DNA from: Nitrosomonas oligotropha
GTDB lineage: Bacteria; Pseudomonadota; Gammaproteobacteria; Burkholderiales; Nitrosomonadaceae
Direction: 5' to 3'
Assembly: GCA_008015635.1 (NCBI GenBank)
Contig: SSFX01000036.1
Span: forward strand, 6,603-70,602
Length of the DNA stretch: 64,000 nucleotides
Positions within the stretch are counted from its first letter, which is position 1. The number at the start of each line of letters is the position of its first letter. Under the pieces are notes generated by a model. The model did no database searches and was not told the DNA's origin. It was given only the letters and a program-made list of their open reading frames with translations. A program made the translations under genes and the position numbers. Of this stretch, positions 1-64,000 are shown one piece after another.

Positions 1-243
1 CAACCAACGCATTTGATTGTTTATCGCGATGCAGACTTTGACGTGCGTTTTATCGAAATCAATCCGGTCACTGCGCGGCTGTTGCAATTGCTTTCCGGCG
101 ATGATTCTGTGCCGGGACGGACAGCGCTGCAACAAGTCGCTGCAGAGCTGAATCATCCCCAGCCAGACGCTGTGATTCAGGGGGGCATCGAAATATTGCA
201 AAACTTAAGAAAATGCCATGTAATTCTAGGAACCTATCCCTAA
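1..243 (+). CDS. 3' end of probable DUF2063 (HvfC/BufC-like) protein, truncated by window edge
   Basis: Open frame from base 1 (QPTHLIVYRDADFDVRFIEINPVTARLLQLL...QLAAEL-like helix...L..L...VILG) resembles the C-terminus of DUF2063 partners of DUF692 enzymes; recognised by eye only. Confidence 0.55.
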   Translation, partial: QPTHLIVYRDADFDVRFIEINPVTARLLQLLSGDDSVPGRTALQQVAAELNHPQPDAVIQGGIEILQNLRKCHVILGTYP

Positions 244-340
244 CCCGCTGATTGCACTTCAACACTACAGGTTTAAAGTGATTTGCCGTTAGATTCCCCA
301 TTGATAACGAATCGAAAACGCATGCTATGCGGGGAATCAC

Positions 341-1066
341 ATGATAGGAATATCGAATAAGAAGCAGACGAATACAACCAACACCCCGGTTGTGTTCAAT
401 ATGGCAAACTTTCTGGTTTCTTCCGTGCACGACATGAAAAACTCAGTCAGCATGCTCATTTGCGGTCTGGATAAGGTGCTGACATCGGTTGAAGCGGCCG
501 AACTTTCCACGCATGCCGAACTGGTGCAAATGAATCATGAAGCGAAACGCATCAATAACCGCCTGATTCAATTACTGACACTCTATAAGCTCGGTCAAAA
601 AATATATCCCTTTGATCCGCAATCCGTTTGCCTGGATGACTTTTTGCGTACGACCGTAGCGCAATATGCGCAGTTGCTCAAATTTCGCCAGATTCACCTG
701 GAAGTCTGGGTAGATCCCGGACTGTACTGGTATTTTGATGAGGATCTCATCAGCGGTGTCATCGGTAATGCTTTAAATAATGCCATGCGCCATACGCGTG
801 ATCATATCTTGATCAGTGCCGAAGAGCATGATGGTCAATTAATGTTGCGCGTTGAAGATGATGGTGATGGCTATCCGCCTGAGTTACTGGAAGGAAACGG
901 TAATGTCATGCAGAGCGTCGATTTTCATGGCGGTAATACCGGTCTGGGGCTTTATTTTTCCGCCATGGTGGCAAGAATGCATCGTAATCAAGGCGCTCAA
1001 GGCGATCTTTGCCTTGAGAACGGCGGCTCACTGCAAGGCGCCTGTTTCGTACTACATCTGCCGTAA
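341..1066 (+). CDS. Small cytoplasmic histidine kinase (HisKA + HATPase) without sensor domain
   Basis: H-box VHDMKNS, N-box NALNNAMRH, G1 EDDGDG, G2 TGLGL; no TM segment; start could be 401. Confidence 0.85.
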   Translation: MIGISNKKQTNTTNTPVVFNMANFLVSSVHDMKNSVSMLICGLDKVLTSVEAAELSTHAELVQMNHEAKRINNRLIQLLTLYKLGQKIYPFDPQSVCLDDFLRTTVAQYAQLLKFRQIHLEVWVDPGLYWYFDEDLISGVIGNALNNAMRHTRDHILISAEEHDGQLMLRVEDDGDGYPPELLEGNGNVMQSVDFHGGNTGLGLYFSAMVARMHRNQGAQGDLCLENGGSLQGACFVLHLP

Positions 1067-1092
1067 CAATCATTCATCCTAATTTTTGAATC

Positions 1093-2748
1093 ATGCATAT
1101 TAATCCGCTAGACATCTCAACGCCTGCCACTGAGTTAAATTTTTCAGGGAAAAATGTATTGATCGTTGATGATTACATGGAAATGCGCAGTATTTTGCGC
1201 GATATTCTCAGTAGTTGCGGGGCTGAAGTCAAGAAGATACATATGGCAACCAATGGCAATGAAGCCATTGGCTGGTTAAAAAAAGTGCGATTTGATATCG
1301 TACTTTGTGACCTGATTCTGGGTTCCGGGAAAAATGGTCAGCAAGTGCTTGAAGAAGCCAAGCATCAATCGCTGGTTGGCCCTTCCTGTTTATGGATCAT
1401 GATTACCGCGGAGAAAACCATGGAAGCGGTTACCGGTGCTGCGGAATATCAACCGGATGCGTATTTGTTGAAACCAGTCACAGAAGCGAGCCTGCGCTCG
1501 CGATTGGTCAAGATTTGGACAAAAAAAGAAGCGTTTGCGGAAATTCATAAGGCAATGAAACAGCAGGATTATTCAAGGGCTATGAGTTTGTGCGATCAGC
1601 GCCTGGCTGCGGATAAAGCGCATGCGGCTGATTTACTGCGGACTAAGTGCGATTTGCTGCTGGTTAGCGGTGAATATGACCGCGCCAAGAAAGTATTGGA
1701 AGAAATTCTGGCTGAACGCGATCTGCCCTGGGCTAAAGCGGCGCTGGCCAAAATATTGCTGAAGAAAAATGATTTGGATGCGGCTAAGAATTTGCTGGAA
1801 GAGACGGCGGAAGCAAATCCGGCTTATCTTGAAGCGCAAGATCTGCTGGCGCACACTTTGCAAGTGATGGGCGATCTCGAAGGAGCTGGCAATGTGCTTG
1901 AGCGTGCGGTAAAGCTATCGCCAAACTCGGTTACGCGGCAAAGAAACTTGGGCCATGTGTCAATGAAGCTTGGGAAGCTGGAAGATGCCGAGCGGGCTTT
2001 CCGCAAAAGTGTATCGCTCGGGGAAAATTCCGTGCTGCGCACGGCCGATGCTTACCTTGGGCTTGCCAAGGCATGCAGCGCTAATAAAAATTCCGAGCAG
2101 GCGCTTAAAGTGCTGGGGCAACTCAACAAAAGCTTTGCTACCGACGATGTGCGCGTGAAAGCCTTGGCGGTTGAAGGCATGATTCATCATCAAAGCGGAA
2201 ATGCCGGTAAGGCAAAGCAGATTGCTGATGAGCTGTGTCAGTCTATCGGTAATGACGGTATTCAACCTGATAGCGATGGAGCTTTGGAAATCGCGCGTTT
2301 ATTAATGGCTGCCGGCGGGGATAAAGAGAGAGCCATCAAATTATTGCAAAACGAGATCAAGAATAACCCCGAAAGCGCCGCCTTGTTGCGAGATGTAGCG
2401 GAAATATTCGAGCAAGCCGGCATGGGTGAAGAAGGCAGTAAATTGATTGAGACCTCGCGGCAAGAAGCCATGTTGATTATGAATCGTGGCGTACTGCTGA
2501 TCAGTAAAGGACAGTATGAAGAAGCCCTCAGCGCGATGCGCGACGCCTATGCTGCGATGCCCGCTAATATAAGAGTATTACTCAATTTGGCTTATGTGAT
2601 CATTACGTACATGCAAAAAAATGGATCGACACCCGAACTGATCGAAGAGGCTCGCAATAGCCTCCGGGCGGCAAATGAATTGTCACCCGGTGAGCCGCGT
2701 TTTATACGCTTGACGGCTTCACTGAACGAACTCATCGCTTTGAAATGA
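1093..2748 (+). CDS. Response regulator receiver + TPR-repeat protein
   Basis: N-terminal REC (LIVDD, LCD, MITAE, LLKP) followed by repeated TPR-like helices. Confidence 0.88.
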   Translation: MHINPLDISTPATELNFSGKNVLIVDDYMEMRSILRDILSSCGAEVKKIHMATNGNEAIGWLKKVRFDIVLCDLILGSGKNGQQVLEEAKHQSLVGPSCLWIMITAEKTMEAVTGAAEYQPDAYLLKPVTEASLRSRLVKIWTKKEAFAEIHKAMKQQDYSRAMSLCDQRLAADKAHAADLLRTKCDLLLVSGEYDRAKKVLEEILAERDLPWAKAALAKILLKKNDLDAAKNLLEETAEANPAYLEAQDLLAHTLQVMGDLEGAGNVLERAVKLSPNSVTRQRNLGHVSMKLGKLEDAERAFRKSVSLGENSVLRTADAYLGLAKACSANKNSEQALKVLGQLNKSFATDDVRVKALAVEGMIHHQSGNAGKAKQIADELCQSIGNDGIQPDSDGALEIARLLMAAGGDKERAIKLLQNEIKNNPESAALLRDVAEIFEQAGMGEEGSKLIETSRQEAMLIMNRGVLLISKGQYEEALSAMRDAYAAMPANIRVLLNLAYVIITYMQKNGSTPELIEEARNSLRAANELSPGEPRFIRLTASLNELIALK

Positions 2749-2777
2749 TCTCCGCAGATGGGTTTATTTTCGTTTAA

Positions 2778-2891
2778 GGAAGCTCTGAGAAATTACTGTG
2801 CTTGGCCATGCGGCGTTGAAATTAGGTTCAAAATACTCATTTACTCCTCGTAAATTGCGCTTTTTCACCTGATTTCGCCGCATTACCTTCC
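2778..2891. mobile_element. IS5-type MITE, internally deleted copy, flanked by TTAA duplication
   Basis: Begins GGAAGCTCTGAGAAA, ends CCTTCC, TTAA on both sides (2774-2777, 2892-2895); aligns over ~100 bp with the reverse complement of 11867-12006. Confidence 0.75.
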
Positions 2892-2912
2892 TTAAGCATT
2901 AGACTGCATCAG

Positions 2913-3779
2913 TTACTTGACCTTGACAAAACGGCCGTCCTGCTTGACCCAGGCTTCTCCCGTAAAAGCATCGGTAATTGTGGCGGCATCGGTAGCAAAG
3001 CAATCCGCTACAATGGCGTTTTTATACGTACCCGTTGTCGTGTAGGTGATGGGCGGGGTTACTGCCACACCGGGAATGGATATGCTTCCCAGTTCTTTGG
3101 AAAATACCGTAGTGATATCAAGACAAAGATTTGAATTGACTGTCAGATTCTCAGTTCCTGCCGGTGCATTGATAGTGCAATGTTTAACATTTGCCGCTGA
3201 GTTGATGAGTTCTGAGAAAGGATCGGGCAATCCTGGGATGCTAATCGTAATTCCGCTGATTGTTGATGAGGTGATTGTGTTGCTGCCCAGCGCATGAATA
3301 CCGCTTGCGGTTGTTTGTGACGGGACTGTACACAAATTGGTTGTGCTAAGATCCGGTAAGACGACACAGCTGCTACCGGTCGTGACGGTGACAACATTAC
3401 CGCTTTGACTATAAGATACGCCGCTGAGCGTATTTGACGTATCACAAGCAGCAATGCCGCCATTACCGCCGGAACTATCGACTTGGCTGATCAAGTTTGC
3501 GAGCGTGTCGATCAATGTCGGATTGTTTCCCCAGGGTCCGCCAAGAACGTAAACAGCATTGTCACTTTTATTGACACCCGCATAAACGCCAGTCTCCGGA
3601 TAGTAGCGGAATAACCAGGGCTCGATATTTTGTGTGGCTTGAGGGCTAGGGAAGAATTGCGGGAAGGTCTTTTCAGCCCAATTGAGCAATTTTTCCGTGT
3701 CCGTAGACGTCGTGGCGAAAGCGAACTGTATGTGAGCGATTAGAACGAATGCGCAAGCCGATAGAATAAGCCGTTTCAT
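2913..3779 (-). CDS. Secreted hypothetical protein (Cys-containing, Ser/Thr-rich C-terminal domain)
   Basis: Signal peptide ending AFA; N-domain EKLLNWAEKTFPQFFP...FRYYPETG; six Cys in C-terminal half. Confidence 0.75.
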   Translation of the reverse strand: MKRLILSACAFVLIAHIQFAFATTSTDTEKLLNWAEKTFPQFFPSPQATQNIEPWLFRYYPETGVYAGVNKSDNAVYVLGGPWGNNPTLIDTLANLISQVDSSGGNGGIAACDTSNTLSGVSYSQSGNVVTVTTGSSCVVLPDLSTTNLCTVPSQTTASGIHALGSNTITSSTISGITISIPGLPDPFSELINSAANVKHCTINAPAGTENLTVNSNLCLDITTVFSKELGSISIPGVAVTPPITYTTTGTYKNAIVADCFATDAATITDAFTGEAWVKQDGRFVKVK

Positions 3780-3948
3780 GATGAAGATCTCCGGTTGATT
3801 GGAACAGATGGATAAATATCCGGGTATGGATTCTTTTTTCGATGATCAAAAAATAATTAAAAATATTGTACATTCGATGTATTCAATCTAAACCGAGATT
3901 TAGCCGGGAAAATGCGGGTATTTCTTAGTAGCAATGGTGAAAAAAACA

Positions 3949-4530
3949 CTATTGATGTACTTTAGCGGCCAACTGAAGCAGTTTTGAGCTGATATCCAGT
4001 CCCGACTTGCGTGCGATTCCCAGATTGATTTCAAATACAATTTTTTCATTGACCAGGTTCATATTGATGATCACCCCTTGGGATATGGCGTTTGGGTTGT
4101 CGGCCAATGTCAGGATGGGTTGGCCGGGCAGACTGCTCAATAGGTTTGACAGGTTGCTGCTGACCGACTTGGAGAAGAATATCACCTGGCACCCGGTTAA
4201 TTTCTCCGGATTGTCTATCCGCGCGACTTTGATGTGACGCTTGTCGACCGGTTTGTTTTGCAGTTTGTCGATTTCGCTGCCAAAGAAATCTTCGCCGTAA
4301 ACGCACAGATTAATCGTTTGACCCACATTCTCGGGCCACTGCGTGAAGGCGATAAAGTTATAAATAAAAGCGGCCTTGACTTGATACTCAACGATACTGT
4401 CGGCTTTGGCAGTTGAGTGCGTAACCGGCAGACCGTAACCTAACCCCAGAGCTAAAATGAAGCCGTAGACACATCGTTTCACGATTGTGCCTGAGCGTCG
4501 GATGAGCTGGTTAAGTGTGGGCATATTCAT
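3949..4530 (-). CDS. yfiR: YfiR family (DUF4154) periplasmic protein, copy 1
   Basis: EYQVKAAFIYNFIAFTQWP, LCVYG, CQVIF, FEINL...GLDISSKLLQLA; ATG 4530 chosen as start because the ORF-track start 4551 overlaps the upstream gene. Confidence 0.88.
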   Translation of the reverse strand: MNMPTLNQLIRRSGTIVKRCVYGFILALGLGYGLPVTHSTAKADSIVEYQVKAAFIYNFIAFTQWPENVGQTINLCVYGEDFFGSEIDKLQNKPVDKRHIKVARIDNPEKLTGCQVIFFSKSVSSNLSNLLSSLPGQPILTLADNPNAISQGVIINMNLVNEKIVFEINLGIARKSGLDISSKLLQLAAKVHQ

Positions 4531-4538
4531 TGTTCTGA

Positions 4539-6635
4539 TTAGAAGCGCCACTGTGCTCCGGCGTAAATTCCTCGCGGAATGAACGCGGGTACGATTGGAA
4601 TAAACTCAGAGCCCATCTCTCGATGATTCTGGCTAAACAGATTTTGACCCACAACGAATAGCTCGGTATTTTTGGTTGGTCTGTATGCCAGTTTTGCATC
4701 CATCGTGACATAGCTTGGGATGTTGTAAAAAGAGATATTGCTGGTATAGCGCAGCCAAAGATTGAGTTGTAATTTCTCGGAGAAATCGTAGTTAGAACGA
4801 ACCGACAGCTGATGCTGAGGATTTACCTTACTGATACCGCCAGCGGTTGGGTCGGATTTTGTCAGCAAATTATTCGAGGAGAAGTCTATGTGGAGAAAGC
4901 TGTAACTGCTTTGCAGGCGCCAATTTTCTTTTGGCTTCCAATCAACCGATGTTTCAAAACCATAGGTTAGCGCGGATCCCTGATTGTTAATGGTTAAGGG
5001 CAGCAGAAGTTGCCTTGGGAGTCCGGTCATGAACGATAGTGTGCCAAAGCTTGCGTCACGCATTTGACTATAGTCGTTGACGAACCCTGCCAAATCAATG
5101 GAGGCCTGGGGAGTGAACTGGCGCCGGTAGCCCAGTTCATAGGCGATTAATTTTTCCGAGTTAAAGTGATGGCTGCCGTTCAGTATAGCGGTGATAGGGA
5201 ATGACAACGCGGATAATCCGGCCGCATTTTGCAATTGTGGTGTGATATTAATCATGGAGTCGTTTTCCGCGCGCGAAGGCGTCCGCACCGCGCGGGATAC
5301 CGCCAGCCAAATTGAGTTCTCGGTATTCGGCGTCCACATCAGGCGTGCATTGGGTTGTATCTCCATGCCGGTAAAATCGTTGTGCTCAAATCGGCTGCCT
5401 AATGTAAACAACAGGCGATCCGGTATCAACGTGATGTCATCACGGATGAAAGTGCCGATTAAATGATTCGTTTGTTCACGCGGAGAGAATGTCAATAAAT
5501 GAGTATCGAAAACTTTGTTGTGATAAAGCCGGTAATTAGCGCCCCATGTCAAATTATGCCGCTCGAATAAAGGAAACCGGTATTGCATGTCGACGTCAAA
5601 GCTCTCGGCGTTAAATTTCCCTATGGGTTGCAGTATCGACTGATTCTGGTCGTAGTAAGCTTGTAGCATGAAGGAGGAATTCTCGGAGAACGTCCGGTCC
5701 CAGCGGAAGCGTATATTTCCCCCTTCATTATGTCCGCGCATTTCACCGGACCGGTTGATCGATAGATTGGAAGCGCTTTTATCCAGCGTGCCGCCATCGA
5801 AATTGGAAAAGAAATCGCCTTGCAATGTAAATTGGTCAATGCCACGGCTATGGTCGAAGCGAAATCCACCCCTGGCCGAATGCCATTGATCGTTAGCGCT
5901 TTCCCCGGATAACGATTGGGTCTGGCCTCGGGTGAATCCTTTCGCGTAGACACGGAAAGGCGTGTCTTCATTGATCATGCCGCCATAGCGGGCGCCTGCG
6001 AAACCGTTCTCGAAACTTCCCCCGCCGGCGGTAAAGAGCGCGCCCTGGGTATCGGCGGCTTTCTTGGTGATAATATTGATGACGCCATTGACCGCATTGG
6101 ATCCCCACGATGTGGCGGCAGGGCCGCGGATCACCTCGATGCGTTCGATATCTTCCATCAGCGTGTCTTGCTGTTCCCATAATACGCCGGAGAAAATCGG
6201 TGAATAGACACTGCGGCCGTCCATCAGCACTTGCAGCTTGTTGGCATAAAGGCCATTAAAGCCGCGAATACTGACCGCCCACTTATCGGTGCCGACGCGA
6301 TCGACTTGCACGCCGGGCGCCATTCTTAAAGCATCTGGAATACTTGTCGCACCGGAGCGGCGGATGTCGTCCTGGGTAATGACAAAAACTGCGGATGCCA
6401 CTTGGGTAAGCCGTTGCGGATTTCTCGAGACCGTGGTTACCTTGACGTTCATCAGCTCTTCAATGCTCAGGTTCAGAAACTGATTATTGATCGATTGGTT
6501 CTCCGCCATCGCCGGATTCGCAAGGTATCCAAGCAGAAACAAGCTGGCAAGCCGCAGCGTCAAGGTTTTACGATGCTGCTGCTTTGGTTGCCGGTGAATG
6601 GGATGCAATTGAGTAAATGGACAAAATATCTTCAT
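4539..6635 (-). CDS. TonB-dependent receptor, copy 1
   Basis: Signal peptide, plug motifs (ITQDDIRRSGATSIPDALR, IERIEVIRGP, GVINIITK), barrel, C-terminal QWRF. Confidence 0.92.
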   Translation of the reverse strand: MKIFCPFTQLHPIHRQPKQQHRKTLTLRLASLFLLGYLANPAMAENQSINNQFLNLSIEELMNVKVTTVSRNPQRLTQVASAVFVITQDDIRRSGATSIPDALRMAPGVQVDRVGTDKWAVSIRGFNGLYANKLQVLMDGRSVYSPIFSGVLWEQQDTLMEDIERIEVIRGPAATSWGSNAVNGVINIITKKAADTQGALFTAGGGSFENGFAGARYGGMINEDTPFRVYAKGFTRGQTQSLSGESANDQWHSARGGFRFDHSRGIDQFTLQGDFFSNFDGGTLDKSASNLSINRSGEMRGHNEGGNIRFRWDRTFSENSSFMLQAYYDQNQSILQPIGKFNAESFDVDMQYRFPLFERHNLTWGANYRLYHNKVFDTHLLTFSPREQTNHLIGTFIRDDITLIPDRLLFTLGSRFEHNDFTGMEIQPNARLMWTPNTENSIWLAVSRAVRTPSRAENDSMINITPQLQNAAGLSALSFPITAILNGSHHFNSEKLIAYELGYRRQFTPQASIDLAGFVNDYSQMRDASFGTLSFMTGLPRQLLLPLTINNQGSALTYGFETSVDWKPKENWRLQSSYSFLHIDFSSNNLLTKSDPTAGGISKVNPQHQLSVRSNYDFSEKLQLNLWLRYTSNISFYNIPSYVTMDAKLAYRPTKNTELFVVGQNLFSQNHREMGSEFIPIVPAFIPRGIYAGAQWRF

Positions 6636-6956
6636 AGGGATGTTTTCATCTACAACGGTCTCTTTTCGCTGATGTGGGTACTACAAAGGTTTTCAGGGTT
6701 GAACTGAACAAGTTTCAGCACACTCTCGAGCGATGTTGGTTAGATCGGGTGTGGCAGTGCAATCGCTTAGAGTGACTGCGACGGCTTCACAACTCGACCA
6801 ATATTCGGATGAAATTTTCGCATGCTATGGATCAGCGCTATGGCAGGAATTGGCTGATAAAAAATGACTATTTCTTACAAAAAAGCAGGAATTTTTGTGC
6901 AGGGATAATCACAGTGACGTTTGGGAAGGATCCCGGCAATCGAGTGCCGGGGGGGG

Positions 6957-7538
6957 CTATTGATACACTTTGACAGCAAGTTGCAGTAATTTTGAACTGA
7001 TATCCAATCCGGACTTGCGTGCAATTTCCAGATTAATTTCAAATACAATTTTCTCATTGACCAGATTCATATTGATGATCACGCCTTGTGCTATGGCATC
7101 GGGGCTGTCGGCCAAGGTCAAGATAGGCTGCGCCGGTAAGCTGCTTAAAAAGTTTGATAGCGAGCTGCTGACCGATTTTGAGAAAAATACCACTTGGCAA
7201 TCCGCCAATTTTTCCGGATTGTTGATGCGCACTATTTTGATAGTGCGCTTATCCACTGGTTTGCTCTGTAATTTATCGATTTCACTGCCAAAATAGTCTT
7301 CGCCGTAAACACAAAGATGGATGGTTTGTCCGGTAGTGTCCGGCCATTGCGTGAATGCGACAAAGTTATAGATAAAAGCCGCTTTGACCTGATATTCAGT
7401 GATGCCGCCCGCTTGGGCGATTGAGTATGTGACTGGCAGACCGTAACCTAACCCCAGGGCCAGAATGATGCCGTAGACACATCGTTTCACGATTGTGCCT
7501 GAGCGTCTGATGAGTTGGTTAAGTGTGGGCATATTCAT
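6957..7538 (-). CDS. yfiR: YfiR family (DUF4154) protein, copy 2 (recent paralogue of copy 1)
   Basis: Same length and near-identical protein to 3949-4530, offset by 3008 bp. Confidence 0.88.
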   Translation of the reverse strand: MNMPTLNQLIRRSGTIVKRCVYGIILALGLGYGLPVTYSIAQAGGITEYQVKAAFIYNFVAFTQWPDTTGQTIHLCVYGEDYFGSEIDKLQSKPVDKRTIKIVRINNPEKLADCQVVFFSKSVSSSLSNFLSSLPAQPILTLADSPDAIAQGVIINMNLVNEKIVFEINLEIARKSGLDISSKLLQLAVKVYQ

Positions 7539-7546
7539 TATTCTGA

Positions 7547-9649
7547 TTAGAAGCGCCACTGTGCGCCGCCATAGATTCCTCGCGGAATAAAGGCTGGTGA
7601 TGAAGGCAGGAAATCAGCCACGAACTCTCGATGATTCTGACTAAACAGGTTTTGCCCGACAACGAACAGCTCCAGGTTTCTGACCGGTTTATACGTTATT
7701 TTGGCATCCATCGTGACATAGCCGGGGATGTTGTATTGCGAGATAGCACTGGTATAGCGTAACCAGAAATTTGCTTCCAATTTATCTGATAAATCGTGGT
7801 TTGAACGAAGCGATAAATGATGTTGAGGATTTACCTTTTCAGCGCCGCTGGTGAGGGGGTCAAATCTTTTGGTTAATGAATTCGCCGCGATATCCATTTG
7901 CAGAAAACTATAATTGCTTTGCAAGCGCCATTTGTCTATGGGTTTCCAATCAGCAGAAATCTCAAATCCGTAAGTTAATGCAGATGCTTGATTATTGCCC
8001 ATGACTGGCAATAAGAGTTGAGTGGGTACGCCTGTACTCAGCGACAATGCGCCAAAACTGGCATCGCGCAGCTGACTATAATCGTTAACAAATCCGGCAA
8101 TATCGACTGACGCTCTTGAAGAAAATTGATGGCGATAGCCTAACTCATAGGCGATGAGTTTTTCGGAATTAAAACCGTGCGAGCCCTGGAATGCCACCAA
8201 TATCGGAAAAGGTAGCACAGACAATCCTGGGAAATCACGTATTTGCGCTGAACTCATGCGGATGTCGTTTTCAGAACGGGAAGGGGTGCGAACTGCGCGT
8301 GAAACCGCCATCCAAACCGAGTTCTTGGCATTGGGAGTCCACATGAGACGTGCGTTGGGTTGTATTTCCAATCCGCTAAAATCATTGTGATCCAAACGCG
8401 TGCCGATTGAGAACCGCAAGTAATCGGGTATCAACGTGATTTCATCGCGAATAAAGCCGCTGATGAGCTGGTTGGATCGCGTGCGCGGATGGAAAGTAAT
8501 GATATCAGTATCATAAACCGTATTATGATAGAGCCGGTAATTAGTACCCCAAGTTAAGTCATGCCGGTCGAACAGGGGAAAACGATGCTGAAAATCAAGA
8601 TCAAAGCTTTCGGCATCATAATCAACAACCGGCAATATCTTCTGGCGGATACGGTCATAGTAGGTTTGAAACATGATGGAAGAGCGATCGGACATTGTCC
8701 GGTCCCAACGGAAACGGATATTTCCACCCTCTTCATAGCCACGGTAACCGTTGACCGGAATTGTTGGCAAATCGAGTACCGCTCTATTGATTCTATCGCC
8801 GTTGGAATTAAAGAAAACATCGCCTTGCAAGGTGAACTGATCGATGCCGCGACTATGGTCTACCCGGAATCCTCCCCTGGCCGAATGCCATTGGTCGCGA
8901 TTGTTTTCTCCGGATAATGATGAAGTATTGTCTCTTGTAAAGCCTTTGACATAGACGCGAAAAGGTGTTTCTTCATTAATCTTTCCACCGTGACGCGCGC
9001 CGACAAAACCCTGTTCAAAAGTTCCACCACCCGCGCTGAGAAGCGTTCCCTGGGTATCGGCGGCTTTCTTGGTGATGATGTTAATCACGCCATTCACCGC
9101 ATTCGCGCCCCATACTGTAGCAGCAGGCCCACGGATCACTTCGATACGTTCGATATCTTCCATCAACGTGTCTTGATGTTCCCACAGTGTGCCTGAGAAT
9201 ATAGGTGAATAAATACTGCGTCCATCCATCAGGACTTGCAATTTATTGGCAAAGCGGCCGTTAAAACCACGCACACTGATTGCCCATTTATTCGTATCGA
9301 TACGCTCTACTTGTACGCCAGGCGCCATTCTTAAGGCATCCGGAATACTCGTGGCGCCGGAGCGGCGAATATCATCTTGAGTAATCACAAAGACAGCGGA
9401 TGCAACTTCAGTCAGTTTCTGCGGACGCCTTGACACCGTGGTGACTTTGACGTTCATCAATTCTTCGATGCTTAAATTCAGAAATTGATCTTCGGCAAGC
9501 TTACCGCTTGCCGGTGCAAGTTCTACAAAAAACCCCAGGAAGCAGAGGACAGTGAGCTGCAATAGCCATTTACGCATTAGAGTCAGCCCTCGGACCGCAG
9601 GTTCGGTTTGCATTCCAACGAGCTGATGGGTTGTTTGTCTGGTATTCAT
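7547..9649 (-). CDS. TonB-dependent receptor, copy 2
   Basis: Plug and barrel motifs, C-terminal QWRF; ATG at 9649 just after the upstream stop preferred over ORF-track start 9871. Confidence 0.9.
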   Translation of the reverse strand: MNTRQTTHQLVGMQTEPAVRGLTLMRKWLLQLTVLCFLGFFVELAPASGKLAEDQFLNLSIEELMNVKVTTVSRRPQKLTEVASAVFVITQDDIRRSGATSIPDALRMAPGVQVERIDTNKWAISVRGFNGRFANKLQVLMDGRSIYSPIFSGTLWEHQDTLMEDIERIEVIRGPAATVWGANAVNGVINIITKKAADTQGTLLSAGGGTFEQGFVGARHGGKINEETPFRVYVKGFTRDNTSSLSGENNRDQWHSARGGFRVDHSRGIDQFTLQGDVFFNSNGDRINRAVLDLPTIPVNGYRGYEEGGNIRFRWDRTMSDRSSIMFQTYYDRIRQKILPVVDYDAESFDLDFQHRFPLFDRHDLTWGTNYRLYHNTVYDTDIITFHPRTRSNQLISGFIRDEITLIPDYLRFSIGTRLDHNDFSGLEIQPNARLMWTPNAKNSVWMAVSRAVRTPSRSENDIRMSSAQIRDFPGLSVLPFPILVAFQGSHGFNSEKLIAYELGYRHQFSSRASVDIAGFVNDYSQLRDASFGALSLSTGVPTQLLLPVMGNNQASALTYGFEISADWKPIDKWRLQSNYSFLQMDIAANSLTKRFDPLTSGAEKVNPQHHLSLRSNHDLSDKLEANFWLRYTSAISQYNIPGYVTMDAKITYKPVRNLELFVVGQNLFSQNHREFVADFLPSSPAFIPRGIYGGAQWRF

Positions 9650-9651
9650 CG

Positions 9652-11715
9652 CTAAAACCGCCATTCCGCTCCGGCATAAACGCCGCGCGGTATATAGACT
9701 GGAAATGAAGGGAGAAAATCGGCAGAGAATTCTCTGTGATTCTGGCTGAACAGGTTTTGCCCGACCACAAATAACTCGACATTCTTGAGGGGGCGATGCA
9801 CCAGTTTGGCGTCCATGGTGACGTAGCCGGGAATCCGGTAGAAATCCACGCTGCTGACATAACGCAACCAAAGATTAAACTGCAATTTTTCCGATAAATC
9901 GTAATTCGAGCGGACGGATACCTGATGTTGCGGACTGACTTTGTCGGCACTGCCGGTTGTCGGGTCGATTCGTCTTAGTGGCGAATCGGAGTGAATATGC
10001 ATATTCAGGTAACTGTAGCTGCTTTGCAGACGCCATTTTTCATTCGGTTTCCATTCAATCGATGCTTCCACCCCATGTGTATGCCCCGAAGCTTTGTTGG
10101 TCAGTCCGACCGGCAGTATCAAGTGAGGCGGGTAGCTTGCGTGAAACAGCGGTAATCCGATAGATAGGTCGCGTAACTGGCTATAATCATTGTAGAAAGC
10201 GGAAATATCGATGGAAGCCTGAGGTGAAAACTGATGCCGGTAACCTATTTCGTAGGCGATTAGCTTTTCCGCATTGAAGTTTGAAGCACCATTGAGTTGT
10301 GCCAAAACCGGAAACGGAAGCAGCGCTGATAAACCGGGAATTGCACCGAGTGTCCGGGTGTTGAGCTGAATATCGTTTTCCGCCCGGGAAGGTGTCCGTA
10401 CTGCGCGAGAAACGGCCATCCAGATCGAGTTTTGTATATCTGGTGTCCACATTAAACGTGCGTTGGGCTGGATTTCCATGCCGGTAAAATCATTGTGATC
10501 AAAACGCGAGCCCAGATTGAGCCGTAAGCGTTCGGGCAATAGCGTGATTTCATCGCGAATGTAAGCACTGGCAAGATGATTGGTTTGCTCACGCGGACTG
10601 AAGGAAATCAACTCGGTGTCGGATACTTTGTTGTGATAAAGACGGTAGTTCGCCCCCCACGTCACATCGTGTTTGTCAAAAAGCGGGAAACGATGTTGCA
10701 AATCAATGTCGAAACTTTCGGCGCTAAAAATCGAGCTGGTTAACAAGCGGTAATCGACGCGATCGTAATACGTTTGCAGCATGATGGCCGATTTTTCCGA
10801 GAACTTCCGGTCCCAGCGCAGGCGGATATTGCCGCCTTCATTATGTCCTCTGGCCGTTTCTGCCTGGATGATTGGCGCGCTCAATTGCGATTTATCCAGC
10901 CGGTCGCCAAAGGCGTTGTAAAAAATATCACCTTGCACGGTAAACAGATCGATGCCGCGCGCATGATCCAGCCGGAAGCCCCCTCTGGCTTGATGCCAAG
11001 CATCGTTGGCGTTTTCCCCGGTGACTGTTTTCATGTGGTCGCGGGTGAATCCCTTGACATAAAAACGGTAGTGCGTGTCGTCGTTGATTTTTCCGCCGTA
11101 GCGCGCGCCCGCAAAGCCGCGCTCAAAGCTGCCGCCGCCCCCGGAGAATAATGCTCCCTGAGTATCGGCAGCTTTTTTGGTGATGATATTGATCACTCCG
11201 TTGACAGCGTTGGCACCCCAGACTGCCGCGTTAGGGCCGCGGATGACTTCGATGCGTTCGATGTCTTCCATCAGTGTATCTTGCTGCTCCCATTGCACCC
11301 CGGCGAACAGCGGATTGTAGACACTGCGGCCATCCATCATGACTTGCAGCTTGTCGGCAAAACGTCCATTGAAGCCGCGTATGCTAATGGCCCATTTGTC
11401 CGTGCCGATGCGTGCGACTTCGACACCGGGCGCCATGCGCAAGGCTTCCGGAATGCTGGTCGCGCCCGAACGGCGAATATCGTCCTGGGTGATGACAAAA
11501 ATGGCGGAGGGAACTTCGGAGAGCTTCTGCGAACGTCTCGATGCGGATGTGACCTCGACTTTCATCAGTTCTTCAATGCTGAGATCCAAGAACTGATTGT
11601 CAACCGGCCGCTTTCCAATAATCGTTCTGTTTTCCGCCGTCACGGCATTGGCCAGACAGCAGAAAACAATGAAGATCGACAACTTCAAATTGAAGGGTAT
11701 TGCCAGATTAAACAT
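9652..11715 (-). CDS. TonB-dependent receptor, copy 3
   Basis: Signal peptide, LDLSIEELM, plug motifs, C-terminal EWRF. Confidence 0.92.
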   Translation of the reverse strand: MFNLAIPFNLKLSIFIVFCCLANAVTAENRTIIGKRPVDNQFLDLSIEELMKVEVTSASRRSQKLSEVPSAIFVITQDDIRRSGATSIPEALRMAPGVEVARIGTDKWAISIRGFNGRFADKLQVMMDGRSVYNPLFAGVQWEQQDTLMEDIERIEVIRGPNAAVWGANAVNGVINIITKKAADTQGALFSGGGGSFERGFAGARYGGKINDDTHYRFYVKGFTRDHMKTVTGENANDAWHQARGGFRLDHARGIDLFTVQGDIFYNAFGDRLDKSQLSAPIIQAETARGHNEGGNIRLRWDRKFSEKSAIMLQTYYDRVDYRLLTSSIFSAESFDIDLQHRFPLFDKHDVTWGANYRLYHNKVSDTELISFSPREQTNHLASAYIRDEITLLPERLRLNLGSRFDHNDFTGMEIQPNARLMWTPDIQNSIWMAVSRAVRTPSRAENDIQLNTRTLGAIPGLSALLPFPVLAQLNGASNFNAEKLIAYEIGYRHQFSPQASIDISAFYNDYSQLRDLSIGLPLFHASYPPHLILPVGLTNKASGHTHGVEASIEWKPNEKWRLQSSYSYLNMHIHSDSPLRRIDPTTGSADKVSPQHQVSVRSNYDLSEKLQFNLWLRYVSSVDFYRIPGYVTMDAKLVHRPLKNVELFVVGQNLFSQNHREFSADFLPSFPVYIPRGVYAGAEWRF

Positions 11716-11866
11716 CGAAACTACAAGCCATTAATTTCCGGTGAGCGCTATCGCGCGGCATTTTTGTCAGAATTTGCCATGATACTTTGTCGGATGGTTC
11801 TTTAAAGCATGAATTACAGCAAATTCAGGCTTGTTTTTCAAAAATTAAGAAAAGCCTTCGGGTTAG

Positions 11867-12006
11867 GGAAGCTCTGAAAAAGGTGGCGAGCGACGGTCAG
11901 GTAAGGCGAAATCAGCTGAAAAAGCGCAGTTTACGAGGGGTAAATGAGCATTTTTAACCTGATGTCAATGCAGCATGGCCGAGCGCGGCAGTTTCTCAGA
12001 ACTTTC
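11867..12006. mobile_element. IS5-type MITE (140 bp)
   Basis: Imperfect terminal inverted repeats GGAAGCTCTGAAAAA / TTTCTCAGAACTTTC, flanked by TTAG / TCAG; homologous to 2778-2891 in opposite orientation. Confidence 0.75.
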
Positions 12007-13950
12007 TCAGGTTTTAGCCGGTGGTTGCGCGGTGATGGACGGTGCAGGCAGGAGTTTTTCTTTTAGCGCCAGAAAAACCCGGTTTCTTCCGGCGTTTTTG
12101 GCTGCATAAAGGGCCTTATCGGCTGCATTGACCAGATGGCCTTCATTTTTCATGCCGGATTCTTTTAGCGCGACACCAATACTAATGGTGATCTGGATAT
12201 TGATTTCACCGATGTTGATTTGCTGTTGGCTTATTTTCTGGCGGAGTCTTTCGGCGAAAAGGATGACCGACTTGGCATCCGAATTTCCAAGCTGGCAGAC
12301 GACCAAGAACTCTTCTCCGCCCATGCGGCAGAAAGTATCGCCTTTGCGCGCAGTTTTCCGGATGACCGCGGATAATTCTTTCAGTACTTTGTCGCCAATC
12401 GCATGGCCGTAGTTATCGTTAATGACTTTGAAATGATCGATGTCGAGCAGCATGACGGCCATCAATTGGTTGGAGCGGTTAGCGATACTCCAGGTTTCCG
12501 CCAGTGTTTCCATGCCGGAGCGCCGGTTCGGTAGCTCCGTGAGCATGTCGGTTAAGGCAAAGTACTCCAGTTTGCGGTTGGTAACCGCCAGCTCAGCGGC
12601 AAAACGCTTGAGTTGTTCGCGATCTTGTTCCCAGGATTCCTGCAGTTGCCGGTAATGCCAAGCCGCCCGCAGCCGGGCACGGAAAGCGCGTATATTGATC
12701 GGTTTGGTGATGTAATCATCCACGCCTGCATCGAATGCTTTGATGACTTCCTCTTCATCTTCGACGCTGGTCAGCATAATGACATATAAATTCTGGCCCC
12801 ACTCGGTTGCGCGCAGAGACCTGGTTAATTCGAGACCGTTCATGACCGGCATCATCCAGTCGGTGATGACAATATGCGGTAAAACGTCCATCGCTAGCGC
12901 CAATGCTTGCTGGCCGTCATTGCTGGTGAATACGGTATGACCGAGCACGTTGGCAAGCAATTCTTTGGTAAGAATCAAACTGGACGGATCATCTTCCACT
13001 AACAAGATGCGCAGTGAGGCGGCATTCGTGGCATTTTCCGGGCGCGGCGCGGATGCGTTCATCATTTTATGGAACGGCAGAGGAAAATCCATGACCGGGA
13101 TCTTGAGTATTTTTCCCCATGCGTGCCATTCTTGGATGATCTGATCGATAAAGGCGCCGAATGTTTCCGTATCCAAGCCAATTTTTCCACCCAGTAGCAA
13201 TAGTGCGGAGATACGCTGGTTGCGTTCGGATTCTTCGGTTAAAGCAAAATCGGCGATTTGTTTCGCCAGATACAGCAGATGCACAATCTGGTGCGGCCGG
13301 GAGCCTTCGGAAAAACCGGATTCATCGGGTTTCTCATGATAGTAAATGGACTCCACAAAGATCGCCGGAAAGCCGAAATTGATCAGCATGGCCGCCGTCA
13401 ATTCGTTATGATCGGTTTGCAGATACTGTTGTTCCAATTGATTCAGCGTAATGTCAGGCGATTGTTTCTGCAGTAGCTCGGAATACTTTTCCGGATAAAT
13501 TGAAGCTAATGCCAAGCAGCCGATACGCATCATCAAACCGCAAGCAAACAACTCATCGGGAGCACATACGCGAGTTACTTTGCCCAGTTCCTGCATGGCA
13601 ATCGCCATCAATAATGAATGTGACCAGAATTGCTGGTAATCAAATCCCTTGCCGGGGTTTTTCTGATATTGATCGATCAATGAAAAACCCATGGCTAATT
13701 GCTTGACGGCAATCAAACCGACGCGGGATACTGCGTCGGACACCGATGAGACAGCGCGCGCAGTTTGTTTGGTGGCATTGGCGCGTTGAATCAGGCGGCC
13801 CGAGAGCGCCGGATCGGTCTGGATCAGTTTGGTGATTTCACTAATGGTGACATCCTCTTGCCGGCAGGCTTCCAGCAGGGCGAGCGCTACGCCTTTGGGA
13901 CTGGGCAGTGCGGTGCTGATGTTTAACTGATTGATATCAGCTACTTTCAT
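12007..13950 (-). CDS. HDOD-REC-GGDEF diguanylate cyclase
   Basis: HDOD (LPSP, DPALSGRLI, FWSHS), REC (LLVEDD, ITDWMMP, KP), GGEEF with RKGD I-site; start MKVADIN at 13950 overlaps upstream stop. Confidence 0.9.
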   Translation of the reverse strand: MKVADINQLNISTALPSPKGVALALLEACRQEDVTISEITKLIQTDPALSGRLIQRANATKQTARAVSSVSDAVSRVGLIAVKQLAMGFSLIDQYQKNPGKGFDYQQFWSHSLLMAIAMQELGKVTRVCAPDELFACGLMMRIGCLALASIYPEKYSELLQKQSPDITLNQLEQQYLQTDHNELTAAMLINFGFPAIFVESIYYHEKPDESGFSEGSRPHQIVHLLYLAKQIADFALTEESERNQRISALLLLGGKIGLDTETFGAFIDQIIQEWHAWGKILKIPVMDFPLPFHKMMNASAPRPENATNAASLRILLVEDDPSSLILTKELLANVLGHTVFTSNDGQQALALAMDVLPHIVITDWMMPVMNGLELTRSLRATEWGQNLYVIMLTSVEDEEEVIKAFDAGVDDYITKPINIRAFRARLRAAWHYRQLQESWEQDREQLKRFAAELAVTNRKLEYFALTDMLTELPNRRSGMETLAETWSIANRSNQLMAVMLLDIDHFKVINDNYGHAIGDKVLKELSAVIRKTARKGDTFCRMGGEEFLVVCQLGNSDAKSVILFAERLRQKISQQQINIGEINIQITISIGVALKESGMKNEGHLVNAADKALYAAKNAGRNRVFLALKEKLLPAPSITAQPPAKT

Positions 13951-16057
13951 GATCGACTCCGTTCGGTCTGAGTGGCTGGATAGACCACTGCTTATCGGTG
14001 AGCGCAAGCATTTCTTGCATCGTGATCGGCTTGCTGAAATAGTAGCCTTGCAAAGTTTCACAGCCAAAATATTTCAAGACCTGCGCCTGATTCAGTGACT
14101 CGATACCTTCGGCGGTAACGGAAAAGCCAAGATTTTTCGATAACGAAATAATCGCCCGGACAATCGCGAGATTTTCTTTTTTATCCAGCAAGCCGCGCAC
14201 AAAGCTCTGATCCACTTTGATGTTATTAATGGGTAAGCGCTTTAAATAATTCATCGACGAATAACCAGTGCCGAAATCATCCAAAGCGATTTGGATATGA
14301 TGTTCACGCAATGCAAGCAGTGTTGCCAAGGTATTCTCGCTATGTTCCATCAAGGCGCCCTCGGTAATTTCCAATACCAGCTTGTCTGGCGGAAAACCGG
14401 TTTCCACCAGGATATCGAGCACATTTTTAACAAAATCGGGATTCTTAATTTGCAGCGGCGAGAGGTTGACCGCAACCTGTAACGGCCGTCCGCGTTGATG
14501 CCATTGCGCGGCTTCGGTGCAGGCGGTTCGCAGCACCCAGTCACCGATCGGAATAATCAAGCCGTTTTCTTCCGCCAGCGGAATAAAGTCAAGCGGCGAA
14601 ATAAGCCCTTGTTTAGGATGTTGCCAGCGGATCAGCGCTTCCACCGATTGGAAGTTTTCCTCCGCTACATCCAGTTGCGGCTGGTAGACAAGATAAAGTT
14701 CATTCTGTTGTAATGCATTGCGTAAATCATTTTCCAGATGCATGCGTTTCTCGGCTTGAAAGGTCAAGTCGACGTTATAGAACTGACAATTATCCCTGCC
14801 TTCATTCTTGGCGTGATACATCGCTGTATCCGCATGCTTGAGTAAAGTTTCCGCGTCTGCGCCATCGTCCGGATACAAAGCAATTCCGATGCTGGCGGTT
14901 AACACGACATCGCGGCTCTCAAGCTGAAAAGGGCGGCGCATGGCTTCGCGGATGCGATGCGCCAGAATCAATGCATCTTCGGCGCGCGGCAGATTGGGAA
15001 TGACAACCGTAAATTCATCACCGCCGAGGCGAGCAAGTTTAACTTCCGGCTGCTCGGCATTGTTGCGGGAAACAAAGTCGGAAGGGCGCGTGCTGCTCTG
15101 CAACCGTTCGGCCGCCCACTGTAGAATGGTGTCGCCAGTATTGTGCCCCATGGTGTCGTTGATACTTTTGAATCCATCCAAATCGAGAAACAGTACCGCT
15201 AATTTGTTACCCGTAAATTGGGCGCGTTTGATTTCTCCCTCCAGGCGTTCCATGAACGATTGACGATTGGGCAATCCGGTCAGATTATCGAAATAAGCGA
15301 GGTGAAATATTTTGTTTTCGGAGTCTTTGCGTTCCGTGATATCGCGCAGCAGGCAAAGTGTTTCCTTGGGGTCAATAACCACGATACGGTTTTCATAGTA
15401 TCTGGTTTTGCCATCGGCCAGTTTGAGCGGGTACTCGAAAAGCTCCACCGTGCCATGGCGGCGCGCACGATCAGCCGCACCTAGATAAAGGCCGACAATT
15501 TGTTCCGGTAAGCTTTGGCTCAATGTGCTTGCCGCACCGGAAGTCAACCAGGGTGTGTTATCAGGATGGCTGCAGATATCGATGATCTTGCCTTTATCGT
15601 TCAAGATGAACATGGTATCGGGGATAGCGCTGAAAATGGCTGTGCTGCGCGCATTGGCAACTTTGAGCGCGAGCATGTTCAGATAGCCTCGCCGCAAATA
15701 TAAAATGCGATAGGCGATCAGATTCCAGTTGATGGGCTTGGCGATAAAGTCAGTTGCGCCGGCTTCAAAGGAACGGTTGATCGATTGCATATCATCCATT
15801 CCGGTGACCATCATGATGGGTAATTCGTCGCCTATTTTCTCCCGTAAATACGAACAAACTGCATAACCGTCCATACCCGGCATTTCAACATCCAGCATGA
15901 CCATATCCGCAGGTCCTGCTTCAAACAAGCGAACCGCTTCCACGCCGTCGCATGCCACGGTGACATTGAAGCCTGCTTTTTCTAAAGCGGCCTGCATGAG
16001 CAGTCTGACCGTCGCATCATCGTCGGCCAGTAGGATTCTGAAAGATTCTGTTGTCAC
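13937..16057 (-). CDS. REC-PAS-GGDEF-EAL c-di-GMP cyclase/phosphodiesterase
   Basis: REC (LADDD, LDVEMP), PAS, RLGGDEF, VEALIRW and DDFGTGYSS. Confidence 0.92.
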
Positions 16058-18816
16058 GATGGATTGAGTATTTTTTTAATCTCGGTAATTACGCTTTGGT
16101 ATTGTTGCTGCATGTGTTGTTGTAGCGTTTGCGCATGAGCGAGTTCTCCCGATCGGCCATCCGCTTCCAATTGTTTAAAGATGGCGGATAAGTCTTCGGC
16201 GCCAATATTGCCCGAACTGGATTTTAACGCATGGGCCGTTTGGCGCAGGCTATCGGCATCACAATTTAAAATGGCCTGTTCAAGCTGACGGATATTGCTT
16301 TCAGCGGATTCGAGAAAGGCTTGCAGAATTTTGTTCAATAAGCTATCTCCGCCCGATGAATCAAGTTCACGGATTTGATTCAGTCGCGTTGGATTGAGTG
16401 CAGGCATAATGTTAGCATCATGTTTCATATCAATAGCTTCTAATTTTACAGCATTCAATGAGTTACTTTTTTCTTTAGATAACCAATCGGTGATTTTTTG
16501 CTGTAATTGATCGATTGAGTAGGGCTTGGAAAGAAAGTCGTTCATTCCGGCATTTAAGCAACGCGTGCGATCATCTTCAGTTGCATTTGCCGTCAGTGCA
16601 ATGATGGGGATGTTGCTGAATTGCTTGCGGATTTCCGAAGTTGCTTCAAAACCATCCATCACCGGCATTTGACAATCCATGAGAATAATATCGTACGGAT
16701 TGCTGTAAACCAGTTCTACCGCTTGTTTGCCATCGTTCGCAATGGATGTCTCCATGCCAAGTCTGTTCAGCATTGCTTTAGCCACTTCCTGATTGACCGG
16801 ATTGTCTTCGGCGACCAGAATCCTGCCCTTTATTCCGGACATAAGCTGAGCTGGCGGAGCTTGCTCAATAACAGCTTCTGTGACCGATTGGGCGAGATCG
16901 CGGCCCATTACGTCACGGATAATTTCAAATAGCTCCTTCTGGCGGATTGGCTTATTGACGCAACGTAAAATCCCGATGCTTTGTCTTTCCAGCTGGCTTG
17001 CATCACTATGGGTTGAAGTGAGCATCATCATGCGCGTTTTGCGCATGCCGGGGTGCGCATAAATTTTATCGGCCAATTGCAAGCCATTCATTTTGGGCAT
17101 ATGCATGTCCAATATGGCTAAATGAAAGGCTTCGTTGTTTTCCAGCGCCTTGTTCATGAACATGAGCGCTTGGTCGGCTCCATTGGCGCACACAACGTTA
17201 ATTTGCCAGTTTTGCAACTGTATTTTAAGAATCTCCCGGTTGGTTTGATTGTCATCGACAACCAATGCCCTGATGCCAATTAAATCGGCCATATTGGAGG
17301 AATGGCTGTATTCCAGTTGCGATTTTTCCAGCGGCACATGTATCCAGAATTTGGAACCTTGACCCGGCAAGCTTTCGACATGGATGCTTCCACCCATCAG
17401 TTCCAATAATCGTTTACAGATCGTTAATCCGAGTCCCGTTCCGCCATACTGGCGCGTTGTAGAACCATCGGCTTGAGAGAAATGCTGGAAGATCTTGTCA
17501 TGATACTCCGCAGGAATACCGATCCCGGTATCTTCCACGCATATACTGATATTTGATCGTGTCGCCGATTCATTGGTCAGTGTGGTGCGGATGACTACTT
17601 CGCCCTCTGAAGTGAATTTGATGGCATTGTTAAGCAGATTCGCGATGATCTGACGTAAACGGAATGAGTCTCCGCGCACCATGAAGGCGATATTGGGCGG
17701 GGTAAACTGTGCCGCCAGCTCTAGGCCTTTTTTATCAGCGGGTTGCGCGAACATGGCCAGTGTGTCTTCAATCATCTTGACCAAATCAAAATCAATGATT
17801 TCCAATTCCATGTGATCCGACTCGATTTTGGAGAAATCAAGAATGTCGTTAATGATGCCCAAAAGATGCTGTCCCGAGCTCTGTACAGTATCTGCAAAAC
17901 GGCGCTGATCCTTGTCCAGGTGTGTATCCAGTAACAGCTCGGTCATACCCAGAATGCCGTTCATCGGCGTACGGATCTCGTGGCTCATCGTGGCCAGAAA
18001 TTCACTTTTTGCTTTACTCGCGGCTTCAGCGGATTCTTTCGCCAGCACCAGTTCGGCGGTTCTTTTTGTGACTTCGTCTTCGAGGTGATCGAGATGGTTT
18101 GCCAGCTTTGCATCGCGTTCTTGGATCATCTCGAGCATGTTATTGAATCCCTTCGATAAGGTATTCAATTCGGCGATGGCTCCCAGTCTCAATCGTGTGG
18201 TGTAATCGGCCTTGCTGGTGACGTGTTCCATGACCGAAGAGAGGTCTTTGAGGGGATCCAGCACGGAGCGGTTAAGCCGTTGCAGCATCAGGTTGGCAAT
18301 GATTAGAGCAAGGAAAGCTGCGGCGATGGTAATGACAACATACCAAAGAATCTGCCAGTAAAGCGGAGATAAAGTTATTTCCAGATAAAGGCCGCCCAAA
18401 AGCTGATCGTTGAAGTAAATGGGCTGCGTAATGGTTAATAAGTGTGTATCCGATGCATAGCTTTCATTTAAAGAGGATAAGGTTTCCGGGAGTGATTTAT
18501 TTTCAACTGAGTACTGCGCGAATTGCTTCTTTTCTTCAGTATAGATCGCCGCAGCCTGGACTTCCGGGGTATTGTTGAGCGAATGTAACAGCGTTTTGGC
18601 AGTGGTCGTGTCCTGGAACATCAAGGTTGCTACCGCGTTTTCGGCCAGTAATTTTGCCGTCGATTGACTGGTTTGCAGTAACGAGAAGAAACTGATGAAG
18701 AAGTTGCTCAAGATAACCAGTGTTGCAACCAGCAGCATCGCTGTGCCCTGGGTGGCAAAGCTGATTTGTTGCAATTTGGCGCGTAACGTTACAGCAGTTG
18801 ACGATTGATCCTTCAT
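16054..18816 (-). CDS. Hybrid sensor histidine kinase: TM-periplasmic YfiN-like (CHASE8-type) sensor-TM-HAMP-HisKA-HATPase-REC-REC-Hpt
   Basis: [34 protein letters not shown], two REC domains, Hpt [13 protein letters not shown]; periplasmic [13 protein letters not shown]...A...L..L...PEVQAAAIY resembles YfiN sensor. Confidence 0.92.
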
Positions 18817-19407
18817 TATTGATATACCTCACTGGCGAAACGTAGTAATTGAGAGCTGAGTTTTAAGCCACTTCTTTTTGCGCTGGCAATATTGGCTTCA
18901 AAGGTTACTTTACCTTCTTTGATAGACATGTTGATTACAACACCTTGCAGACTGGCATTAGGGCTATCACTGATGGTTAATATCGGCTTCCCGTTCAATT
19001 GATTGAGGATGGCATTAAGGTCGTGCATGGCGGATCTGGAGATAAAAACTATCCGGCACATGGAAAGATCCTCGATGCGCTGTGTATGTCGAATCAATAT
19101 TTCCTGCTCATTGGTTTTTTTGCCCCGTAAATGCTGCAAATGCTCACCGAATGGATCTTCACCATAGATACAGAAATTCAAATTGGGATTCTGCTGATCC
19201 GGCCACTCAGTATAAGCAATAAAATTGTATAGGAAAGCCACTTTTAAGCGATATTCCGGCGGTTGCTCAGCGTATGTCCCTGGTGAATAAGTCAATAATA
19301 TGCAGCATAACGCAAGAATGGGGAAATGACGAAGGTAAGATTGGTTGCTATTGTGACGATAGCCCAAAGCACTGGCAGCCTGCTTAACCAAACTATAGTC
19401 CGGCATA
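18816..19407 (-). CDS. yfiR: YfiR family (DUF4154) protein, copy 3
   Basis: [46 protein letters not shown]; start uncertain (between ~19300 and 19478). Confidence 0.85.
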
Positions 19408-19478
19408 GGCCAAACTTTCGCTATGCGATCGATGAGCTGGCGGAATTTTGGGAGCAGGCAAGTCATATCGGCGCGCAC

Positions 19479-21485
19479 TTAAAAACGGTAATCCAATCTG
19501 AAACGAACCGTCCGACCAGGCTGCCAGAAAGTGTTTTGCCAATTGGAATCCGCTGCCGGATGCAGATGTTTTCGTTAAATAAGTTATAAATACTGAGCGA
19601 AGCTTCCAGCCCTTTCACCCGGGCAACATGGGTGACCAGATTGAGATTGGCAAGAACATGGCTATCGGTATTACTGCCGTCGAGCGTTTTACGCTTGCCG
19701 TAGTATTGCAATTCATAGCCAGCGCGCATGCCGCTAATCAGCGGGATGGGGATGGAAATATTAATTTTCCCCAAATGATACGGCGAATTGACTAAATGGG
19801 AATCGTGTTGTTCGGCGTTCTGGATACCATAGCTTGCGCGCAACCGGCCTCCGAAATCCGATGTTTTATCGAGAGATAGCTCAGCTCCTCTGGCTAAAAC
19901 TCTTTTTCCAGTTTGTTGATATTGCGACAGCCCGCTGACCGGATCAACACCCAGTGTGATGATATTGTGCATATCCCATTGATAAACCGTTGCGCGCAGA
20001 TTCATACTGGGCAGTGGCAGGTAATCCGCCACAAACTCAGTGGTATCAGCCATTTCGCTCTGTAATTCCGGATTGGTCACTTGGTAGGCGCCATCGCTGT
20101 AATTTCGCTCGAACGAATTGGGTGCGCGATGTGAGCGGCCGTACAGCGCCTTAAATGTGGTTTTCGGAGTCGCTTGCCAGATCAATGCCCCACGCGGGCT
20201 AAACACGCTATCTATCCACTTGTAGTGGTCATAACGCAGTCCCGCGGTTACCGACAGAGTGTCGTTGATGCGCCACTCATCTTGAATGTAGACGCCCATC
20301 CGCAGCAAGGAATTGTGAATCGCGATATTCTGAACGGGATTGTCGAAATTCTGAAAAGCTTGTTTGATGCCGGTGTTGTTCTGATATTCAACACCGAACA
20401 TTAACTTATGATTGGCGATTGCAGTTGAAAGCAGGCGCAATTCGGCGCCGTGCCAATCGCAGGGGCCGGTGGATAAAGTTCTCCCGCCGCTGTAGACCAT
20501 CGGGTTATCGTAGCGGTATTGGCCGAGAAACAGCCGGCCAAGCACGTTCAACGTATCGTTGGCGAAATGATCGTTATATTGAATTTGCGCATTGAGACGG
20601 CGATCGCGCTGAAACTGACCGGTAACTAGCGGATCCGATAAATAAGCGCCCGTTGGATCTTCTTTTTTCCGGTTCCCGTAGATGAAGTCAAATGAAAGCG
20701 GGCCGTACGAAGCGCGGGCAAACATCTGTTTGATGTTCTCTCCATCCATGTGCCGCGCCACCCCGGATAGGCCGGAATCACCAAATTCAAAAAACCGGTT
20801 TACTCCCCTGGACTGAAGGCCCGAAAAGGAAATTAATGCATCCGCACCATTATCGAATTGCTTGCCCAAGGTGACGCGTTCTTGCGGCATCAATTCCGCT
20901 GTCTGATATGACGCGGAGAGTTCGGTGCCTTTCACGCCGGCGCCCTTGCGGGTAATAATATTAACCGCGCCGAGCATGGCATTCAAACCGTATATTGTAC
21001 TGCCAGACCAGTGAATAAATTCAATCCGCTTAATTAAGTCGATATCGAGCGGAGAATCCCATCCCGTAGGGCCTAGATAGTAGGTCGCGTCATTGATGCG
21101 ATTGCCATTAATCGTAATCAGTACACGAGAATTGAATTCTCCGGGCTGACTGAAGCCTCGTGTACCTAGGTTATTCATATTGATAATCGTATGTGGTATG
21201 AATACCGGGTGGGCTTGCCAATGCCTGATTCAGTGAGCGCCAGCCATAGGTGCGGATATCCATGCGTGTAATCACACTGACGGCGGCAGCAGTTTGCTGT
21301 TGCTTTTGCTCATATTTTGAGGCGCACACGATATAGATATCCATTAATTCTTCTATGCTTATCTGCTCTAAATTCTTGGCGGCATAGCCAGGTATCGCTT
21401 GAGTGAAAAGCAGGGATAGCAGCAATGCTTTATAGCGTTGCATTGCTGCGGGTGTTTTTTGCTTGTAAGGCTGTTTAAATAACAT
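19479..21485 (-). pseudogene. TonB-dependent receptor copy 4, frameshifted paralogue of 21498-23501
   Basis: Relative to copy 5, +1 A at ~21171 (TATGAATAACCTAGG vs TATGAATACCTGGG) and -1 T at ~19568 (GAAAACATCTGCAT vs GAAAACTATTTGCAC); restored frame ends LDYRF* at 19479. Confidence 0.85.
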
Positions 21486-21497
21486 ATCGACGTGCGC

Positions 21498-23501
21498 TTA
21501 AAAGCGATAATCCAGCCTGAAGCGAACCGTCCGTCCGGACTGCCAGAATGTATTCTGCCAATTGGTATCCGCAGCCGGGTGCAAATAGTTTTCGTTAAAC
21601 AAGTTATAAATACTGAGCGAGGCTTCCAATCCTTTCACTTGCGGAACATTAGTGACTAAGTTGAGATTGGCAAGCACGTAGCTGTCGGTATTGGAGCCAT
21701 CGAGCGTTTTGCGTTTGCCGTAGTATTGCAATTCAGAGCCGGCCCGCAATCCGGTAATCAGTGGGATGGGCAGGGAAAAATTGAGTTTGCCGAGATAATA
21801 AGGGGAATTGGGCAGATGAGAATTTTGCTGCTCGGCATTTTGGATGCCGAAGCTGCCGCGTAAACGCGCACCCCAATCCCAGGTTTTATCGAGCGACAGT
21901 TCCGCACCCCTAGCGACCACTTTTTTGGAATTTTGCTGATACTGGGACAATCCGCTGAGCGGATCGATACCGAGTGCAATGAGGTGGTACATATCCCAGG
22001 CGTAGACGTTCGCACGCAGGTTCAGGGTAGGCTGTGCGAGATAATCCGCGACCAATTCGGCGGTATCGACGGATTCACTGTGCAATCCGGGGTTCGCGAC
22101 CTGTGAAATATTGTCGCCATAATCACGTTCGTATGAATTCGGTGAACGGTGCGCACGGCCATACAGTGCCTTGAATGTGGCTTTGGGAGTGGCCTGCCAG
22201 ATCAACGCACCGCGCGGACTCAGGCGGCTGCCGATCCAGTGGTTGTGGTCGTAACGCAAGCCAACGGTGGCGGATAACGTGTCAGTGATACGCCATTCAT
22301 CCTGCAGGTAAACGCCTAGGCGCATCACGGAGCTTTTAATACGCAGATTTTCATCCGGATTATTGAAGTTCTGGAATGCCTGTGTGATGCTAGCGTTGTT
22401 CTGATATTCGAATCCCGCCATCAGTTTATGATCGGCAAAGGCAGTTGACAGTAAGCGTAGCTCCACGCCGTGCCAATCGCTCGGGCCAGTACTCAATGTT
22501 TTTTCACCGCTGTAAAAGCCCGGCTGTTCATAACTGTACCGGCCAAGAAATGCACGGCCTAGCACATTGAGGGTATCATTGAGAAAATTATCGTTATACT
22601 GAATTTGCGTGTTGAGGCGGCGATCGATGACTGAAGCGCCTTTGACCAGCGGATCGGTCAAAAACATACCGGTTGGATCGCCCTTGTGCCGATTGCCGTA
22701 GATAAAATCGAACGACAGCGGGCCATGCGAGGCGCGTGCGAACATCTGTTTAACATTCTCGCCATCCAAGCGGTGCGCGATACCGGAGACGCCAGAATCG
22801 CCGAATTCAAAGAAACGATCCGCGCCACGCGATTGCAAACCGGAAAAAGAGATGAGCGCATCGGCGCCGTTATCAAATTGCTTGCCTAGCGTGACACGTT
22901 CTTGCGGCATGACTTCAGCGGTTTGATACGATGCTGACAGCTCGGCGCCTTTGATGTCGGCGCCTTTACGGGTAATGATATTGACCACGCCGAGCATGGC
23001 ATTCTGACCGTACACCGCGCTGCCCGGTCCCGGAATAAACTCGATGCGCTCAATCAGATCGATGTCGAGTGGGAAATCCCGTCCTGTCGGTCCTTGGTCG
23101 TACGTGGCGTCGTTAATGCGATTGCCATTGACGGTGATCAGCACGCGCGTATTGAAATCCCCCGGTAACCCAAAACCGCGCGTGCCCAGGTATTCATATT
23201 GATAGTCATAGGTGGGATGAATGCCGGGAAGACTTGCCAAGGCTTGATTCAGCGTGCGCCAGCCGTAGGTGCGGATATCCTTGCGCGTGATGATACTGAC
23301 AGCGGCGGCGGCTTGTTGTTGCTTCTGCTCATATTTTGCGGCACCGACAACGCTGATGTTCATCAGTTGTTCCAGGCTCATCTGTTCCAGATTCGATGAT
23401 GCGAAAACTGGAAATACCGGTACAAAGACCGAATAAAGAAATAAGTATCTTCTTACGTCAGAATTTTTGCTAGAAGAAAGGAGTTTTGGCAGAGCAAACA
23501 C
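21498..23501 (-). CDS. TonB-dependent receptor, copy 5
   Basis: Signal peptide, MSLEQLMNISV, IERIEFIPGPGS, C-terminal LDYRF. Confidence 0.9.
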   Translation of the reverse strand: MFALPKLLSSSKNSDVRRYLFLYSVFVPVFPVFASSNLEQMSLEQLMNISVVGAAKYEQKQQQAAAAVSIITRKDIRTYGWRTLNQALASLPGIHPTYDYQYEYLGTRGFGLPGDFNTRVLITVNGNRINDATYDQGPTGRDFPLDIDLIERIEFIPGPGSAVYGQNAMLGVVNIITRKGADIKGAELSASYQTAEVMPQERVTLGKQFDNGADALISFSGLQSRGADRFFEFGDSGVSGIAHRLDGENVKQMFARASHGPLSFDFIYGNRHKGDPTGMFLTDPLVKGASVIDRRLNTQIQYNDNFLNDTLNVLGRAFLGRYSYEQPGFYSGEKTLSTGPSDWHGVELRLLSTAFADHKLMAGFEYQNNASITQAFQNFNNPDENLRIKSSVMRLGVYLQDEWRITDTLSATVGLRYDHNHWIGSRLSPRGALIWQATPKATFKALYGRAHRSPNSYERDYGDNISQVANPGLHSESVDTAELVADYLAQPTLNLRANVYAWDMYHLIALGIDPLSGLSQYQQNSKKVVARGAELSLDKTWDWGARLRGSFGIQNAEQQNSHLPNSPYYLGKLNFSLPIPLITGLRAGSELQYYGKRKTLDGSNTDSYVLANLNLVTNVPQVKGLEASLSIYNLFNENYLHPAADTNWQNTFWQSGRTVRFRLDYRF

Positions 23502-23688
23502 AATCGTCAGATTTAATTCTCAAATTATCGAATTTAAACATGGTAGATTGAGTATCAAAATGAAGAGAAGTAGGATTATTTTTATCTTAATCCAATATTC
23601 GATAAAAATTTTCATTAAGAAAATATAGATCTGCATAACTAATCCGGATTGATAATGGATGGAAACAGCGGGCAAATTACGCTTGCTA

Positions 23689-23994
23689 TTACTGATGCGC
23701 CTCGGTGGCAAGGTGCAGTAATTGGGAGCTTAAGTTTAAGCCGGCTTTTCTCGTCCGATTTAAGTTGGCTTCAAACGTGATTTTGTCATCTTTAATATTC
23801 ATGTTAAGTACAACACCTTGTGCACTTACTCCGGGCTATCCGCCACGGTTAGAACCGGCTTGTCTTTGATGCTATTGATCACGCCCGCCAAATCACCAAT
23901 CGCGGAGCGGGAAATGAAAACCAGCTGGCATTGATCGAGACGATCGGTCGTATTCATTCTATGGATGATCACGCTGCGTTCGTTGATATTCTTT
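23689..23994 (-). pseudogene. yfiR: 3' fragment of yfiR copy 4 (IS-interrupted, additional frameshift)
   Basis: Manual translation KNINERSVIIHR...CQLVFISRSA...KPVLTVADSP then, after a 1-nt shift near 23832, GVSAQGVVLNMNIKDDKITFEANL...GLNLSSQLLHLATEAHQ*. Confidence 0.85.
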
Positions 23995-24007
23995 CGCAAT
24001 TATCCCT

Positions 24008-24036
24008 TTGACATACGGTAATGATTTCTATATACT
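24008..24036 (+). promoter_or_regulatory. Sigma70-type promoter for the transposase, -35 inside left IR
   Basis: TTGACA-17 bp-TATACT, followed by AGGAG RBS before ATG 24063. Confidence 0.7.
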
Positions 24037-24062
24037 GATTCCATCGTTAGGAGATCAGCAAC

Positions 24063-24929
24063 ATGAAACCGATTACACTTCGTCAGTTCTTTAAACAGTT
24101 TCCAGATGACCAATCATGCTTGGAACACTTGTTTAATGTCCGCTTTGGTAAAGGTCACAAATGCCCAAAATGCGAGCGCGAAGCTAAATGGTATCCAATC
24201 AAATCTGAGCGCGCTTATTCTTGCCAATGGTGCGGTCATCATCTTCACCCTACAGTTGGAACATTGTTTGAAAAATCCAGAACATCATTACAACTTTGGT
24301 TCTATGCAATTTACCTGTTCACCACAACACGTCATGGCGTTTCTGGCAAAGAGCTTCAACGCCAGCTTGGCGTAACCTACAAATGCGCCTATCGCATGGG
24401 GCAGCAAATTAGAGAACATATGGCCAGTGTTGACGGTGAATCCATGCTTTCCGGTCATATTGAAATAGATGAAACATACATCGGCGGCAAAAGACCTGGT
24501 AAACGCGGACGCGGCGCCGATGGTAAAACCGTTATATTTGGAATGATGCAACGTGATGGCGATGTTATGACTCATGTTGTCCCTGACGTTAAGAGAAAAA
24601 CACTGCATCCGATAATTAACGCCAATGTAGAAACTGGCAGCACAATATCAACTGATGAACTAAGATCATATAACGGCCTAAACAATTCAGGATATGTCCA
24701 CAATACTGTTAATCATGGTATTGGCCAGTATGCTCATGGTGATACTCACGTTAACAGCATGGAAGGTTACTGGGCGCATTTGAAAAAGAGTATCCGCAGC
24801 ACTCATATCCATGTGTCTGAAAAACACTTGGCAAAATATGCCAAAGAATTTGAGTATAGATTTAATTCTCGGAAGAATCCTGAGACGATGTTTCCTGAGT
24901 TGATTTCGACTTTTCAGGATGAGAAATAG
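24063..24929 (+). CDS. IS1595-family (ISXO2-like) DDE transposase with Zn ribbon
   Basis: CPKC/CQWC Zn ribbon, HTH LQRQLGVTYKCAY, EIDETYIGG, ISTDE, VNH, HVNSMEGYW, EFEYRFN. Confidence 0.95.
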   Translation: MKPITLRQFFKQFPDDQSCLEHLFNVRFGKGHKCPKCEREAKWYPIKSERAYSCQWCGHHLHPTVGTLFEKSRTSLQLWFYAIYLFTTTRHGVSGKELQRQLGVTYKCAYRMGQQIREHMASVDGESMLSGHIEIDETYIGGKRPGKRGRGADGKTVIFGMMQRDGDVMTHVVPDVKRKTLHPIINANVETGSTISTDELRSYNGLNNSGYVHNTVNHGIGQYAHGDTHVNSMEGYWAHLKKSIRSTHIHVSEKHLAKYAKEFEYRFNSRKNPETMFPELISTFQDEK

Positions 24930-25038
24930 CAGCTAGGGTTTTATCAAACATATCCTTATCGCCAGAGGCATCTTCCTCATGCTCTTTGATAAATTCTTCT
25001 AGGTTTCCTTGTTCTTTAGCTTTCTTTAGTGTTGTCAT
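24862..25038 (-). CDS. Small acidic IS passenger protein (~58 aa) overlapping transposase 3' end
   Basis: MTTLKKAKEQGNLEEFIKEHEE...GDKDMFDKTL; start overlaps stop region of upstream cargo gene. Confidence 0.5.
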   Translation of the reverse strand: MTTLKKAKEQGNLEEFIKEHEEDASGDKDMFDKTLAAISHPEKSKSTQETSSQDSSEN

Positions 25039-25483
25039 CAATCGGCTCTCCATCAGAAATTACGTGCATAATATGAACCACATCTATCATTGATAAAGTA
25101 GCTACAAGTAGCATTATTAGGCAGAATGAATTAAATAGTGATACTTCCATTAAATTTGTATCTGCCACTCCGCCTCTTAGTATCAAAGCAAAAAGCACCA
25201 AAATAAATGACAGTCCAAGAGCCCAAGTTGTTTGGTTTATCTCTCTCCTGGCTTCAGGGAATATTTTCTCTTTCAGTCTTCTTTCAATTCTTCCAAACTC
25301 TAAGTGAACCTGAGTTATAGAAACTAATGTTACTGTAACAATTACGGCCAATATATTAAGGATTTCATGATTGATAAAATTGGCTAGAAATGTATTTTTA
25401 GATAAAATTTCAGGTGTGACTATTGATATAGTGATCAATGATGCTGATACAACAATAGTTATCACTCCAAATAATATCTTCAT
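25016..25483 (-). CDS. Four-TM membrane protein, IS passenger (candidate RexB/KwaA-like effector)
   Basis: Four hydrophobic stretches (~3-22, 41-59, 87-103, 115-135) with a charged central loop; ATGA overlap with upstream gene. Confidence 0.75.
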   Translation of the reverse strand: MKILFGVITIVVSASLITISIVTPEILSKNTFLANFINHEILNILAVIVTVTLVSITQVHLEFGRIERRLKEKIFPEARREINQTTWALGLSFILVLFALILRGGVADTNLMEVSLFNSFCLIMLLVATLSMIDVVHIMHVISDGEPIDDNTKES

Positions 25484-26319
25484 CTTTTTATCTTTCCATC
25501 AATATCATCTTTAGGAGTTTTGCCAGCATCAAGCATATCTTTTACTTCATCAGGCAACGCAAGCGATTCAGCATTGTCATCAGATGAATAAACAATATGT
25601 TTTCCTGATTTTGCTTTTGCAACACCAGCACCTCCCTCAACATATGCAACGGATGATCTCACATCATCATCATTAAGCATGATTCCATCGGGATTTCTGA
25701 TCTTTATATCTACGTTCTTTGCATTGTTTCTTTCCTTATATTTATTCAAACTTTTCCTAGTAGCATCAGAGCCACCAAAGAACATATTAGGAACAACATA
25801 AGAGAAGGATAATTCCGTAATTGGATCAGGATATTCTGCTACAGCTTCCCAAAAACCATTCTTTTTTGGAAGAACGAAAGAATCTATTTTGTATTCGTTT
25901 GACCCGGCGTATCTGTTTATGTGACTAACCAAAGCACTTACTAGTGCGACACCTGTTCCTACTTCATTATTTTGTTCAATAAAAGCTACTTGTTGGTTTT
26001 CATCGATATTAAGTATAAAAACAGATTTTTCCCAATAATCTACTGCTATTGGTCTCAATCCTTCTTCTGGTGGAGAAAAGTGCTGTTTAACAATTCTTTT
26101 CCCTATCGCTCCATACACATATATACCATCGCTTCCAGAACCTATATACGTATATTCTTTGTCACGATAAATGAATTGCCAATCCTTTCCAAAAGCAGTT
26201 TGTAGAAATTTCGCTCTTGTTGGACGATTATTTCCTTTTACCAATCCATCAAAAAGTTTAAGTTCATGCCTTTCTGTCAACGACAGTCTGAGCAGATTTC
26301 CTTTCACCACATCTCCCAA
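25480..26319 (-). CDS. Soluble ~275-279 aa IS passenger protein (candidate DUF4747/RexA/KwaB-like, RdgC-type fold)
   Basis: Long AT-rich ORF with alternating strand/helix pattern, FWEAV...ITELSFSYVVPN motif; start may be GTG 26307 after GGAGA. Confidence 0.7.
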   Translation of the reverse strand: MGDVVKGNLLRLSLTERHELKLFDGLVKGNNRPTRAKFLQTAFGKDWQFIYRDKEYTYIGSGSDGIYVYGAIGKRIVKQHFSPPEEGLRPIAVDYWEKSVFILNIDENQQVAFIEQNNEVGTGVALVSALVSHINRYAGSNEYKIDSFVLPKKNGFWEAVAEYPDPITELSFSYVVPNMFFGGSDATRKSLNKYKERNNAKNVDIKIRNPDGIMLNDDDVRSSVAYVEGGAGVAKAKSGKHIVYSSDDNAESLALPDEVKDMLDAGKTPKDDIDGKIKR

Positions 26320-26404
26320 AAATGCTAATGTAATTAGTGAAAGATTTTAGCATTACGTATAAAATCTGCTTGGATTTTGTACGTATGCTAAAGGGATAAT
26401 TGCC

Positions 26405-26626
26405 TAGATTAAAGTTATCCATGCTACGCTCGGGCCACGATGTAAAAATCGCAAAGTTATACAAAAACGCGGCTTTCAACATGTACTCACCCGATTCATC
26501 CGCGTGCGCGTTCGATGCCAAAGCGATGCTGGCACTGCATAGCAACAAGCCGAGTTGTGCATAAGGTATTCTTGCGTGCGAATAGCCTGATAGCTGGTGG
26601 ATGAGTAGCTTGAGCGTTGCCGTCAT
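26405..26626 (-). pseudogene. yfiR: 5' fragment of yfiR copy 4
   Basis: Signal peptide then EYMLKAAFLYNFAIFTSWPERSMDNFNL, ending exactly at the IS right IR. Confidence 0.85.
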
Positions 26627-26638
26627 CGTGCGCTGTTG

Positions 26639-28574
26639 TTAGAAACGCAACGTGAACCGGCCAAAAACGCCGCGCTGAATTTGTACTGGCATCGTCGGGA
26701 TCAACTCCGGTGCGAACTCCTGATGGTGTGACTGTAACAAATTCTGCCCGATTACTGATAGTTCCATATTTGCTTTAGGCTTCCACGCCAATCGTAAATC
26801 CAATGCTTGGTAACTGGCCACCTTCAGTCCCGGTAATTTATCGATATGACGGAAAAAGGCATCTAGCTCAACGTTCTTGACCAAATCTAGTTGCGTGCGC
26901 AAAGTGAATTGATGTTTGGGATCTCCACCCGATTCGGCTTCCTGGCCAAGCGGTACCTGTTTTCTCACTTGCAAGTGGCTATAACTGAGCATGAAACGCA
27001 ACCAATGCAAATGCATTCCATTATCTGAATCGTTGCCGGTGCGACTTCCGATTCACTGGAAGAATGATTATAGTCGTTGAAAAATCCCGCAATATCGACC
27101 GACAGATCGGATGCGATCTGTCGCCGGTAACCGGTTTCGAATCCCCATAGGGTCTCGGCCAGCAGATGCGGATTGCTGATGAGGCGAATAAATTCCGCGC
27201 CGTCCCGGATCAACTGATTGCCGTCGCGTTCAAAGCGGGATGGCAAGCGTATCGAGCGAGTTGCGGATGCCCAGAAAGACTGTTTAGCATCGGGTGTCCA
27301 CAGCAAGCGGGCATTGGGTAAGAAATTTCCGTGTGTGTAGGTGTGATCGAGAAATTTAATCCCCGCAGTTAGTTTCAGCCGGTCTTCCACAAGAGGAATA
27401 TCGGTTTGTGCGAAAACATTGCCGGTCTGCAAGTGGCGTCTTGCGGGATCTAAAGAAGTCGGCAAGCCACACCCAGGTGATCCGTTGTCCAGCGATAGCC
27501 GCCACCCCAGACGATATCCTGCTGAATAGGAACGAAAGGAATTTGTAACGGAAAACGATGTTGAAAATCCACATCGACGGTCTGGCGGGTTTCCTGGAAA
27601 GATAATTCGTTGCGATGCGTGCGATCATAATAGACTTGCAATGCGGTATTGGAACGCTCGCCGGTGGTGCGCTGCCAGCGAGCCAATGCATGCCCGCCGG
27701 CTAGATTGTCGTCTTCCGCGCGAATAGTTGCGGATTCTGGATCAGCGGGGTTGGCGAAAGCCGTATTCTGACCGACTTTACCATCGTAGTACTGACCTTG
27801 AAAAGTCAAGGCATTGCTGTCGTTAACATCCCAATCCGGGCGGAAACCTACCGTTCCGATGCGCCAGCTGTCGTTGGCCCCGCTCGGACTGAAGCTGTTA
27901 TCGCAAGTGAATCCTTTGGTGAAGAAGCGATAAAAAAAGCTTTCTCCGATTTTGCCGCCGTGGCGTAGCGTGGTGAATCCTCGTTCCTTGCTTCCGCCGC
28001 CTGAGGTGATTAAAATTACCTTGTGTGGTTCTGCTGGCATGCTTGGTGATGATGTGAATGGCGCCATTGGCGGCATTCGCGCCCCAGATGGGGCCACTCG
28101 GCCCGTGGATGACTTCGATGCGTTCGATATCTTCCAACGGAAGATCCAGTGTTTCCCAAAATGTTCCGGCAAACAACGGAGAATAGACCGTACGACCATC
28201 GATCATCACCAGCAAGTCGTCGGCAAAGCGGTCGCTGTATCCGCGCGAGGTCACCGACCATTTGTTCGCACGATGCGTACCACGGATAAACCGGGTGCCA
28301 TGCGTAGCAGTTCAGGAATGCTATTGGCGCTGGCGCGGCGGGTATCTTCCTAGGAAATGACAAAAACTGCCGCAGGCGTGTCACTCAAGGTTTGCGGCTT
28401 GCGTGAGACAGTCGATATTTTGGTACTCATCAATTCGGCAAGTGAAGTGTCGGAAATATCTTGTTTCAACGGCATATTTTGTGCCGTGACCGCAGTCGTA
28501 GCTGGAAATAAGAGAAAAAGCAGCAGCCGAATCCAAGTTAAACGCATTGCTTGTTGATTTGAAGTCGCGATCAT
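26639..28574 (-). pseudogene. TonB-dependent receptor copy 6, multiply frameshifted with nonsense codon
   Basis: Consecutive ORF pieces carry signal peptide/SLAELMSTKI, IERIEVIHGP, barrel strands and C-terminal TLRF; in-frame TAG at 28350-28352. Confidence 0.88.
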
Positions 28575-28719
28575 GAACGTGCAAAGTGCTTTGATAAGAA
28601 ATTTTTTGCGCGCAAAATCATAGGATTCAGGATTGTAGTCCTGAAGCTTCTTCCTAATAACTTGGAATAAAAGGGAAAACGTGTGTTAGTTTGATGCTAT
28701 AAAAGTAGCTGTGCCGGTA

Positions 28720-30576
28720 TTATGTGCGTTCGTTTTCCAGCAACCCCAGGAATCCGCCCGATTGATGATTCCATAATTGCGCGTAGAGTTGATTGTTGGC
28801 GATGAGTTTTGCGTGACTGCCTTGCTCGACAATCTGACCCTTGTCGAAAACGATGAGCCGGTCCATTGCCGCGATGGTCGACAAGCGATGCGCGATGGCG
28901 ATGACGGTTTTACCTTCCATCAATTGATACAGGCTTTGCTGGATACCGGCTTCGACCTCGGAATCCAGCGCCGATGTGGCTTCGTCCAGGACCAGAATGG
29001 GCGCGTTTTTGAGCAGCACGCGGGCGATGGCAATGCGTTGCCGTTGTCCACCGGAGAGTGTCACGCCGCGTTCGCCGACGTGCGCGTCGTAGCCGGTGCG
29101 GCCTTTGATGTCGCGCAGTCCCAGGATGAATTCATGTGCTTGCGCTTGTTTAGCGGCTGCAATCATTTGCGCGTCGCTGGCATCCGGTCTGCCGAATAGA
29201 ATGTTGTCGCGCACCGAGCGATGCAGCAACGAAGTATCCTGCGTCACCATGGCGATATTGGCGCGCAAGCTGTCTTGCGTGACAGTGCGGATGTCCTGCC
29301 CGTCGATGGTAATGTTGCCTTGCTGGGTATCGTAAAAGCGCAGCAACAGATTGACGAAGGTCGATTTGCCCGCGCCCGAACGGCCGACGATGCCGACTTT
29401 CTCGCCTGCTGCGATATGCAAATTGAGACCGGAGAAAATACGCAGTGATTCGGATTGTTCCGGATGATACGAAAAAATGACACGGTTAAAATCAATCGCA
29501 CCTTGCGCTACGATGAGTTCCTTGGCATCCGGCGCATCCGTGACCCGCTGTGGTTTGGAAATGGTGTTGATACCGTCTTGCACGGTGCCCATGTTTTCAA
29601 ACAAAGCATTGACTTCCCACATGATCCAATGCGACATACCGGTCATGCGGATCGCCAAGCTCATGACAATTGCAATCGCACCGGGGCCGATGCCGCCTTG
29701 CAGCCAGATTGCGAGCCCCAGCGCGCCAGTTGCGAATACCATCAGCATATTGATGGTCCAGACGCTGAAATTCAGACCGGTCGCCAAGCGCATTTGCGGA
29801 TAGACCGTGGCCATGAATTCTTCCATCCCGGCTTGCGCGTAGGCCGATTCCCGCTGGCTTTGGGAAAACAATTTAAGTGTCAGAATATTGGTGTAGCTGT
29901 CAGCGATGCGCCCGGTCATCAACGCGCGTGCATCCGCTTGCAAAGTGGAAACGCGTTTTAAGCGCGGCACAAAATACAGCAGTATGCCGATGTACAAAAT
30001 CAACCAGGCCGCGATTGGCAAACACAGATAAGGATCGGCGTTGACTACTAACAGTAGGGTTGTGGCGAGATAAATGATGACGAACAAAATGACATCGAGC
30101 AGTTTCAGCACGGTTTCGCGCACCGACAGGGCGGTCTGCATGACTTTGGCAGCAATCCGTCCGCTGAATTCATGTTGAAAGAATGCGTAGCTTTGGTTGA
30201 GCAGGTAACGATGCGATAACCAGCGCACGCGCATCGGGAAATTGCCCATTAGCAACTGGTTAATCACTAAAGCGTGCGACAGCACCAATAACGGAATCCA
30301 TATCAGAATGAAGATCGACATGGCCAGCAGCGTCGGCCATTCGCTCTCAAAGAAGTGTTCAGTTTTGTGCGCTGCCAGCCAATCGACCATTTGCCCGACC
30401 AGACTGTAAAGCATTGCTTCACTGACTGCTAACAGAGTAGTCAGTAGCGCCAGCAGTACCAAATAACGCTCGATGCCGCGAATGTAGTGGCGGCAGAATT
30501 GAAATAACCCTTTGGGCGGCTCAACCGGGTGTTCCGGCGGATACGGGTCGATCAGACGCTCGAAGAAGCCGAACAT
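28720..30576 (-). CDS. ABC exporter, fused permease/ATPase
   Basis: TM domain, Walker A GRSGAGKST, LSGGQRQR, LDEATSALD, IAHRLST. Confidence 0.93.
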   Translation of the reverse strand: MFGFFERLIDPYPPEHPVEPPKGLFQFCRHYIRGIERYLVLLALLTTLLAVSEAMLYSLVGQMVDWLAAHKTEHFFESEWPTLLAMSIFILIWIPLLVLSHALVINQLLMGNFPMRVRWLSHRYLLNQSYAFFQHEFSGRIAAKVMQTALSVRETVLKLLDVILFVIIYLATTLLLVVNADPYLCLPIAAWLILYIGILLYFVPRLKRVSTLQADARALMTGRIADSYTNILTLKLFSQSQRESAYAQAGMEEFMATVYPQMRLATGLNFSVWTINMLMVFATGALGLAIWLQGGIGPGAIAIVMSLAIRMTGMSHWIMWEVNALFENMGTVQDGINTISKPQRVTDAPDAKELIVAQGAIDFNRVIFSYHPEQSESLRIFSGLNLHIAAGEKVGIVGRSGAGKSTFVNLLLRFYDTQQGNITIDGQDIRTVTQDSLRANIAMVTQDTSLLHRSVRDNILFGRPDASDAQMIAAAKQAQAHEFILGLRDIKGRTGYDAHVGERGVTLSGGQRQRIAIARVLLKNAPILVLDEATSALDSEVEAGIQQSLYQLMEGKTVIAIAHRLSTIAAMDRLIVFDKGQIVEQGSHAKLIANNQLYAQLWNHQSGGFLGLLENERT

Positions 30577-30594
30577 AGTTACGCTACTCTTGGT

Positions 30595-31836
30595 TTAACT
30601 ACCGCTGAGTTGCTCGAAAATCCGGAATCCCGCGACATAAGTGCCAATGGCGGCACCCAGTGACGAAAAAATGAAAATTAGCAAAATGCGCGTGACTTGG
30701 TTATTCCACCAGCCTTTTAAGCTGGTTGTATCGGTTCTGAGCCGGTTAAAATCGCTGACCTTGGGTTTGCGCAAATAGGCTTCAACAGCCGCTACAACCA
30801 TTCCGGCACCGATGGCAGGATGCAGCGTTGTGAAGGGAGCCGCCAGGAAAGCACTCAGAATGGACAGCGGATGCGCCAAAGCGATGGCTGTCCCCACTGC
30901 GGACAATCCACCGGTTATCAGCACCCAATCCATGACCATGCTGATGCCGATATCCGGGCTTTGCATAAAGCCAAAAACGAAACCGGCCAAAACGAATACC
31001 ACGATCAGCCAAGGGATGAGCTTGAGCCACGGCGATGGTGGCGGGATGTTGTCCAGTTGCGCAATGCGCTCATCCGGATTATCCATGGGATGCTCAGCAA
31101 GCTGCCGTGACATGCCATTCAGATGACCGGCGCCGACCACAGCTAAAATATGCCGGTAATTGTTTTCCCGGCATTCTTTGATGAGCCGCGCGGCCATGTA
31201 TTCATCCCGTTCACTGATGAGCGGATGGAACAAGTCTTTTTCATCTTCCGCGAATTGCGAGAAAGAGCTTTCCAATACATCGCCTTCTTTCAGTTTTTCG
31301 ATTTCCGCCGAGCTGAATTTTTCCTGACTGATGACGCTGGCGATCAAACCGGCAAAAATATTGATGCGTTTCCACCATGGCACGCTGTGATAAATCCGTT
31401 TCATAGTCGTGCCGATTTCGCGGTCAATCAGCAACACCGGTAATTGCGCCGCTTGCGCATCCTTGATGGCAACCCGCATCTCCGCTCCCGGTTCTATTCC
31501 GAACTGCTCCGCCATGCGCTGCTGAAAAGCGCCTAATGCGAGGCTGGCCGCGACCATGCTTGCTTGACCGTTTTTGATGACTTGGAATAAATCCATTTTA
31601 GCCATCGCATCGGGATTCACGATGGCTTTATGCCGGCTTGGGCATAACTCAACCGCCACTGCATCGTATTGTCCGGTGGCGATCAGCTCTTGAACCTTGT
31701 CCGCGCTGGCTTTTGAGACATGCGCGGTGCCCAGTAAGGTAATGCTGCCGCTGTTGGTTTTGACAATCTTGATCGGCTCGTCTTGCGTGTCACTTTTACC
31801 GGTTGACGCGGTAGTTTGTTCTTCTAGTGTGGTCAT
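30595..31836 (-). CDS. TraB/PrgY/GumN family protein with C-terminal TM helices
   Basis: LLGTAHVS, VAVELC, PGAEM, IDRE, ERDEYM, VVGAGH. Confidence 0.9.
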   Translation of the reverse strand: MTTLEEQTTASTGKSDTQDEPIKIVKTNSGSITLLGTAHVSKASADKVQELIATGQYDAVAVELCPSRHKAIVNPDAMAKMDLFQVIKNGQASMVAASLALGAFQQRMAEQFGIEPGAEMRVAIKDAQAAQLPVLLIDREIGTTMKRIYHSVPWWKRINIFAGLIASVISQEKFSSAEIEKLKEGDVLESSFSQFAEDEKDLFHPLISERDEYMAARLIKECRENNYRHILAVVGAGHLNGMSRQLAEHPMDNPDERIAQLDNIPPPSPWLKLIPWLIVVFVLAGFVFGFMQSPDIGISMVMDWVLITGGLSAVGTAIALAHPLSILSAFLAAPFTTLHPAIGAGMVVAAVEAYLRKPKVSDFNRLRTDTTSLKGWWNNQVTRILLIFIFSSLGAAIGTYVAGFRIFEQLSGS

Positions 31837-32193
31837 TGGCGGTGATAGTTATAAATCATCGGAAGTGGATTGTTGTCGCTTTGCATAACGAAGATTATCA
31901 CGGCGTTAACTAAAACAGAATTTAGTTCTGCACAAATTCAAAACAGCGCGAAATAGTGAGCATTCGGGCGTGACATTTGCAGTACATATGTACTAACAAA
32001 AAGGGAATGATGTTCTATGTACTTAAAAAAATTCAAACCTATAATGGAACACGCTGTAATCGTTAAATAAATTTTGCATTGAAATATACAAAGTTTAATT
32101 GATTAATGGGTGGTTTGAAATTTAAGTTGGTTGTGAAGAGCTAAGATTCTAACAACTATTTTATGTTGCATCGATAAATTTAGGGAGTTAATT

Positions 32194-33072
32194 ATGAAAT
32201 TCGAATTGAGAAAAAATTGTCTGGCACAAGTTGTAGCAATCGCTTTATGCGGTTCGTTTGTTTCTGCAGCACAAGCTGCTCCAACCGTAATCAGCGGTTT
32301 CGGCACTACTTCCGCAACGATTGATGATGCAGGTTATTTCTCACCTGCTGGCGCACTCGGCTTAAGCTTCAACGGCAGAGAATTTGTTAATCTGGGCACA
32401 TTTGCATCCAACTGGTCACTCAATGCCAACGGCGGATCTGTTGCTGTTGCTGATTCAGTGGCCGGTAACAATCCATTAGCAACGACTGCTTTTGGCGCAG
32501 GTGGCAGCATTTCCGTTGTTACCAATCTTGGCGGTGGCGGTGGTGGCTGGAGTCTGGTTGAGACAGTCAGTGTTCCAGCAAGTGGTCACGTAGCTGTTCA
32601 AATTCAATTGACCAACAACACCGGTGCTAATGCAACCGGCGTGCAATGGGGTGTTGGTATCGATGCTGATCAAGGTGTTCCAGCTGGCTTCGGATTTGGT
32701 ACAACAAACGAAATTCTGGGGCTAGGAAATGCATCTGCTGTAAGAGCTACCAGCTTGGATGGATGGTCGTTAACCCTGGCTAACACAACCAGTGCATCGG
32801 CATTTAACATTGCTGGTTATATCGATCCATTCAGCTGCTGCAGCCCAGTTGATCCTGCTGCAATGTTATCTGCAGCTCAAGCAATTGGTAATTATGGTTT
32901 TGCAGACAGTTCAATTAACCTGGCATATGATTTGGGCGCGATTGCTAACGGTCAATCAGCAACTTTTGGTTATGAATACATCATGGCTGTTCCAGAACCA
33001 GAAACCTATGCAATGTTACTGGCTGGTCTTGGTTTGATCGGTTTCTCAGCACGCCGCCGTAGCGCAGTGTAA
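32194..33072 (+). CDS. PEP-CTERM exosortase-sorted surface protein
   Basis: Signal peptide AQA-A; C-terminal VPEPETYAMLLAGLGLIGFSARRR. Confidence 0.93.
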   Translation: MKFELRKNCLAQVVAIALCGSFVSAAQAAPTVISGFGTTSATIDDAGYFSPAGALGLSFNGREFVNLGTFASNWSLNANGGSVAVADSVAGNNPLATTAFGAGGSISVVTNLGGGGGGWSLVETVSVPASGHVAVQIQLTNNTGANATGVQWGVGIDADQGVPAGFGFGTTNEILGLGNASAVRATSLDGWSLTLANTTSASAFNIAGYIDPFSCCSPVDPAAMLSAAQAIGNYGFADSSINLAYDLGAIANGQSATFGYEYIMAVPEPETYAMLLAGLGLIGFSARRRSAV

Positions 33073-33089
33073 TTAGAAACAAATTTCAG

Positions 33090-33130
33090 AAGCCACGGAG
33101 ATAAGATTTTCTCTGTGGCTTTTTTGTTTT
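33090..33130 (+). terminator. Rho-independent terminator
   Basis: AGCCACGGAGA...TCTCTGTGGCT followed by T-run. Confidence 0.8.
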
Positions 33131-33445
33131 TTGCATTTAAAGTGATTCATACATGCGTTACCAGCAGTGAGCGTAAATAACTCAGGTCAATGATTGTCAA
33201 GCACGCTTCCGGTAATCAGGGTTTGTGAAATTCCTTACTCTCGGTATATCAAAGAAACAGATTACTCTTGAATCTGTCTGGATTTATTGGTTTTATCCAT
33301 CTGGTCTATAAAATCGATAACACATTCGTTGCCGTACTCAATTCCATAATGCGAGCTTACGAGAGCGAATATCGGTGTACAATTCATGGCAATGGATGTG
33401 TACAAGTCAGATTCAATGTAATAACTTGCGAGGGAAGTAGTTGTT

Positions 33446-33889
33446 ATGAAGAGATTAATTGCTGCTGTTTTTTTTATTGTTGCGATTACACTATCCGGTT
33501 GCGTGGCTTCATCGGGGAATCATCAAGCACCTTATATCTCGCCAGCACAATTTCAAACTTACAATTGCAACGAATTACTGGCAGAGATTGAGCGAATTCA
33601 AACCAGAGTCAGTCAATTGACGGGTAAGCCGGATGATAAAACACCGGCCAAGGATAAATGGATACTGGGTGCCGATTTATCGCTTTCCTGGGCAGCGTTA
33701 TTTGCACTCGGCGGGACTAAAGAACAAGAAGCTGAATATGCGCAGTTAAAGAGTGAATATGATGCGATACAGCAGTGGGCGGTCATCAAACAATGCCCCG
33801 GAGTGATTCCACCGGCGGAAAAACCGCCGGAATTTGATCCCGATCTGGTCGATTCTCATAAGCTGGATACCAAGACAAGTCAACGTTAA
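33446..33889 (+). CDS. Hypothetical lipoprotein
   Basis: Lipobox LSGC; helical body with two additional Cys. Confidence 0.8.
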   Translation: MKRLIAAVFFIVAITLSGCVASSGNHQAPYISPAQFQTYNCNELLAEIERIQTRVSQLTGKPDDKTPAKDKWILGADLSLSWAALFALGGTKEQEAEYAQLKSEYDAIQQWAVIKQCPGVIPPAEKPPEFDPDLVDSHKLDTKTSQR

Positions 33890-33893
33890 GACA

Positions 33894-35624
33894 TCATATT
33901 TGAATTTTTGAACCGGACTGCACTGAGAGGCGGCGATGTCGTGCGAGATAACGTGGAGTCCAGCCATACGGGAGTTTGTGCACGAAATGATAACGTGCCA
34001 CATGATAACTGGGGTCAAAGCCGTAAAAATTCAGTTCCATGTGCCGGAGTTCTTCAGTGCGGTAATTTTGTAACGGTTTTAGCTGTTCATCCAATTGCCG
34101 CTGCTGTGTTTTTTGTTGCAAGAGTGAAGCGAAATCCGGATTTGAAGCAAGCGCTTCAGCAATACGAACTATTTCCTTCTTAAAGTCATCCGGGTTTAAA
34201 GCAAAGCAATCATCGATCAATCCGATGTCTCGGGCTTTCTGTGCGCTGACTGGCAAACGATTTTGTGTCAATGCGTGTACACACGATGCGTCGACCCGGC
34301 GCGGTAGCAAATAAGTCCAGTATTCCGAACCGTAAAGATTTCCCATGCTTTTATAATGCGGATTGAGTATGACACTGGCACGCGCAAAAATGTAATCGGC
34401 AGCCAGAGATAGAAACACGCCACCGGCACCGGCATTGCCTTGCAGCGCTGCGATCGTGAGCTGCCGCTCAGTGGTGATGATCGACTGCACCAGATCATTC
34501 ATGGCATTAATGTTGCGCCAGGACTCGACGGCGGGACTGTCGGCATTTTCGATATGATTGAGATGTATGCCGTTGCTCCAGAAATCGGACCCACCCATCA
34601 ACACGATCACACGAACGTCGCTTGCTGTGGCTTGCAAGTAAGTGTAACGCAAACGCTCACACTGCCCGGCATCCATGGCACCGTTATAAAAATCAAAATG
34701 CAGATAGCCGACATCTTTCTTTCGTTCGAACCAGATATCCTGGTAAGTGTCGCCAAACTTCGCCATGAAGGGATCGCAGGGAATTTCTGGCACACCGGTC
34801 AAGCGATCTTTCAATGCGCTGGTGGCAGCCAGTTTAAAGGTTAATTCAGCGTCATTCTTATGCTTTAAATGACCGATCCAAACCGCGCCATCCAGGGTAG
34901 CCCGGCAGATGGCGTTGTGACGCTTTGCGATAATTGCTCCGGGTGTGCCGGTCAGATTCTCTTCGCTGCATGCATCATACAAATAATAGTATTCACCCAA
35001 CAACGTATCCAAAACACCGGGGAATCCATCGGCGGCATGGATTTTTCTCACAATAGTGAGCGTGTTGTCTCGTTGCCAATCAATGCGGCGATCAGCTTGC
35101 CGGATGGGCGTATGCAAGCGGCCATAGACATCAGCGCGTGAATAATCCAGCGGAATTGGTTTATAAGCGCCGGACTGAAAACGCGCTACCGCTGTGAGCA
35201 CAGCTCGGGTTGCTGCTTCAACAACTTCGTGGCGGTACAGGCTGCTTTTGCGGGCCAACCGCATCGGAAAAACTTCCGCAGCCCAGATATCGCCCGCATC
35301 CATTTCCGCATTGGCTTGTAATACGGTAACGCCCCATTCCTGCCGATCCCGCATGATCGCCCAATCGAGCGCGGCAGGGCCGCGGTCTCCGATGATTCCT
35401 GGGTGCACGATAAAACAAGTATGTTTGCGCCAGATGGTTTCCGGGATAGCGCGTTTTAGATAAGGCGCGATAATCAGATCCGGCTGGAAAAGTGCGACGG
35501 CTTCGCAGCTTATCGCGTCGTTGATATCAAACTCGATGGATATGTCATGTCCGCAATGCGTTAATTCGACAAACAGACGTTGCGACAGACAATTGAAGCT
35601 GTGTGTGAGAAACAGAATTTTCAA
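33894..35624 (-). CDS. hoxX: Hydrogenase maturation protein HoxX/HypX (formyltransferase + crotonase domains)
   Basis: FNCLSQR, VHPGIIGDRGP, FYNGAM, WSNGIHL, GNAGAGG, LNPHYKSMGNLYGSEYWTYLLP. Confidence 0.93.
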   Translation of the reverse strand: MKILFLTHSFNCLSQRLFVELTHCGHDISIEFDINDAISCEAVALFQPDLIIAPYLKRAIPETIWRKHTCFIVHPGIIGDRGPAALDWAIMRDRQEWGVTVLQANAEMDAGDIWAAEVFPMRLARKSSLYRHEVVEAATRAVLTAVARFQSGAYKPIPLDYSRADVYGRLHTPIRQADRRIDWQRDNTLTIVRKIHAADGFPGVLDTLLGEYYYLYDACSEENLTGTPGAIIAKRHNAICRATLDGAVWIGHLKHKNDAELTFKLAATSALKDRLTGVPEIPCDPFMAKFGDTYQDIWFERKKDVGYLHFDFYNGAMDAGQCERLRYTYLQATASDVRVIVLMGGSDFWSNGIHLNHIENADSPAVESWRNINAMNDLVQSIITTERQLTIAALQGNAGAGGVFLSLAADYIFARASVILNPHYKSMGNLYGSEYWTYLLPRRVDASCVHALTQNRLPVSAQKARDIGLIDDCFALNPDDFKKEIVRIAEALASNPDFASLLQQKTQQRQLDEQLKPLQNYRTEELRHMELNFYGFDPSYHVARYHFVHKLPYGWTPRYLARHRRLSVQSGSKIQI

Positions 35625-35634
35625 TTGACGAAAA

Positions 35635-36693
35635 TTAACAGATCCGTGGCAGTTGCTCGCCGCTTAACCAATCAACGACGCGTTTGCCACCAAACCGGGT
35701 TTGCATTTGCACAAAGCAGTGCACGTCTTCGATGACTTCGCCGATGATGCTGGCATGCCTGCCCAATGGGTGGGCATGCATCACATGCAATAGCTTTTCG
35801 GCATCTTCCGCGGCGCAGATCGCAATCAGCTTGCCTTCATTGGCAATGTACAACGGGTCCAGACCAATGAATTCACAAGCGGCTTGGACTTGCTCCTGGA
35901 TCGGCAGCCGGTCTTCATAGATCATCATGCCTACAGACGATTGCTGGGCAATTTCGTTTAGGGTGGTGGCCACGCCGCCGCGCGTAGGGTCGCGCAATAC
36001 ATGGATGCCGGGTGTGACGGCGATCATTGTGGCTACTAGATCATGCAAGGCCGCGGTGTCCGATTCGATACTGGTTTGGAAAGACAGGTTTTCACGCAAC
36101 GCCATGATGGCGATACCATGATCGCCGAGTGTGCCAGATACCAATATCTTATCGCCGGGCCGGGCGTTGTCACCGGAAATATGAATCCCTTCCGGCGCCA
36201 TGCCAATGCCCGTCGTGGTGATGAATACGCCATCGCCGTTGCCTTTTTCCACCACTTTGGTGTCACCGGTGATAATCGGCACTTGTGCAGCTTGTGCCGC
36301 TTTAGCCATGGAATCCACGATGCGTTTCAGATCGGATAATGGGAAGCCTTCTTCCAGAATAAAACTGGCAGCCAGGTAGCAAGGCTTGGCGCCAGACATG
36401 GCAATGTCATTGATGGTCCCGTGCACTGCCAAACTGCCGATATCTCCGCCGGGAAAAAATAGAGGGGTCACGACATGGCTGTCAGTAGACATCACCATGC
36501 GGCCATTAATGCTCTGGAAGCAAGCCTGATCATTCATTTGGCGCAAGAATTCGTTATCAAATGCGGTAATGAACAATTGCTGGATTAATTGCGCCATCGC
36601 CCGTCCGCCGCTGCCATGACTCATTTCGATGCAGCCATGCTTCAGGTCGAGTGCACGGGTATAACCCGGTTTAACTTTACCAGTGGCGGACAT
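35635..36693 (-). CDS. hypE: Hydrogenase maturation carbamoyl dehydratase HypE
   Basis: HGSGG, PLFFPGGDIG, GDTKVV, RDPTRGG, C-terminal PRIC. Confidence 0.96.
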   Translation of the reverse strand: MSATGKVKPGYTRALDLKHGCIEMSHGSGGRAMAQLIQQLFITAFDNEFLRQMNDQACFQSINGRMVMSTDSHVVTPLFFPGGDIGSLAVHGTINDIAMSGAKPCYLAASFILEEGFPLSDLKRIVDSMAKAAQAAQVPIITGDTKVVEKGNGDGVFITTTGIGMAPEGIHISGDNARPGDKILVSGTLGDHGIAIMALRENLSFQTSIESDTAALHDLVATMIAVTPGIHVLRDPTRGGVATTLNEIAQQSSVGMMIYEDRLPIQEQVQAACEFIGLDPLYIANEGKLIAICAAEDAEKLLHVMHAHPLGRHASIIGEVIEDVHCFVQMQTRFGGKRVVDWLSGEQLPRIC

Positions 36694-37841
36694 TAATTTT
36701 CCTGCGTTGCAACATGATTATTTTCACGGAAACGGCCATAGCTGTAATGAGCGGCACATGCGCCTTCAGAGGAAACCATGCAGGAACCGACCGGGTTTTC
36801 GGGTGTGCAAACGGTGCCAAAAATTTTGCAATCCTGCGGCCGTTTAACGCCGCGCAAAATAGCGCCGCACTCGCAGGCCTTGTTATCGGCAATGGATACT
36901 GTTGAAATCCGGAAACGCTGCTCGGCGTCAAAATCAGCATAGCTTGATTTGATTTTCAGCGCGCTGTAAGGCACCCATCCCAAGCCGCGCCATTCAAAAG
37001 TACGGCGTAATTCGAAAACTTCGGCGACAAGCGATTGCGCTTTGCGATTGCCTGCCGGAGAAACCGCACGGGTAAATTCATTTTCAACTTCAGCCCGGCT
37101 TGCATTGATTTGGCGTATTAGCATCAAGATGGCTTGCATGACATCGAGTGGCTCAAAGCCGGCTATCACGACCGGTTTCTGAAATTCCTCGGCGAAATAT
37201 TCGTACGGTTGGCTGCCAATGATGACGGAAACATGCGCCGGTCCAATAAAACCATCCAGCGGAACCAAGCCAAACTGACGGACTTCCGGCGATTGCAAAA
37301 TATGGGAGATGGCGGAAGGAGTCAGGACGTGATTGCAGAATACCGTGAAGTTATTCAAACCCAGTGTCTGCGCTTGCTGGATTGCAACAGCTGTGGGTGG
37401 TGTCGTGGTTTCAAAGCCGATGGCAAAAAAAACCACCTGCCGTTGCGGATTCTCCTGTGCGATTTTTATAGCATCCGCACTGCTGTAAACCATACGGATA
37501 TCCGCACCTTGTGCTTTCGCTTTCAATAAACTCATTCCGTTGGTGGCCGGTATGCGCAGCATATCCCCATAACTGCAGAGTATCAATCCCGGCATTTGTG
37601 CCAATTGAATCGCATTCTCTACGCGGCCGATAGGTAAAACGCATACCGGACAACCCGGGCCATGAATCATATGCACATTGTCAGGCAGCAGATCGACTAT
37701 GCCGAAACGCGAAATGGCATGGGTATGGCCACCGCAAAATTCCATGAAGTGGTAATCGCGTCTGGGGTCGGCTTCCGATGCGATTTTTGCAGCGATTTGC
37801 CATGCCAGAGCGCCTGCGCGAAATTCATCGATATATTTCAT
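36693..37841 (-). CDS. hypD: Hydrogenase maturation protein HypD
   Basis: CGGHTH, GPGCPVC, GFETT, CMVSSEGACAA. Confidence 0.96.
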   Translation of the reverse strand: MKYIDEFRAGALAWQIAAKIASEADPRRDYHFMEFCGGHTHAISRFGIVDLLPDNVHMIHGPGCPVCVLPIGRVENAIQLAQMPGLILCSYGDMLRIPATNGMSLLKAKAQGADIRMVYSSADAIKIAQENPQRQVVFFAIGFETTTPPTAVAIQQAQTLGLNNFTVFCNHVLTPSAISHILQSPEVRQFGLVPLDGFIGPAHVSVIIGSQPYEYFAEEFQKPVVIAGFEPLDVMQAILMLIRQINASRAEVENEFTRAVSPAGNRKAQSLVAEVFELRRTFEWRGLGWVPYSALKIKSSYADFDAEQRFRISTVSIADNKACECGAILRGVKRPQDCKIFGTVCTPENPVGSCMVSSEGACAAHYSYGRFRENNHVATQEN

Positions 37842-38074
37842 TATGAAAGATTGTTATCGAGCGCCGATATTTCGGCGAACATTGCCAATGTGCGTTCCGC
37901 TTCCAGCGGATCGAGCTTTTGTAGCGCAAAACCAACATGTACGATGACGTAATCTCCAGGAACAATATCTTCAACCAATGCCAGTGAGATTTCTTTGCGC
38001 ACGCCGCTGAGGTTTACGATGGCATGATTTGCAGCAGTCAATTGTTCGACACAAGCAGGAATAGCAAGGCACAT
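37841..38074 (-). CDS. hypC: Hydrogenase chaperone HypC
   Basis: MCLAIP start, GDYVIVHVGFA. Confidence 0.95.
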   Translation of the reverse strand: MCLAIPACVEQLTAANHAIVNLSGVRKEISLALVEDIVPGDYVIVHVGFALQKLDPLEAERTLAMFAEISALDNNLS

Positions 38075-38147
38075 GGGCACTTAATGGGAATTTCCGGAGA
38101 GTGAAATTATGACATAATTAATCATCCTTATTATTGATAGTCAAAAA

Positions 38148-38723
38148 GTGATCAAGCGAAATTTTTTTATTCAATATTCGATAATTGTGTTGATTGGATT
38201 AGCTGGCTTGTGCGTTATGCACAATTCTGCGCGTGCGGATAATAACGTGTGGATCGATGTGGATACCACTGAGCACACTTTGTCTGTGATGCAGGGAGAT
38301 ACTGTTCAGGCGGTATTTAAAAATGTAGCGATTGGACGTTTCGGTACTACATGGTCAAAAATGACAAAAGACGATAAAACCCCGCTGGGTAGATTCAAAA
38401 TTGGCTGGGTCAATGAAAAGAGCCGTTATTATCGTTTTTTTGGCCTTAATTATCCGAATCTTGATACTGCAAAACGCGCATTGGAGGAAAATAGGATTGA
38501 TGAAGATACTTGGTTATCAATCTTGGAAGCAAAAAGTATGGGTAAGACACCACCTCAGAATACGCCGCTGGGTGGCCATATCGGCATACATGGGATTGGC
38601 AGGGGGGATCGAGAGATTCACCATCAGTATAATTGGACGAATGGCTGCATTGCGCTGACGAATGAGCAAATCGATCAGCTCGGTAAGTGGATCAGACCTG
38701 GTGTGTGGGTGAATATTCGTTAG
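38148..38723 (+). CDS. L,D-transpeptidase (YkuD) family protein
   Basis: KTPLG, LNYPN, IGIHG...WTNGCIAL. Confidence 0.9.
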   Translation: MIKRNFFIQYSIIVLIGLAGLCVMHNSARADNNVWIDVDTTEHTLSVMQGDTVQAVFKNVAIGRFGTTWSKMTKDDKTPLGRFKIGWVNEKSRYYRFFGLNYPNLDTAKRALEENRIDEDTWLSILEAKSMGKTPPQNTPLGGHIGIHGIGRGDREIHHQYNWTNGCIALTNEQIDQLGKWIRPGVWVNIR

Positions 38724-39004
38724 CGTTAGAATGACCATTTATGCAGGTCTTCGTTCTTTGTTGTTAATTAATTGAATTGCGGAATATGGGGAAATAGTTA
38801 TTCTTATTAATTGCTTATGATTCTGTTTGTGGTTTTATTGATCTGGTGCGTGGTAAATTTGTCATAAAATGCATTTATTTTGCGGGAAAAATCGGATAAG
38901 ATTCCGGTGCGTTAATGATATTAAAATATCTAAAATGTCATTAACTAGTAGAAATAGTGGATGTTTGTGCGTATTGAATAGAATAAACAACTGAGGAGAT
39001 CGGA

Positions 39005-39295
39005 ATGAAAGGAAAAATCCAGCATCCAGTTCGTATGTTAACACTGGCAGCAATTGCAGGCGCTTTTATTGGGTTGACAGGATGTGCAACGACAGGTCAA
39101 TTGGAAGAGCTGCAAAATAAAGTGAATGCTGATATTGCGGCTGTTAAAGCTGATGCAGCTGCAGCGAAAGCAGCAGCAGATGCAGCTAATGCCAAAGCAA
39201 ATGATGCGCTGCGTATTGCGGACGAAGCAAACAGACGTTCAATGGATACAGAATCCAAAATCGATCGCATGTTCAAAAAAGCAATGCATAAGTAA
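39005..39295 (+). CDS. Lpp/OprI-like alanine-zipper lipoprotein
   Basis: Lipobox LTGC, Ala-rich coiled coil, ends KIDRMFKKAMHK (C-terminal Lys). Confidence 0.9.
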   Translation: MKGKIQHPVRMLTLAAIAGAFIGLTGCATTGQLEELQNKVNADIAAVKADAAAAKAAADAANAKANDALRIADEANRRSMDTESKIDRMFKKAMHK

Positions 39296-39337
39296 TAAGT
39301 AATGTAATACCAAATAAAAATTTGGATTTGCATTCAT

Positions 39338-39367
39338 AAAAAAACCCCTCGAATGAGGGGTTTTTTT
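39338..39367. terminator. Bidirectional rho-independent terminator
   Basis: A7-CCCCTC-GAAT-GAGGGG-T7 between convergent genes. Confidence 0.88.
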
Positions 39368-39403
39368 ATGTGTATCGTTTCACAGCTTACATTCCGTTTG
39401 ATA

Positions 39404-40393
39404 CTAATGGTTATTTTGCGTGTGTAATTGTGCTTGTGCGGTAGTGCGAGAGATCAGTACGGGCATTCCACTTTTTTCCATGATCGCTTGTTTTAGAGCT
39501 TCTTGATCGATTTCAAAATCTGCGGGTATGGTTCTTTTGCTGCTTTTTAATGCGAGAAAATCATTGATGGCGGTGACTACCATGTGTTTATAGTTGGTGT
39601 ATTTTTCCTCGTCTTCTTCTAATGGCGGGTGAAGTTCAATGAAAAGCGAGTCCAATAACCAGCCCAGTTTAATGGGTTGATTCACTATTTGTACCGCTGT
39701 ACCGACCGGGACTTTATCAAAGAGTGCTTCTATGTCTTCCGGATACATGCGAACACATCCTGCGGAAACGCGCATACCGACACCAAATGGCTTGATCGTG
39801 CCGTGTATCAGATAACTGCCGCTGCTAATACCTAGGCGCATGGCATGCCGGCCTAAGGGATTGGTCGGGCCTGGCGGAACAATACTGGGATAAGGTTGTT
39901 CTCCATTGGCAATTCTGTCCATTTGGAGAGATTTTGGCGGTATCCAGGTGGGATCTTTCTTTTTGTCAACGATTTTGGTTGTTCCCAAGGGGGTTATCCA
40001 GTCCATTCTGCCTATGCCGACGGGGTGTGTAATAATCATCGGCTTTTCGCCTTTTTTAGGTTCCGGGAAATAATAAATTCTCATTTCAGGTAAGTTAAGC
40101 AGTAATCCCTTGCGGTCGCCATGAGGAATAATATAGCGGCTAGGCAGAATGACCTCTGCGCCATCCTGGGGTAACCATCGATCTACATTGGGATTGGCCA
40201 GTAGAATCTCAATTTGACCAATATCGTATTGGCGTGCGATATCGAGTAGTGTTTCCGCGCTGCTTGCATGTGTAGTTCGTATCTGGCCAAAAACATCAAT
40301 ATCGGAGGGTGGGAGTACCCACGTTTCAGCTTTAATTGGAAAAGCGGCGATTAGATTCAGTATTGCAAAAAGAAGCAAATAAGATTTACGCAT
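39404..40393 (-). CDS. LysM-containing L,D-transpeptidase (ErfK/YbiS/YcfS type)
   Basis: TLLDIAR...ANPNVDRWLP, NLPEMR, PVGIG, PTWIPP, NPLG, IHGT...VSAGCVRM. Confidence 0.93.
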   Translation of the reverse strand: MRKSYLLLFAILNLIAAFPIKAETWVLPPSDIDVFGQIRTTHASSAETLLDIARQYDIGQIEILLANPNVDRWLPQDGAEVILPSRYIIPHGDRKGLLLNLPEMRIYYFPEPKKGEKPMIITHPVGIGRMDWITPLGTTKIVDKKKDPTWIPPKSLQMDRIANGEQPYPSIVPPGPTNPLGRHAMRLGISSGSYLIHGTIKPFGVGMRVSAGCVRMYPEDIEALFDKVPVGTAVQIVNQPIKLGWLLDSLFIELHPPLEEDEEKYTNYKHMVVTAINDFLALKSSKRTIPADFEIDQEALKQAIMEKSGMPVLISRTTAQAQLHTQNNH

Positions 40394-40610
40394 AAGTCGT
40401 ACCTTGCAAAGGTGGTGCCCTACTTAAGTTATGAGGTAATCAATGTAGCGGATGATAGCTGAAATTTCCTGATTCAAAACATGAAAAACAGTATAAATAT
40501 GCCTCATCGAAAGAGGGCGAAATTAATTTATATTGCTTTAATATCAGTAATTTTAAGAAATTCTGAATGAATTTATCAGGGATGTGAAATAAAATTTATC
40601 ATCAGAAAAA

Positions 40611-40646
40611 CAACAAATATGTTGTATGAGAACAACATATTTGTTG
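40611..40646. promoter_or_regulatory. Paired operator-like inverted repeat upstream of porin
   Basis: CAACAAATATGTTG-8 bp-CAACATATTTGTTG (perfect 14-bp IR). Confidence 0.5.
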
Positions 40647-40818
40647 CTAAATGTGCAAGATTTGTTTGTTTTTCTTGCAGTATGTTTCTGTATTGGGGCA
40701 CAATCAGATCAAACCTCCCGATTGGGGAGGTCCGAACAAGCGGGGTGCATTCCACCGGAATGTAGTAAGACAAAATAAGACGGCCCCAGTCGTTTTAACA
40801 TTAAAGGAGAACTTCGGT

Positions 40819-42030
40819 ATGAAGAAGAAACTTATTTCGTTGGCAGTAGCCGGTGCACTTGCAGCTCCGATGGTTGCATCAGCACAAGGAACAAACGTAA
40901 CACTGTTTGGTAGCGTGCAAGCTGAATATGCAACAGTGAACAAAGAAGGTCAAAGTAGCCAGGCTCATATCGGTGACGATACAGGTCGTTCCAGATGGGG
41001 TATGCATGTTACTGAAAATTTGGGCGCCGGCTTAAAAGCAAAAGCGCATGTTGAGTATGGTTTTAGTACAGGTAGTGGTGCTCTAGGTATTGCGCGTGAA
41101 CGTTGGGTTGGATTGGCCAATGACAATTGGGGTGAAGTAAAATTTGGTCGCGTTCAATCACCATTTAAAGATTTCGCTGGTGGTATGACCATTGATCCAT
41201 TCGCATATACGACCCTTCAAGCATCAGGTAGCGGTGGTACTATGTCGGCATCCGCAAATGGTCTGGGATCAGGAGCAAATGGCTTCGTAAATAGCGCAGC
41301 TCGCTATGATTCACCAAAAGTCGAAGGTTTTAGCTTCTCGGGTATATTAATGCCAGGTGACTCTAACAGATTAGATCCTGCAAACTTTATCGCTCCATCG
41401 GGTAGCTTTGCTGGAAGTCAGTCAAATTCAGGTGGTGAAGATGGTGAATGGGACTTCCAAGTTGCAGGTAAATACGAAGCTCAATTTCAAGGTCATAATT
41501 TAGCGGTGTTTGGTGGATATTCTCGTGATAATCTCAGTACCCGTCAAAGAACAGGTAATGCAGGTTATCCTGCTTTGGTTAACAATGAGCATATCTGGCG
41601 TGGTGGTGCATCATGGAGCTTCCAAAACTTTAAGTTGAATGGCCAGTATGAAAATATTAATAACGCTGTTGGTGCAGCTACTTGTACCAATGCCGGTATG
41701 TTAGGTAACCCAGCAACGGGCTCACCTGATTCGCGTGGACAATGTAACTCAGCGATGAACTGGGGTGGTGACGGTAATATTTGGTTTGCAGGCGGTCAGT
41801 ATGACTGGGGGAATACCAGCTTTATCGCTCAAGGCGGTATGACAAATGCTCATGGATTGGCTGGTGGTGCATCAAGCCGTGAAGTAAGCAGCTTTACCGT
41901 TGGCGCAATCCACAATCTCAGCAAACGTTCTAGCCTCTTCGGCGGTTATCAACGTGCAATGGTTGATGATAGAAATGCTGTATTCAGAGATAGCAATACC
42001 TATAGCATCGGTATGCGTCACAACTTCTAA
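40819..42030 (+). CDS. Gram-negative outer-membrane porin
   Basis: MKKKLISLAVAGALAAP signal, NVTLFG, SRWG, ENLGAGLKA, C-terminal GMRHNF; RBS AGGAG before 40819. Confidence 0.93.
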   Translation: MKKKLISLAVAGALAAPMVASAQGTNVTLFGSVQAEYATVNKEGQSSQAHIGDDTGRSRWGMHVTENLGAGLKAKAHVEYGFSTGSGALGIARERWVGLANDNWGEVKFGRVQSPFKDFAGGMTIDPFAYTTLQASGSGGTMSASANGLGSGANGFVNSAARYDSPKVEGFSFSGILMPGDSNRLDPANFIAPSGSFAGSQSNSGGEDGEWDFQVAGKYEAQFQGHNLAVFGGYSRDNLSTRQRTGNAGYPALVNNEHIWRGGASWSFQNFKLNGQYENINNAVGAATCTNAGMLGNPATGSPDSRGQCNSAMNWGGDGNIWFAGGQYDWGNTSFIAQGGMTNAHGLAGGASSREVSSFTVGAIHNLSKRSSLFGGYQRAMVDDRNAVFRDSNTYSIGMRHNF

Positions 42031-42047
42031 GAAAGTTTTAGTCTCAT

Positions 42048-42075
42048 AAAAAAGGCACCGATTGGTGCCTTTTTT
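42048..42075. terminator. Rho-independent terminator
   Basis: A6-GGCACC-GATT-GGTGCC-T6. Confidence 0.88.
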
Positions 42076-42176
42076 ATTGTCAGAAAGAAATATAATAAAT
42101 CCTTATTAGCCTTTTTCTGGTTGTGCATATGTAATTAAGGAAATATTGAAGGATTTTTAAAGGAGAATTTGCAGTT

Positions 42177-42593
42177 ATGAGTATGAAGAAATGGACTGAC
42201 GAAGAACTGATTACTACGCGCGACAATCTGGATGCATGGGATAAACGAAGGAAGAGTTCGGGCGCGGGCTCAAAAATGTGGTTGTTGACAGCACTGTTGG
42301 GTGCGTTTGCTATTTCGACCGGGGTCGCATTTATCTTCCTTGATGGTATTGATGTGATGAGCGTGATATTGATCATTATGGGTGCAGTGACATGTTTTTC
42401 CTGGTACAGAAGTGACAAGCAACTTAAAGACAATATTGGATTTCTGGCGGAGATCAACAAAGAGATTAAAGCGCGAAAATTGAAAGATACTTCAAAATCC
42501 ACCAATAAAATGGATGAGCACATAAAAGAAATCAAAGAGGATGACAAGCAAGAGTCGTCTGTAACGGAATCTCAGGTTACTGATAAGAAATAA
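42177..42593 (+). CDS. Hypothetical two-TM membrane protein
   Basis: RBS AGGAG; two hydrophobic helices; charged tail. Confidence 0.75.
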   Translation: MSMKKWTDEELITTRDNLDAWDKRRKSSGAGSKMWLLTALLGAFAISTGVAFIFLDGIDVMSVILIIMGAVTCFSWYRSDKQLKDNIGFLAEINKEIKARKLKDTSKSTNKMDEHIKEIKEDDKQESSVTESQVTDKK

Positions 42594-42623
42594 AGCAAAA
42601 GAAGTCAGGGTGATAACTCCGAT

Positions 42624-43190
42624 ATGAGAATGGGTAATTTATGGACAACATTTGTTCAATTTGTTGTTTCCAAAGTAGCGCATTCAGAAAAAATTCATTT
42701 GCAAGATGACTTGTCTGAACAATCGGATTTAAGCGCGGAAGATGGCTTGATTTTTAAGGCACTTTGTCAATTTGTATGGATTCAGGGTGATTTACTGCCG
42801 CTTATTTTTGATGTGGAAAATGAGATTTATACGAAGCAAGGAATTACCCGATTGACGCTTAAGCGCCTTGAGGAGATTGATCTGGTTGTGTTTGAGAACG
42901 ATGGTTTTATTAAGAAAGGCTACGGTAAACATACACGTTTATTTTATGACGGTAAGCCAACGAAAATAGGATTCCAGCGGGATGCTGATAATTATCTTGA
43001 CTTGGGGCATGTGCTGCTAACCGAGCGTGGTAAGAAATTAGCGCTGAATTTTAAGGTACCGGGAAACCAGCAATTCTATGAATATGTCATCACAAGATGG
43101 TTTCAGCAAGGACTGGTATTGTCATCAATACAAGTGGACCGCAATCGAAAAGCGAGTTCTCTGAATTACACATGTTCAATTAAAGAATGA
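42624..43190 (+). CDS. Hypothetical protein (possibly related to DUF2806 C-terminal region)
   Basis: 188-aa ORF; LSAEDGLIFKALCQFVW...LKRLEEIDLV...LLTERGKKLA winged-helix-like pattern. Confidence 0.6.
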   Translation: MRMGNLWTTFVQFVVSKVAHSEKIHLQDDLSEQSDLSAEDGLIFKALCQFVWIQGDLLPLIFDVENEIYTKQGITRLTLKRLEEIDLVVFENDGFIKKGYGKHTRLFYDGKPTKIGFQRDADNYLDLGHVLLTERGKKLALNFKVPGNQQFYEYVITRWFQQGLVLSSIQVDRNRKASSLNYTCSIKE

Positions 43191-44451
43191 GAATGGCGCG
43201 GTAATCATTCACATTGGTGAAAGTTGGGCCTGTGATCACTAAATCGTTTAATAGCTGAAAAAACGTATAGGCATCGTTATTGGCCAGATACGCTGTAGCA
43301 TTCAAGCCAAGTTTTTCCGCACGATGGAGTGAATCCGGTGTAATGAGCGCACCGGCATTGTTTTCGCTGCCATCCAATCCATCCGTATCGCAGGCAAGGG
43401 CGTAAATCGCTTCAGTACCTGCAAGCGCTATCAATAGCGATAGCAAAAACTCGGCATTGCGGCCGCCGCGGCCATTACCTTTGATTGTGACGGTGGTTTC
43501 GCCACCCGATAACAGAGCCACGGGCGCTCTTAACCATTGCGGGTGGTGACGGATCTCTTTGGCGAATGCAGCGTAGCTTTTGGCGATTTCGCGAGATTCA
43601 CCGCTAACGGTATCACCCAGAATCAAAGGTGTAATTCCGATACCCCGGAAATATTCAGCGGCTGCAACCAGTGATTGGTGCGCATTGGCGATGATCCGGT
43701 TTTCGACGCGGGTAAAAATAGCGGAACCGGGCTTAGGCGTTTCATTCATAGCACCGGCTTTTCCAGTCAGTAATACGTGCTTAACTGCTGGCGGCACATT
43801 GAGATCATAGCGCTCCAGTACCGCGAGCGAATCGGTGAAGGTGGACGGATCTGGTGCGCAGGGGCCAGAAGCGATATGAGTTGCGGCATCACCGGTAACA
43901 TCCGAAATGATCAAAGCCAGTACCGGTGCCTTGCAAATGGCGGCGAGCCTGCCGCCTTGAATAGCCGATAAATGTTTACGTACCGTGTTAATTTCCTGAA
44001 TATTCGCGCCACACCGCAATAATTGATTGGTGACTTCCCTCAAATCTTGCAACGAAATACCCTCGATGGGCAGGGACAGCAAGCTGGATCCGCCGCCGCT
44101 GAACAGGCAGAGCAATAAATCGTCAGGGTTTAACGCCTTGACCATAGCCAGTATTTCTTGCGATGCCTGTATGCCATTTTCATCGGGGATGGGATGCCCG
44201 GCTTCAATGACTCTAATTTTATGCGTTGGTAGTGTGTGTCCATAGCGCGTGACTACCAGACCGTCGAGCGGTCCATCCGCAGGCCAGGCATTCTCGACTG
44301 CCTGTGCCATGGCTGCGGCAGCTTTCCCGGCGCCGACAACGAGTGTGCGGCCTGCGGGAGGATTGGGGATATGTTGCGGCACGATATGTGCTGGATCAGC
44401 AGCTTTCACAGCCACTAAGAAACTTTCCAGCAAATAGTTGCGCGGATTCAT
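43180..44451 (-). CDS. Glycerate kinase type 2 (MOFRL family)
   Basis: [54 protein letters not shown]; ATGA overlap with uvrA stop. Confidence 0.93.
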
Positions 44452-47267
44452 TTTTGCAACATGGGTTGCAGGTAATGGCCGGTAAAACTGTTTGTATTGG
44501 CGGCAATATCTTCCGGTGTGCCTTCTGCGATAATGCATCCGCCCCCGTCACCGCCCTCGGGACCTAGATCAATAATCCAGTCGGCGGTTTTGATAACATC
44601 GAGATTGTGTTCAATCACCACTACGGTATTACCGTGATCTCGCAGCCGGTGTAGCACTTTCAGCAGCAGATCGATATCCTGGAAATGCAGGCCGGTAGTG
44701 GGTTCATCCAAAATATACAGCGTGCGTCCGGTGTCGCGTTTGGATAGTTCGAGCGATAATTTCACCCGCTGTGCTTCTCCGCCGGACAGTGTGGTAGCGG
44801 ATTGTCCCAGGGTAATATAGCCGAGACCGACCTCCAGCAGCGTTTGCAGTTTGCGGGCAACCACCGGCACTGGCGTGAAGAATTCATGCGCATTCTCTAC
44901 CGTCATTTGCAGTACTTCGTTAATATTTTTGCCTTTGTATTGAATCTCCAGTGTTTCGCGGTTATAGCGGCGGCCATGGCACACATCGCAGGTGACATAA
45001 ATATCCGGCAGAAAATGCATTTCCACCTTGATGACGCCATCGCCTTGGCAAGATTCACAGCGTCCGCCTTTGACATTGAATGAGAAGCGCCCGGGCGCAT
45101 AGCCGCGTTCGCGCGCTTGCGGCACGCCCGCAAATAATTCCCGGATCGGTGTGAACAAACCGGTATACGTGGCCGGATTGGAGCGTGGCGTGCGTCCGAT
45201 CGGGCTTTGATCCATGTTGATCACTTTGTCGAAAAAAGCCAGTCCGTCAATTTGCTGATAGGGTGCGGGCTCGGCGTTGCTGGCGTACAGGTGCCGGGCG
45301 ACCGCGCGGTGCAGCGTTTCATTGATCAGTGTGGATTTTCCCGATCCCGAAACGCCGGTGACACAGATAAAGAGTCCAACCGGCAAGTTCAGCGTAACAT
45401 TCTTGAGATTATTCCCGCAAGCGCCTTCAACCCGCAGTATCCTGTCGTGATCCGGCAAGTGGCGTTTTTCCGGGATGTGGATCGATAATTTTCCGGATAA
45501 GTATTTACCGGTCAGAGAATGATCGTCCTCTTGGATGGCTTGCGGACTGCCTTGAGCCACCACGAAACCGCCATGCTCACCGGCGCCTGGACCCATGTCG
45601 ACGACATAATCCGCGATTTGAATGGCATCCTGGTCATGTTCGACGACGATTACGCTATTGCCGAGGTCGCGCAGGTTTTTCAGTGTATCCAGCAGACGGC
45701 TATTATCGCGTTGATGCAGGCCGATGGAAGGTTCGTCCAGAACATACATGACACCTGTCAGGCCGGAGCCGATTTGACTGGCGAGACGGATGCGCTGCGA
45801 TTCGCCGCCGGACAATGTGTCGGCTGAGCGATCCAACGATAGGTAATCCAACCCGACGTTGTTGAGAAATTGCAGGCGGCTGGAGATTTCCTTGACGATT
45901 CGTTCGGCGATCGATTGTTTGTGGCCCGTTAACGCAATCTGGTCAAAGAATTGTTTGGCTTTTTTGAGCGGGAAAGCGCTAATTTCATAAATCGCCTGTC
46001 CGGCAACGTGCACATGCCGGGCGGCTTGACATAAGCGTGTACCTTGGCATTCCGGGCAGGTTTGCGCATTGAGATATTTCGCCAGTTCTTCGCGCACGGT
46101 TTGCGATTCGGTTTCCTTATAGCGCCGCGTCAGGTTTGGAATGATGCCTTCAAACGGATGTGTTTCTTGCTGCTTGCGTCCGTTTTCGGTTAAATAGGAA
46201 AAATGGATTTTTTCCTTACCGGAACCATGCAAGATGATGTTGCGGATGGATTCATCCAAATTCTCAAAGGGAGTTTCCAAATCGAATTGATAATGTGCCG
46301 CCAAGCTGGTTAATAGCTGAAAGTAAAATTGGTTGCGCCGGTCCCAGTTTTTGACCGCGCCAGCCGCCAGTGAAAGGTGCGGAAAAGCGACCACGCGTGC
46401 CGGGTCAAAGAATGTGATCTGTCCCAAGCCATCGCACTTGGTGCAGGCGCCCAGCGGGTTATTGAATGAAAATAATCTCGGCTCCAGTTCGGAGAGCGAA
46501 TAGCTGCATACCGGGCAACTGAATTTGGCGGAAAACAAGTGTTCATGGCCGTTATCCATCTCAACTGCCAGCGCGCGTCCTTCGGAATGACGTAATGCCA
46601 CTTCAAATGATTCCGCGAGCCGCTGTTTGGCCTCCGGAGAAACTTTCAAACGATCGATCACGACTTCAATCGTGTGTTTTTTGGTTTTTTGCAGCTTAGG
46701 TAATGCATCGATTTCATGCACTGCGCCGTCGATCCGCAAACGCACAAAACCTTGCGCGCGCAGTTCATCAAATAAATCAGATTGCTCGCCTTTGCGTTCC
46801 ACGATCAGCGGAGAGAGGATCATCAGGCGGGTATCGGGCGGCAACTGCAATACATGATCGACCATTTGCGCAACGCTTTGCGCGGTTAGCGTGATATTGT
46901 GCTCGGGACAGTAAGGATCGCCGACGCGGGCGAACAACAAACGCAGATAATCATGAATTTCCGTGACCGTGCCGACCGTCGAACGCGGATTGTGCGAGGT
47001 CGCTTTTTGCTCGATGGCGATGGCCGGGGAAAGTCCTTCGATCAAGTCGACATCGGGTTTTTCCATTAGTTGTAGAAACTGTCTAGCGTATGCCGAAAGC
47101 GATTCCACATAACGGCGCTGACCTTCCGCGTAGAGCGTATCGAATGCGAGTGAGGATTTGCCCGAACCGGATAAACCGGTAATTACTACAAGTTTGTTAC
47201 GTGGCAGATCGAGATGAATGTTTTTCAGATTGTGCGTACGCGCACCCCGTATTTTTATGGATTCCAT
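44448..47267 (-). CDS. uvrA: Excinuclease ABC subunit A
   Basis: [23 protein letters not shown], two ABC cassettes, Zn fingers. Confidence 0.98.
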
Positions 47268-47333
47268 GAACTATCTATGTAAGAGTCAACCTGCTAATAT
47301 ACCCAACTTTTTAGGAATATCACAACCTGATTC

Positions 47334-48719
47334 ATGTCTGCTTCTTCTTCAACTGAAAAAATGTCCCCGGCAGAATTACGTGCGACCATCGGTTTAGCGG
47401 GTGTGTATGGCTTGCGCATGCTGGGCTTGTTTATCATTTTGCCGGTGTTTGCTTTTTATGCCGAGGATTTGCCCGGCGGAGACAACTTCACCTTGGTCGG
47501 CATCGCGCTGGGAGCTTATGGTCTCACACAAGCCGTGCTGCAGATCCCTTTCGGTTGGCTGTCCGATCGTATCGGACGCAAGCCCGTCATCTACCTGGGA
47601 TTGATTCTGTTTGCGGTGGGCAGTCTGATCGCAGCAATGGCCGCCGATATTTATTGGGTGATAGCGGGACGGGTCATTCAAGGCGCCGGTGCTATCTCCG
47701 CGGCTGTGATGGCGCTGGCAGCGGATCTTACGCGCGAAGAGCATCGTACTAAAGCAATGGCGACAATCGGTATGACGATCGGCACTGTTTTCGCGATTTC
47801 CCTGATTGCTGCGCCGGTTCTAAATCAATGGATTGGCGTGCCGGGGATTTTTGCCATGACCGGTATATTGGCGCTGCTGGCGATGATTGTAGTGAAGAAA
47901 GTCATTCCCGATCCGGTGATTAGCCGCTTTCATTCCGATACGGAAGCATCGCCGGCGAGTTTTGCCAGCGTATTGCGCAATACGCAGTTGCTGCGTTTGA
48001 ATTATGGCATTTTTGCGTTACATGCCGCGTTGATGGCGCTGTGGCTGGTGGTGCCGTTAACCTTACGCCAAGCGGGTATGGCTGCGGACGATCACTGGCA
48101 GATATATTTGCCGGTTCTGATTTTATCGATTGTGCTGATTGTTCCAGCCATTATTTACGCCGAGAAAAAGGCCAAATTAAAACCGGTATTTATTGCAGCT
48201 GTTGCGACGTTGCTGACGGGTCAGCTGTTACTGGCCATTACTTTGGACTCAATCTGGGGCACGGCTGCTGCATTATTGGTTTTTTTCACGGCATTCAATT
48301 TACTTGAGGCCAGTTTGCCATCCTTGATTTCGAAAATTGCGCCAGTCGGAGCGAAAGGAACGGCAATCGGCATCTATAGCAGTACGCAGTTTCTGGGGGC
48401 GTTTGCCGGGGCCGCAGTGGGCGGTCACTTGGTTGCCACTTATGGAAGCGATGCGTTATACGCGTTCTGCGGGGCGTTGCTGCTGGTATGGTTGATATTG
48501 GCTGCCACGATGCAGGCGCCAGCAGCAGTGCGCTCCAAAATGTACCATGTACAGGAAATGGATACAGATCAATCGGCGGAGCTTTCACGTCAGCTTGCAG
48601 CGATACCCGGTGTATATGAAGCTTTGGTTCTGGTCAATGAGCGGGTGGCTTACCTGAAAGTCGATATGAAAGGCTTCGATGAAGAGAAAGTGATTAAATT
48701 GCTTGGGGAGGAAACATAA
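47334..48719 (+). CDS. MFS transporter, YajR-like
   Basis: GWLSDRIGRKP motif A, C-terminal ferredoxin-like AYLKVD domain; conserved uvrA-MFS-ssb synteny. Confidence 0.9.
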   Translation: MSASSSTEKMSPAELRATIGLAGVYGLRMLGLFIILPVFAFYAEDLPGGDNFTLVGIALGAYGLTQAVLQIPFGWLSDRIGRKPVIYLGLILFAVGSLIAAMAADIYWVIAGRVIQGAGAISAAVMALAADLTREEHRTKAMATIGMTIGTVFAISLIAAPVLNQWIGVPGIFAMTGILALLAMIVVKKVIPDPVISRFHSDTEASPASFASVLRNTQLLRLNYGIFALHAALMALWLVVPLTLRQAGMAADDHWQIYLPVLILSIVLIVPAIIYAEKKAKLKPVFIAAVATLLTGQLLLAITLDSIWGTAAALLVFFTAFNLLEASLPSLISKIAPVGAKGTAIGIYSSTQFLGAFAGAAVGGHLVATYGSDALYAFCGALLLVWLILAATMQAPAAVRSKMYHVQEMDTDQSAELSRQLAAIPGVYEALVLVNERVAYLKVDMKGFDEEKVIKLLGEET

Positions 48720-49175
48720 ATGGCGTCGCTCAATAAAGTCATACTCATCGGTAATTTGGGTAAAGATCCGGAAACGCGTTACATGTCAAATGGTGATGCG
48801 GTGACCAATATTACAGTGGCAACGACGGATACTTGGAAAGATAAAAATGGCGAAAAGCAAGAGAAAACGGAGTGGCATCGTGTCACTTTTTACCGCAAGC
48901 TTGCTGAAATTGCGGGAGAATACTTGAAGAAAGGCCGCTCGGTTTATGTCGAAGGCAGGCTTGAAACCCGTAAATGGACGGACAAGAACGGCGTGGAACG
49001 GTATACGACGGATATTATTGCCAGTGATATGAAAATGCTGGGGAATCGATCAGGAAGCGGCAGTTTTGAATCGGCGCCTGACCACGAAGAAGACAGCTCA
49101 GTTTCTAACCGGTCTTCCTCGTCAGGCAAAGCACCGAGTGGATTTGATGATATGGATGATGATATTCCATTCTGA
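48720..49175 (+). CDS. ssb: Single-stranded DNA-binding protein
   Basis: [21 protein letters not shown], acidic tail DDDIPF. Confidence 0.98.
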
Positions 49176-49195
49176 CCGGCCAGAATGCAATTGCG

Positions 49196-49402
49196 TTAAC
49201 GTTTTTCAGGTAATCGGACTATTCCCAACCGGCGTTCTGCGATAGAGATATTTGATTGCCGGCGGGGTGGTAATGAAAATTCAATGCTTTCGATGTTGCC
49301 GCCAATATCTTTGGCCATATTTCTGAACTCGAGCGCCAGCATGCATTTGGGAACGATAAACGTTTGCTTGAATCCAGACTTGAAATGAACAAGAATTTTC
49401 AT
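49196..49402 (-). CDS. Small hypothetical protein
   Basis: 68-aa ORF with ATG start filling the gap; no motif recognised. Confidence 0.45.
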   Translation of the reverse strand: MKILVHFKSGFKQTFIVPKCMLALEFRNMAKDIGGNIESIEFSLPPRRQSNISIAERRLGIVRLPEKR

Positions 49403-49566
49403 AACTTTTTTCCAGGTAAGTTTTATTTATTAATGGCTTAGTCAATAAATGAACAGCAATGAAGCTGTTTCAACGACCTAAAAAAAATAAACTTTAGTGG
49501 ATATTGGCTATGGTTTCTTATCGCAGTGCAATTGTACGTCGTGGAATATCAAATCTGATGGATTAC

Positions 49567-50241
49567 TTATTCAGTGGATTTCACAACTCTGCTGGTAATA
49601 TTTCCTGAGCAAGATTGTGATTGTCCTGATACAGTCATTGCAACCAGAGCTCCAATCCCTGCTTGAAAAGTATTAACTTCGGAACGCGCAAGCAGTACAC
49701 ACGGTTTGCCGGAATGCTTGCAGTAATGTTTTACGGTGAAGAAAGCTTCATGATTTATGCAGTCAACCGGGCAAATGATCATATCCGCTTGTTTCAGGAG
49801 TTTTGGCAGATCTTCCAGATGATCGTGCGAGCCGCCATGGAACCCCATAAAACAACCGTCGCAGCTTTTTACTAATTGGCTGTATTCCGGATAAAGCCTA
49901 ATCCGGCCCCCAACACACAAAACAGATCGTCCGGCTAATTGGCAGCCGGAATTATATTGATGATCATCCGCCTGATTGTACTTTCTTTCGGTCTCAGTTA
50001 AATACGTTGCTTTGATCAGCGGTGCCCAATCAACGACAGGGATGCTTTTATTCGATATCCTGCGGGGACTGGTAATCTTTGGGTTGGCGTGCTCGACTCT
50101 TCGCTGCCATGCGCGAGACAATGTTGTGAAAATGCGCAGGCAGCAGGATACGAAAGTATCTGCGGATTCTGAAGCCGTGAAATGATCATGAGGAATCGTG
50201 CCGGAAGTATTGGCCAATGCCAGTTTCTTTAGAAATTTCAT
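49567..50241 (-). CDS. DUF2325 domain protein
   Basis: LAGRSVLCVGG, ADMIICPVDCINHEA...VKHYCKHSGKPC. Confidence 0.85.
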   Translation of the reverse strand: MKFLKKLALANTSGTIPHDHFTASESADTFVSCCLRIFTTLSRAWQRRVEHANPKITSPRRISNKSIPVVDWAPLIKATYLTETERKYNQADDHQYNSGCQLAGRSVLCVGGRIRLYPEYSQLVKSCDGCFMGFHGGSHDHLEDLPKLLKQADMIICPVDCINHEAFFTVKHYCKHSGKPCVLLARSEVNTFQAGIGALVAMTVSGQSQSCSGNITSRVVKSTE

Positions 50242-50359
50242 TGTGATATCTCCTGAGAATCATCAGCGAATAAAAAATTGGCTGGCTGACCTGGAGACAG
50301 GCTGGCTGGCTGAATATGCCGCTGAAGAAGGAAGAGGTAAACTTCAGCGGCAGGAAATA

Positions 50360-50824
50360 CTACATCTGACTTTGCAGCCAGTTATGGATACCGATTTTTT
50401 GCATGACATTGAGCTGAGTTTCTAGCCAATCAATGTGTTCCTCGGTATCTTCCAGAATCCGTTCAAAAACTTCGCGCGATACATAATCTTGCACTGATTC
50501 GCAAGCCGCTATTGCGGCGAGTAACGTGTCTCGCGAAGCTAATTCAAGTTTTAAATCGCAGGCGACGCACTCTTCAGCGGTCTCTCCGATCATTAACTTA
50601 CCAAGATCTTGCAAATTGGGTAATCCTTCCAGTAACAAGATCCGCTCAATTAATGCATCGGCATGTTTCATCTCTTCGCACGATTCTTCAAACTCGTGTT
50701 TTCCTAAACTGTTGAATCCCCAGTTCTTGTACATGCGTGCATGAAGAAAGTATTGGTTAATGGCGGTTAGTTCATGTTGCAATTGCTGATTCAACCAGCG
50801 AATAATATCTGCGTTACCTTTCAT
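50360..50824 (-). CDS. bfr: Bacterioferritin
   Basis: [38 protein letters not shown]. Confidence 0.97.
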
Positions 50825-51047
50825 TTTTAGCTCCTAAGGTGAATATCTCTTGATGTATCCGGGTGGTGAGAAGATATCACTCTGTATGGTATTTATTACT
50901 TGCTGGATCTAGCATTTTTGCAGAGAAAACCCCGGCATTACCCCAGATTATGCATCTACTCAGCCTTGCGGTTCATGATGATTTACGACTAGCGAGAGTG
51001 CTAACAAATTACACGCATTAATATACATGATATGTGTCTTTTATCCA

Positions 51048-51233
51048 CTATTTGTTCAGAATTAACTTGCCATTCCGTGTGCGACGCAGCGAATATTGCT
51101 CGCCTTTATGTAGTATTAGCACAACATCGCCATTCTTGAATAACACATCGCTATTAATCAGTGTGCTTAAATTTAATAAATCAGGTTTTAGTGAATTTTT
51201 TATGATCGTTTGAGATGGGTTTATGGTGTTCAT
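51048..51233 (-). CDS. hemP: Hemin uptake protein HemP
   Basis: S..LF...V.ILHKGEQYSLRRTRNGKLILNK. Confidence 0.9.
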   Translation of the reverse strand: MNTINPSQTIIKNSLKPDLLNLSTLINSDVLFKNGDVVLILHKGEQYSLRRTRNGKLILNK

Positions 51234-51243
51234 GGTTAATTAG

Positions 51244-51282
51244 AATTACATATAATGAGAATGATTCTCATTATATGTAATT
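51244..51282. promoter_or_regulatory. Fur box within a 39-bp perfect palindrome upstream of hemP
   Basis: AATTACATATAATGAGAAT-G-ATTCTCATTATATGTAATT; core AATGAGAATGATTCTCATT. Confidence 0.82.
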
Positions 51283-51528
51283 TAGGATGAAATGCAAGAC
51301 CTCACTGGAAATTTTGTTCGAGCGGCTTTTTGCTACTCGGAATGGCGAAAAGTAAGTGAATCCGAATGGCCATCAAAATGTGAAGAGGTTTTATTGGTGA
51401 TGTCAATAGATAAGTGTATACTGCAAATCTGTTGTCTAGGTGATTGCAAGCTATTGAGATTTATAGTTAAAGTTTTTGTAAACAATTGAACTGCTCATCG
51501 TGAATGAGTAAGACGCTTTGATTCTACA

Positions 51529-52545
51529 ATGATGATTGAACGGCGTAATTTTTATCGAATTCTACATGTTCAGCCCGATGCGCCGATGGCGGTGATAACA
51601 GAGAGCTATCGGGTGTTGATGCAAAAGCTGAACATTCGTGCTGATCTGAATAATCCAGATTGGAATGCCAGCTTACTCAATATTGCTTATAACACTTTGC
51701 GAGATCCTGTTAAGCGAGCCGCCTATGATCGTGAGTTGCTGAAGCGCTATCATATTAGAGTCCTGAGCCAGGGTGCACTGGGTTCTAAAACGGAGGCTGA
51801 AGTAGAAAGTGCAAGAAGTGAACAACCATCCGGATTGAATCAACGCAATTATTACCGGATACTGCAAATCCAGCCCGATGCGCCGATTGCCACAATTAAG
51901 GCTAGTTATCAGGCGCTAAAAAAGAGTACTGCCGGAGACACTGCGTTACTTGATGAAGCCTATCGAGTTTTATCCGATCCCAGGATGCGTCAGCAATATG
52001 ATGATATATTCGCGGGAGGATTGTTTCGTGCGGCGAGAAAAACCACGCGACAAAATAGTAATTTACCTGGATTGACGGTTCGTGAAAACAATGCAACGCA
52101 ATTTGCTATCGAGCAGTATCGGCCAGTTATCACGCGTTACTGCTCGTTTTGTAAAACCCCCAATGTGCCGCAACCTGGTGTGTATCAAAGTGAAAATTGT
52201 CTCGAATGCGGCAGTCCATTGCTTTTATTACATCATGAGAATCTGGAATCATCGCAGCGCGCCATGCGGCGGGTCAACATCAGTGGAAAGTTTGAGTTTT
52301 ATTTATTCTGGCCGGGGCAGCCATGCCTGGGTACATGCCAGGATCTTTCACCGATGGGAATACGCTTTATGACGACTGAGATACTCGATTCCAACGACGT
52401 CATTAAAATTGATGCACCCAGTTTTCAGGCAGTGGCTGAAGTGACGCATAAGCGTTATGAGAAAAAAGGGCTTTCAGTTGGAACTCGTTTTATTGCCATC
52501 AAATTTGATCAACGCTATGGGAATTTCGTCACGGTGCAGGTATAA
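51529..52545 (+). CDS. Tandem J-like domains + Zn ribbon + PilZ protein
   Basis: Two (F/Y)YRIL.(V/I)QPDA...AY..L.DP..R..YD repeats, CSFC/CLEC, PilZ RAMRR and DLSPMG. Confidence 0.8.
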   Translation: MMIERRNFYRILHVQPDAPMAVITESYRVLMQKLNIRADLNNPDWNASLLNIAYNTLRDPVKRAAYDRELLKRYHIRVLSQGALGSKTEAEVESARSEQPSGLNQRNYYRILQIQPDAPIATIKASYQALKKSTAGDTALLDEAYRVLSDPRMRQQYDDIFAGGLFRAARKTTRQNSNLPGLTVRENNATQFAIEQYRPVITRYCSFCKTPNVPQPGVYQSENCLECGSPLLLLHHENLESSQRAMRRVNISGKFEFYLFWPGQPCLGTCQDLSPMGIRFMTTEILDSNDVIKIDAPSFQAVAEVTHKRYEKKGLSVGTRFIAIKFDQRYGNFVTVQV

Positions 52546-52590
52546 ACCGATGATAAAGCAGCCGGGTTTAATCACTCATAGTAGGTCACA

Positions 52591-53451
52591 TCAAATCAAG
52601 TTGACCGGTATCTTAAAGTAGGCAACGCCATTTGTCTCGACCGGTGGCAATTTCCCCGCTCTGATATTCACCTGTATCGAAGGCAGCAATAAATTCGGCA
52701 TCTCCAAGGTTGCGTCACGCCGGTTGCGCATGCTGACAAAAGTGTCTTCATCAATCCCGTCATGAACATGAATGTTGTGCGCGCGTTGCTGTGCCACAGT
52801 GCTTTCCCATACCGCCGTGCGCGTAGCAGGAGGGTAATCATGACACATAAACAGCCGAGTTGTTGATGGCAGTGCCAGTATTTCCCGGATGGAATGAAAG
52901 AGCTGATGCGCATCGCCTCCCGGGAAATCCGCACGTGCCGTACCGATGTCCGGCATGAAGAGCGTATCGCCCACAAACACGGCATCATCGAACTGATATG
53001 CCAAATCAGCGGGCGTGTGGCCGGATACAGAGATGGCTTTGCCCGTTAAATTCCCAACGGAGAATAACTCGCCATCTGCGAACAGGTGATCGAAATCATG
53101 ACCGTCAGGGACAAACTCATCGCCAAGATTGAAAATTTTTTTGAATGTCTTCTGTACGGCGGGAATATGATCGCCAATACCGGTTTTTCCACCCACTTGA
53201 TGTTTGAGAAAATCGGCGGATGATAAATGGTCTGCATGCGCATGAGTCTCCAGTATCCACTCAACCGATAATCGCCGCTCACGGATGAATGCAATCAACT
53301 TGTCAGCAGAATGCGTACTGGTTCTACCCGATTTAGGATCGTAATCCAGAACTGGATCAATAATGGCGCAACTTCCACCCGATTCATCAAAAACTACATA
53401 ACTGACGGTCCAGGTTGACGGATCGTAGAATGCTTGAATAGTAGGCTTCAT
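52591..53451 (-). CDS. Persulfide dioxygenase (MBL fold, ETHE1/Blh type)
   Basis: IIDPVLDY, LETHAHADH, GHTPA, GDTLFMPD, CHDY. Confidence 0.92.
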   Translation of the reverse strand: MKPTIQAFYDPSTWTVSYVVFDESGGSCAIIDPVLDYDPKSGRTSTHSADKLIAFIRERRLSVEWILETHAHADHLSSADFLKHQVGGKTGIGDHIPAVQKTFKKIFNLGDEFVPDGHDFDHLFADGELFSVGNLTGKAISVSGHTPADLAYQFDDAVFVGDTLFMPDIGTARADFPGGDAHQLFHSIREILALPSTTRLFMCHDYPPATRTAVWESTVAQQRAHNIHVHDGIDEDTFVSMRNRRDATLEMPNLLLPSIQVNIRAGKLPPVETNGVAYFKIPVNLI

Positions 53452-53514
53452 TGCGTTCTCCTGTTATATTATTAGGAAAAATCTTGCATATTATATTGCA
53501 TTTATCTATAATTA

Positions 53515-53533
53515 TACAATATTACATATTGTA
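53515..53533. promoter_or_regulatory. AT-rich palindrome, candidate BigR operator between divergent genes
   Basis: TACAATAT-TAC-ATATTGTA. Confidence 0.5.
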
Positions 53534-53582
53534 ATTAATTTATACATTGTGATCGAAATGCAATAGAAGGAGGAAATCAACC

Positions 53583-54011
53583 ATGTCTATCACTTCTGAT
53601 TTAATACCATGGCACGCGCTGACCGGTGGTTTTGTCATAGGAATTGCTGTGACCTTGCTACTATTTTTTGAAGGCCGCATTGCAGGCATATCGGGAATCG
53701 TGGGTGGATTATACCGGTTAAAAAAAGGCGACATCAGCTGGCGTGTTGCGTTTATTTCTGGACTTATAGTGTCGGCGGTCATCTGGAGACTTTTTTTTGA
53801 CATGCCGCCAATACAAATAGAAACCAACCATATGATGCTCGCGCTTGCTGGTCTATTGGTGGGCTATGGTACCCGTCTGGGTTCGGGGTGTACCAGTGGT
53901 CATGGAGTGTGCGGTTTATCGCGCCGGTCGCCGCGCTCCATTGCGGCGACGGTGGTATTCATGCTGACTGGTTTCGCAGCGGTTTATTTGTTGCGGCATG
54001 TTTTAGTTTAG
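53583..54011 (+). CDS. YeeE/YedE family sulfur-compound transporter subunit
   Basis: GRIAGISG, GTRLGSGCTSGHGVCG. Confidence 0.92.
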   Translation: MSITSDLIPWHALTGGFVIGIAVTLLLFFEGRIAGISGIVGGLYRLKKGDISWRVAFISGLIVSAVIWRLFFDMPPIQIETNHMMLALAGLLVGYGTRLGSGCTSGHGVCGLSRRSPRSIAATVVFMLTGFAAVYLLRHVLV

Positions 54012-54041
54012 CCTGGATAAATTGATTATCGGAGAATCAAA

Positions 54042-54455
54042 ATGGTTAGTTTTATCGCGTTAATCGCTGGGATTATTTTCGGTTTCGGAATCATCGGCTC
54101 AGGCATGGTTAACCCGGCACTGGTTTTGGCATTTCTTGATGTGACAGGGGATTGGGATGCTACGTTGCTATGGGTGATGGGCGGTGCAGTGACTGTTGGT
54201 ACTATCGCTTTTATGCTGGCAAGAAAGCGCGAGCGATCCTATCTTGGCTTACCGATGCAGATACCTGGCATGGCTAAAATAGATAGCCGCTTGCTTTTAG
54301 GGAGTCTTTTGTTTGGAATTGGCTGGGGCATTGCAGGCATTTGTCCCGGACCGGCCTTGGTATTAGCGGGAACGGACAACAGTGACGCGCTGGTATTTTT
54401 GGTTGCGATGCTACTGGGGATGGGGATCTACCAAATAATGCAAGATCGTGGCTGA
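54042..54455 (+). CDS. YeeE/YedE family sulfur-compound transporter subunit
   Basis: SGMVNP..VLAFLD..G.WD, FGIGWGIAGICPGP. Confidence 0.92.
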   Translation: MVSFIALIAGIIFGFGIIGSGMVNPALVLAFLDVTGDWDATLLWVMGGAVTVGTIAFMLARKRERSYLGLPMQIPGMAKIDSRLLLGSLLFGIGWGIAGICPGPALVLAGTDNSDALVFLVAMLLGMGIYQIMQDRG

Positions 54456-54545
54456 TTTGATGTAAATGAATTAGAATCTTAAATGTCAGATAAATATTAT
54501 TTTATTATCCTAGTCTTATTAATATAAGTTAACGTAAAGAATTAA

Positions 54546-54878
54546 ATGATCATGAAAACAGATTCAGCCTTAAACAATATCGCAGCACTGCATTCATCTG
54601 CATCGGAGGCTTGCGCTTTACTGAAAATATTGGCTAACGAAGACCGGCTGCTCATTTTATGCGAATTGACCAAAGGAACCCGGAATGTGGGCGAACTGGA
54701 AGAATTGCTGGGTATTCATCAACCTACACTGTCGCAACAATTGACGGTGTTGCGCGAAGAGAATTTGGTTGCGACGGAGCGTCGAGGAAAATACATTTAT
54801 TACAGTTTGGCAAGCCAGGAGGCCGTCAAAATCATGGAAACTTTATTTAGTTTGTATTGTAAAAATCACTCCGATTGA
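54546..54878 (+). CDS. ArsR-family persulfide-sensing repressor, BigR/SqrR-like
   Basis: LLKILANEDRLLILCEL, QPTLSQQL, C-terminal LYC (the two Cys typical of BigR). Confidence 0.88.
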   Translation: MIMKTDSALNNIAALHSSASEACALLKILANEDRLLILCELTKGTRNVGELEELLGIHQPTLSQQLTVLREENLVATERRGKYIYYSLASQEAVKIMETLFSLYCKNHSD

Positions 54879-55143
54879 AAGAAAGGCGCGGTCATACTGA
54901 TGTCGGCTTGACGGTATCGTTCTGGCGGCAGATCTTCGCGAACCGGTGTGGTAATTGCCGTGGATTATCTTATTTTGTCGGCATGTTACAAGAAACATGT
55001 TTGGTGATCTGTAGGTTGCCAATAGCAAAACAGGAGCTACAACAGAACAGAACCTGCTGTAGTTCCTGCGAGTGTTTCATTCATGAATGCTTTTAAGTTG
55101 CGCTGAGCCGCTTGACAGGTAAAGCCAAAGCCAAAGCCAAAGC

Positions 55144-55659
55144 TCAGTTCAACATGATTTCACGCAGTTTTTCTTCCAGTGGAGGACGCAAGCCCGATTT
55201 GCGGGCCTCCTCGATCGCTACTTCAGGATCGATGCCTTTGGTGATGCGATAGCTGGCCCACATAGCGCTTGCCCGGTTACCCGATCCGCAATGAATGAGT
55301 ACCGGTGTTTGCGCCGATTCGAACACTTTGGCGAATTGCGCCACTTGTTCCTTAGTGATGCCGGCCACTGTCGTTGGAATGTTGACATAGGCGATGCCAA
55401 CCGAGTCGACCAATCCTTTTTCTTCGGCAGTTCCTTCGTTCTTGGTACGTAAATCAATAACCGTTTTGAAACCGGTAGCTGATAGCGCTTGCACGCCGCC
55501 ATCGCTGATCATTCCTGATATGGCGACTTGTTCCGTAGCGCGGCTGTAATTTTGTACGGGAATTACCTGATGCGCGAACGGCACCCGGCCTCCCGAAGCT
55601 TGTACAAGGCCGGTAAACAACATACCCGCCAGCGTCATCAGAATGATAGAGTATTTCAT
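55144..55659 (-). CDS. Exported DUF442/TIGR01244-type (PTP-fold) sulfurtransferase-like protein
   Basis: Signal peptide MKYSII...VQA; GFKTVIDLR, PVLIHCGSGNRA. Confidence 0.82.
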   Translation of the reverse strand: MKYSIILMTLAGMLFTGLVQASGGRVPFAHQVIPVQNYSRATEQVAISGMISDGGVQALSATGFKTVIDLRTKNEGTAEEKGLVDSVGIAYVNIPTTVAGITKEQVAQFAKVFESAQTPVLIHCGSGNRASAMWASYRITKGIDPEVAIEEARKSGLRPPLEEKLREIMLN

Positions 55660-55806
55660 AGAAAGCCCCATTTGCTGTGTTAAGTGAAAAAAGATTGTTT
55701 TCATTGTAGCCGGACTGAATAATGAAATACAAATTATTCCTGCCGGTTCCGGTCTATTGAATGGATGCAATGCAATCGGACAAATTTCTTCAAAGGTAAA
55801 ACACTC

Positions 55807-58521
55807 ATGCCGCATCAATACTCATCGGAAGACGGCGGAACACCCGCATGGCATACCTATCCACCGCAGCAGGCGCTGGATGCGCTGAATACCGGGAGCG
55901 ACGGACTATCGCAAATGGAAGCGCAGCGGCGACTTGAGTGCTATGGCGCAAACCGTTTGAAGCCTCCGCAGGCGAAGAGTGCCATGATGCGGTTTCTATT
56001 GCAGTTTCATAATGTGCTGATTTATATCTTGCTGGTTGCATCAGTGTTGACTGCTGTTCTCGGGCATTGGGTGGATAGCGGTGTCATTCTTGGTGTGGTG
56101 GTCATTAATGCCATCATCGGTTTCGTGCAAGAAGGCAAAGCGGAAAAAGCGCTCAATGCAATCCGGCACATGCTGTCGCTTTCTGCGATTGTGATACGTG
56201 CGGGTCAACGGGAACAGATTCCGGCAGAGCAGCTGGTGCCCGGTGATATTGTCTTGCTGCAATCGGGCGATAAAGTGCCGGCCGATTTGCGCTTGCTCCA
56301 CTGTAAAAACCTGCGTATAGAGGAAGCCGCGTTGACCGGAGAATCACAAGCGGTGGAGAAATCTATCAGTGCGGTTGAGGCCGTGACAGCTATCGGAGAC
56401 CGGTTCTGCATGGCGTACTCCGGCACGCTGGTGGTTTATGGACAAGGAACGGGCATCGTGGTCGCCACCGGCCAGCAGACCGAGATCGGCCGCATTAGTC
56501 AGATGATCGCGCAAGTCGATAAGCTGACTTCCCCGCTCCTACGGCAAATGGCAATTTTTGCCCGCTGGCTGACACTGGTGGTTTTACTGCTGGCGGCCGG
56601 TATTTTTGTGTACGGATTGTTATGGCAAGACTATCCGCTCAGTGAAATTTTTATGGCGGCGGTCAGCATGGCGATCGCAGCCGTTCCGGAAGAGTTACCG
56701 GCCATCATGACAATCACGCTGGCATTGGGCGTGCAGAATATGGCGCGGCGCAGCGCCATTGTACGTAGACTTCCGGCGGTCGAAACGCTGGGTGCCGTGA
56801 CTGTCATTTGCACCGACAAGACCGGAACGTTGACGCGCAACGAGATGACCGTGCAACGATTGATCACTGCCGATGATCAATTGCAGGTCAGTGGCGCGGG
56901 TTATGTGCCAAAGGGTGGTTTTAGCCGGGATGGCGCGGAAATTTCCAGTGTTGACCATGCCGATCTGCGGGAACTGTGCCGCGCCGGGCTGTTGTGTAAT
57001 GACGCGCTGCTGCGGCAGGGCAATGATACTTGGGAAATTCAAGGCGATCCGACAGAAGGCGCGCTGATTACCTTGGCGATGAAGGCCGAGCTGGATCCAG
57101 TGCGGGAACATGAGCAGCTACCGCGCATTGACGTGATACCGTTTGAGCCGGAGCACCGTTTTATGGCGACATTGCATCATGATCACACCGGGCGCAGCCT
57201 GGTTTATGTCAAAGGCGCTCCGGAAAGGGTGCTGGTTATGTGCAATCACCAGCGCAGCCAAGGGAAAGACCGCCCGCTTCAGTCCGATTGCTGGCAGGCC
57301 AGAATACGCGAAGCAAGCGAGAACGGCCAGCGTATCCTCGCCATTGCCAGCCGTGTGATACCGGTAAAACAACACACATTGGCAATGTCCGATATGGAAA
57401 CCGGGTTCACTTTGCTCGGATTGGTTGGCATTATGGATCCGCCGCGAGAGGAAGCCATTGCCGCAGTACAACAATGTCATGCCGCGGGCATACGCGTCAA
57501 AATGATTACCGGCGATCACCGCATCACCGCCGCTGCGATTGGCGCAAGCCTGGGCATTGGGGATGGTCAACGGACCGTGACGGGAATTGAGCTGGATGAT
57601 ATGGACGATGCGCAATTGCGCCGGACGGTTACGGATGTGGATATTTTTGCCCGCGCCGATCCGGGGCACAAGCTGCGTCTGGTGAACGCTTTACAGAATA
57701 ACGGTGAAATTGTTGCCATGACCGGCGACGGCGTGAACGATGCACCAGCCCTAAAGCGCGCCGATATTGGTGTAGCCATGGGACAAAAAGGAACCGAAGT
57801 GGCTAAGGAAGCGGCTGAAATGGTGCTGACGGACGATAATTTTGCGTCAATTGCGCATGCTGTGGAAGAAGGTCGTACGGTCTACGATAACATCAGAAAA
57901 ACAATGGTGTATGTGCTACCGACCAATGGCGGTGAAGCTGGATTGGTACTGCTGGCGATCATGTTTGGAATGGCGTTGCCGGTTACACCGCTGCAAATTT
58001 TATGGATCAATATGGTCACGACGGTGACTTTGGCGATTTCTCTTTCGTTTGAACGGCCCGAAATGAGCGTGATGTCACGTCCGCCGCATGATCCGCATGC
58101 GCCGGTTTTGTCGGGTTTCCTGGTGTGGCGTATCGTTTTTGTCACGCTCTTGATGATTGGCGGCAGCTTTGCCTTGTATTTCTGGGAGCTGGCGCAAGGT
58201 TCGAGTGTTGAGCTTGGCCGCACCGTGGTGGTGAATGTGCTGGTGCTATGTGAAATCGTCTACTTATTCAATTGCCGCTATTTGATTGCTTCCGTGTGCT
58301 CGCGCCAGGGCATGCTGGGTAATCCCTATGTGGTGCTGGCGGCGGGTTCGTTACTGATATTGCAGTTGCTGCTTACTTATTTACCCGTTATGCAACAGCT
58401 ATTTGGCACCGTTGCACTGGATGCGGCGGCTTGGGGACGTATTGCCGCAGTGAGCTTGATATTGTTTGTAGTGATTGAATTTGAAAAATACTGGTTGCGG
58501 CGCAGGGGGATCAAGGATTGA
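55807..58521 (+). CDS. Cation-transporting P-type ATPase (P2 type)
   Basis: TGES, DKTGTLT, KGAPE, DPPR, MITGD, TGDGVNDAP; start ATG 55807. Confidence 0.95.
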   Translation: MPHQYSSEDGGTPAWHTYPPQQALDALNTGSDGLSQMEAQRRLECYGANRLKPPQAKSAMMRFLLQFHNVLIYILLVASVLTAVLGHWVDSGVILGVVVINAIIGFVQEGKAEKALNAIRHMLSLSAIVIRAGQREQIPAEQLVPGDIVLLQSGDKVPADLRLLHCKNLRIEEAALTGESQAVEKSISAVEAVTAIGDRFCMAYSGTLVVYGQGTGIVVATGQQTEIGRISQMIAQVDKLTSPLLRQMAIFARWLTLVVLLLAAGIFVYGLLWQDYPLSEIFMAAVSMAIAAVPEELPAIMTITLALGVQNMARRSAIVRRLPAVETLGAVTVICTDKTGTLTRNEMTVQRLITADDQLQVSGAGYVPKGGFSRDGAEISSVDHADLRELCRAGLLCNDALLRQGNDTWEIQGDPTEGALITLAMKAELDPVREHEQLPRIDVIPFEPEHRFMATLHHDHTGRSLVYVKGAPERVLVMCNHQRSQGKDRPLQSDCWQARIREASENGQRILAIASRVIPVKQHTLAMSDMETGFTLLGLVGIMDPPREEAIAAVQQCHAAGIRVKMITGDHRITAAAIGASLGIGDGQRTVTGIELDDMDDAQLRRTVTDVDIFARADPGHKLRLVNALQNNGEIVAMTGDGVNDAPALKRADIGVAMGQKGTEVAKEAAEMVLTDDNFASIAHAVEEGRTVYDNIRKTMVYVLPTNGGEAGLVLLAIMFGMALPVTPLQILWINMVTTVTLAISLSFERPEMSVMSRPPHDPHAPVLSGFLVWRIVFVTLLMIGGSFALYFWELAQGSSVELGRTVVVNVLVLCEIVYLFNCRYLIASVCSRQGMLGNPYVVLAAGSLLILQLLLTYLPVMQQLFGTVALDAAAWGRIAAVSLILFVVIEFEKYWLRRRGIKD

Positions 58522-58525
58522 TGAA

Positions 58526-58559
58526 GGGCCAATTTATCCAGTTCAGCATAAATTGGCCC
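58526..58559. terminator. Hairpin between convergent genes
   Basis: GGGCCAATTTAT-10 nt-ATAAATTGGCCC; no clear T-tract. Confidence 0.5.
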
Positions 58560-58597
58560 GTTTGCATCCCCCTACCGGCGGATGCAGTTTTACAATG

Positions 58598-60049
58598 TTA
58601 CAACGCTGCGAGGAAAGCCACGAGATCGGCTTTTTCTCTTTCAGTCAGACCGATACTGAAGCGGGTGTTGTAAAACTCAACCACGGATTGTAGATCCGGT
58701 GCAGAGCCATCGTGGAAGTAAGGTGGGCGTGAAGCAACCGAACGCAGGATCGGTCCTTTAAAGCGGCCAATATCCTTCCATTTGCCAGTCAGCAATGCAC
58801 GGCCTGGATCGGTCGTTTTGACGATTTCACCCGTCGTTTTGTTTTTCAGGGTGTACAGCGGCATATCCGGTGTGCGGCGTGATTCATCGGCGATACCGAT
58901 ATCCAGAGGCATCGGTGTGGAGTGATTGCCGGAATTCGGGGTGTTATGGCATGTTGTGCATGTGCCTGGCAGTACGCTAACAGCCAAATCATCATTAATG
59001 CCTTTTACCCCTTTGATCAAGATCGGTTTGCTGTTGAATAGCGCTTGTCCGCGTGCAATGGCAGCGCGTGCGCTTTTGGTGCCATGAGTGGATTTGGTTG
59101 TTTTAAAGCGATTCCAGCTGTCATAGAGTGACATCGCATTGGGATCAAAAGGTTCGCGTGTTTTGTAGTCACCCGCTAATGTATCGTTAATGCCAAAGTG
59201 ATACTTTTGCTTTTTCAGCGCTTTAGGTCCGCCGAGTGCATCTTCTTCGGTAAGGTCGCCGGCATCATTATCTTTGATTTGCGCAGTGAACAGTCCGGAT
59301 TCGAATGCCACGATCGCATCGCGCTCTTCTTCGGTCAGATCCCGCAGTGCTTCGGCATGGCCTCGTGTGGCGTGATTGGCTTGTGTGCCCAAGTCAAACG
59401 ATACCGGAGAGAAGCAAGTCGATGTGCCAAAAATACAATCACCGGAGCCTGGCTTCAGGGTTGTTTCGCGGCCATCCCACATGACGGTGCTGAGAAACTT
59501 CAGGTTGGTGGTTGGCATCGGGCGACGGAATAGAGACAATTCGGTTTCGCTGGCGAAGCCATAAGGATCATCGGCTTCGACCAATTCAAATTCCGCGCCG
59601 CTGGGAATACCGATTCCCACACGGATATTGGCTTTCTCCAGCAGCATGCTGTAAGCCGCGCGGCGTTTTGTAACCGTAGTTACATCCGCGAGGGGAGAGT
59701 TGGCGCCATCCACCAGACGGAAAAGCGGATCCAGACCTTTTGTTTTATTGAACAGTTTCTTTACTTCTTGCGGAGTGATTGTCCATCCTTGATTTGGTGC
59801 ATGGCAAGAAACGCAGCTGCGGCCATTGGTTCCGATACTTTTGAAAAATGGGTTATTAAGATCAATAAAACCTGCTGTGCTATAGGTCGCATCTTTCCCA
59901 TGGCTATTCTCTGCGCTAAACATATTAGGCAGGCGGTTTGAATGATGATCACGCTCGTCATCGTGATCATGGCTATCTTTGGCAAACGCGGGTGCTGCCA
60001 GCATAATAAATAATGCTGATATTGCTTGCAGCTTAATGTTGTTCTTCAC
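58598..60049 (-). CDS. Secreted di-heme cytochrome c, MauG/bCCP superfamily
   Basis: Signal peptide; CVSCH, VMWDGR, CTTCH, DPGRA, FKGPILR, PYFHDGS, VVEFY. Confidence 0.88.
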   Translation of the reverse strand: MKNNIKLQAISALFIMLAAPAFAKDSHDHDDERDHHSNRLPNMFSAENSHGKDATYSTAGFIDLNNPFFKSIGTNGRSCVSCHAPNQGWTITPQEVKKLFNKTKGLDPLFRLVDGANSPLADVTTVTKRRAAYSMLLEKANIRVGIGIPSGAEFELVEADDPYGFASETELSLFRRPMPTTNLKFLSTVMWDGRETTLKPGSGDCIFGTSTCFSPVSFDLGTQANHATRGHAEALRDLTEEERDAIVAFESGLFTAQIKDNDAGDLTEEDALGGPKALKKQKYHFGINDTLAGDYKTREPFDPNAMSLYDSWNRFKTTKSTHGTKSARAAIARGQALFNSKPILIKGVKGINDDLAVSVLPGTCTTCHNTPNSGNHSTPMPLDIGIADESRRTPDMPLYTLKNKTTGEIVKTTDPGRALLTGKWKDIGRFKGPILRSVASRPPYFHDGSAPDLQSVVEFYNTRFSIGLTEREKADLVAFLAAL

Positions 60050-60221
60050 TTACTTTCTCCTATTTGTGGATAAAAAAAGGCTAAATCTTTTTCGGAATTT
60101 AGCTCAACAAAGTTTTCTGCCAAGGGCTGAAAATGGGGCGTAGTCTAATTCAATAAATGAAGACCGGCTATAGTCTTGTTGAGCTAGTGGTTATAGTCTA
60201 AATAACCTAGAGTAAACTGGC

Positions 60222-60237
60222 TGTGAGAAAAGTCACA
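60222..60237. promoter_or_regulatory. CRP/FNR-family box upstream of di-heme gene
   Basis: TGTGA-GAAAAG-TCACA (perfect TGTGA-N6-TCACA). Confidence 0.65.
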
Positions 60238-60415
60238 TCCGCTGAATTAAGTTGAAATTACTTGCAGAAAAAGTTCCGAAGGGGAAGTAGGTTTGGCGGA
60301 GGGATAACTGCTGAATAGAAGACTACCAAACGCGGACTGGCAGTCTTCTTGTTGCTATAGTGCTGATTCTATTTAGAATCGATTTGATCGGTGAATCAAA
60401 TTAAAGCTTTTATTC

Positions 60416-61855
60416 TCATTCATTCTTATCGGATTTGTCCTGGTTACCGCTATGCTCACCGAAATGTTTCAACGATTTTTTCCACGCGCTTTGTCCTATG
60501 ATACGTCCAAATTTGCGCGCCACTAAATCGCCGTCAATGAAATGGATACCGCCGTAGCGTCTGGAAACACCTGCTTCATCAGCAGCATCAGAGAAAGTAG
60601 CCCAGTAGAGGACAATATCTTTAGCCGGGACGGTACCGGGTTCGACTCTTGATGATCCGGCCGGTATGACTACGCTATGTCCGAAGTTGTCGCTTTTAGT
60701 AAACAGCTTCAGCGTTTCCGCACCTGCGGCACTGAAGATGCTGTGTCCCGAGAAATATTCCGGAAATGGAGGCGTAACTACGCTGGCGGCTTGATAAGGT
60801 TTCCAATCGGCACCGTCGATTAACCCTTGCCATGAGGGAATATGTTGACCAGCGAAGAGAAAGTGTATGGCAGTAACGGGTCTGACATAGTCAAAATACC
60901 GTTTGATATCCCACGACACAATACTGGCGTCCAGAATAGCATTGGATAAAGCGAAAAACATTTTGATATCTTGATCGATATTGTGCGCGTCACGATCCGA
61001 TACGAATGTGGCAAACAATGTCCAATGTCCGGGTGGCAGTTCGGATAACGGACCATCCGCCCAGTACTCAGCGATGACTTTTTTCTCGTCGGTTAAATGA
61101 GCGCCGTAATCGACAACTTGTTGCGCTTGGATACGATAGCGCTCCGGCTCGGTTTTATAGTTGGCGGGTGCAGGAATATCTTTCCGGAATTGCGAGCCAG
61201 ATTTCAGCGCATAAGGTTTCACATTTCCCCAATGCGGCGCAATGTAAACCTGATCGTGCCCGCCGACCGATAATGGCTGCCAGTGATTCGGATCGTTAAT
61301 GGATGAAGACGTGTTGACCGGTGTATATCCGGTGTAATCACTGTAGGGCGCTCCGCCGCCATTCAGATCGCCTAATTGATTGGAGCCGTCATGATGGCGG
61401 AATTCAATGACCGCCGCCGCCGCAACATTGCCAACACCCGCTGGGGTGGAGGTATCGGTCGAATTATCCAAAGGATAACCTAATGCACTCATTACACTAT
61501 TGAAGCTGGTAACTTGTGTGGGAAACAGATCGGATAAGCATTTATGAGCAGCATAGCTCATCGCTTTTGCTTTATTCGCATGGGTATGTTCATTGACAGG
61601 GCGGCGCAGATGATCTTCTAGTTGCGTGCCTTTTGCTTTTTTGTCATAGGCTGCCCAAGCATCAAACATGCAAGTATGTGTGATTGCCAGCGATCTAGCC
61701 ACAATTGGCGGGCCTGGGTGTGTGGTGCGGATGGCTTCCAGCGCAGCGTTATTCCATTTTGTTACGATCGTTTCTGCAATTGTGAGCTGGCTGCAAAAAT
61801 ACATTGCGGTGCCCAAAGTTGCAAATGCGATTCTTCTGATATTTTGGTGTTTCAT
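60416..61855 (-). CDS. Secreted vanadium-dependent haloperoxidase (PAP2 superfamily)
   Basis: Signal peptide; WDIK...VRP, PPFPEYFSGHS, SRRYGGIHF. Confidence 0.9.
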   Translation of the reverse strand: MKHQNIRRIAFATLGTAMYFCSQLTIAETIVTKWNNAALEAIRTTHPGPPIVARSLAITHTCMFDAWAAYDKKAKGTQLEDHLRRPVNEHTHANKAKAMSYAAHKCLSDLFPTQVTSFNSVMSALGYPLDNSTDTSTPAGVGNVAAAAVIEFRHHDGSNQLGDLNGGGAPYSDYTGYTPVNTSSSINDPNHWQPLSVGGHDQVYIAPHWGNVKPYALKSGSQFRKDIPAPANYKTEPERYRIQAQQVVDYGAHLTDEKKVIAEYWADGPLSELPPGHWTLFATFVSDRDAHNIDQDIKMFFALSNAILDASIVSWDIKRYFDYVRPVTAIHFLFAGQHIPSWQGLIDGADWKPYQAASVVTPPFPEYFSGHSIFSAAGAETLKLFTKSDNFGHSVVIPAGSSRVEPGTVPAKDIVLYWATFSDAADEAGVSRRYGGIHFIDGDLVARKFGRIIGQSAWKKSLKHFGEHSGNQDKSDKNE

Positions 61856-62025
61856 TTATTTCCTCCTTCATTGTGGATAAAAGAACTAAATTTCTAACAT
61901 TTGACATCAATGTAATGCTCAGTGATTGCTAAAAATGGTATAAACCCTATTGGAATCAATGAGTATTGGTTTTTTTCATGTTGAATTAGCGGAAATAAAG
62001 TGTAGATAAGTTATCTACTATGAGA

Positions 62026-62041
62026 TATGAGAAAAGTCACA
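62026..62041. promoter_or_regulatory. CRP/FNR-family box upstream of haloperoxidase gene
   Basis: TATGA-GAAAAG-TCACA, 15/16 identical to 60222-60237. Confidence 0.6.
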
Positions 62042-62400
62042 TGAAATATAAGATAAATATTTCATAAGAAAGGTAATTTTCTGAAATTGTTAATGCTGTG
62101 ATGGCTTAGAAATAAGAAACGCCAATCTGATGACTCGAAGTAAGACAAGCGTGCAGCCTGCGATCAAAATTCCGTCATTGGTGGGGTTGTGATTGCTCTG
62201 CAGATGTTTCAGGAGAGGTACGTTTATCCGAAGCGGTGATTATGGCTAATTCTCGGATAATGCCGGTGATGCGAGCGTATTTGATCGTTTATTTGTATAG
62301 ACTTGAATAAATGCCATAGACTTAGACCGGGCAGATACGATCTATTAGTATGGAGCTAGTTAAGTGACTAATTTAGAGATTATATTTCTTGATAGACTGC

Positions 62401-63531
62401 TCAGATAGTATTCTCCAGATGCACTCTTTTAGAGACAAGACCGCGATTCAGAGCCTCTTGAACAATCAGATCCATCAGATCGGGAGCATTGACACCGATG
62501 TGGCGCCAAGCCATGACAAAAGGAGCCCAGGCAGATAGGCCCGGCATGGTGTTGACTTCGTTCAATATCGGGCCTTGGGGACCCAGGAAACAGTCGATGC
62601 GAGCGATTCCACGCATATCCAATGCACGCCAGACTTTTAGAGCGAAGTCTTGCAGCTTGACGGTATCGGTTTCGTCCAGCCGGGCGGGCACAATGTCGTC
62701 CAAGGCATCAGCGCTATACTTTGCCTCGTAATCGTAGTTATCGGAACGGAGGGTGGATTCCGCTACTGCTGAAATCATTGGCTGGGCTTGGTTGCCGACG
62801 ATGCCGATGCCGTATTCAATGCCCTGAACTTGAGCCTCAATTAGAATGTGGCTATCCCAGTTCAAGCCCGCCTGGATGGCTGGAGCCAGATCTTCGAATC
62901 GCGTGACCCGGCTGAGGCCGATGGAGGAACCGAGCCGGGCGGGTTTGATAAAGAGCGGCAACCCCAAAGGGCGGCAGCGCTCCAGGCAAGCTGCCGGATC
63001 TTTGTTCCAGGCGGCGCTGTCGATGGCGGCCCACGGCGCCACAGCCAACCCTATGGCTTCACAGCACTGCTTGGTCAGGATCTTGTCGATACCCAACGCC
63101 GAACCTTCCAGATTACAACCACCGTATGCTAAGCCTAAGAATTCCAACAGGCCCTGTATGCTGCCATCTTCACCGCCTTGACCGTGAAAGACGGGCAAAA
63201 AAAGCCCCCAATCGCCCAATCCGCCATCCCGGAGGCAGCTGGCGCCGGATGGATGGGCACGATCCTGGAGCCAAGAGCACAGATTATCAGCTGGAGCATG
63301 TTCACCCGGGCCGAAAAAACTGACTTCATTACGAGCAAAGAAAGTGGCAATGGCTTCCTTGCAGGTGGTTGCGGAAGTTGGATGGCCGGTTTCATCAAAA
63401 TAAACGCCACGAACCAGGTAACGCGCCGGGTCTAAGTGGAGCAGGGCGAATAATCCGGATTTAACGCTGACCCAATGCTCGGGGCTTTTTCCACCGAAGA
63501 GAACAGTAATAGGCTGACGGGTGTCGCTCAT
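62401..63531 (-). CDS. D-Ala-D-Ala ligase family ATP-grasp enzyme (atypical)
   Basis: FGGKSPEH.VS..SG, FHGQGGEDG.IQG, DKILTK, FIKPARLGSSIG, YDYEAKY, EVNTMPG. Confidence 0.9.
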   Translation of the reverse strand: MSDTRQPITVLFGGKSPEHWVSVKSGLFALLHLDPARYLVRGVYFDETGHPTSATTCKEAIATFFARNEVSFFGPGEHAPADNLCSWLQDRAHPSGASCLRDGGLGDWGLFLPVFHGQGGEDGSIQGLLEFLGLAYGGCNLEGSALGIDKILTKQCCEAIGLAVAPWAAIDSAAWNKDPAACLERCRPLGLPLFIKPARLGSSIGLSRVTRFEDLAPAIQAGLNWDSHILIEAQVQGIEYGIGIVGNQAQPMISAVAESTLRSDNYDYEAKYSADALDDIVPARLDETDTVKLQDFALKVWRALDMRGIARIDCFLGPQGPILNEVNTMPGLSAWAPFVMAWRHIGVNAPDLMDLIVQEALNRGLVSKRVHLENTI

Positions 63532-64000
63532 AGCCGGTCCTTAAAGCTGATACTAAACTGATTGCGGCGCCGGTGGCGTTCAAGACCGGCCGCCATGATT
63601 TGATCCAACATACCGGATGGAGGCAAGCCAGCCTGATTGAACGCCTGCGCATAAACGCTGTGAGCGCCGAAGCCGGGCATGGTATTGACTTCGTTGATCG
63701 CGATCTGACCATTTTCCCAGAAACAATCGACGCGTGCGCAACCCTCCAAACCCAGAGCCTGCCAGGCAGCCTTGGCCAAATCCTGGAGCTTCTGCGTCTG
63801 AGCGGAATCGAGGCGGGCAGGGATGGCATCCTCTTGGGCCTCAGCGCCGAACTTGGCTTCATAGTCGTAGAAATCGGGATTGAGCGTGTAACCAACAACT
63901 AATGAAACTTGAGGTTCATCCAGACCACAGAGTCCAATACCGTATTCTGGCCAGTTGCATTGAGGTTCCACCAGGGCGCGGCGATCGAGAATCAGAGCTT
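63528..64000 (-). CDS. Second D-Ala-D-Ala ligase family protein, C-terminal part (5' end outside window)
   Basis: FYDYEAKF, ARVDCF, INEVNTMPGF; ATGA overlap with downstream ligase. Confidence 0.85.
   Translation of the reverse strand, partial: ALILDRRALVEPQCNWPEYGIGLCGLDEPQVSLVVGYTLNPDFYDYEAKFGAEAQEDAIPARLDSAQTQKLQDLAKAAWQALGLEGCARVDCFWENGQIAINEVNTMPGFGAHSVYAQAFNQAGLPPSGMLDQIMAAGLERHRRRNQFSISFKDRL

Follow-up and report, generated by a model that had tools for sequence, protein, structure and literature searches.

Genes for TonB-dependent receptors (TBDRs) that lie beside yfiR genes and a hybrid kinase raise the question of whether such receptors signal through YfiR or simply transport. The locus analysed here occupies positions 3949-28574 of a 64,000-nucleotide stretch of DNA (the window) and comprises, on the minus strand, six loci for TBDRs and four for yfiR (DUF4154). 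It represents a widespread, already catalogued TBDR-yfiR-CHASE8 gene trio in expanded and partly decayed form. We place just on the probable side the reading that it serves trans-envelope sensing: a receptor carrying its ligand is predicted to capture YfiR and thereby to switch the kinase.

An expanded and partly decayed array

The six TBDRs and four YfiRs reported by the initial annotation stand as counts of loci but not of working genes, since only four TBDRs and three yfiRs are intact. The claimed co-orientation holds for the receptor and yfiR genes, but not for the array overall, which contains an IS1595-family transposase on the plus strand. As proposed, each of the four yfiR loci lies directly downstream of a TBDR; no yfiR immediately follows TBDR2 or TBDR4. 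All features below are on the minus strand unless stated.

TBDR1 (28574-26639) is a type A pseudogene, interrupted by an in-frame TAG near 28350 and by four changes of frame; it keeps the N-terminal helix motif described below. TBDR3 (21485-19463, type B) is frameshifted near 21172 and 19570. The third broken gene, yfiR1 (26626-~23688), carries a frameshift near 23835 and is split by a 2.4-kb IS1595-family element (~23996-26403, plus strand), about 15 codons having been lost at the junction. The element has terminal inverted repeats, is present as a single copy in the assembly, and encodes the transposase (24063-24929, plus strand) and two cargo ORFs without Pfam match (25016-25483 and 25480-26319, minus strand). 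A contig of sequencing run X1 covers 23310-27708 without differences at a depth of 134, X1 being a possible source and so not independent; runs X2 and X3 cover the element sparsely or not at all.

The intact set comprises TBDR2 (21498-23501, type B), the type A receptors TBDR4 (9652-11715), TBDR5 (7547-9574) and TBDR6 (4539-6635), yfiR2 (18816-19478), yfiR3 (6957-7559), yfiR4 (3949-4551; 83% identical to yfiR3), one CHASE8-HAMP hybrid kinase and two c-di-GMP enzymes. Types A and B are only ~25% identical. These genes are under purifying selection, with dN/dS values of 0.04-0.11 in 12 of 13 comparisons.

The decay could mean that only the core of type B TBDR, yfiR2, kinase and enzymes signals, and that the extra type A/yfiR pairs act elsewhere or decay. 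Three genes are broken here, and the set of broken copies is a different one in the related genomes G010, G017 and G011: TBDR1 is broken in all three, TBDR2 in G010, where TBDR3 is intact, and an intact 193-residue yfiR1 orthologue persists in G010 and G017. Gaps of 291 nt ahead of TBDR4 and 321 nt ahead of TBDR6 could be operon breaks, and G009 and G020 carry the core unit alone, having kept only the HDOD cyclase of the two enzymes. Yet yfiR3/4 and the type A receptors have dN/dS values of ~0.08-0.11, the assembly, 85.6% complete, yielded no other CHASE8 target, and the kinase operon of G008 contains a type A pair and no type B pair. We give this core-only reading little weight. Across relatives, receptor-yfiR pairs have been gained by duplication and lost while the kinase core is stable; under the trans-envelope reading the pairs would be interchangeable input modules around that core.

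A single YfiN-like kinase with predicted c-di-GMP output

The hybrid kinase (16054-18816) has the architecture CHASE8-HAMP-HisKA(H279)-HATPase-REC(D570)-REC(D714)-Hpt(H862). A Pfam scan bore out the noted resemblance of its periplasmic domain and HAMP to YfiN (PF17152 CHASE8, E 2e-17; HAMP, 4e-7). The exposed Phe of the YfiN 'AAVVF' motif is kept as ATLMF (residues 63-67) and is conserved in all 74 sensors aligned; the available part of PMC3375315 proposes this motif as the YfiR-binding site of YfiN. In the assembly, which is 85.6% complete, no other protein has CHASE8 and every yfiR copy falls within this array, which implies that several YfiRs share one YfiN-like target. This fits the suggestion that several receptor/YfiR inputs feed one kinase; the number of working inputs was overstated, three genes being broken.

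The stops and starts between 18816 and 13937 do overlap: yfiR2 and the kinase by 1 nt, the kinase and the following gene by 4 nt. That gene (13937-16057) encodes a REC(D56)-PAS-like-GGDEF-EAL protein with intact GGDEF and EAL/DDFGTG motifs and no RxxD site. Its REC, GGDEF and EAL domains were as annotated; its PAS domain is a weak match at best (PAS_4, E 0.046). It overlaps by 14 nt the gene for an HDOD-REC-GGEEF diguanylate cyclase (12007-13950), given a start at 13950, the likely one although the longest ORF begins at 14067. The predicted cyclase architecture and catalytic motif were both found, together with an RxxD feedback site. Phosphorelay and catalytic residues are present in the kinase and both enzymes. 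Most TBDR-yfiR-sensor trios terminate in a kinase whose partners vary, and c-di-GMP output is a local feature of this array.

The array YfiRs carry the DUF4154 domain (PF13689, E ~1e-44), and an AlphaFold2 model of the yfiR4 product superimposes on P. aeruginosa YfiR (4YN7) with a TM score of 0.82. In P. aeruginosa, YfiB and YfiN share one C-terminal surface of YfiR. The array proteins retain equivalents of its residues F162, E163, L166, L181 and L183; the pocket that accommodates YfiB Met59 has an altered shape (F151 to I, I169 to A). Both cysteines of the C145-C152 disulfide are replaced, and equivalents of C71 and C110 are present.

TonB-dependent receptor genes in place of yfiB

A neighbourhood survey lent support to the proposal that TBDRs stand in YfiB's place. 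The YfiR family is large (30,394 clusters at 50% identity, E up to 0.001), and yfiR was present in 74 of the 301 genomes sampled from the phylum. Of 80 yfiR loci, 63 contained a TBDR, making the TBDR trio the commonest context in this sample, 6 a yfiB-like/OmpA gene, 0 both and 11 neither. The assembly has nine OmpA matches, none on the array contig. In keeping with the annotated lack of yfiB, FecR and ECF sigma genes, the OmpA, FecR, STN and ECF families had no match among the 24 proteins of 1-32 kb of the window, nor among the 22 ORFs scanned out of 32 listed in 32-64 kb.

The receptors might instead be ordinary transporters of a nutrient such as iron that are merely co-transcribed, YfiR and the kinase sensing the envelope or redox state by themselves. 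The 11 loci with neither TBDR nor OmpA fit this idea, as do YfiR-YfiN pairs lacking YfiB, for which a redox role has been proposed (available part of PMC3375315). An AT-rich stretch upstream of TBDR2 fits the E. coli Fur consensus at 14 of 19 positions. However, that match is no better than the chance-level matches upstream of the other TBDRs, and no array receptor came near any cut-off of the siderophore, heme or B12 families. For six of nine kinase-type loci without a TBDR, the genome has a TBDR-yfiR locus at another site. Duplications of yfiR took receptors along, the yfiR tree within the genus tracks receptor type, and the array YfiR type is without the C145-C152 disulfide. Merely co-transcribed transporters therefore seem improbable.

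A helix motif linked to yfiR

The conserved helix is what the analysis adds to the catalogued trio. In the array TBDRs, whose plug starts ~20 residues past the signal peptide, a conserved amphipathic helix of 11 residues immediately precedes a TonB-box-like strand. This V-x-V-T/S strand aligns beside the TonB box of BtuB and Cir, with spacing one residue off relative to BtuB. AlphaFold2 models TBDR6 as a barrel closed by a plug, with a short helix at the N terminus; helix and strand (6429-6479, residues 9-25 of the modelled part) form a candidate YfiR-docking site. The nearest solved fold of the receptors is Cir (TM 0.79, 19% identity). PDB profile matches begin at profile position 14 or later, mostly at 21-30, and so leave the helix uncovered.

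All six array TBDRs score 14.5-30.3 for the helix motif (TBDR2, 30.3), the genome's 11 other TBDRs at most 2.8, and 22 of 22 held-out yfiR-linked TBDRs at least 10.8. Among TBDRs chosen by plug similarity alone, yfiR was in the locus for 41/52 with the motif versus 0/15 without, at a cut-off of 5 set after the scores were seen; a cut-off of 8 gave 38/48 versus 3/19, and 4/8 versus 3/19 (p 0.14) for receptors less than 50% identical. In an Acidobacteriota set yfiR adjoined 15/17 TBDRs with the motif versus 0/12 without. Where no yfiR was adjacent, one occurred elsewhere in the genome for 9/10 with the motif versus 2/15 without. These counts overstate the association, since motif and yfiR linkage largely represent a single receptor lineage. 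A phylogenetically independent test on 7 pairs (means of 4.3 concordant, 0 discordant and 2.7 uninformative; median p 0.125) pointed in the same direction but was not significant. Receptors with another N-terminal pattern instead adjoin a binding protein of the PF04392 family and a different sensor.

A proposed model for signalling across the envelope

In the trans-envelope reading each TBDR would bind its own extracellular ligand, as suggested by the array paralogues' plugs (87-90% alike) and diverged barrel stretches (some only 43-55%). In BtuB and FhuA the TonB box undocks on ligand binding; by analogy, binding would free the periplasmic helix and TonB-box-like strand. The freed segment may then bind the surface of YfiR shared by YfiB and YfiN and pull YfiR off CHASE8, switching the kinase in one direction or the other. 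Phosphate would pass from H279 to a REC Asp, then to H862 of Hpt, and finally reach the REC domain of each of the two downstream enzymes, and the resulting shift in c-di-GMP would probably tune attachment or biofilm.

With plug and barrel complete and a TonB-box-like strand in place, the receptors may simply transport. A ligand imported with TonB energy could be bound by YfiR and alter its grip on CHASE8 with no receptor-YfiR contact, the helix serving TonB choice or folding. The genome encodes four TonB C-terminal domains. P. aeruginosa YfiR binds ligands (Trp, vitamin B6). Moreover, YfiR resembles one lobe of the type I binding proteins 3LKV and 3LFT, tandem double-YfiR proteins head its profile search, and sister cassettes employ the PF04392 protein. 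Against this, apart from an ABC gene at its flank, the array is accompanied by no inner-membrane transporter or catabolic gene across ten related genomes, TBDRs substitute one for one for yfiB, which encodes a direct YfiR binder, and yfiR-linked receptors have another periplasmic N-terminal pattern than PF04392-linked ones. We consider sensing after transport unlikely, though well short of negligible.

Capture of YfiR by the receptor would have wider implications, because most sampled yfiR-family genes adjoin a TBDR and not the studied yfiB. We tentatively propose, at a little below even chances, that the commonest YfiR signalling uses TBDRs, a helix-plus-box segment capturing YfiR on ligand binding to switch a CHASE8 kinase or cyclase without an anti-sigma factor. 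Plug-in receptor/YfiR modules would let one kinase integrate several ligands, and the sister version would use a type I binding protein with a different docking segment. A large class of 'orphan' TBDRs would then be sensors, and surface signals would have a non-FecIRA route into two-component and c-di-GMP networks. In Nitrosomonas-like nitrifiers the array may be relevant to the formation of flocs and biofilms. The conserved helix reduces a catalogued gene neighbourhood to a one-peptide binding test.

Comparison with known systems

The best family matches for all three components are NF053590 (TOL_0244 family TBDR), NF053591 (TOL_0243 family YfiR-like) and NF053592 (sensor kinase, YfiR-like protein-associated), NCBIfam models that name proteins and give no mechanism. 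TBDR4 (645.2) and TBDR5 (646.4) pass the NF053590 cut-off of 645, TBDR6 (637) falls just below it, and type B TBDR2 (144) lies outside the family. The YfiRs match NF053591 best, over its full length (114-119 bits, cut-off 125), and score 59-63 against NF053586 (cut-off 85); the kinase reaches 136 bits (cut-off 194) over positions 2-222 of 223 in NF053592. The gene order is shared, TBDR3, yfiR2 and the kinase being adjacent with overlapping ends. Relative to this trio the array is expanded to six receptors, four yfiRs, one Hpt-bearing kinase and two c-di-GMP enzymes. The initial surmise that the neighbourhood may be known was correct, and its novelty was overstated; our literature search found no experimental study of the trio. 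YfiR-hybrid kinase pairs without yfiB, including two yfiRs in Thauera, were noted in 2012 (available part of PMC3375315); 'TonB-dependent' is absent from its available text and 'TonB' from eight of its supplements.

Like YfiBNR of P. aeruginosa and E. coli, the array combines the YfiR fold, a CHASE8-HAMP sensor with an exposed Phe and c-di-GMP as predicted final output. In that system YfiR holds back the YfiN sensor until YfiB sequesters it at the outer membrane; the Yersinia counterpart is HmsCDE. The array differs in a sensor output of HisKA-HATPase-REC-REC-Hpt in place of a GGDEF cyclase, in a YfiR without the P. aeruginosa disulfide, and in having no yfiB alongside; the outer-membrane partner would be a beta-barrel receptor. 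In FecIRA, FpvAIR and HasRSI an N-terminal periplasmic extension of the TBDR acts as transducer, a role that we likewise propose for the array extension. Unlike those systems, the array has no STN domain, anti-sigma or ECF sigma factor among the window proteins scanned; its extension is the short helix, and signals would be relayed by way of a soluble protein of the periplasm and a phosphorelay. With transporters such as Cir and BtuB the receptors share plug, barrel and box-like strand, and they depart from them in the helix that precedes the strand and in the one-residue shift of the box.

Organization and partial decay of the array

The initial annotation had described a co-oriented array of receptor, yfiR and kinase genes. 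The array is present on the minus strand (28574 to 3949), running TBDR1, yfiR1, TBDR2, TBDR3, yfiR2, hybrid kinase, REC-GGDEF-EAL, HDOD-REC-GGEEF, TBDR4, TBDR5, yfiR3, TBDR6 and yfiR4 (TBDR, TonB-dependent receptor), but TBDR1, TBDR3 and yfiR1 are broken. TBDR1 contains four frame changes as well as an in-frame stop, and TBDR3 has two frameshifts; yfiR1 has lost about 15 codons, contains a 2.4-kb IS1595-family element and carries one more frameshift. The element is missing from two other sequencing runs and from the related genome G010; an assembly artefact is ruled out, as a deep read contig of a possible source run spans it. Within it, two cargo ORFs (25016-26319, minus strand), one of 155 aa and membrane-type and the other of 279 aa, lie in a region of 38% GC and have no Pfam match.

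Compared with relatives, the intact array genes gave dN/dS values of 0.04-0.11 in 12 of 13 comparisons; the outlier of 0.39, for yfiR2 against G010, is based on very few changes. The overlapping stops and starts noted earlier were recovered, with yfiR2, the kinase and both enzyme genes overlapping by 1, 4 and 14 nt. Promoter and terminator scans did no better than shuffled sequence (9 versus 13.1 and 11 versus 11.2), and RNA run X16 contains only scattered related pieces. NCBIfam models all three components, receptor, YfiR-like protein and kinase; two array receptors pass, while the others are best matches below the cut-offs. The nearest named relatives of the receptors come from Nitrosomonas, which points to a host of this genus. 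The array is real, although partly decayed, and expands on a system that has been catalogued but not studied. Near it lie hydrogenase maturation-type genes (HypD, AIRS-like and a formyltransferase/ECH fusion; 33894-37841, minus strand), and the window also encodes a protein with DUF6851 and a vanadium chloroperoxidase-like domain (60416-61855, minus strand).

The kinase and the c-di-GMP enzymes

The kinase has the domain order CHASE8-HAMP-HisKA-HATPase-REC-REC-Hpt, with H279, D570, D714 and H862 all present. Its sensor had been likened to that of YfiN, and a Pfam scan confirmed this by detecting CHASE8-HAMP. In this assembly (85.6% complete) it is the sole CHASE8 protein, and the only yfiR copies are those of the array. 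Its ATLMF motif is the counterpart of YfiN 'AAVVF', proposed as a YfiR site in PMC3375315, and the Phe is invariant in all 74 aligned sensors. Searching PDB sequences with the CHASE8-HAMP part returned no match. The enzyme annotated as REC-PAS-GGDEF-EAL retains D56, GGDEF, EAL and DDFGTG and has no RxxD site, but its PAS match is weak. The receiver Asp, GGEEF and RxxD site of the HDOD-REC-GGEEF enzyme are present.

YfiR and receptor anatomy

The predicted model of YfiR4 resembles P. aeruginosa YfiR (TM 0.82). Aligned to that protein, YfiR4 retains much of the C-terminal surface that, according to PMC4655355, is the binding site of YfiB and the presumed binding site of YfiN. The pocket for Met59 has changed shape, however, and YfiR4 lacks the C145-C152 disulfide, as do the TBDR-linked YfiRs examined. 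Many proteins from the YfiR profile search (P0001-P0025) have two or three tandem YfiR domains, an arrangement reminiscent of the two-lobed type I binding proteins.

Two receptor types occur in the array, A (TBDR1, 4, 5 and 6) and B (TBDR2 and 3), about 25% identical to one another. Type A paralogues share 66-70% identity overall; this rises to 87-90% across the plug core and drops to 43-55% along some stretches of the barrel. The TBDR6 model is a plugged barrel (pLDDT 90.5) whose nearest structure is Cir, and a Pfam-type domain scan detected no STN domain in the array receptors.

Variation among related genomes

A strong kinase match occurs in 15 of 24 same-genus genomes. The kinase regions of ten related genomes, nine from the same genus and one from the same order, share a stable kinase core but hold variable numbers of receptor and yfiR copies, and the broken copies differ from strain to strain. 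G009 and G020 have one receptor-yfiR pair, while G005 has six receptors. In trees built by FastTree and quick methods, which carry long-branch warnings, the YfiRs adjoining type A receptors within the genus form a starred group of 14 rows, separate from those adjoining type B. The mirror-tree correlation between receptor and YfiR (Spearman 0.43) reflects co-inheritance and is not counted as binding evidence. A metagenome scan added 17 loci, all close relatives.

Directly behind yfiR4, a 288-aa protein (2913-3779, minus strand) with a signal peptide and several Cys recurs in G010, G017, G005 and G023. It has no Pfam or NCBIfam match and no usable atlas match, and may serve the system as a secreted ligand or be one of its outputs. 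A sensor-less histidine kinase-like protein and a REC-TPR protein (341-2748, plus strand) converge on the array and hold the same position in G010, G017 and G023.

TonB-dependent receptor genes, rather than yfiB, usually adjoin yfiR

DUF4154, the YfiR domain, occurs in 74 of 301 genomes of the phylum (108 matches). Of the 102 non-self matches, 80 were surveyed with some 9 kb of surrounding sequence; 3 that had been read before, 3 lying at the edge of a contig and the weakest 16 were left aside. Loci were classified by BLAST to own-genome domains. A TBDR was found at 63 loci, an OmpA gene at 6, both at none and neither at 11. This mutual exclusivity agrees with the earlier proposal that TBDRs replace YfiB as outer-membrane sensors. 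The sensor was a GGDEF protein at all six OmpA-linked loci; at the 63 TBDR-linked loci its output was a kinase in 47, GGDEF-EAL in 6, GGDEF in 2 and other or undetected in 8. Because outputs vary in this way, the phosphorelay route to c-di-GMP counts as one local arrangement behind an input module that is general. In one family the order is rearranged to yfiR-kinase-TBDR and the receptors retain the N-terminal helix described below (L078, L082-L084, L086, L087, L091, L094, L096, L098, L100, L101 and L113).

An N-terminal receptor helix is associated with yfiR

In all six array receptors the mature N-terminus carries a pattern resembling L-x-L-S-I-E-E-L-M and, after it, V-x-V-T/S. With a position matrix built from 46 sequences, the array receptors scored 14.5-30.3, the 11 other TBDRs of the genome no higher than 2.8, and all 22 of the yfiR-linked receptors that had been held out at least 10.8. 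In the N-terminal segment of TBDR6, F9, I14, L17, V20 and V22 are among the 15% most conserved alignment columns, and the model places a short helix at residues 14-18 within this lower-confidence segment.

For the reverse test, 77 TBDR loci were chosen by plug similarity across phyla and the 67 with at least 3 kb downstream were counted. At a cut-off of 5, chosen once the data were seen, yfiR was in the locus for 41 of 52 receptors scoring at least 5 and for 0 of 15 below; a cut-off of 8 split them 38/48 versus 3/19. A second set of 30 loci from another phylum, of which one was dropped at a contig end and one was common to the first set, gave 15/17 with the motif versus 0/12 without. Among receptors lacking an adjacent yfiR, the gene was elsewhere in the genome for 9 of 10 motif-positive versus 2 of 15 motif-negative receptors, one intermediate receptor (score 5.8, yfiR present) being excluded from both groups. 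These counts are open to over-reading, because in a quick tree built with the helix excluded, again with long-branch warnings, the motif-bearing receptors fall mostly on one side. Only 7 independent pairs exist; on average 4.3 of them were concordant and none was discordant, with a median p of 0.125.

In a sister cassette, the gene for a TBDR with a different N-terminal pattern precedes those for a PF04392 type I binding protein, which is structurally related to YfiR, and for another membrane sensor (L179:5863-10389, L229:1282-4887, L231, L236 and L234:1-3432). The sensor is a HAMP kinase in L179 and has a weak sCache_4 match in L236; L234 has a TPR-PF04392 fusion upstream. The contrast with this cassette supports a putative docking role for the N-terminal segment.

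A candidate mechanism

With slightly better than even confidence, we infer that the receptor N-terminal segment captures YfiR and so switches the kinase. Ligand binding would free the helix and TonB-box-like strand, which would then capture YfiR through the same YfiR surface as is used on CHASE8; the kinase would be switched by this capture, and its Hpt would feed both c-di-GMP enzymes. The main rival, in which YfiR would sense a ligand brought in by the receptor and the two proteins would never meet, seems rather unlikely to us. We consider it improbable that the receptors are unrelated, co-transcribed transporters, and equally so that only the core receptor-yfiR pair signals. In an analysis of inter-chain mutual information between receptor and YfiR, based on 91 pairs (Neff 78) and too shallow to interpret, the top-ranking pairs were scattered and showed no enrichment in the N-terminal segment. 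A search among longer proteins retrieved no natural TBDR-YfiR fusion, which is weak evidence because it likewise missed the YfiR-kinase fusion of G008; the best 150 YfiR profile matches include no protein longer than 546 aa. That fusion (DUF4154-HisKA-HATPase-REC, L207:4042-6636) has no CHASE8 match and no adjoining TBDR, and lies next to a REC-HD protein.

Comparison with known systems

That YfiR can occur without yfiB and together with a kinase or Hpt output is already reported in PMC3375315; the term 'TonB-dependent' is absent from its text, and 'TonB' from the supplements searched. A literature search, mostly outside subscription papers, turned up no experimental work on the three neighbouring TBDR, yfiR and CHASE8 sensor genes or on a TBDR-YfiR link. 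The conserved receptor helix makes the proposed TBDR-YfiR mechanism directly testable. By inference, the array works similarly to YfiBNR at the YfiR-CHASE8 step. In contrast to YfiBNR, it has no yfiB, its sensor has no GGDEF domain and its YfiRs lack the second disulfide, which rules out canonical membership. It likewise differs from FecIRA-type cell-surface signalling, ruled out here since the array has no STN, no anti-sigma and no ECF gene.

Follow-up and report, generated by a model that had tools for sequence, protein, structure and literature searches.

A candidate RexAB-like gene pair carried by an IS1595-family transposon of Nitrosomonas oligotropha

The window analyzed here, a 64,000 nt stretch of Nitrosomonas oligotropha contig SSFX01000036.1, contains an entire IS1595-family transposon with two passenger genes, A and B (Table 1). 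The passengers probably specify an abortive-infection system of the RexAB type, in which the soluble protein A would be a dimeric, DNA-clamping sensor and the membrane protein B the effector. The pair is conserved as a unit, is present on several IS1595 elements, and the window's own element is found at more than one insertion site.

An earlier note on this DNA had described an IS1595 element carrying passengers, with an AT-rich operon opposite the transposase, and both descriptions stand. The transposase matches PF12762 (E 2e-45), NF033547 (E 1e-63) and also PF12760, and all three genes lie between two inverted repeats, 23996-24017 and 26382-26403, each 22 nt long and 91% complementary to the other. 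The cargo genes are convergent with the transposase, their reading frames overlap by an ATGA at 25480-25483, and their GC content (0.35) is below that of the transposase (0.42) and of the genome (0.49). The extent given in that note (24862..26404) holds for the cargo but not for the limits of the element. A left repeat lacking its first base was considered and dropped, since the sister element L081 starts identically. The element is single-copy in the source assembly (one blastn match; assembly 86% complete). A second, partial match to an IS1595-like transposase lies elsewhere in this genome (contig C47:6043-6411, 37% over 123 aa).

Table 1. Coordinates of the transposon, its genes and the interrupted host gene in the window.
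Feature	Position	Strand	Basis or remark
Complete IS1595-family element, 2410 bp, including both passenger genes	23995..26404	.	Terminal inverted repeats (TIRs); junctions compared with the empty site in a relative's genome (G010)
Left TIR	23995..24017	+	Begins CGCAATTATCCC, same as the left end of sister element L081
Sigma-70-like site TTGACA-17-TATACT (11/12), 5' of transposase	24008..24036	+	Consensus match only
IS1595 transposase, 288 aa, open frame, Zn ribbon and DDE domain	24063-24929	+	PF12762, PF12760, NF033547
Gene B, 155 aa, four-helix membrane protein, predicted effector	25016-25483	-	RexB-like by architecture and position
Gene A, 275 aa (279 aa from TTG 26319)	25480..26307	-	Predicted RexA/RdgC-like split two-domain fold
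Candidate cargo promoter/operator, perfect 8-bp inverted repeat AGATTTTA-10-TAAAATCT	26342..26367	.	By eye
Right TIR	26382..26404	-	Begins GGCAATTATCCC
YfiR/DUF4154 host gene, interrupted, 5' part (74 codons)	26405..26626	-	Comparison with G010
YfiR/DUF4154 host gene, 3' part	23690..23994	-	Comparison with G010; left limit approximate

The -35 hexamer of the promoter-like site lies inside the left TIR. In the left TIRs of the window, of four sister elements (L081-L084) and of most TIR-bounded elements among the 77 tested transposase loci described below, the consensus has CCC(T)TTGA at its end and thereby supplies a -35 hexamer; the same letters are present in many right TIRs, where they might drive the passengers. 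At the cargo end, the inverted repeat overlaps, as read by eye, a minus-strand motif resembling an extended -10, and the promoter scan called no minus-strand site at that position.

The host YfiR/DUF4154 gene is intact in G010, which represents the empty site. Compared with it, the interrupted gene is 53 bp short beside the left end of the element, likely through an adjacent deletion by the transposase, and with this part of the target gone the junctions show no target-site duplication. A further 1-bp frameshift is found in the 3' part, near 23835. The interior of the element is absent from all 40 relatives compared. Other insertion sites were found in public runs X2 (left end) and X3 (right end), where transposase and cargo pieces 96-98% identical to those of the window have other flanks (one contig each); X2 also contains the empty YfiR site, and X1 may be the run from which the window derives. 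The flanking genes (TonB-dependent receptor, YfiR, hybrid kinase and EAL) form a cluster of tandem paralogues with 2020-bp spacing and ~72% identity, which includes 19463-21485 (-) and 26639-28384 (-), and a number of the receptor copies are fragmented between reading frames, like the YfiR gene struck by the transposon.

The longest ORF of gene A (25480-26319(-), 279 aa) begins with TTG, but GTG at 26307 is the likelier start, as GGGAGA sits just before it and the four closest homologues are 275 aa. Its product is a soluble protein predicted to adopt a RexA/RdgC-like fold split into two domains. RexA was the top VIA match for the model, at 5-9% structural identity to lambda RexA, and this comparison supports the fold proposed in the earlier note. 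The likeness to DUF4747 proposed there also found backing, in that neighboring Atlas clusters carry this domain (10-29%). Window protein A has no match to PF15931 (DUF4747), 2 of 133 relatives do (E up to 0.01, best 1.7e-5), and Sbash gp30 itself lacks a Pfam match. The option of a Kiwa/KwaB relationship was not supported, as none of the 133 A-family members matched DUF4868 or the Kwa models (E up to 0.01). Kiwa chains were not among the fold matches listed for A and B, from libraries that may not contain them.

Protein B has the four transmembrane (TM) helices expected of it, seen as four hydrophobic segments in the sequence and as four long helices in the model, a four-helix bundle with pLDDT 88. 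Its PDB fold matches are generic. The top viral fold match is weak (E 0.54), to a 165-aa Sbash protein that is probably gp31, judged by its length. No member of the 53-row B alignment matched RexB, profile comparisons of B with RexB and gp31 were blank, and window B had no PADLOC match at E up to 1. The nearest named Atlas cluster has RexB on 10% of its members, at a score of 0.80 that is under the tool's bar. Prediction of an A2+B complex scored 0.00 in two runs and counts neither for nor against binding.

Searches with sequence models placed the pair apart from lambda: the RexA/RexB families (PF15969, PF15968 and the PADLOC RexA and RexB models) were matched by 0/133 A and 0/53 B members, while lambda's own proteins, as positive controls, matched them strongly. 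Profile comparisons of A and B with the lambda and Sbash proteins gave no signal, PDB sequence searches with both profiles no match, and tblastn of A against plasmids and phages likewise none. PADLOC 2.0 and Pfam do not recognize the pair, in agreement with the earlier guess of an unnamed system. The pair likely works like the known RexAB kind while falling outside the lambda sequence families.

The family comprises 684 clusters at 50% identity. Scans using a nine-member sub-clade of the A family, 18-27% identical to the window's A, found 47 loci in genomes and five in viruses. With a B profile made only from close homologues of the window's B, a B gene was detected directly after A at 45 of the 47 genome loci and at all five viral loci; at L054 it is 0.8 kb away, and the last locus stops at a contig edge. 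A and B strictly co-occur. The 47 loci include near-duplicates (L018/L062 and L014/L039), and three (L042, L058, L068) have a broken A or B beside an intact partner. Two further genomes, G801 and G400, carry the pair with weaker B matches. It is rare, occurring in 3/401 genomes of the phylum and 3/121 of the genus (window included; one genus case is marginal). Seven metagenome loci (L019-L025) were judged to be chance matches (30% identity over 88 codons, E ~1e-4), and none of 57 candidates from a viral scan with alignment A6 was confirmed.

Neighboring genes were annotated with Pfam (257 representatives scanned). CI-like S24 genes are upstream of the pair in L015, L016, L017 and L063, which is the lambda arrangement; the pair otherwise occurs inside prophages, close to integrases, or by itself among housekeeping genes. 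Solitary pairs of the last kind are seen at L049, L052, L055, L056 (beside recA), L059 and L065, and neither a transposase nor a TIR with duplication was found at any of these. At L085 (G801, same genus; 5065-8295), the pair lies behind a phage gene for replication protein A, on an island that is rich in IS and has an integrase. Few defence genes were recognized by PADLOC among the neighbors (HmaA in L031, a methyltransferase in L037 and NERD-UvrD in G400; 65 chosen proteins), and prophages, IS1595 elements or solitary spots are commoner settings. Since these are few and the scan had no background control, the suggested enrichment in defence islands is not claimed.

An IS1595 transposase adjoins the pair at 8 of the 47 genome loci, and none was found elsewhere in the 541,545 bases of these loci. 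Three (L057, L066, L070) repeat the layout of the window in 2.4 kb, with TIRs and an exact 8-bp duplication. Three others are larger and belong to another subgroup; their transposases share 23-27% identity with that of the window, and the duplication is exact in L047, 7/8 in L041 and absent in L061. The compact type may correspond to the ISSod11/ISNwi1 subgroup and the larger type to ISNha5. Ends were not found for L037 and L053. Candidate TIRs with duplications at L041 (9.6 kb), L064 and L065 were rejected as chance, low-identity GC-rich matches. The larger elements can hold additional genes: L047 (1247-5361) has a ParE/Phd toxin-antitoxin pair besides the Rex-like pair, and L041 (6865-11108) a KilA-N gene matching PDC-S13.

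The sequences indicate that the pair has been captured or swapped by IS1595 elements more than once, because the two parts of the element disagree in their relationships. Between the window and L057/L066/L070 the transposases are 50-54% identical, the A proteins only 22-24%. In the A tree, read without a root, IS-linked and phage-linked copies require at least four changes and do not cluster beyond shuffles (39/500), and the three compact elements fall within a starred clade of prophage copies, while a single clade of the four compact Rex carriers was rejected in the transposase tree (p-AU 0.009, quick tree). In RNA run X15, the one run with a small word share that entered the comparison, a transposase 95% identical to the window's is followed by unlike sequence immediately behind the stop codon (24929; one contig, 55 loose letters), the pattern expected from a cargo swap. 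The transposase is covered in this run and the cargo is not, as contigs only, which gives no reading on cargo transcription.

Sister elements are filled differently. Four complete ones (L081-L084), found in 4/300 genomes, have transposases 53-58% identical to the window's, exact 8-bp duplications, and passengers that are all convergent: an EcoRI-like type II restriction-modification (R-M) pair, a type IIG-like enzyme, PDC-S42, and two unknown genes. The first of these is L081 (2496-5883, G448), with an EcoRI-family endonuclease and methyltransferase. Single passengers of 790-805 aa, either type IIG-like or a type I methyltransferase fused to a specificity-like domain, occur in L082 (4961-8427, G676), L117 and L150. 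PDC-S42 and PDC-S45 recur in distinct sisters (L083:4944-7408, G544; L101, L102, L149), and the passengers of the transposase sub-clade of L113, L114 and L183 include CapP-like metallopeptidase genes with small neighbors, those in L113 and L114 matching PADLOC capP.

A further 89 transposase loci were collected (80 viral, 2 plasmid, 7 genome), and the 77 with enough flank (12 had too little) were tested for ends. TIRs and an exact duplication were detected at 34, all of them 1.4-3.6 kb long and with passengers; the largest passenger is convergent in 33/34, and RexAB-like in none. At the other 43, with transposases 40-67% identical and many on viral contigs, they were not detected, and these loci may represent bare IS, insertions of greater age, or genes that have been domesticated. 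The transposase had no match in phages at 1e-40. Among 33 distinct elements, 10 encode proteins with PADLOC matches, 11 in all (52 of 54 passenger ORFs scanned, E up to 1e-12), namely methyltransferases, PDC-S42, PDC-S45, HEC-09, CapP-like and SspD-like proteins, several of them partial; all of these elements are on viral contigs (0/8 for genome and plasmid elements). In total, 13 of 37 complete sisters have PADLOC-matched passengers and 24 do not, a count with no background control. A good share of the many other passengers in this slot resemble defence genes. Methyltransferases carried by phages may serve anti-restriction.

Lambda RexA-RexB and the window's pair share the order of soluble then membrane gene, the sizes (275-279 and 144-155 aa), four TM helices and, in the four family loci named above, an upstream CI-like gene. 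They differ in that the present pair lacks any HMM or profile match to lambda and is borne by IS1595 without a repressor. Sbash gp30-gp31 and CarolAnn gp44-gp43 likewise combine a DUF4747-like soluble protein with a 4-TM partner, although protein A is ~100 aa shorter than Sbash gp30 (372 aa). RexABpp of P. putida (PP_5643-5644) is, according to PMC12894663, another proteobacterial RexAB-type pair recognized only by remote fold likeness and a 4-TM partner; it is prophage-borne, and its likeness to the present pair is one of description. Kiwa also joins a 4-TM membrane protein (KwaA) to a soluble DNA-binding dimer, but KwaB is defined by DUF4868 and, according to PMC11785009, sensing falls to the membrane protein and action to its soluble partner. 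As for the vehicle, the tIS elements MTnSag1 and tISCpe8 have, according to PMC5704250, an IS1595 DDE transposase, ~25-bp TIRs, an 8-bp target duplication and an inner passenger gene, but the cargo of these described examples is lincosamide resistance. PMC13373217 notes DUF4747/CarolAnn-type operons behind CapKS regulators in bacteria. As of a paper of January 2026, only five RexAB-like systems had been described, all prophage-borne, and the way RexA triggers RexB is a standing question. No paper reporting that IS1595 elements carry Rex-like genes, or defence genes of any other sort, came up in the open literature searched; members of the family may be present in the CapKS data set and in lists of RexA homologues.

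By analogy with the lambda, Sbash, CarolAnn and P. putida systems, protein A would dimerize into a RexA/RdgC-like DNA clamp that senses phage DNA-protein complexes or a phage protein. Activated A would then trigger B, which would oligomerize and depolarize or permeabilize the inner membrane, leaving the infected cell stalled and the phage burst failed. Mobility comes from the transposon, in which the transposase faces a convergent passenger slot whose content can be exchanged. An unlikely alternative is that the roles are reversed, B holding or sensing while the A clamp is the effector that, once released or activated, binds phage DNA and stalls replication without membrane damage. Precedents are found in Butters gp30, which is DUF4747-like and has a 4-TM partner (gp31) yet protects alone, and in Kiwa, with its 4-TM sensor and DNA-threading KwaB dimer; the conserved basic positions of A (R11, R35, K74, K237) would suit such a role, although the data do not indicate the direction of signaling. 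The membrane protein is, however, the effector in four of the five described Rex-like systems, the conserved polar residues in or near the B helices (N30, T52, S55, H60, E67, N118) fit a pore, if not specifically, and the defining domain of Kiwa was matched by none of the 133 A-family members.

R-M pairs act as addiction modules. Their presence among the sister passengers, the stoichiometry sensitivity of Rex systems, the ParE/Phd pair of L047 and a HicB neighbor in L054 would all suit an addiction module of toxin-antitoxin character by which the transposon or prophage is retained in the population, with gene loss or product imbalance arresting the cell and defence being incidental. This is improbable, as clean loss of a single chromosomal IS is rare, the broken genes beside intact partners at three loci speak against a strict toxin-antitoxin relationship, at least one way round, and the cI-linked position in prophages matches that of lysogenically expressed exclusion genes. 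It is no more credible that the pair has a non-defence role, such as modulating recombination or the choice between lysis and lysogeny (roles shown for lambda RexA and RdgC), and was picked up by the transposon as neutral cargo. RexA biases the lambda switch, with exclusion a possible by-product; nearly two thirds of the complete sisters lack recognizable defence cargo, and the pair is rare in the genus. But most loci have no nearby repressor and still have B next to A in nearly every case, the pair must have joined IS1595 lineages on at least three separate occasions, and the A and B frames are still open in the window while the adjoining host gene has decayed. The RexAB-type reading is thus preferred.

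The family is large, compact, free of phage regulators and missed by PADLOC 2.0 and Pfam, and its compactness and lack of such regulators would make it a clean test bed for RexA-to-RexB triggering. More tentatively, this IS1595 clade may be the smallest self-mobile defence cassette, consisting of a transposase and one convergent, exchangeable slot after its stop codon, filled by a RexAB-like pair, type II/IIG R-M, PDC-S42/S45, HEC-09 or CapP-like genes, with the RexAB-like family shuttling between prophage immunity regions and transposons. If so, the slot would resemble the hotspots of P2/P4 prophages as a place for discovery, new defence genes could be mined simply by position, and the passengers without a library match, roughly two thirds of the total, would be new anti-phage genes (or, in phages, counter-defence). 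Such a vehicle would also explain how single defence genes come to be dispersed among housekeeping genes rather than gathered in defence islands.
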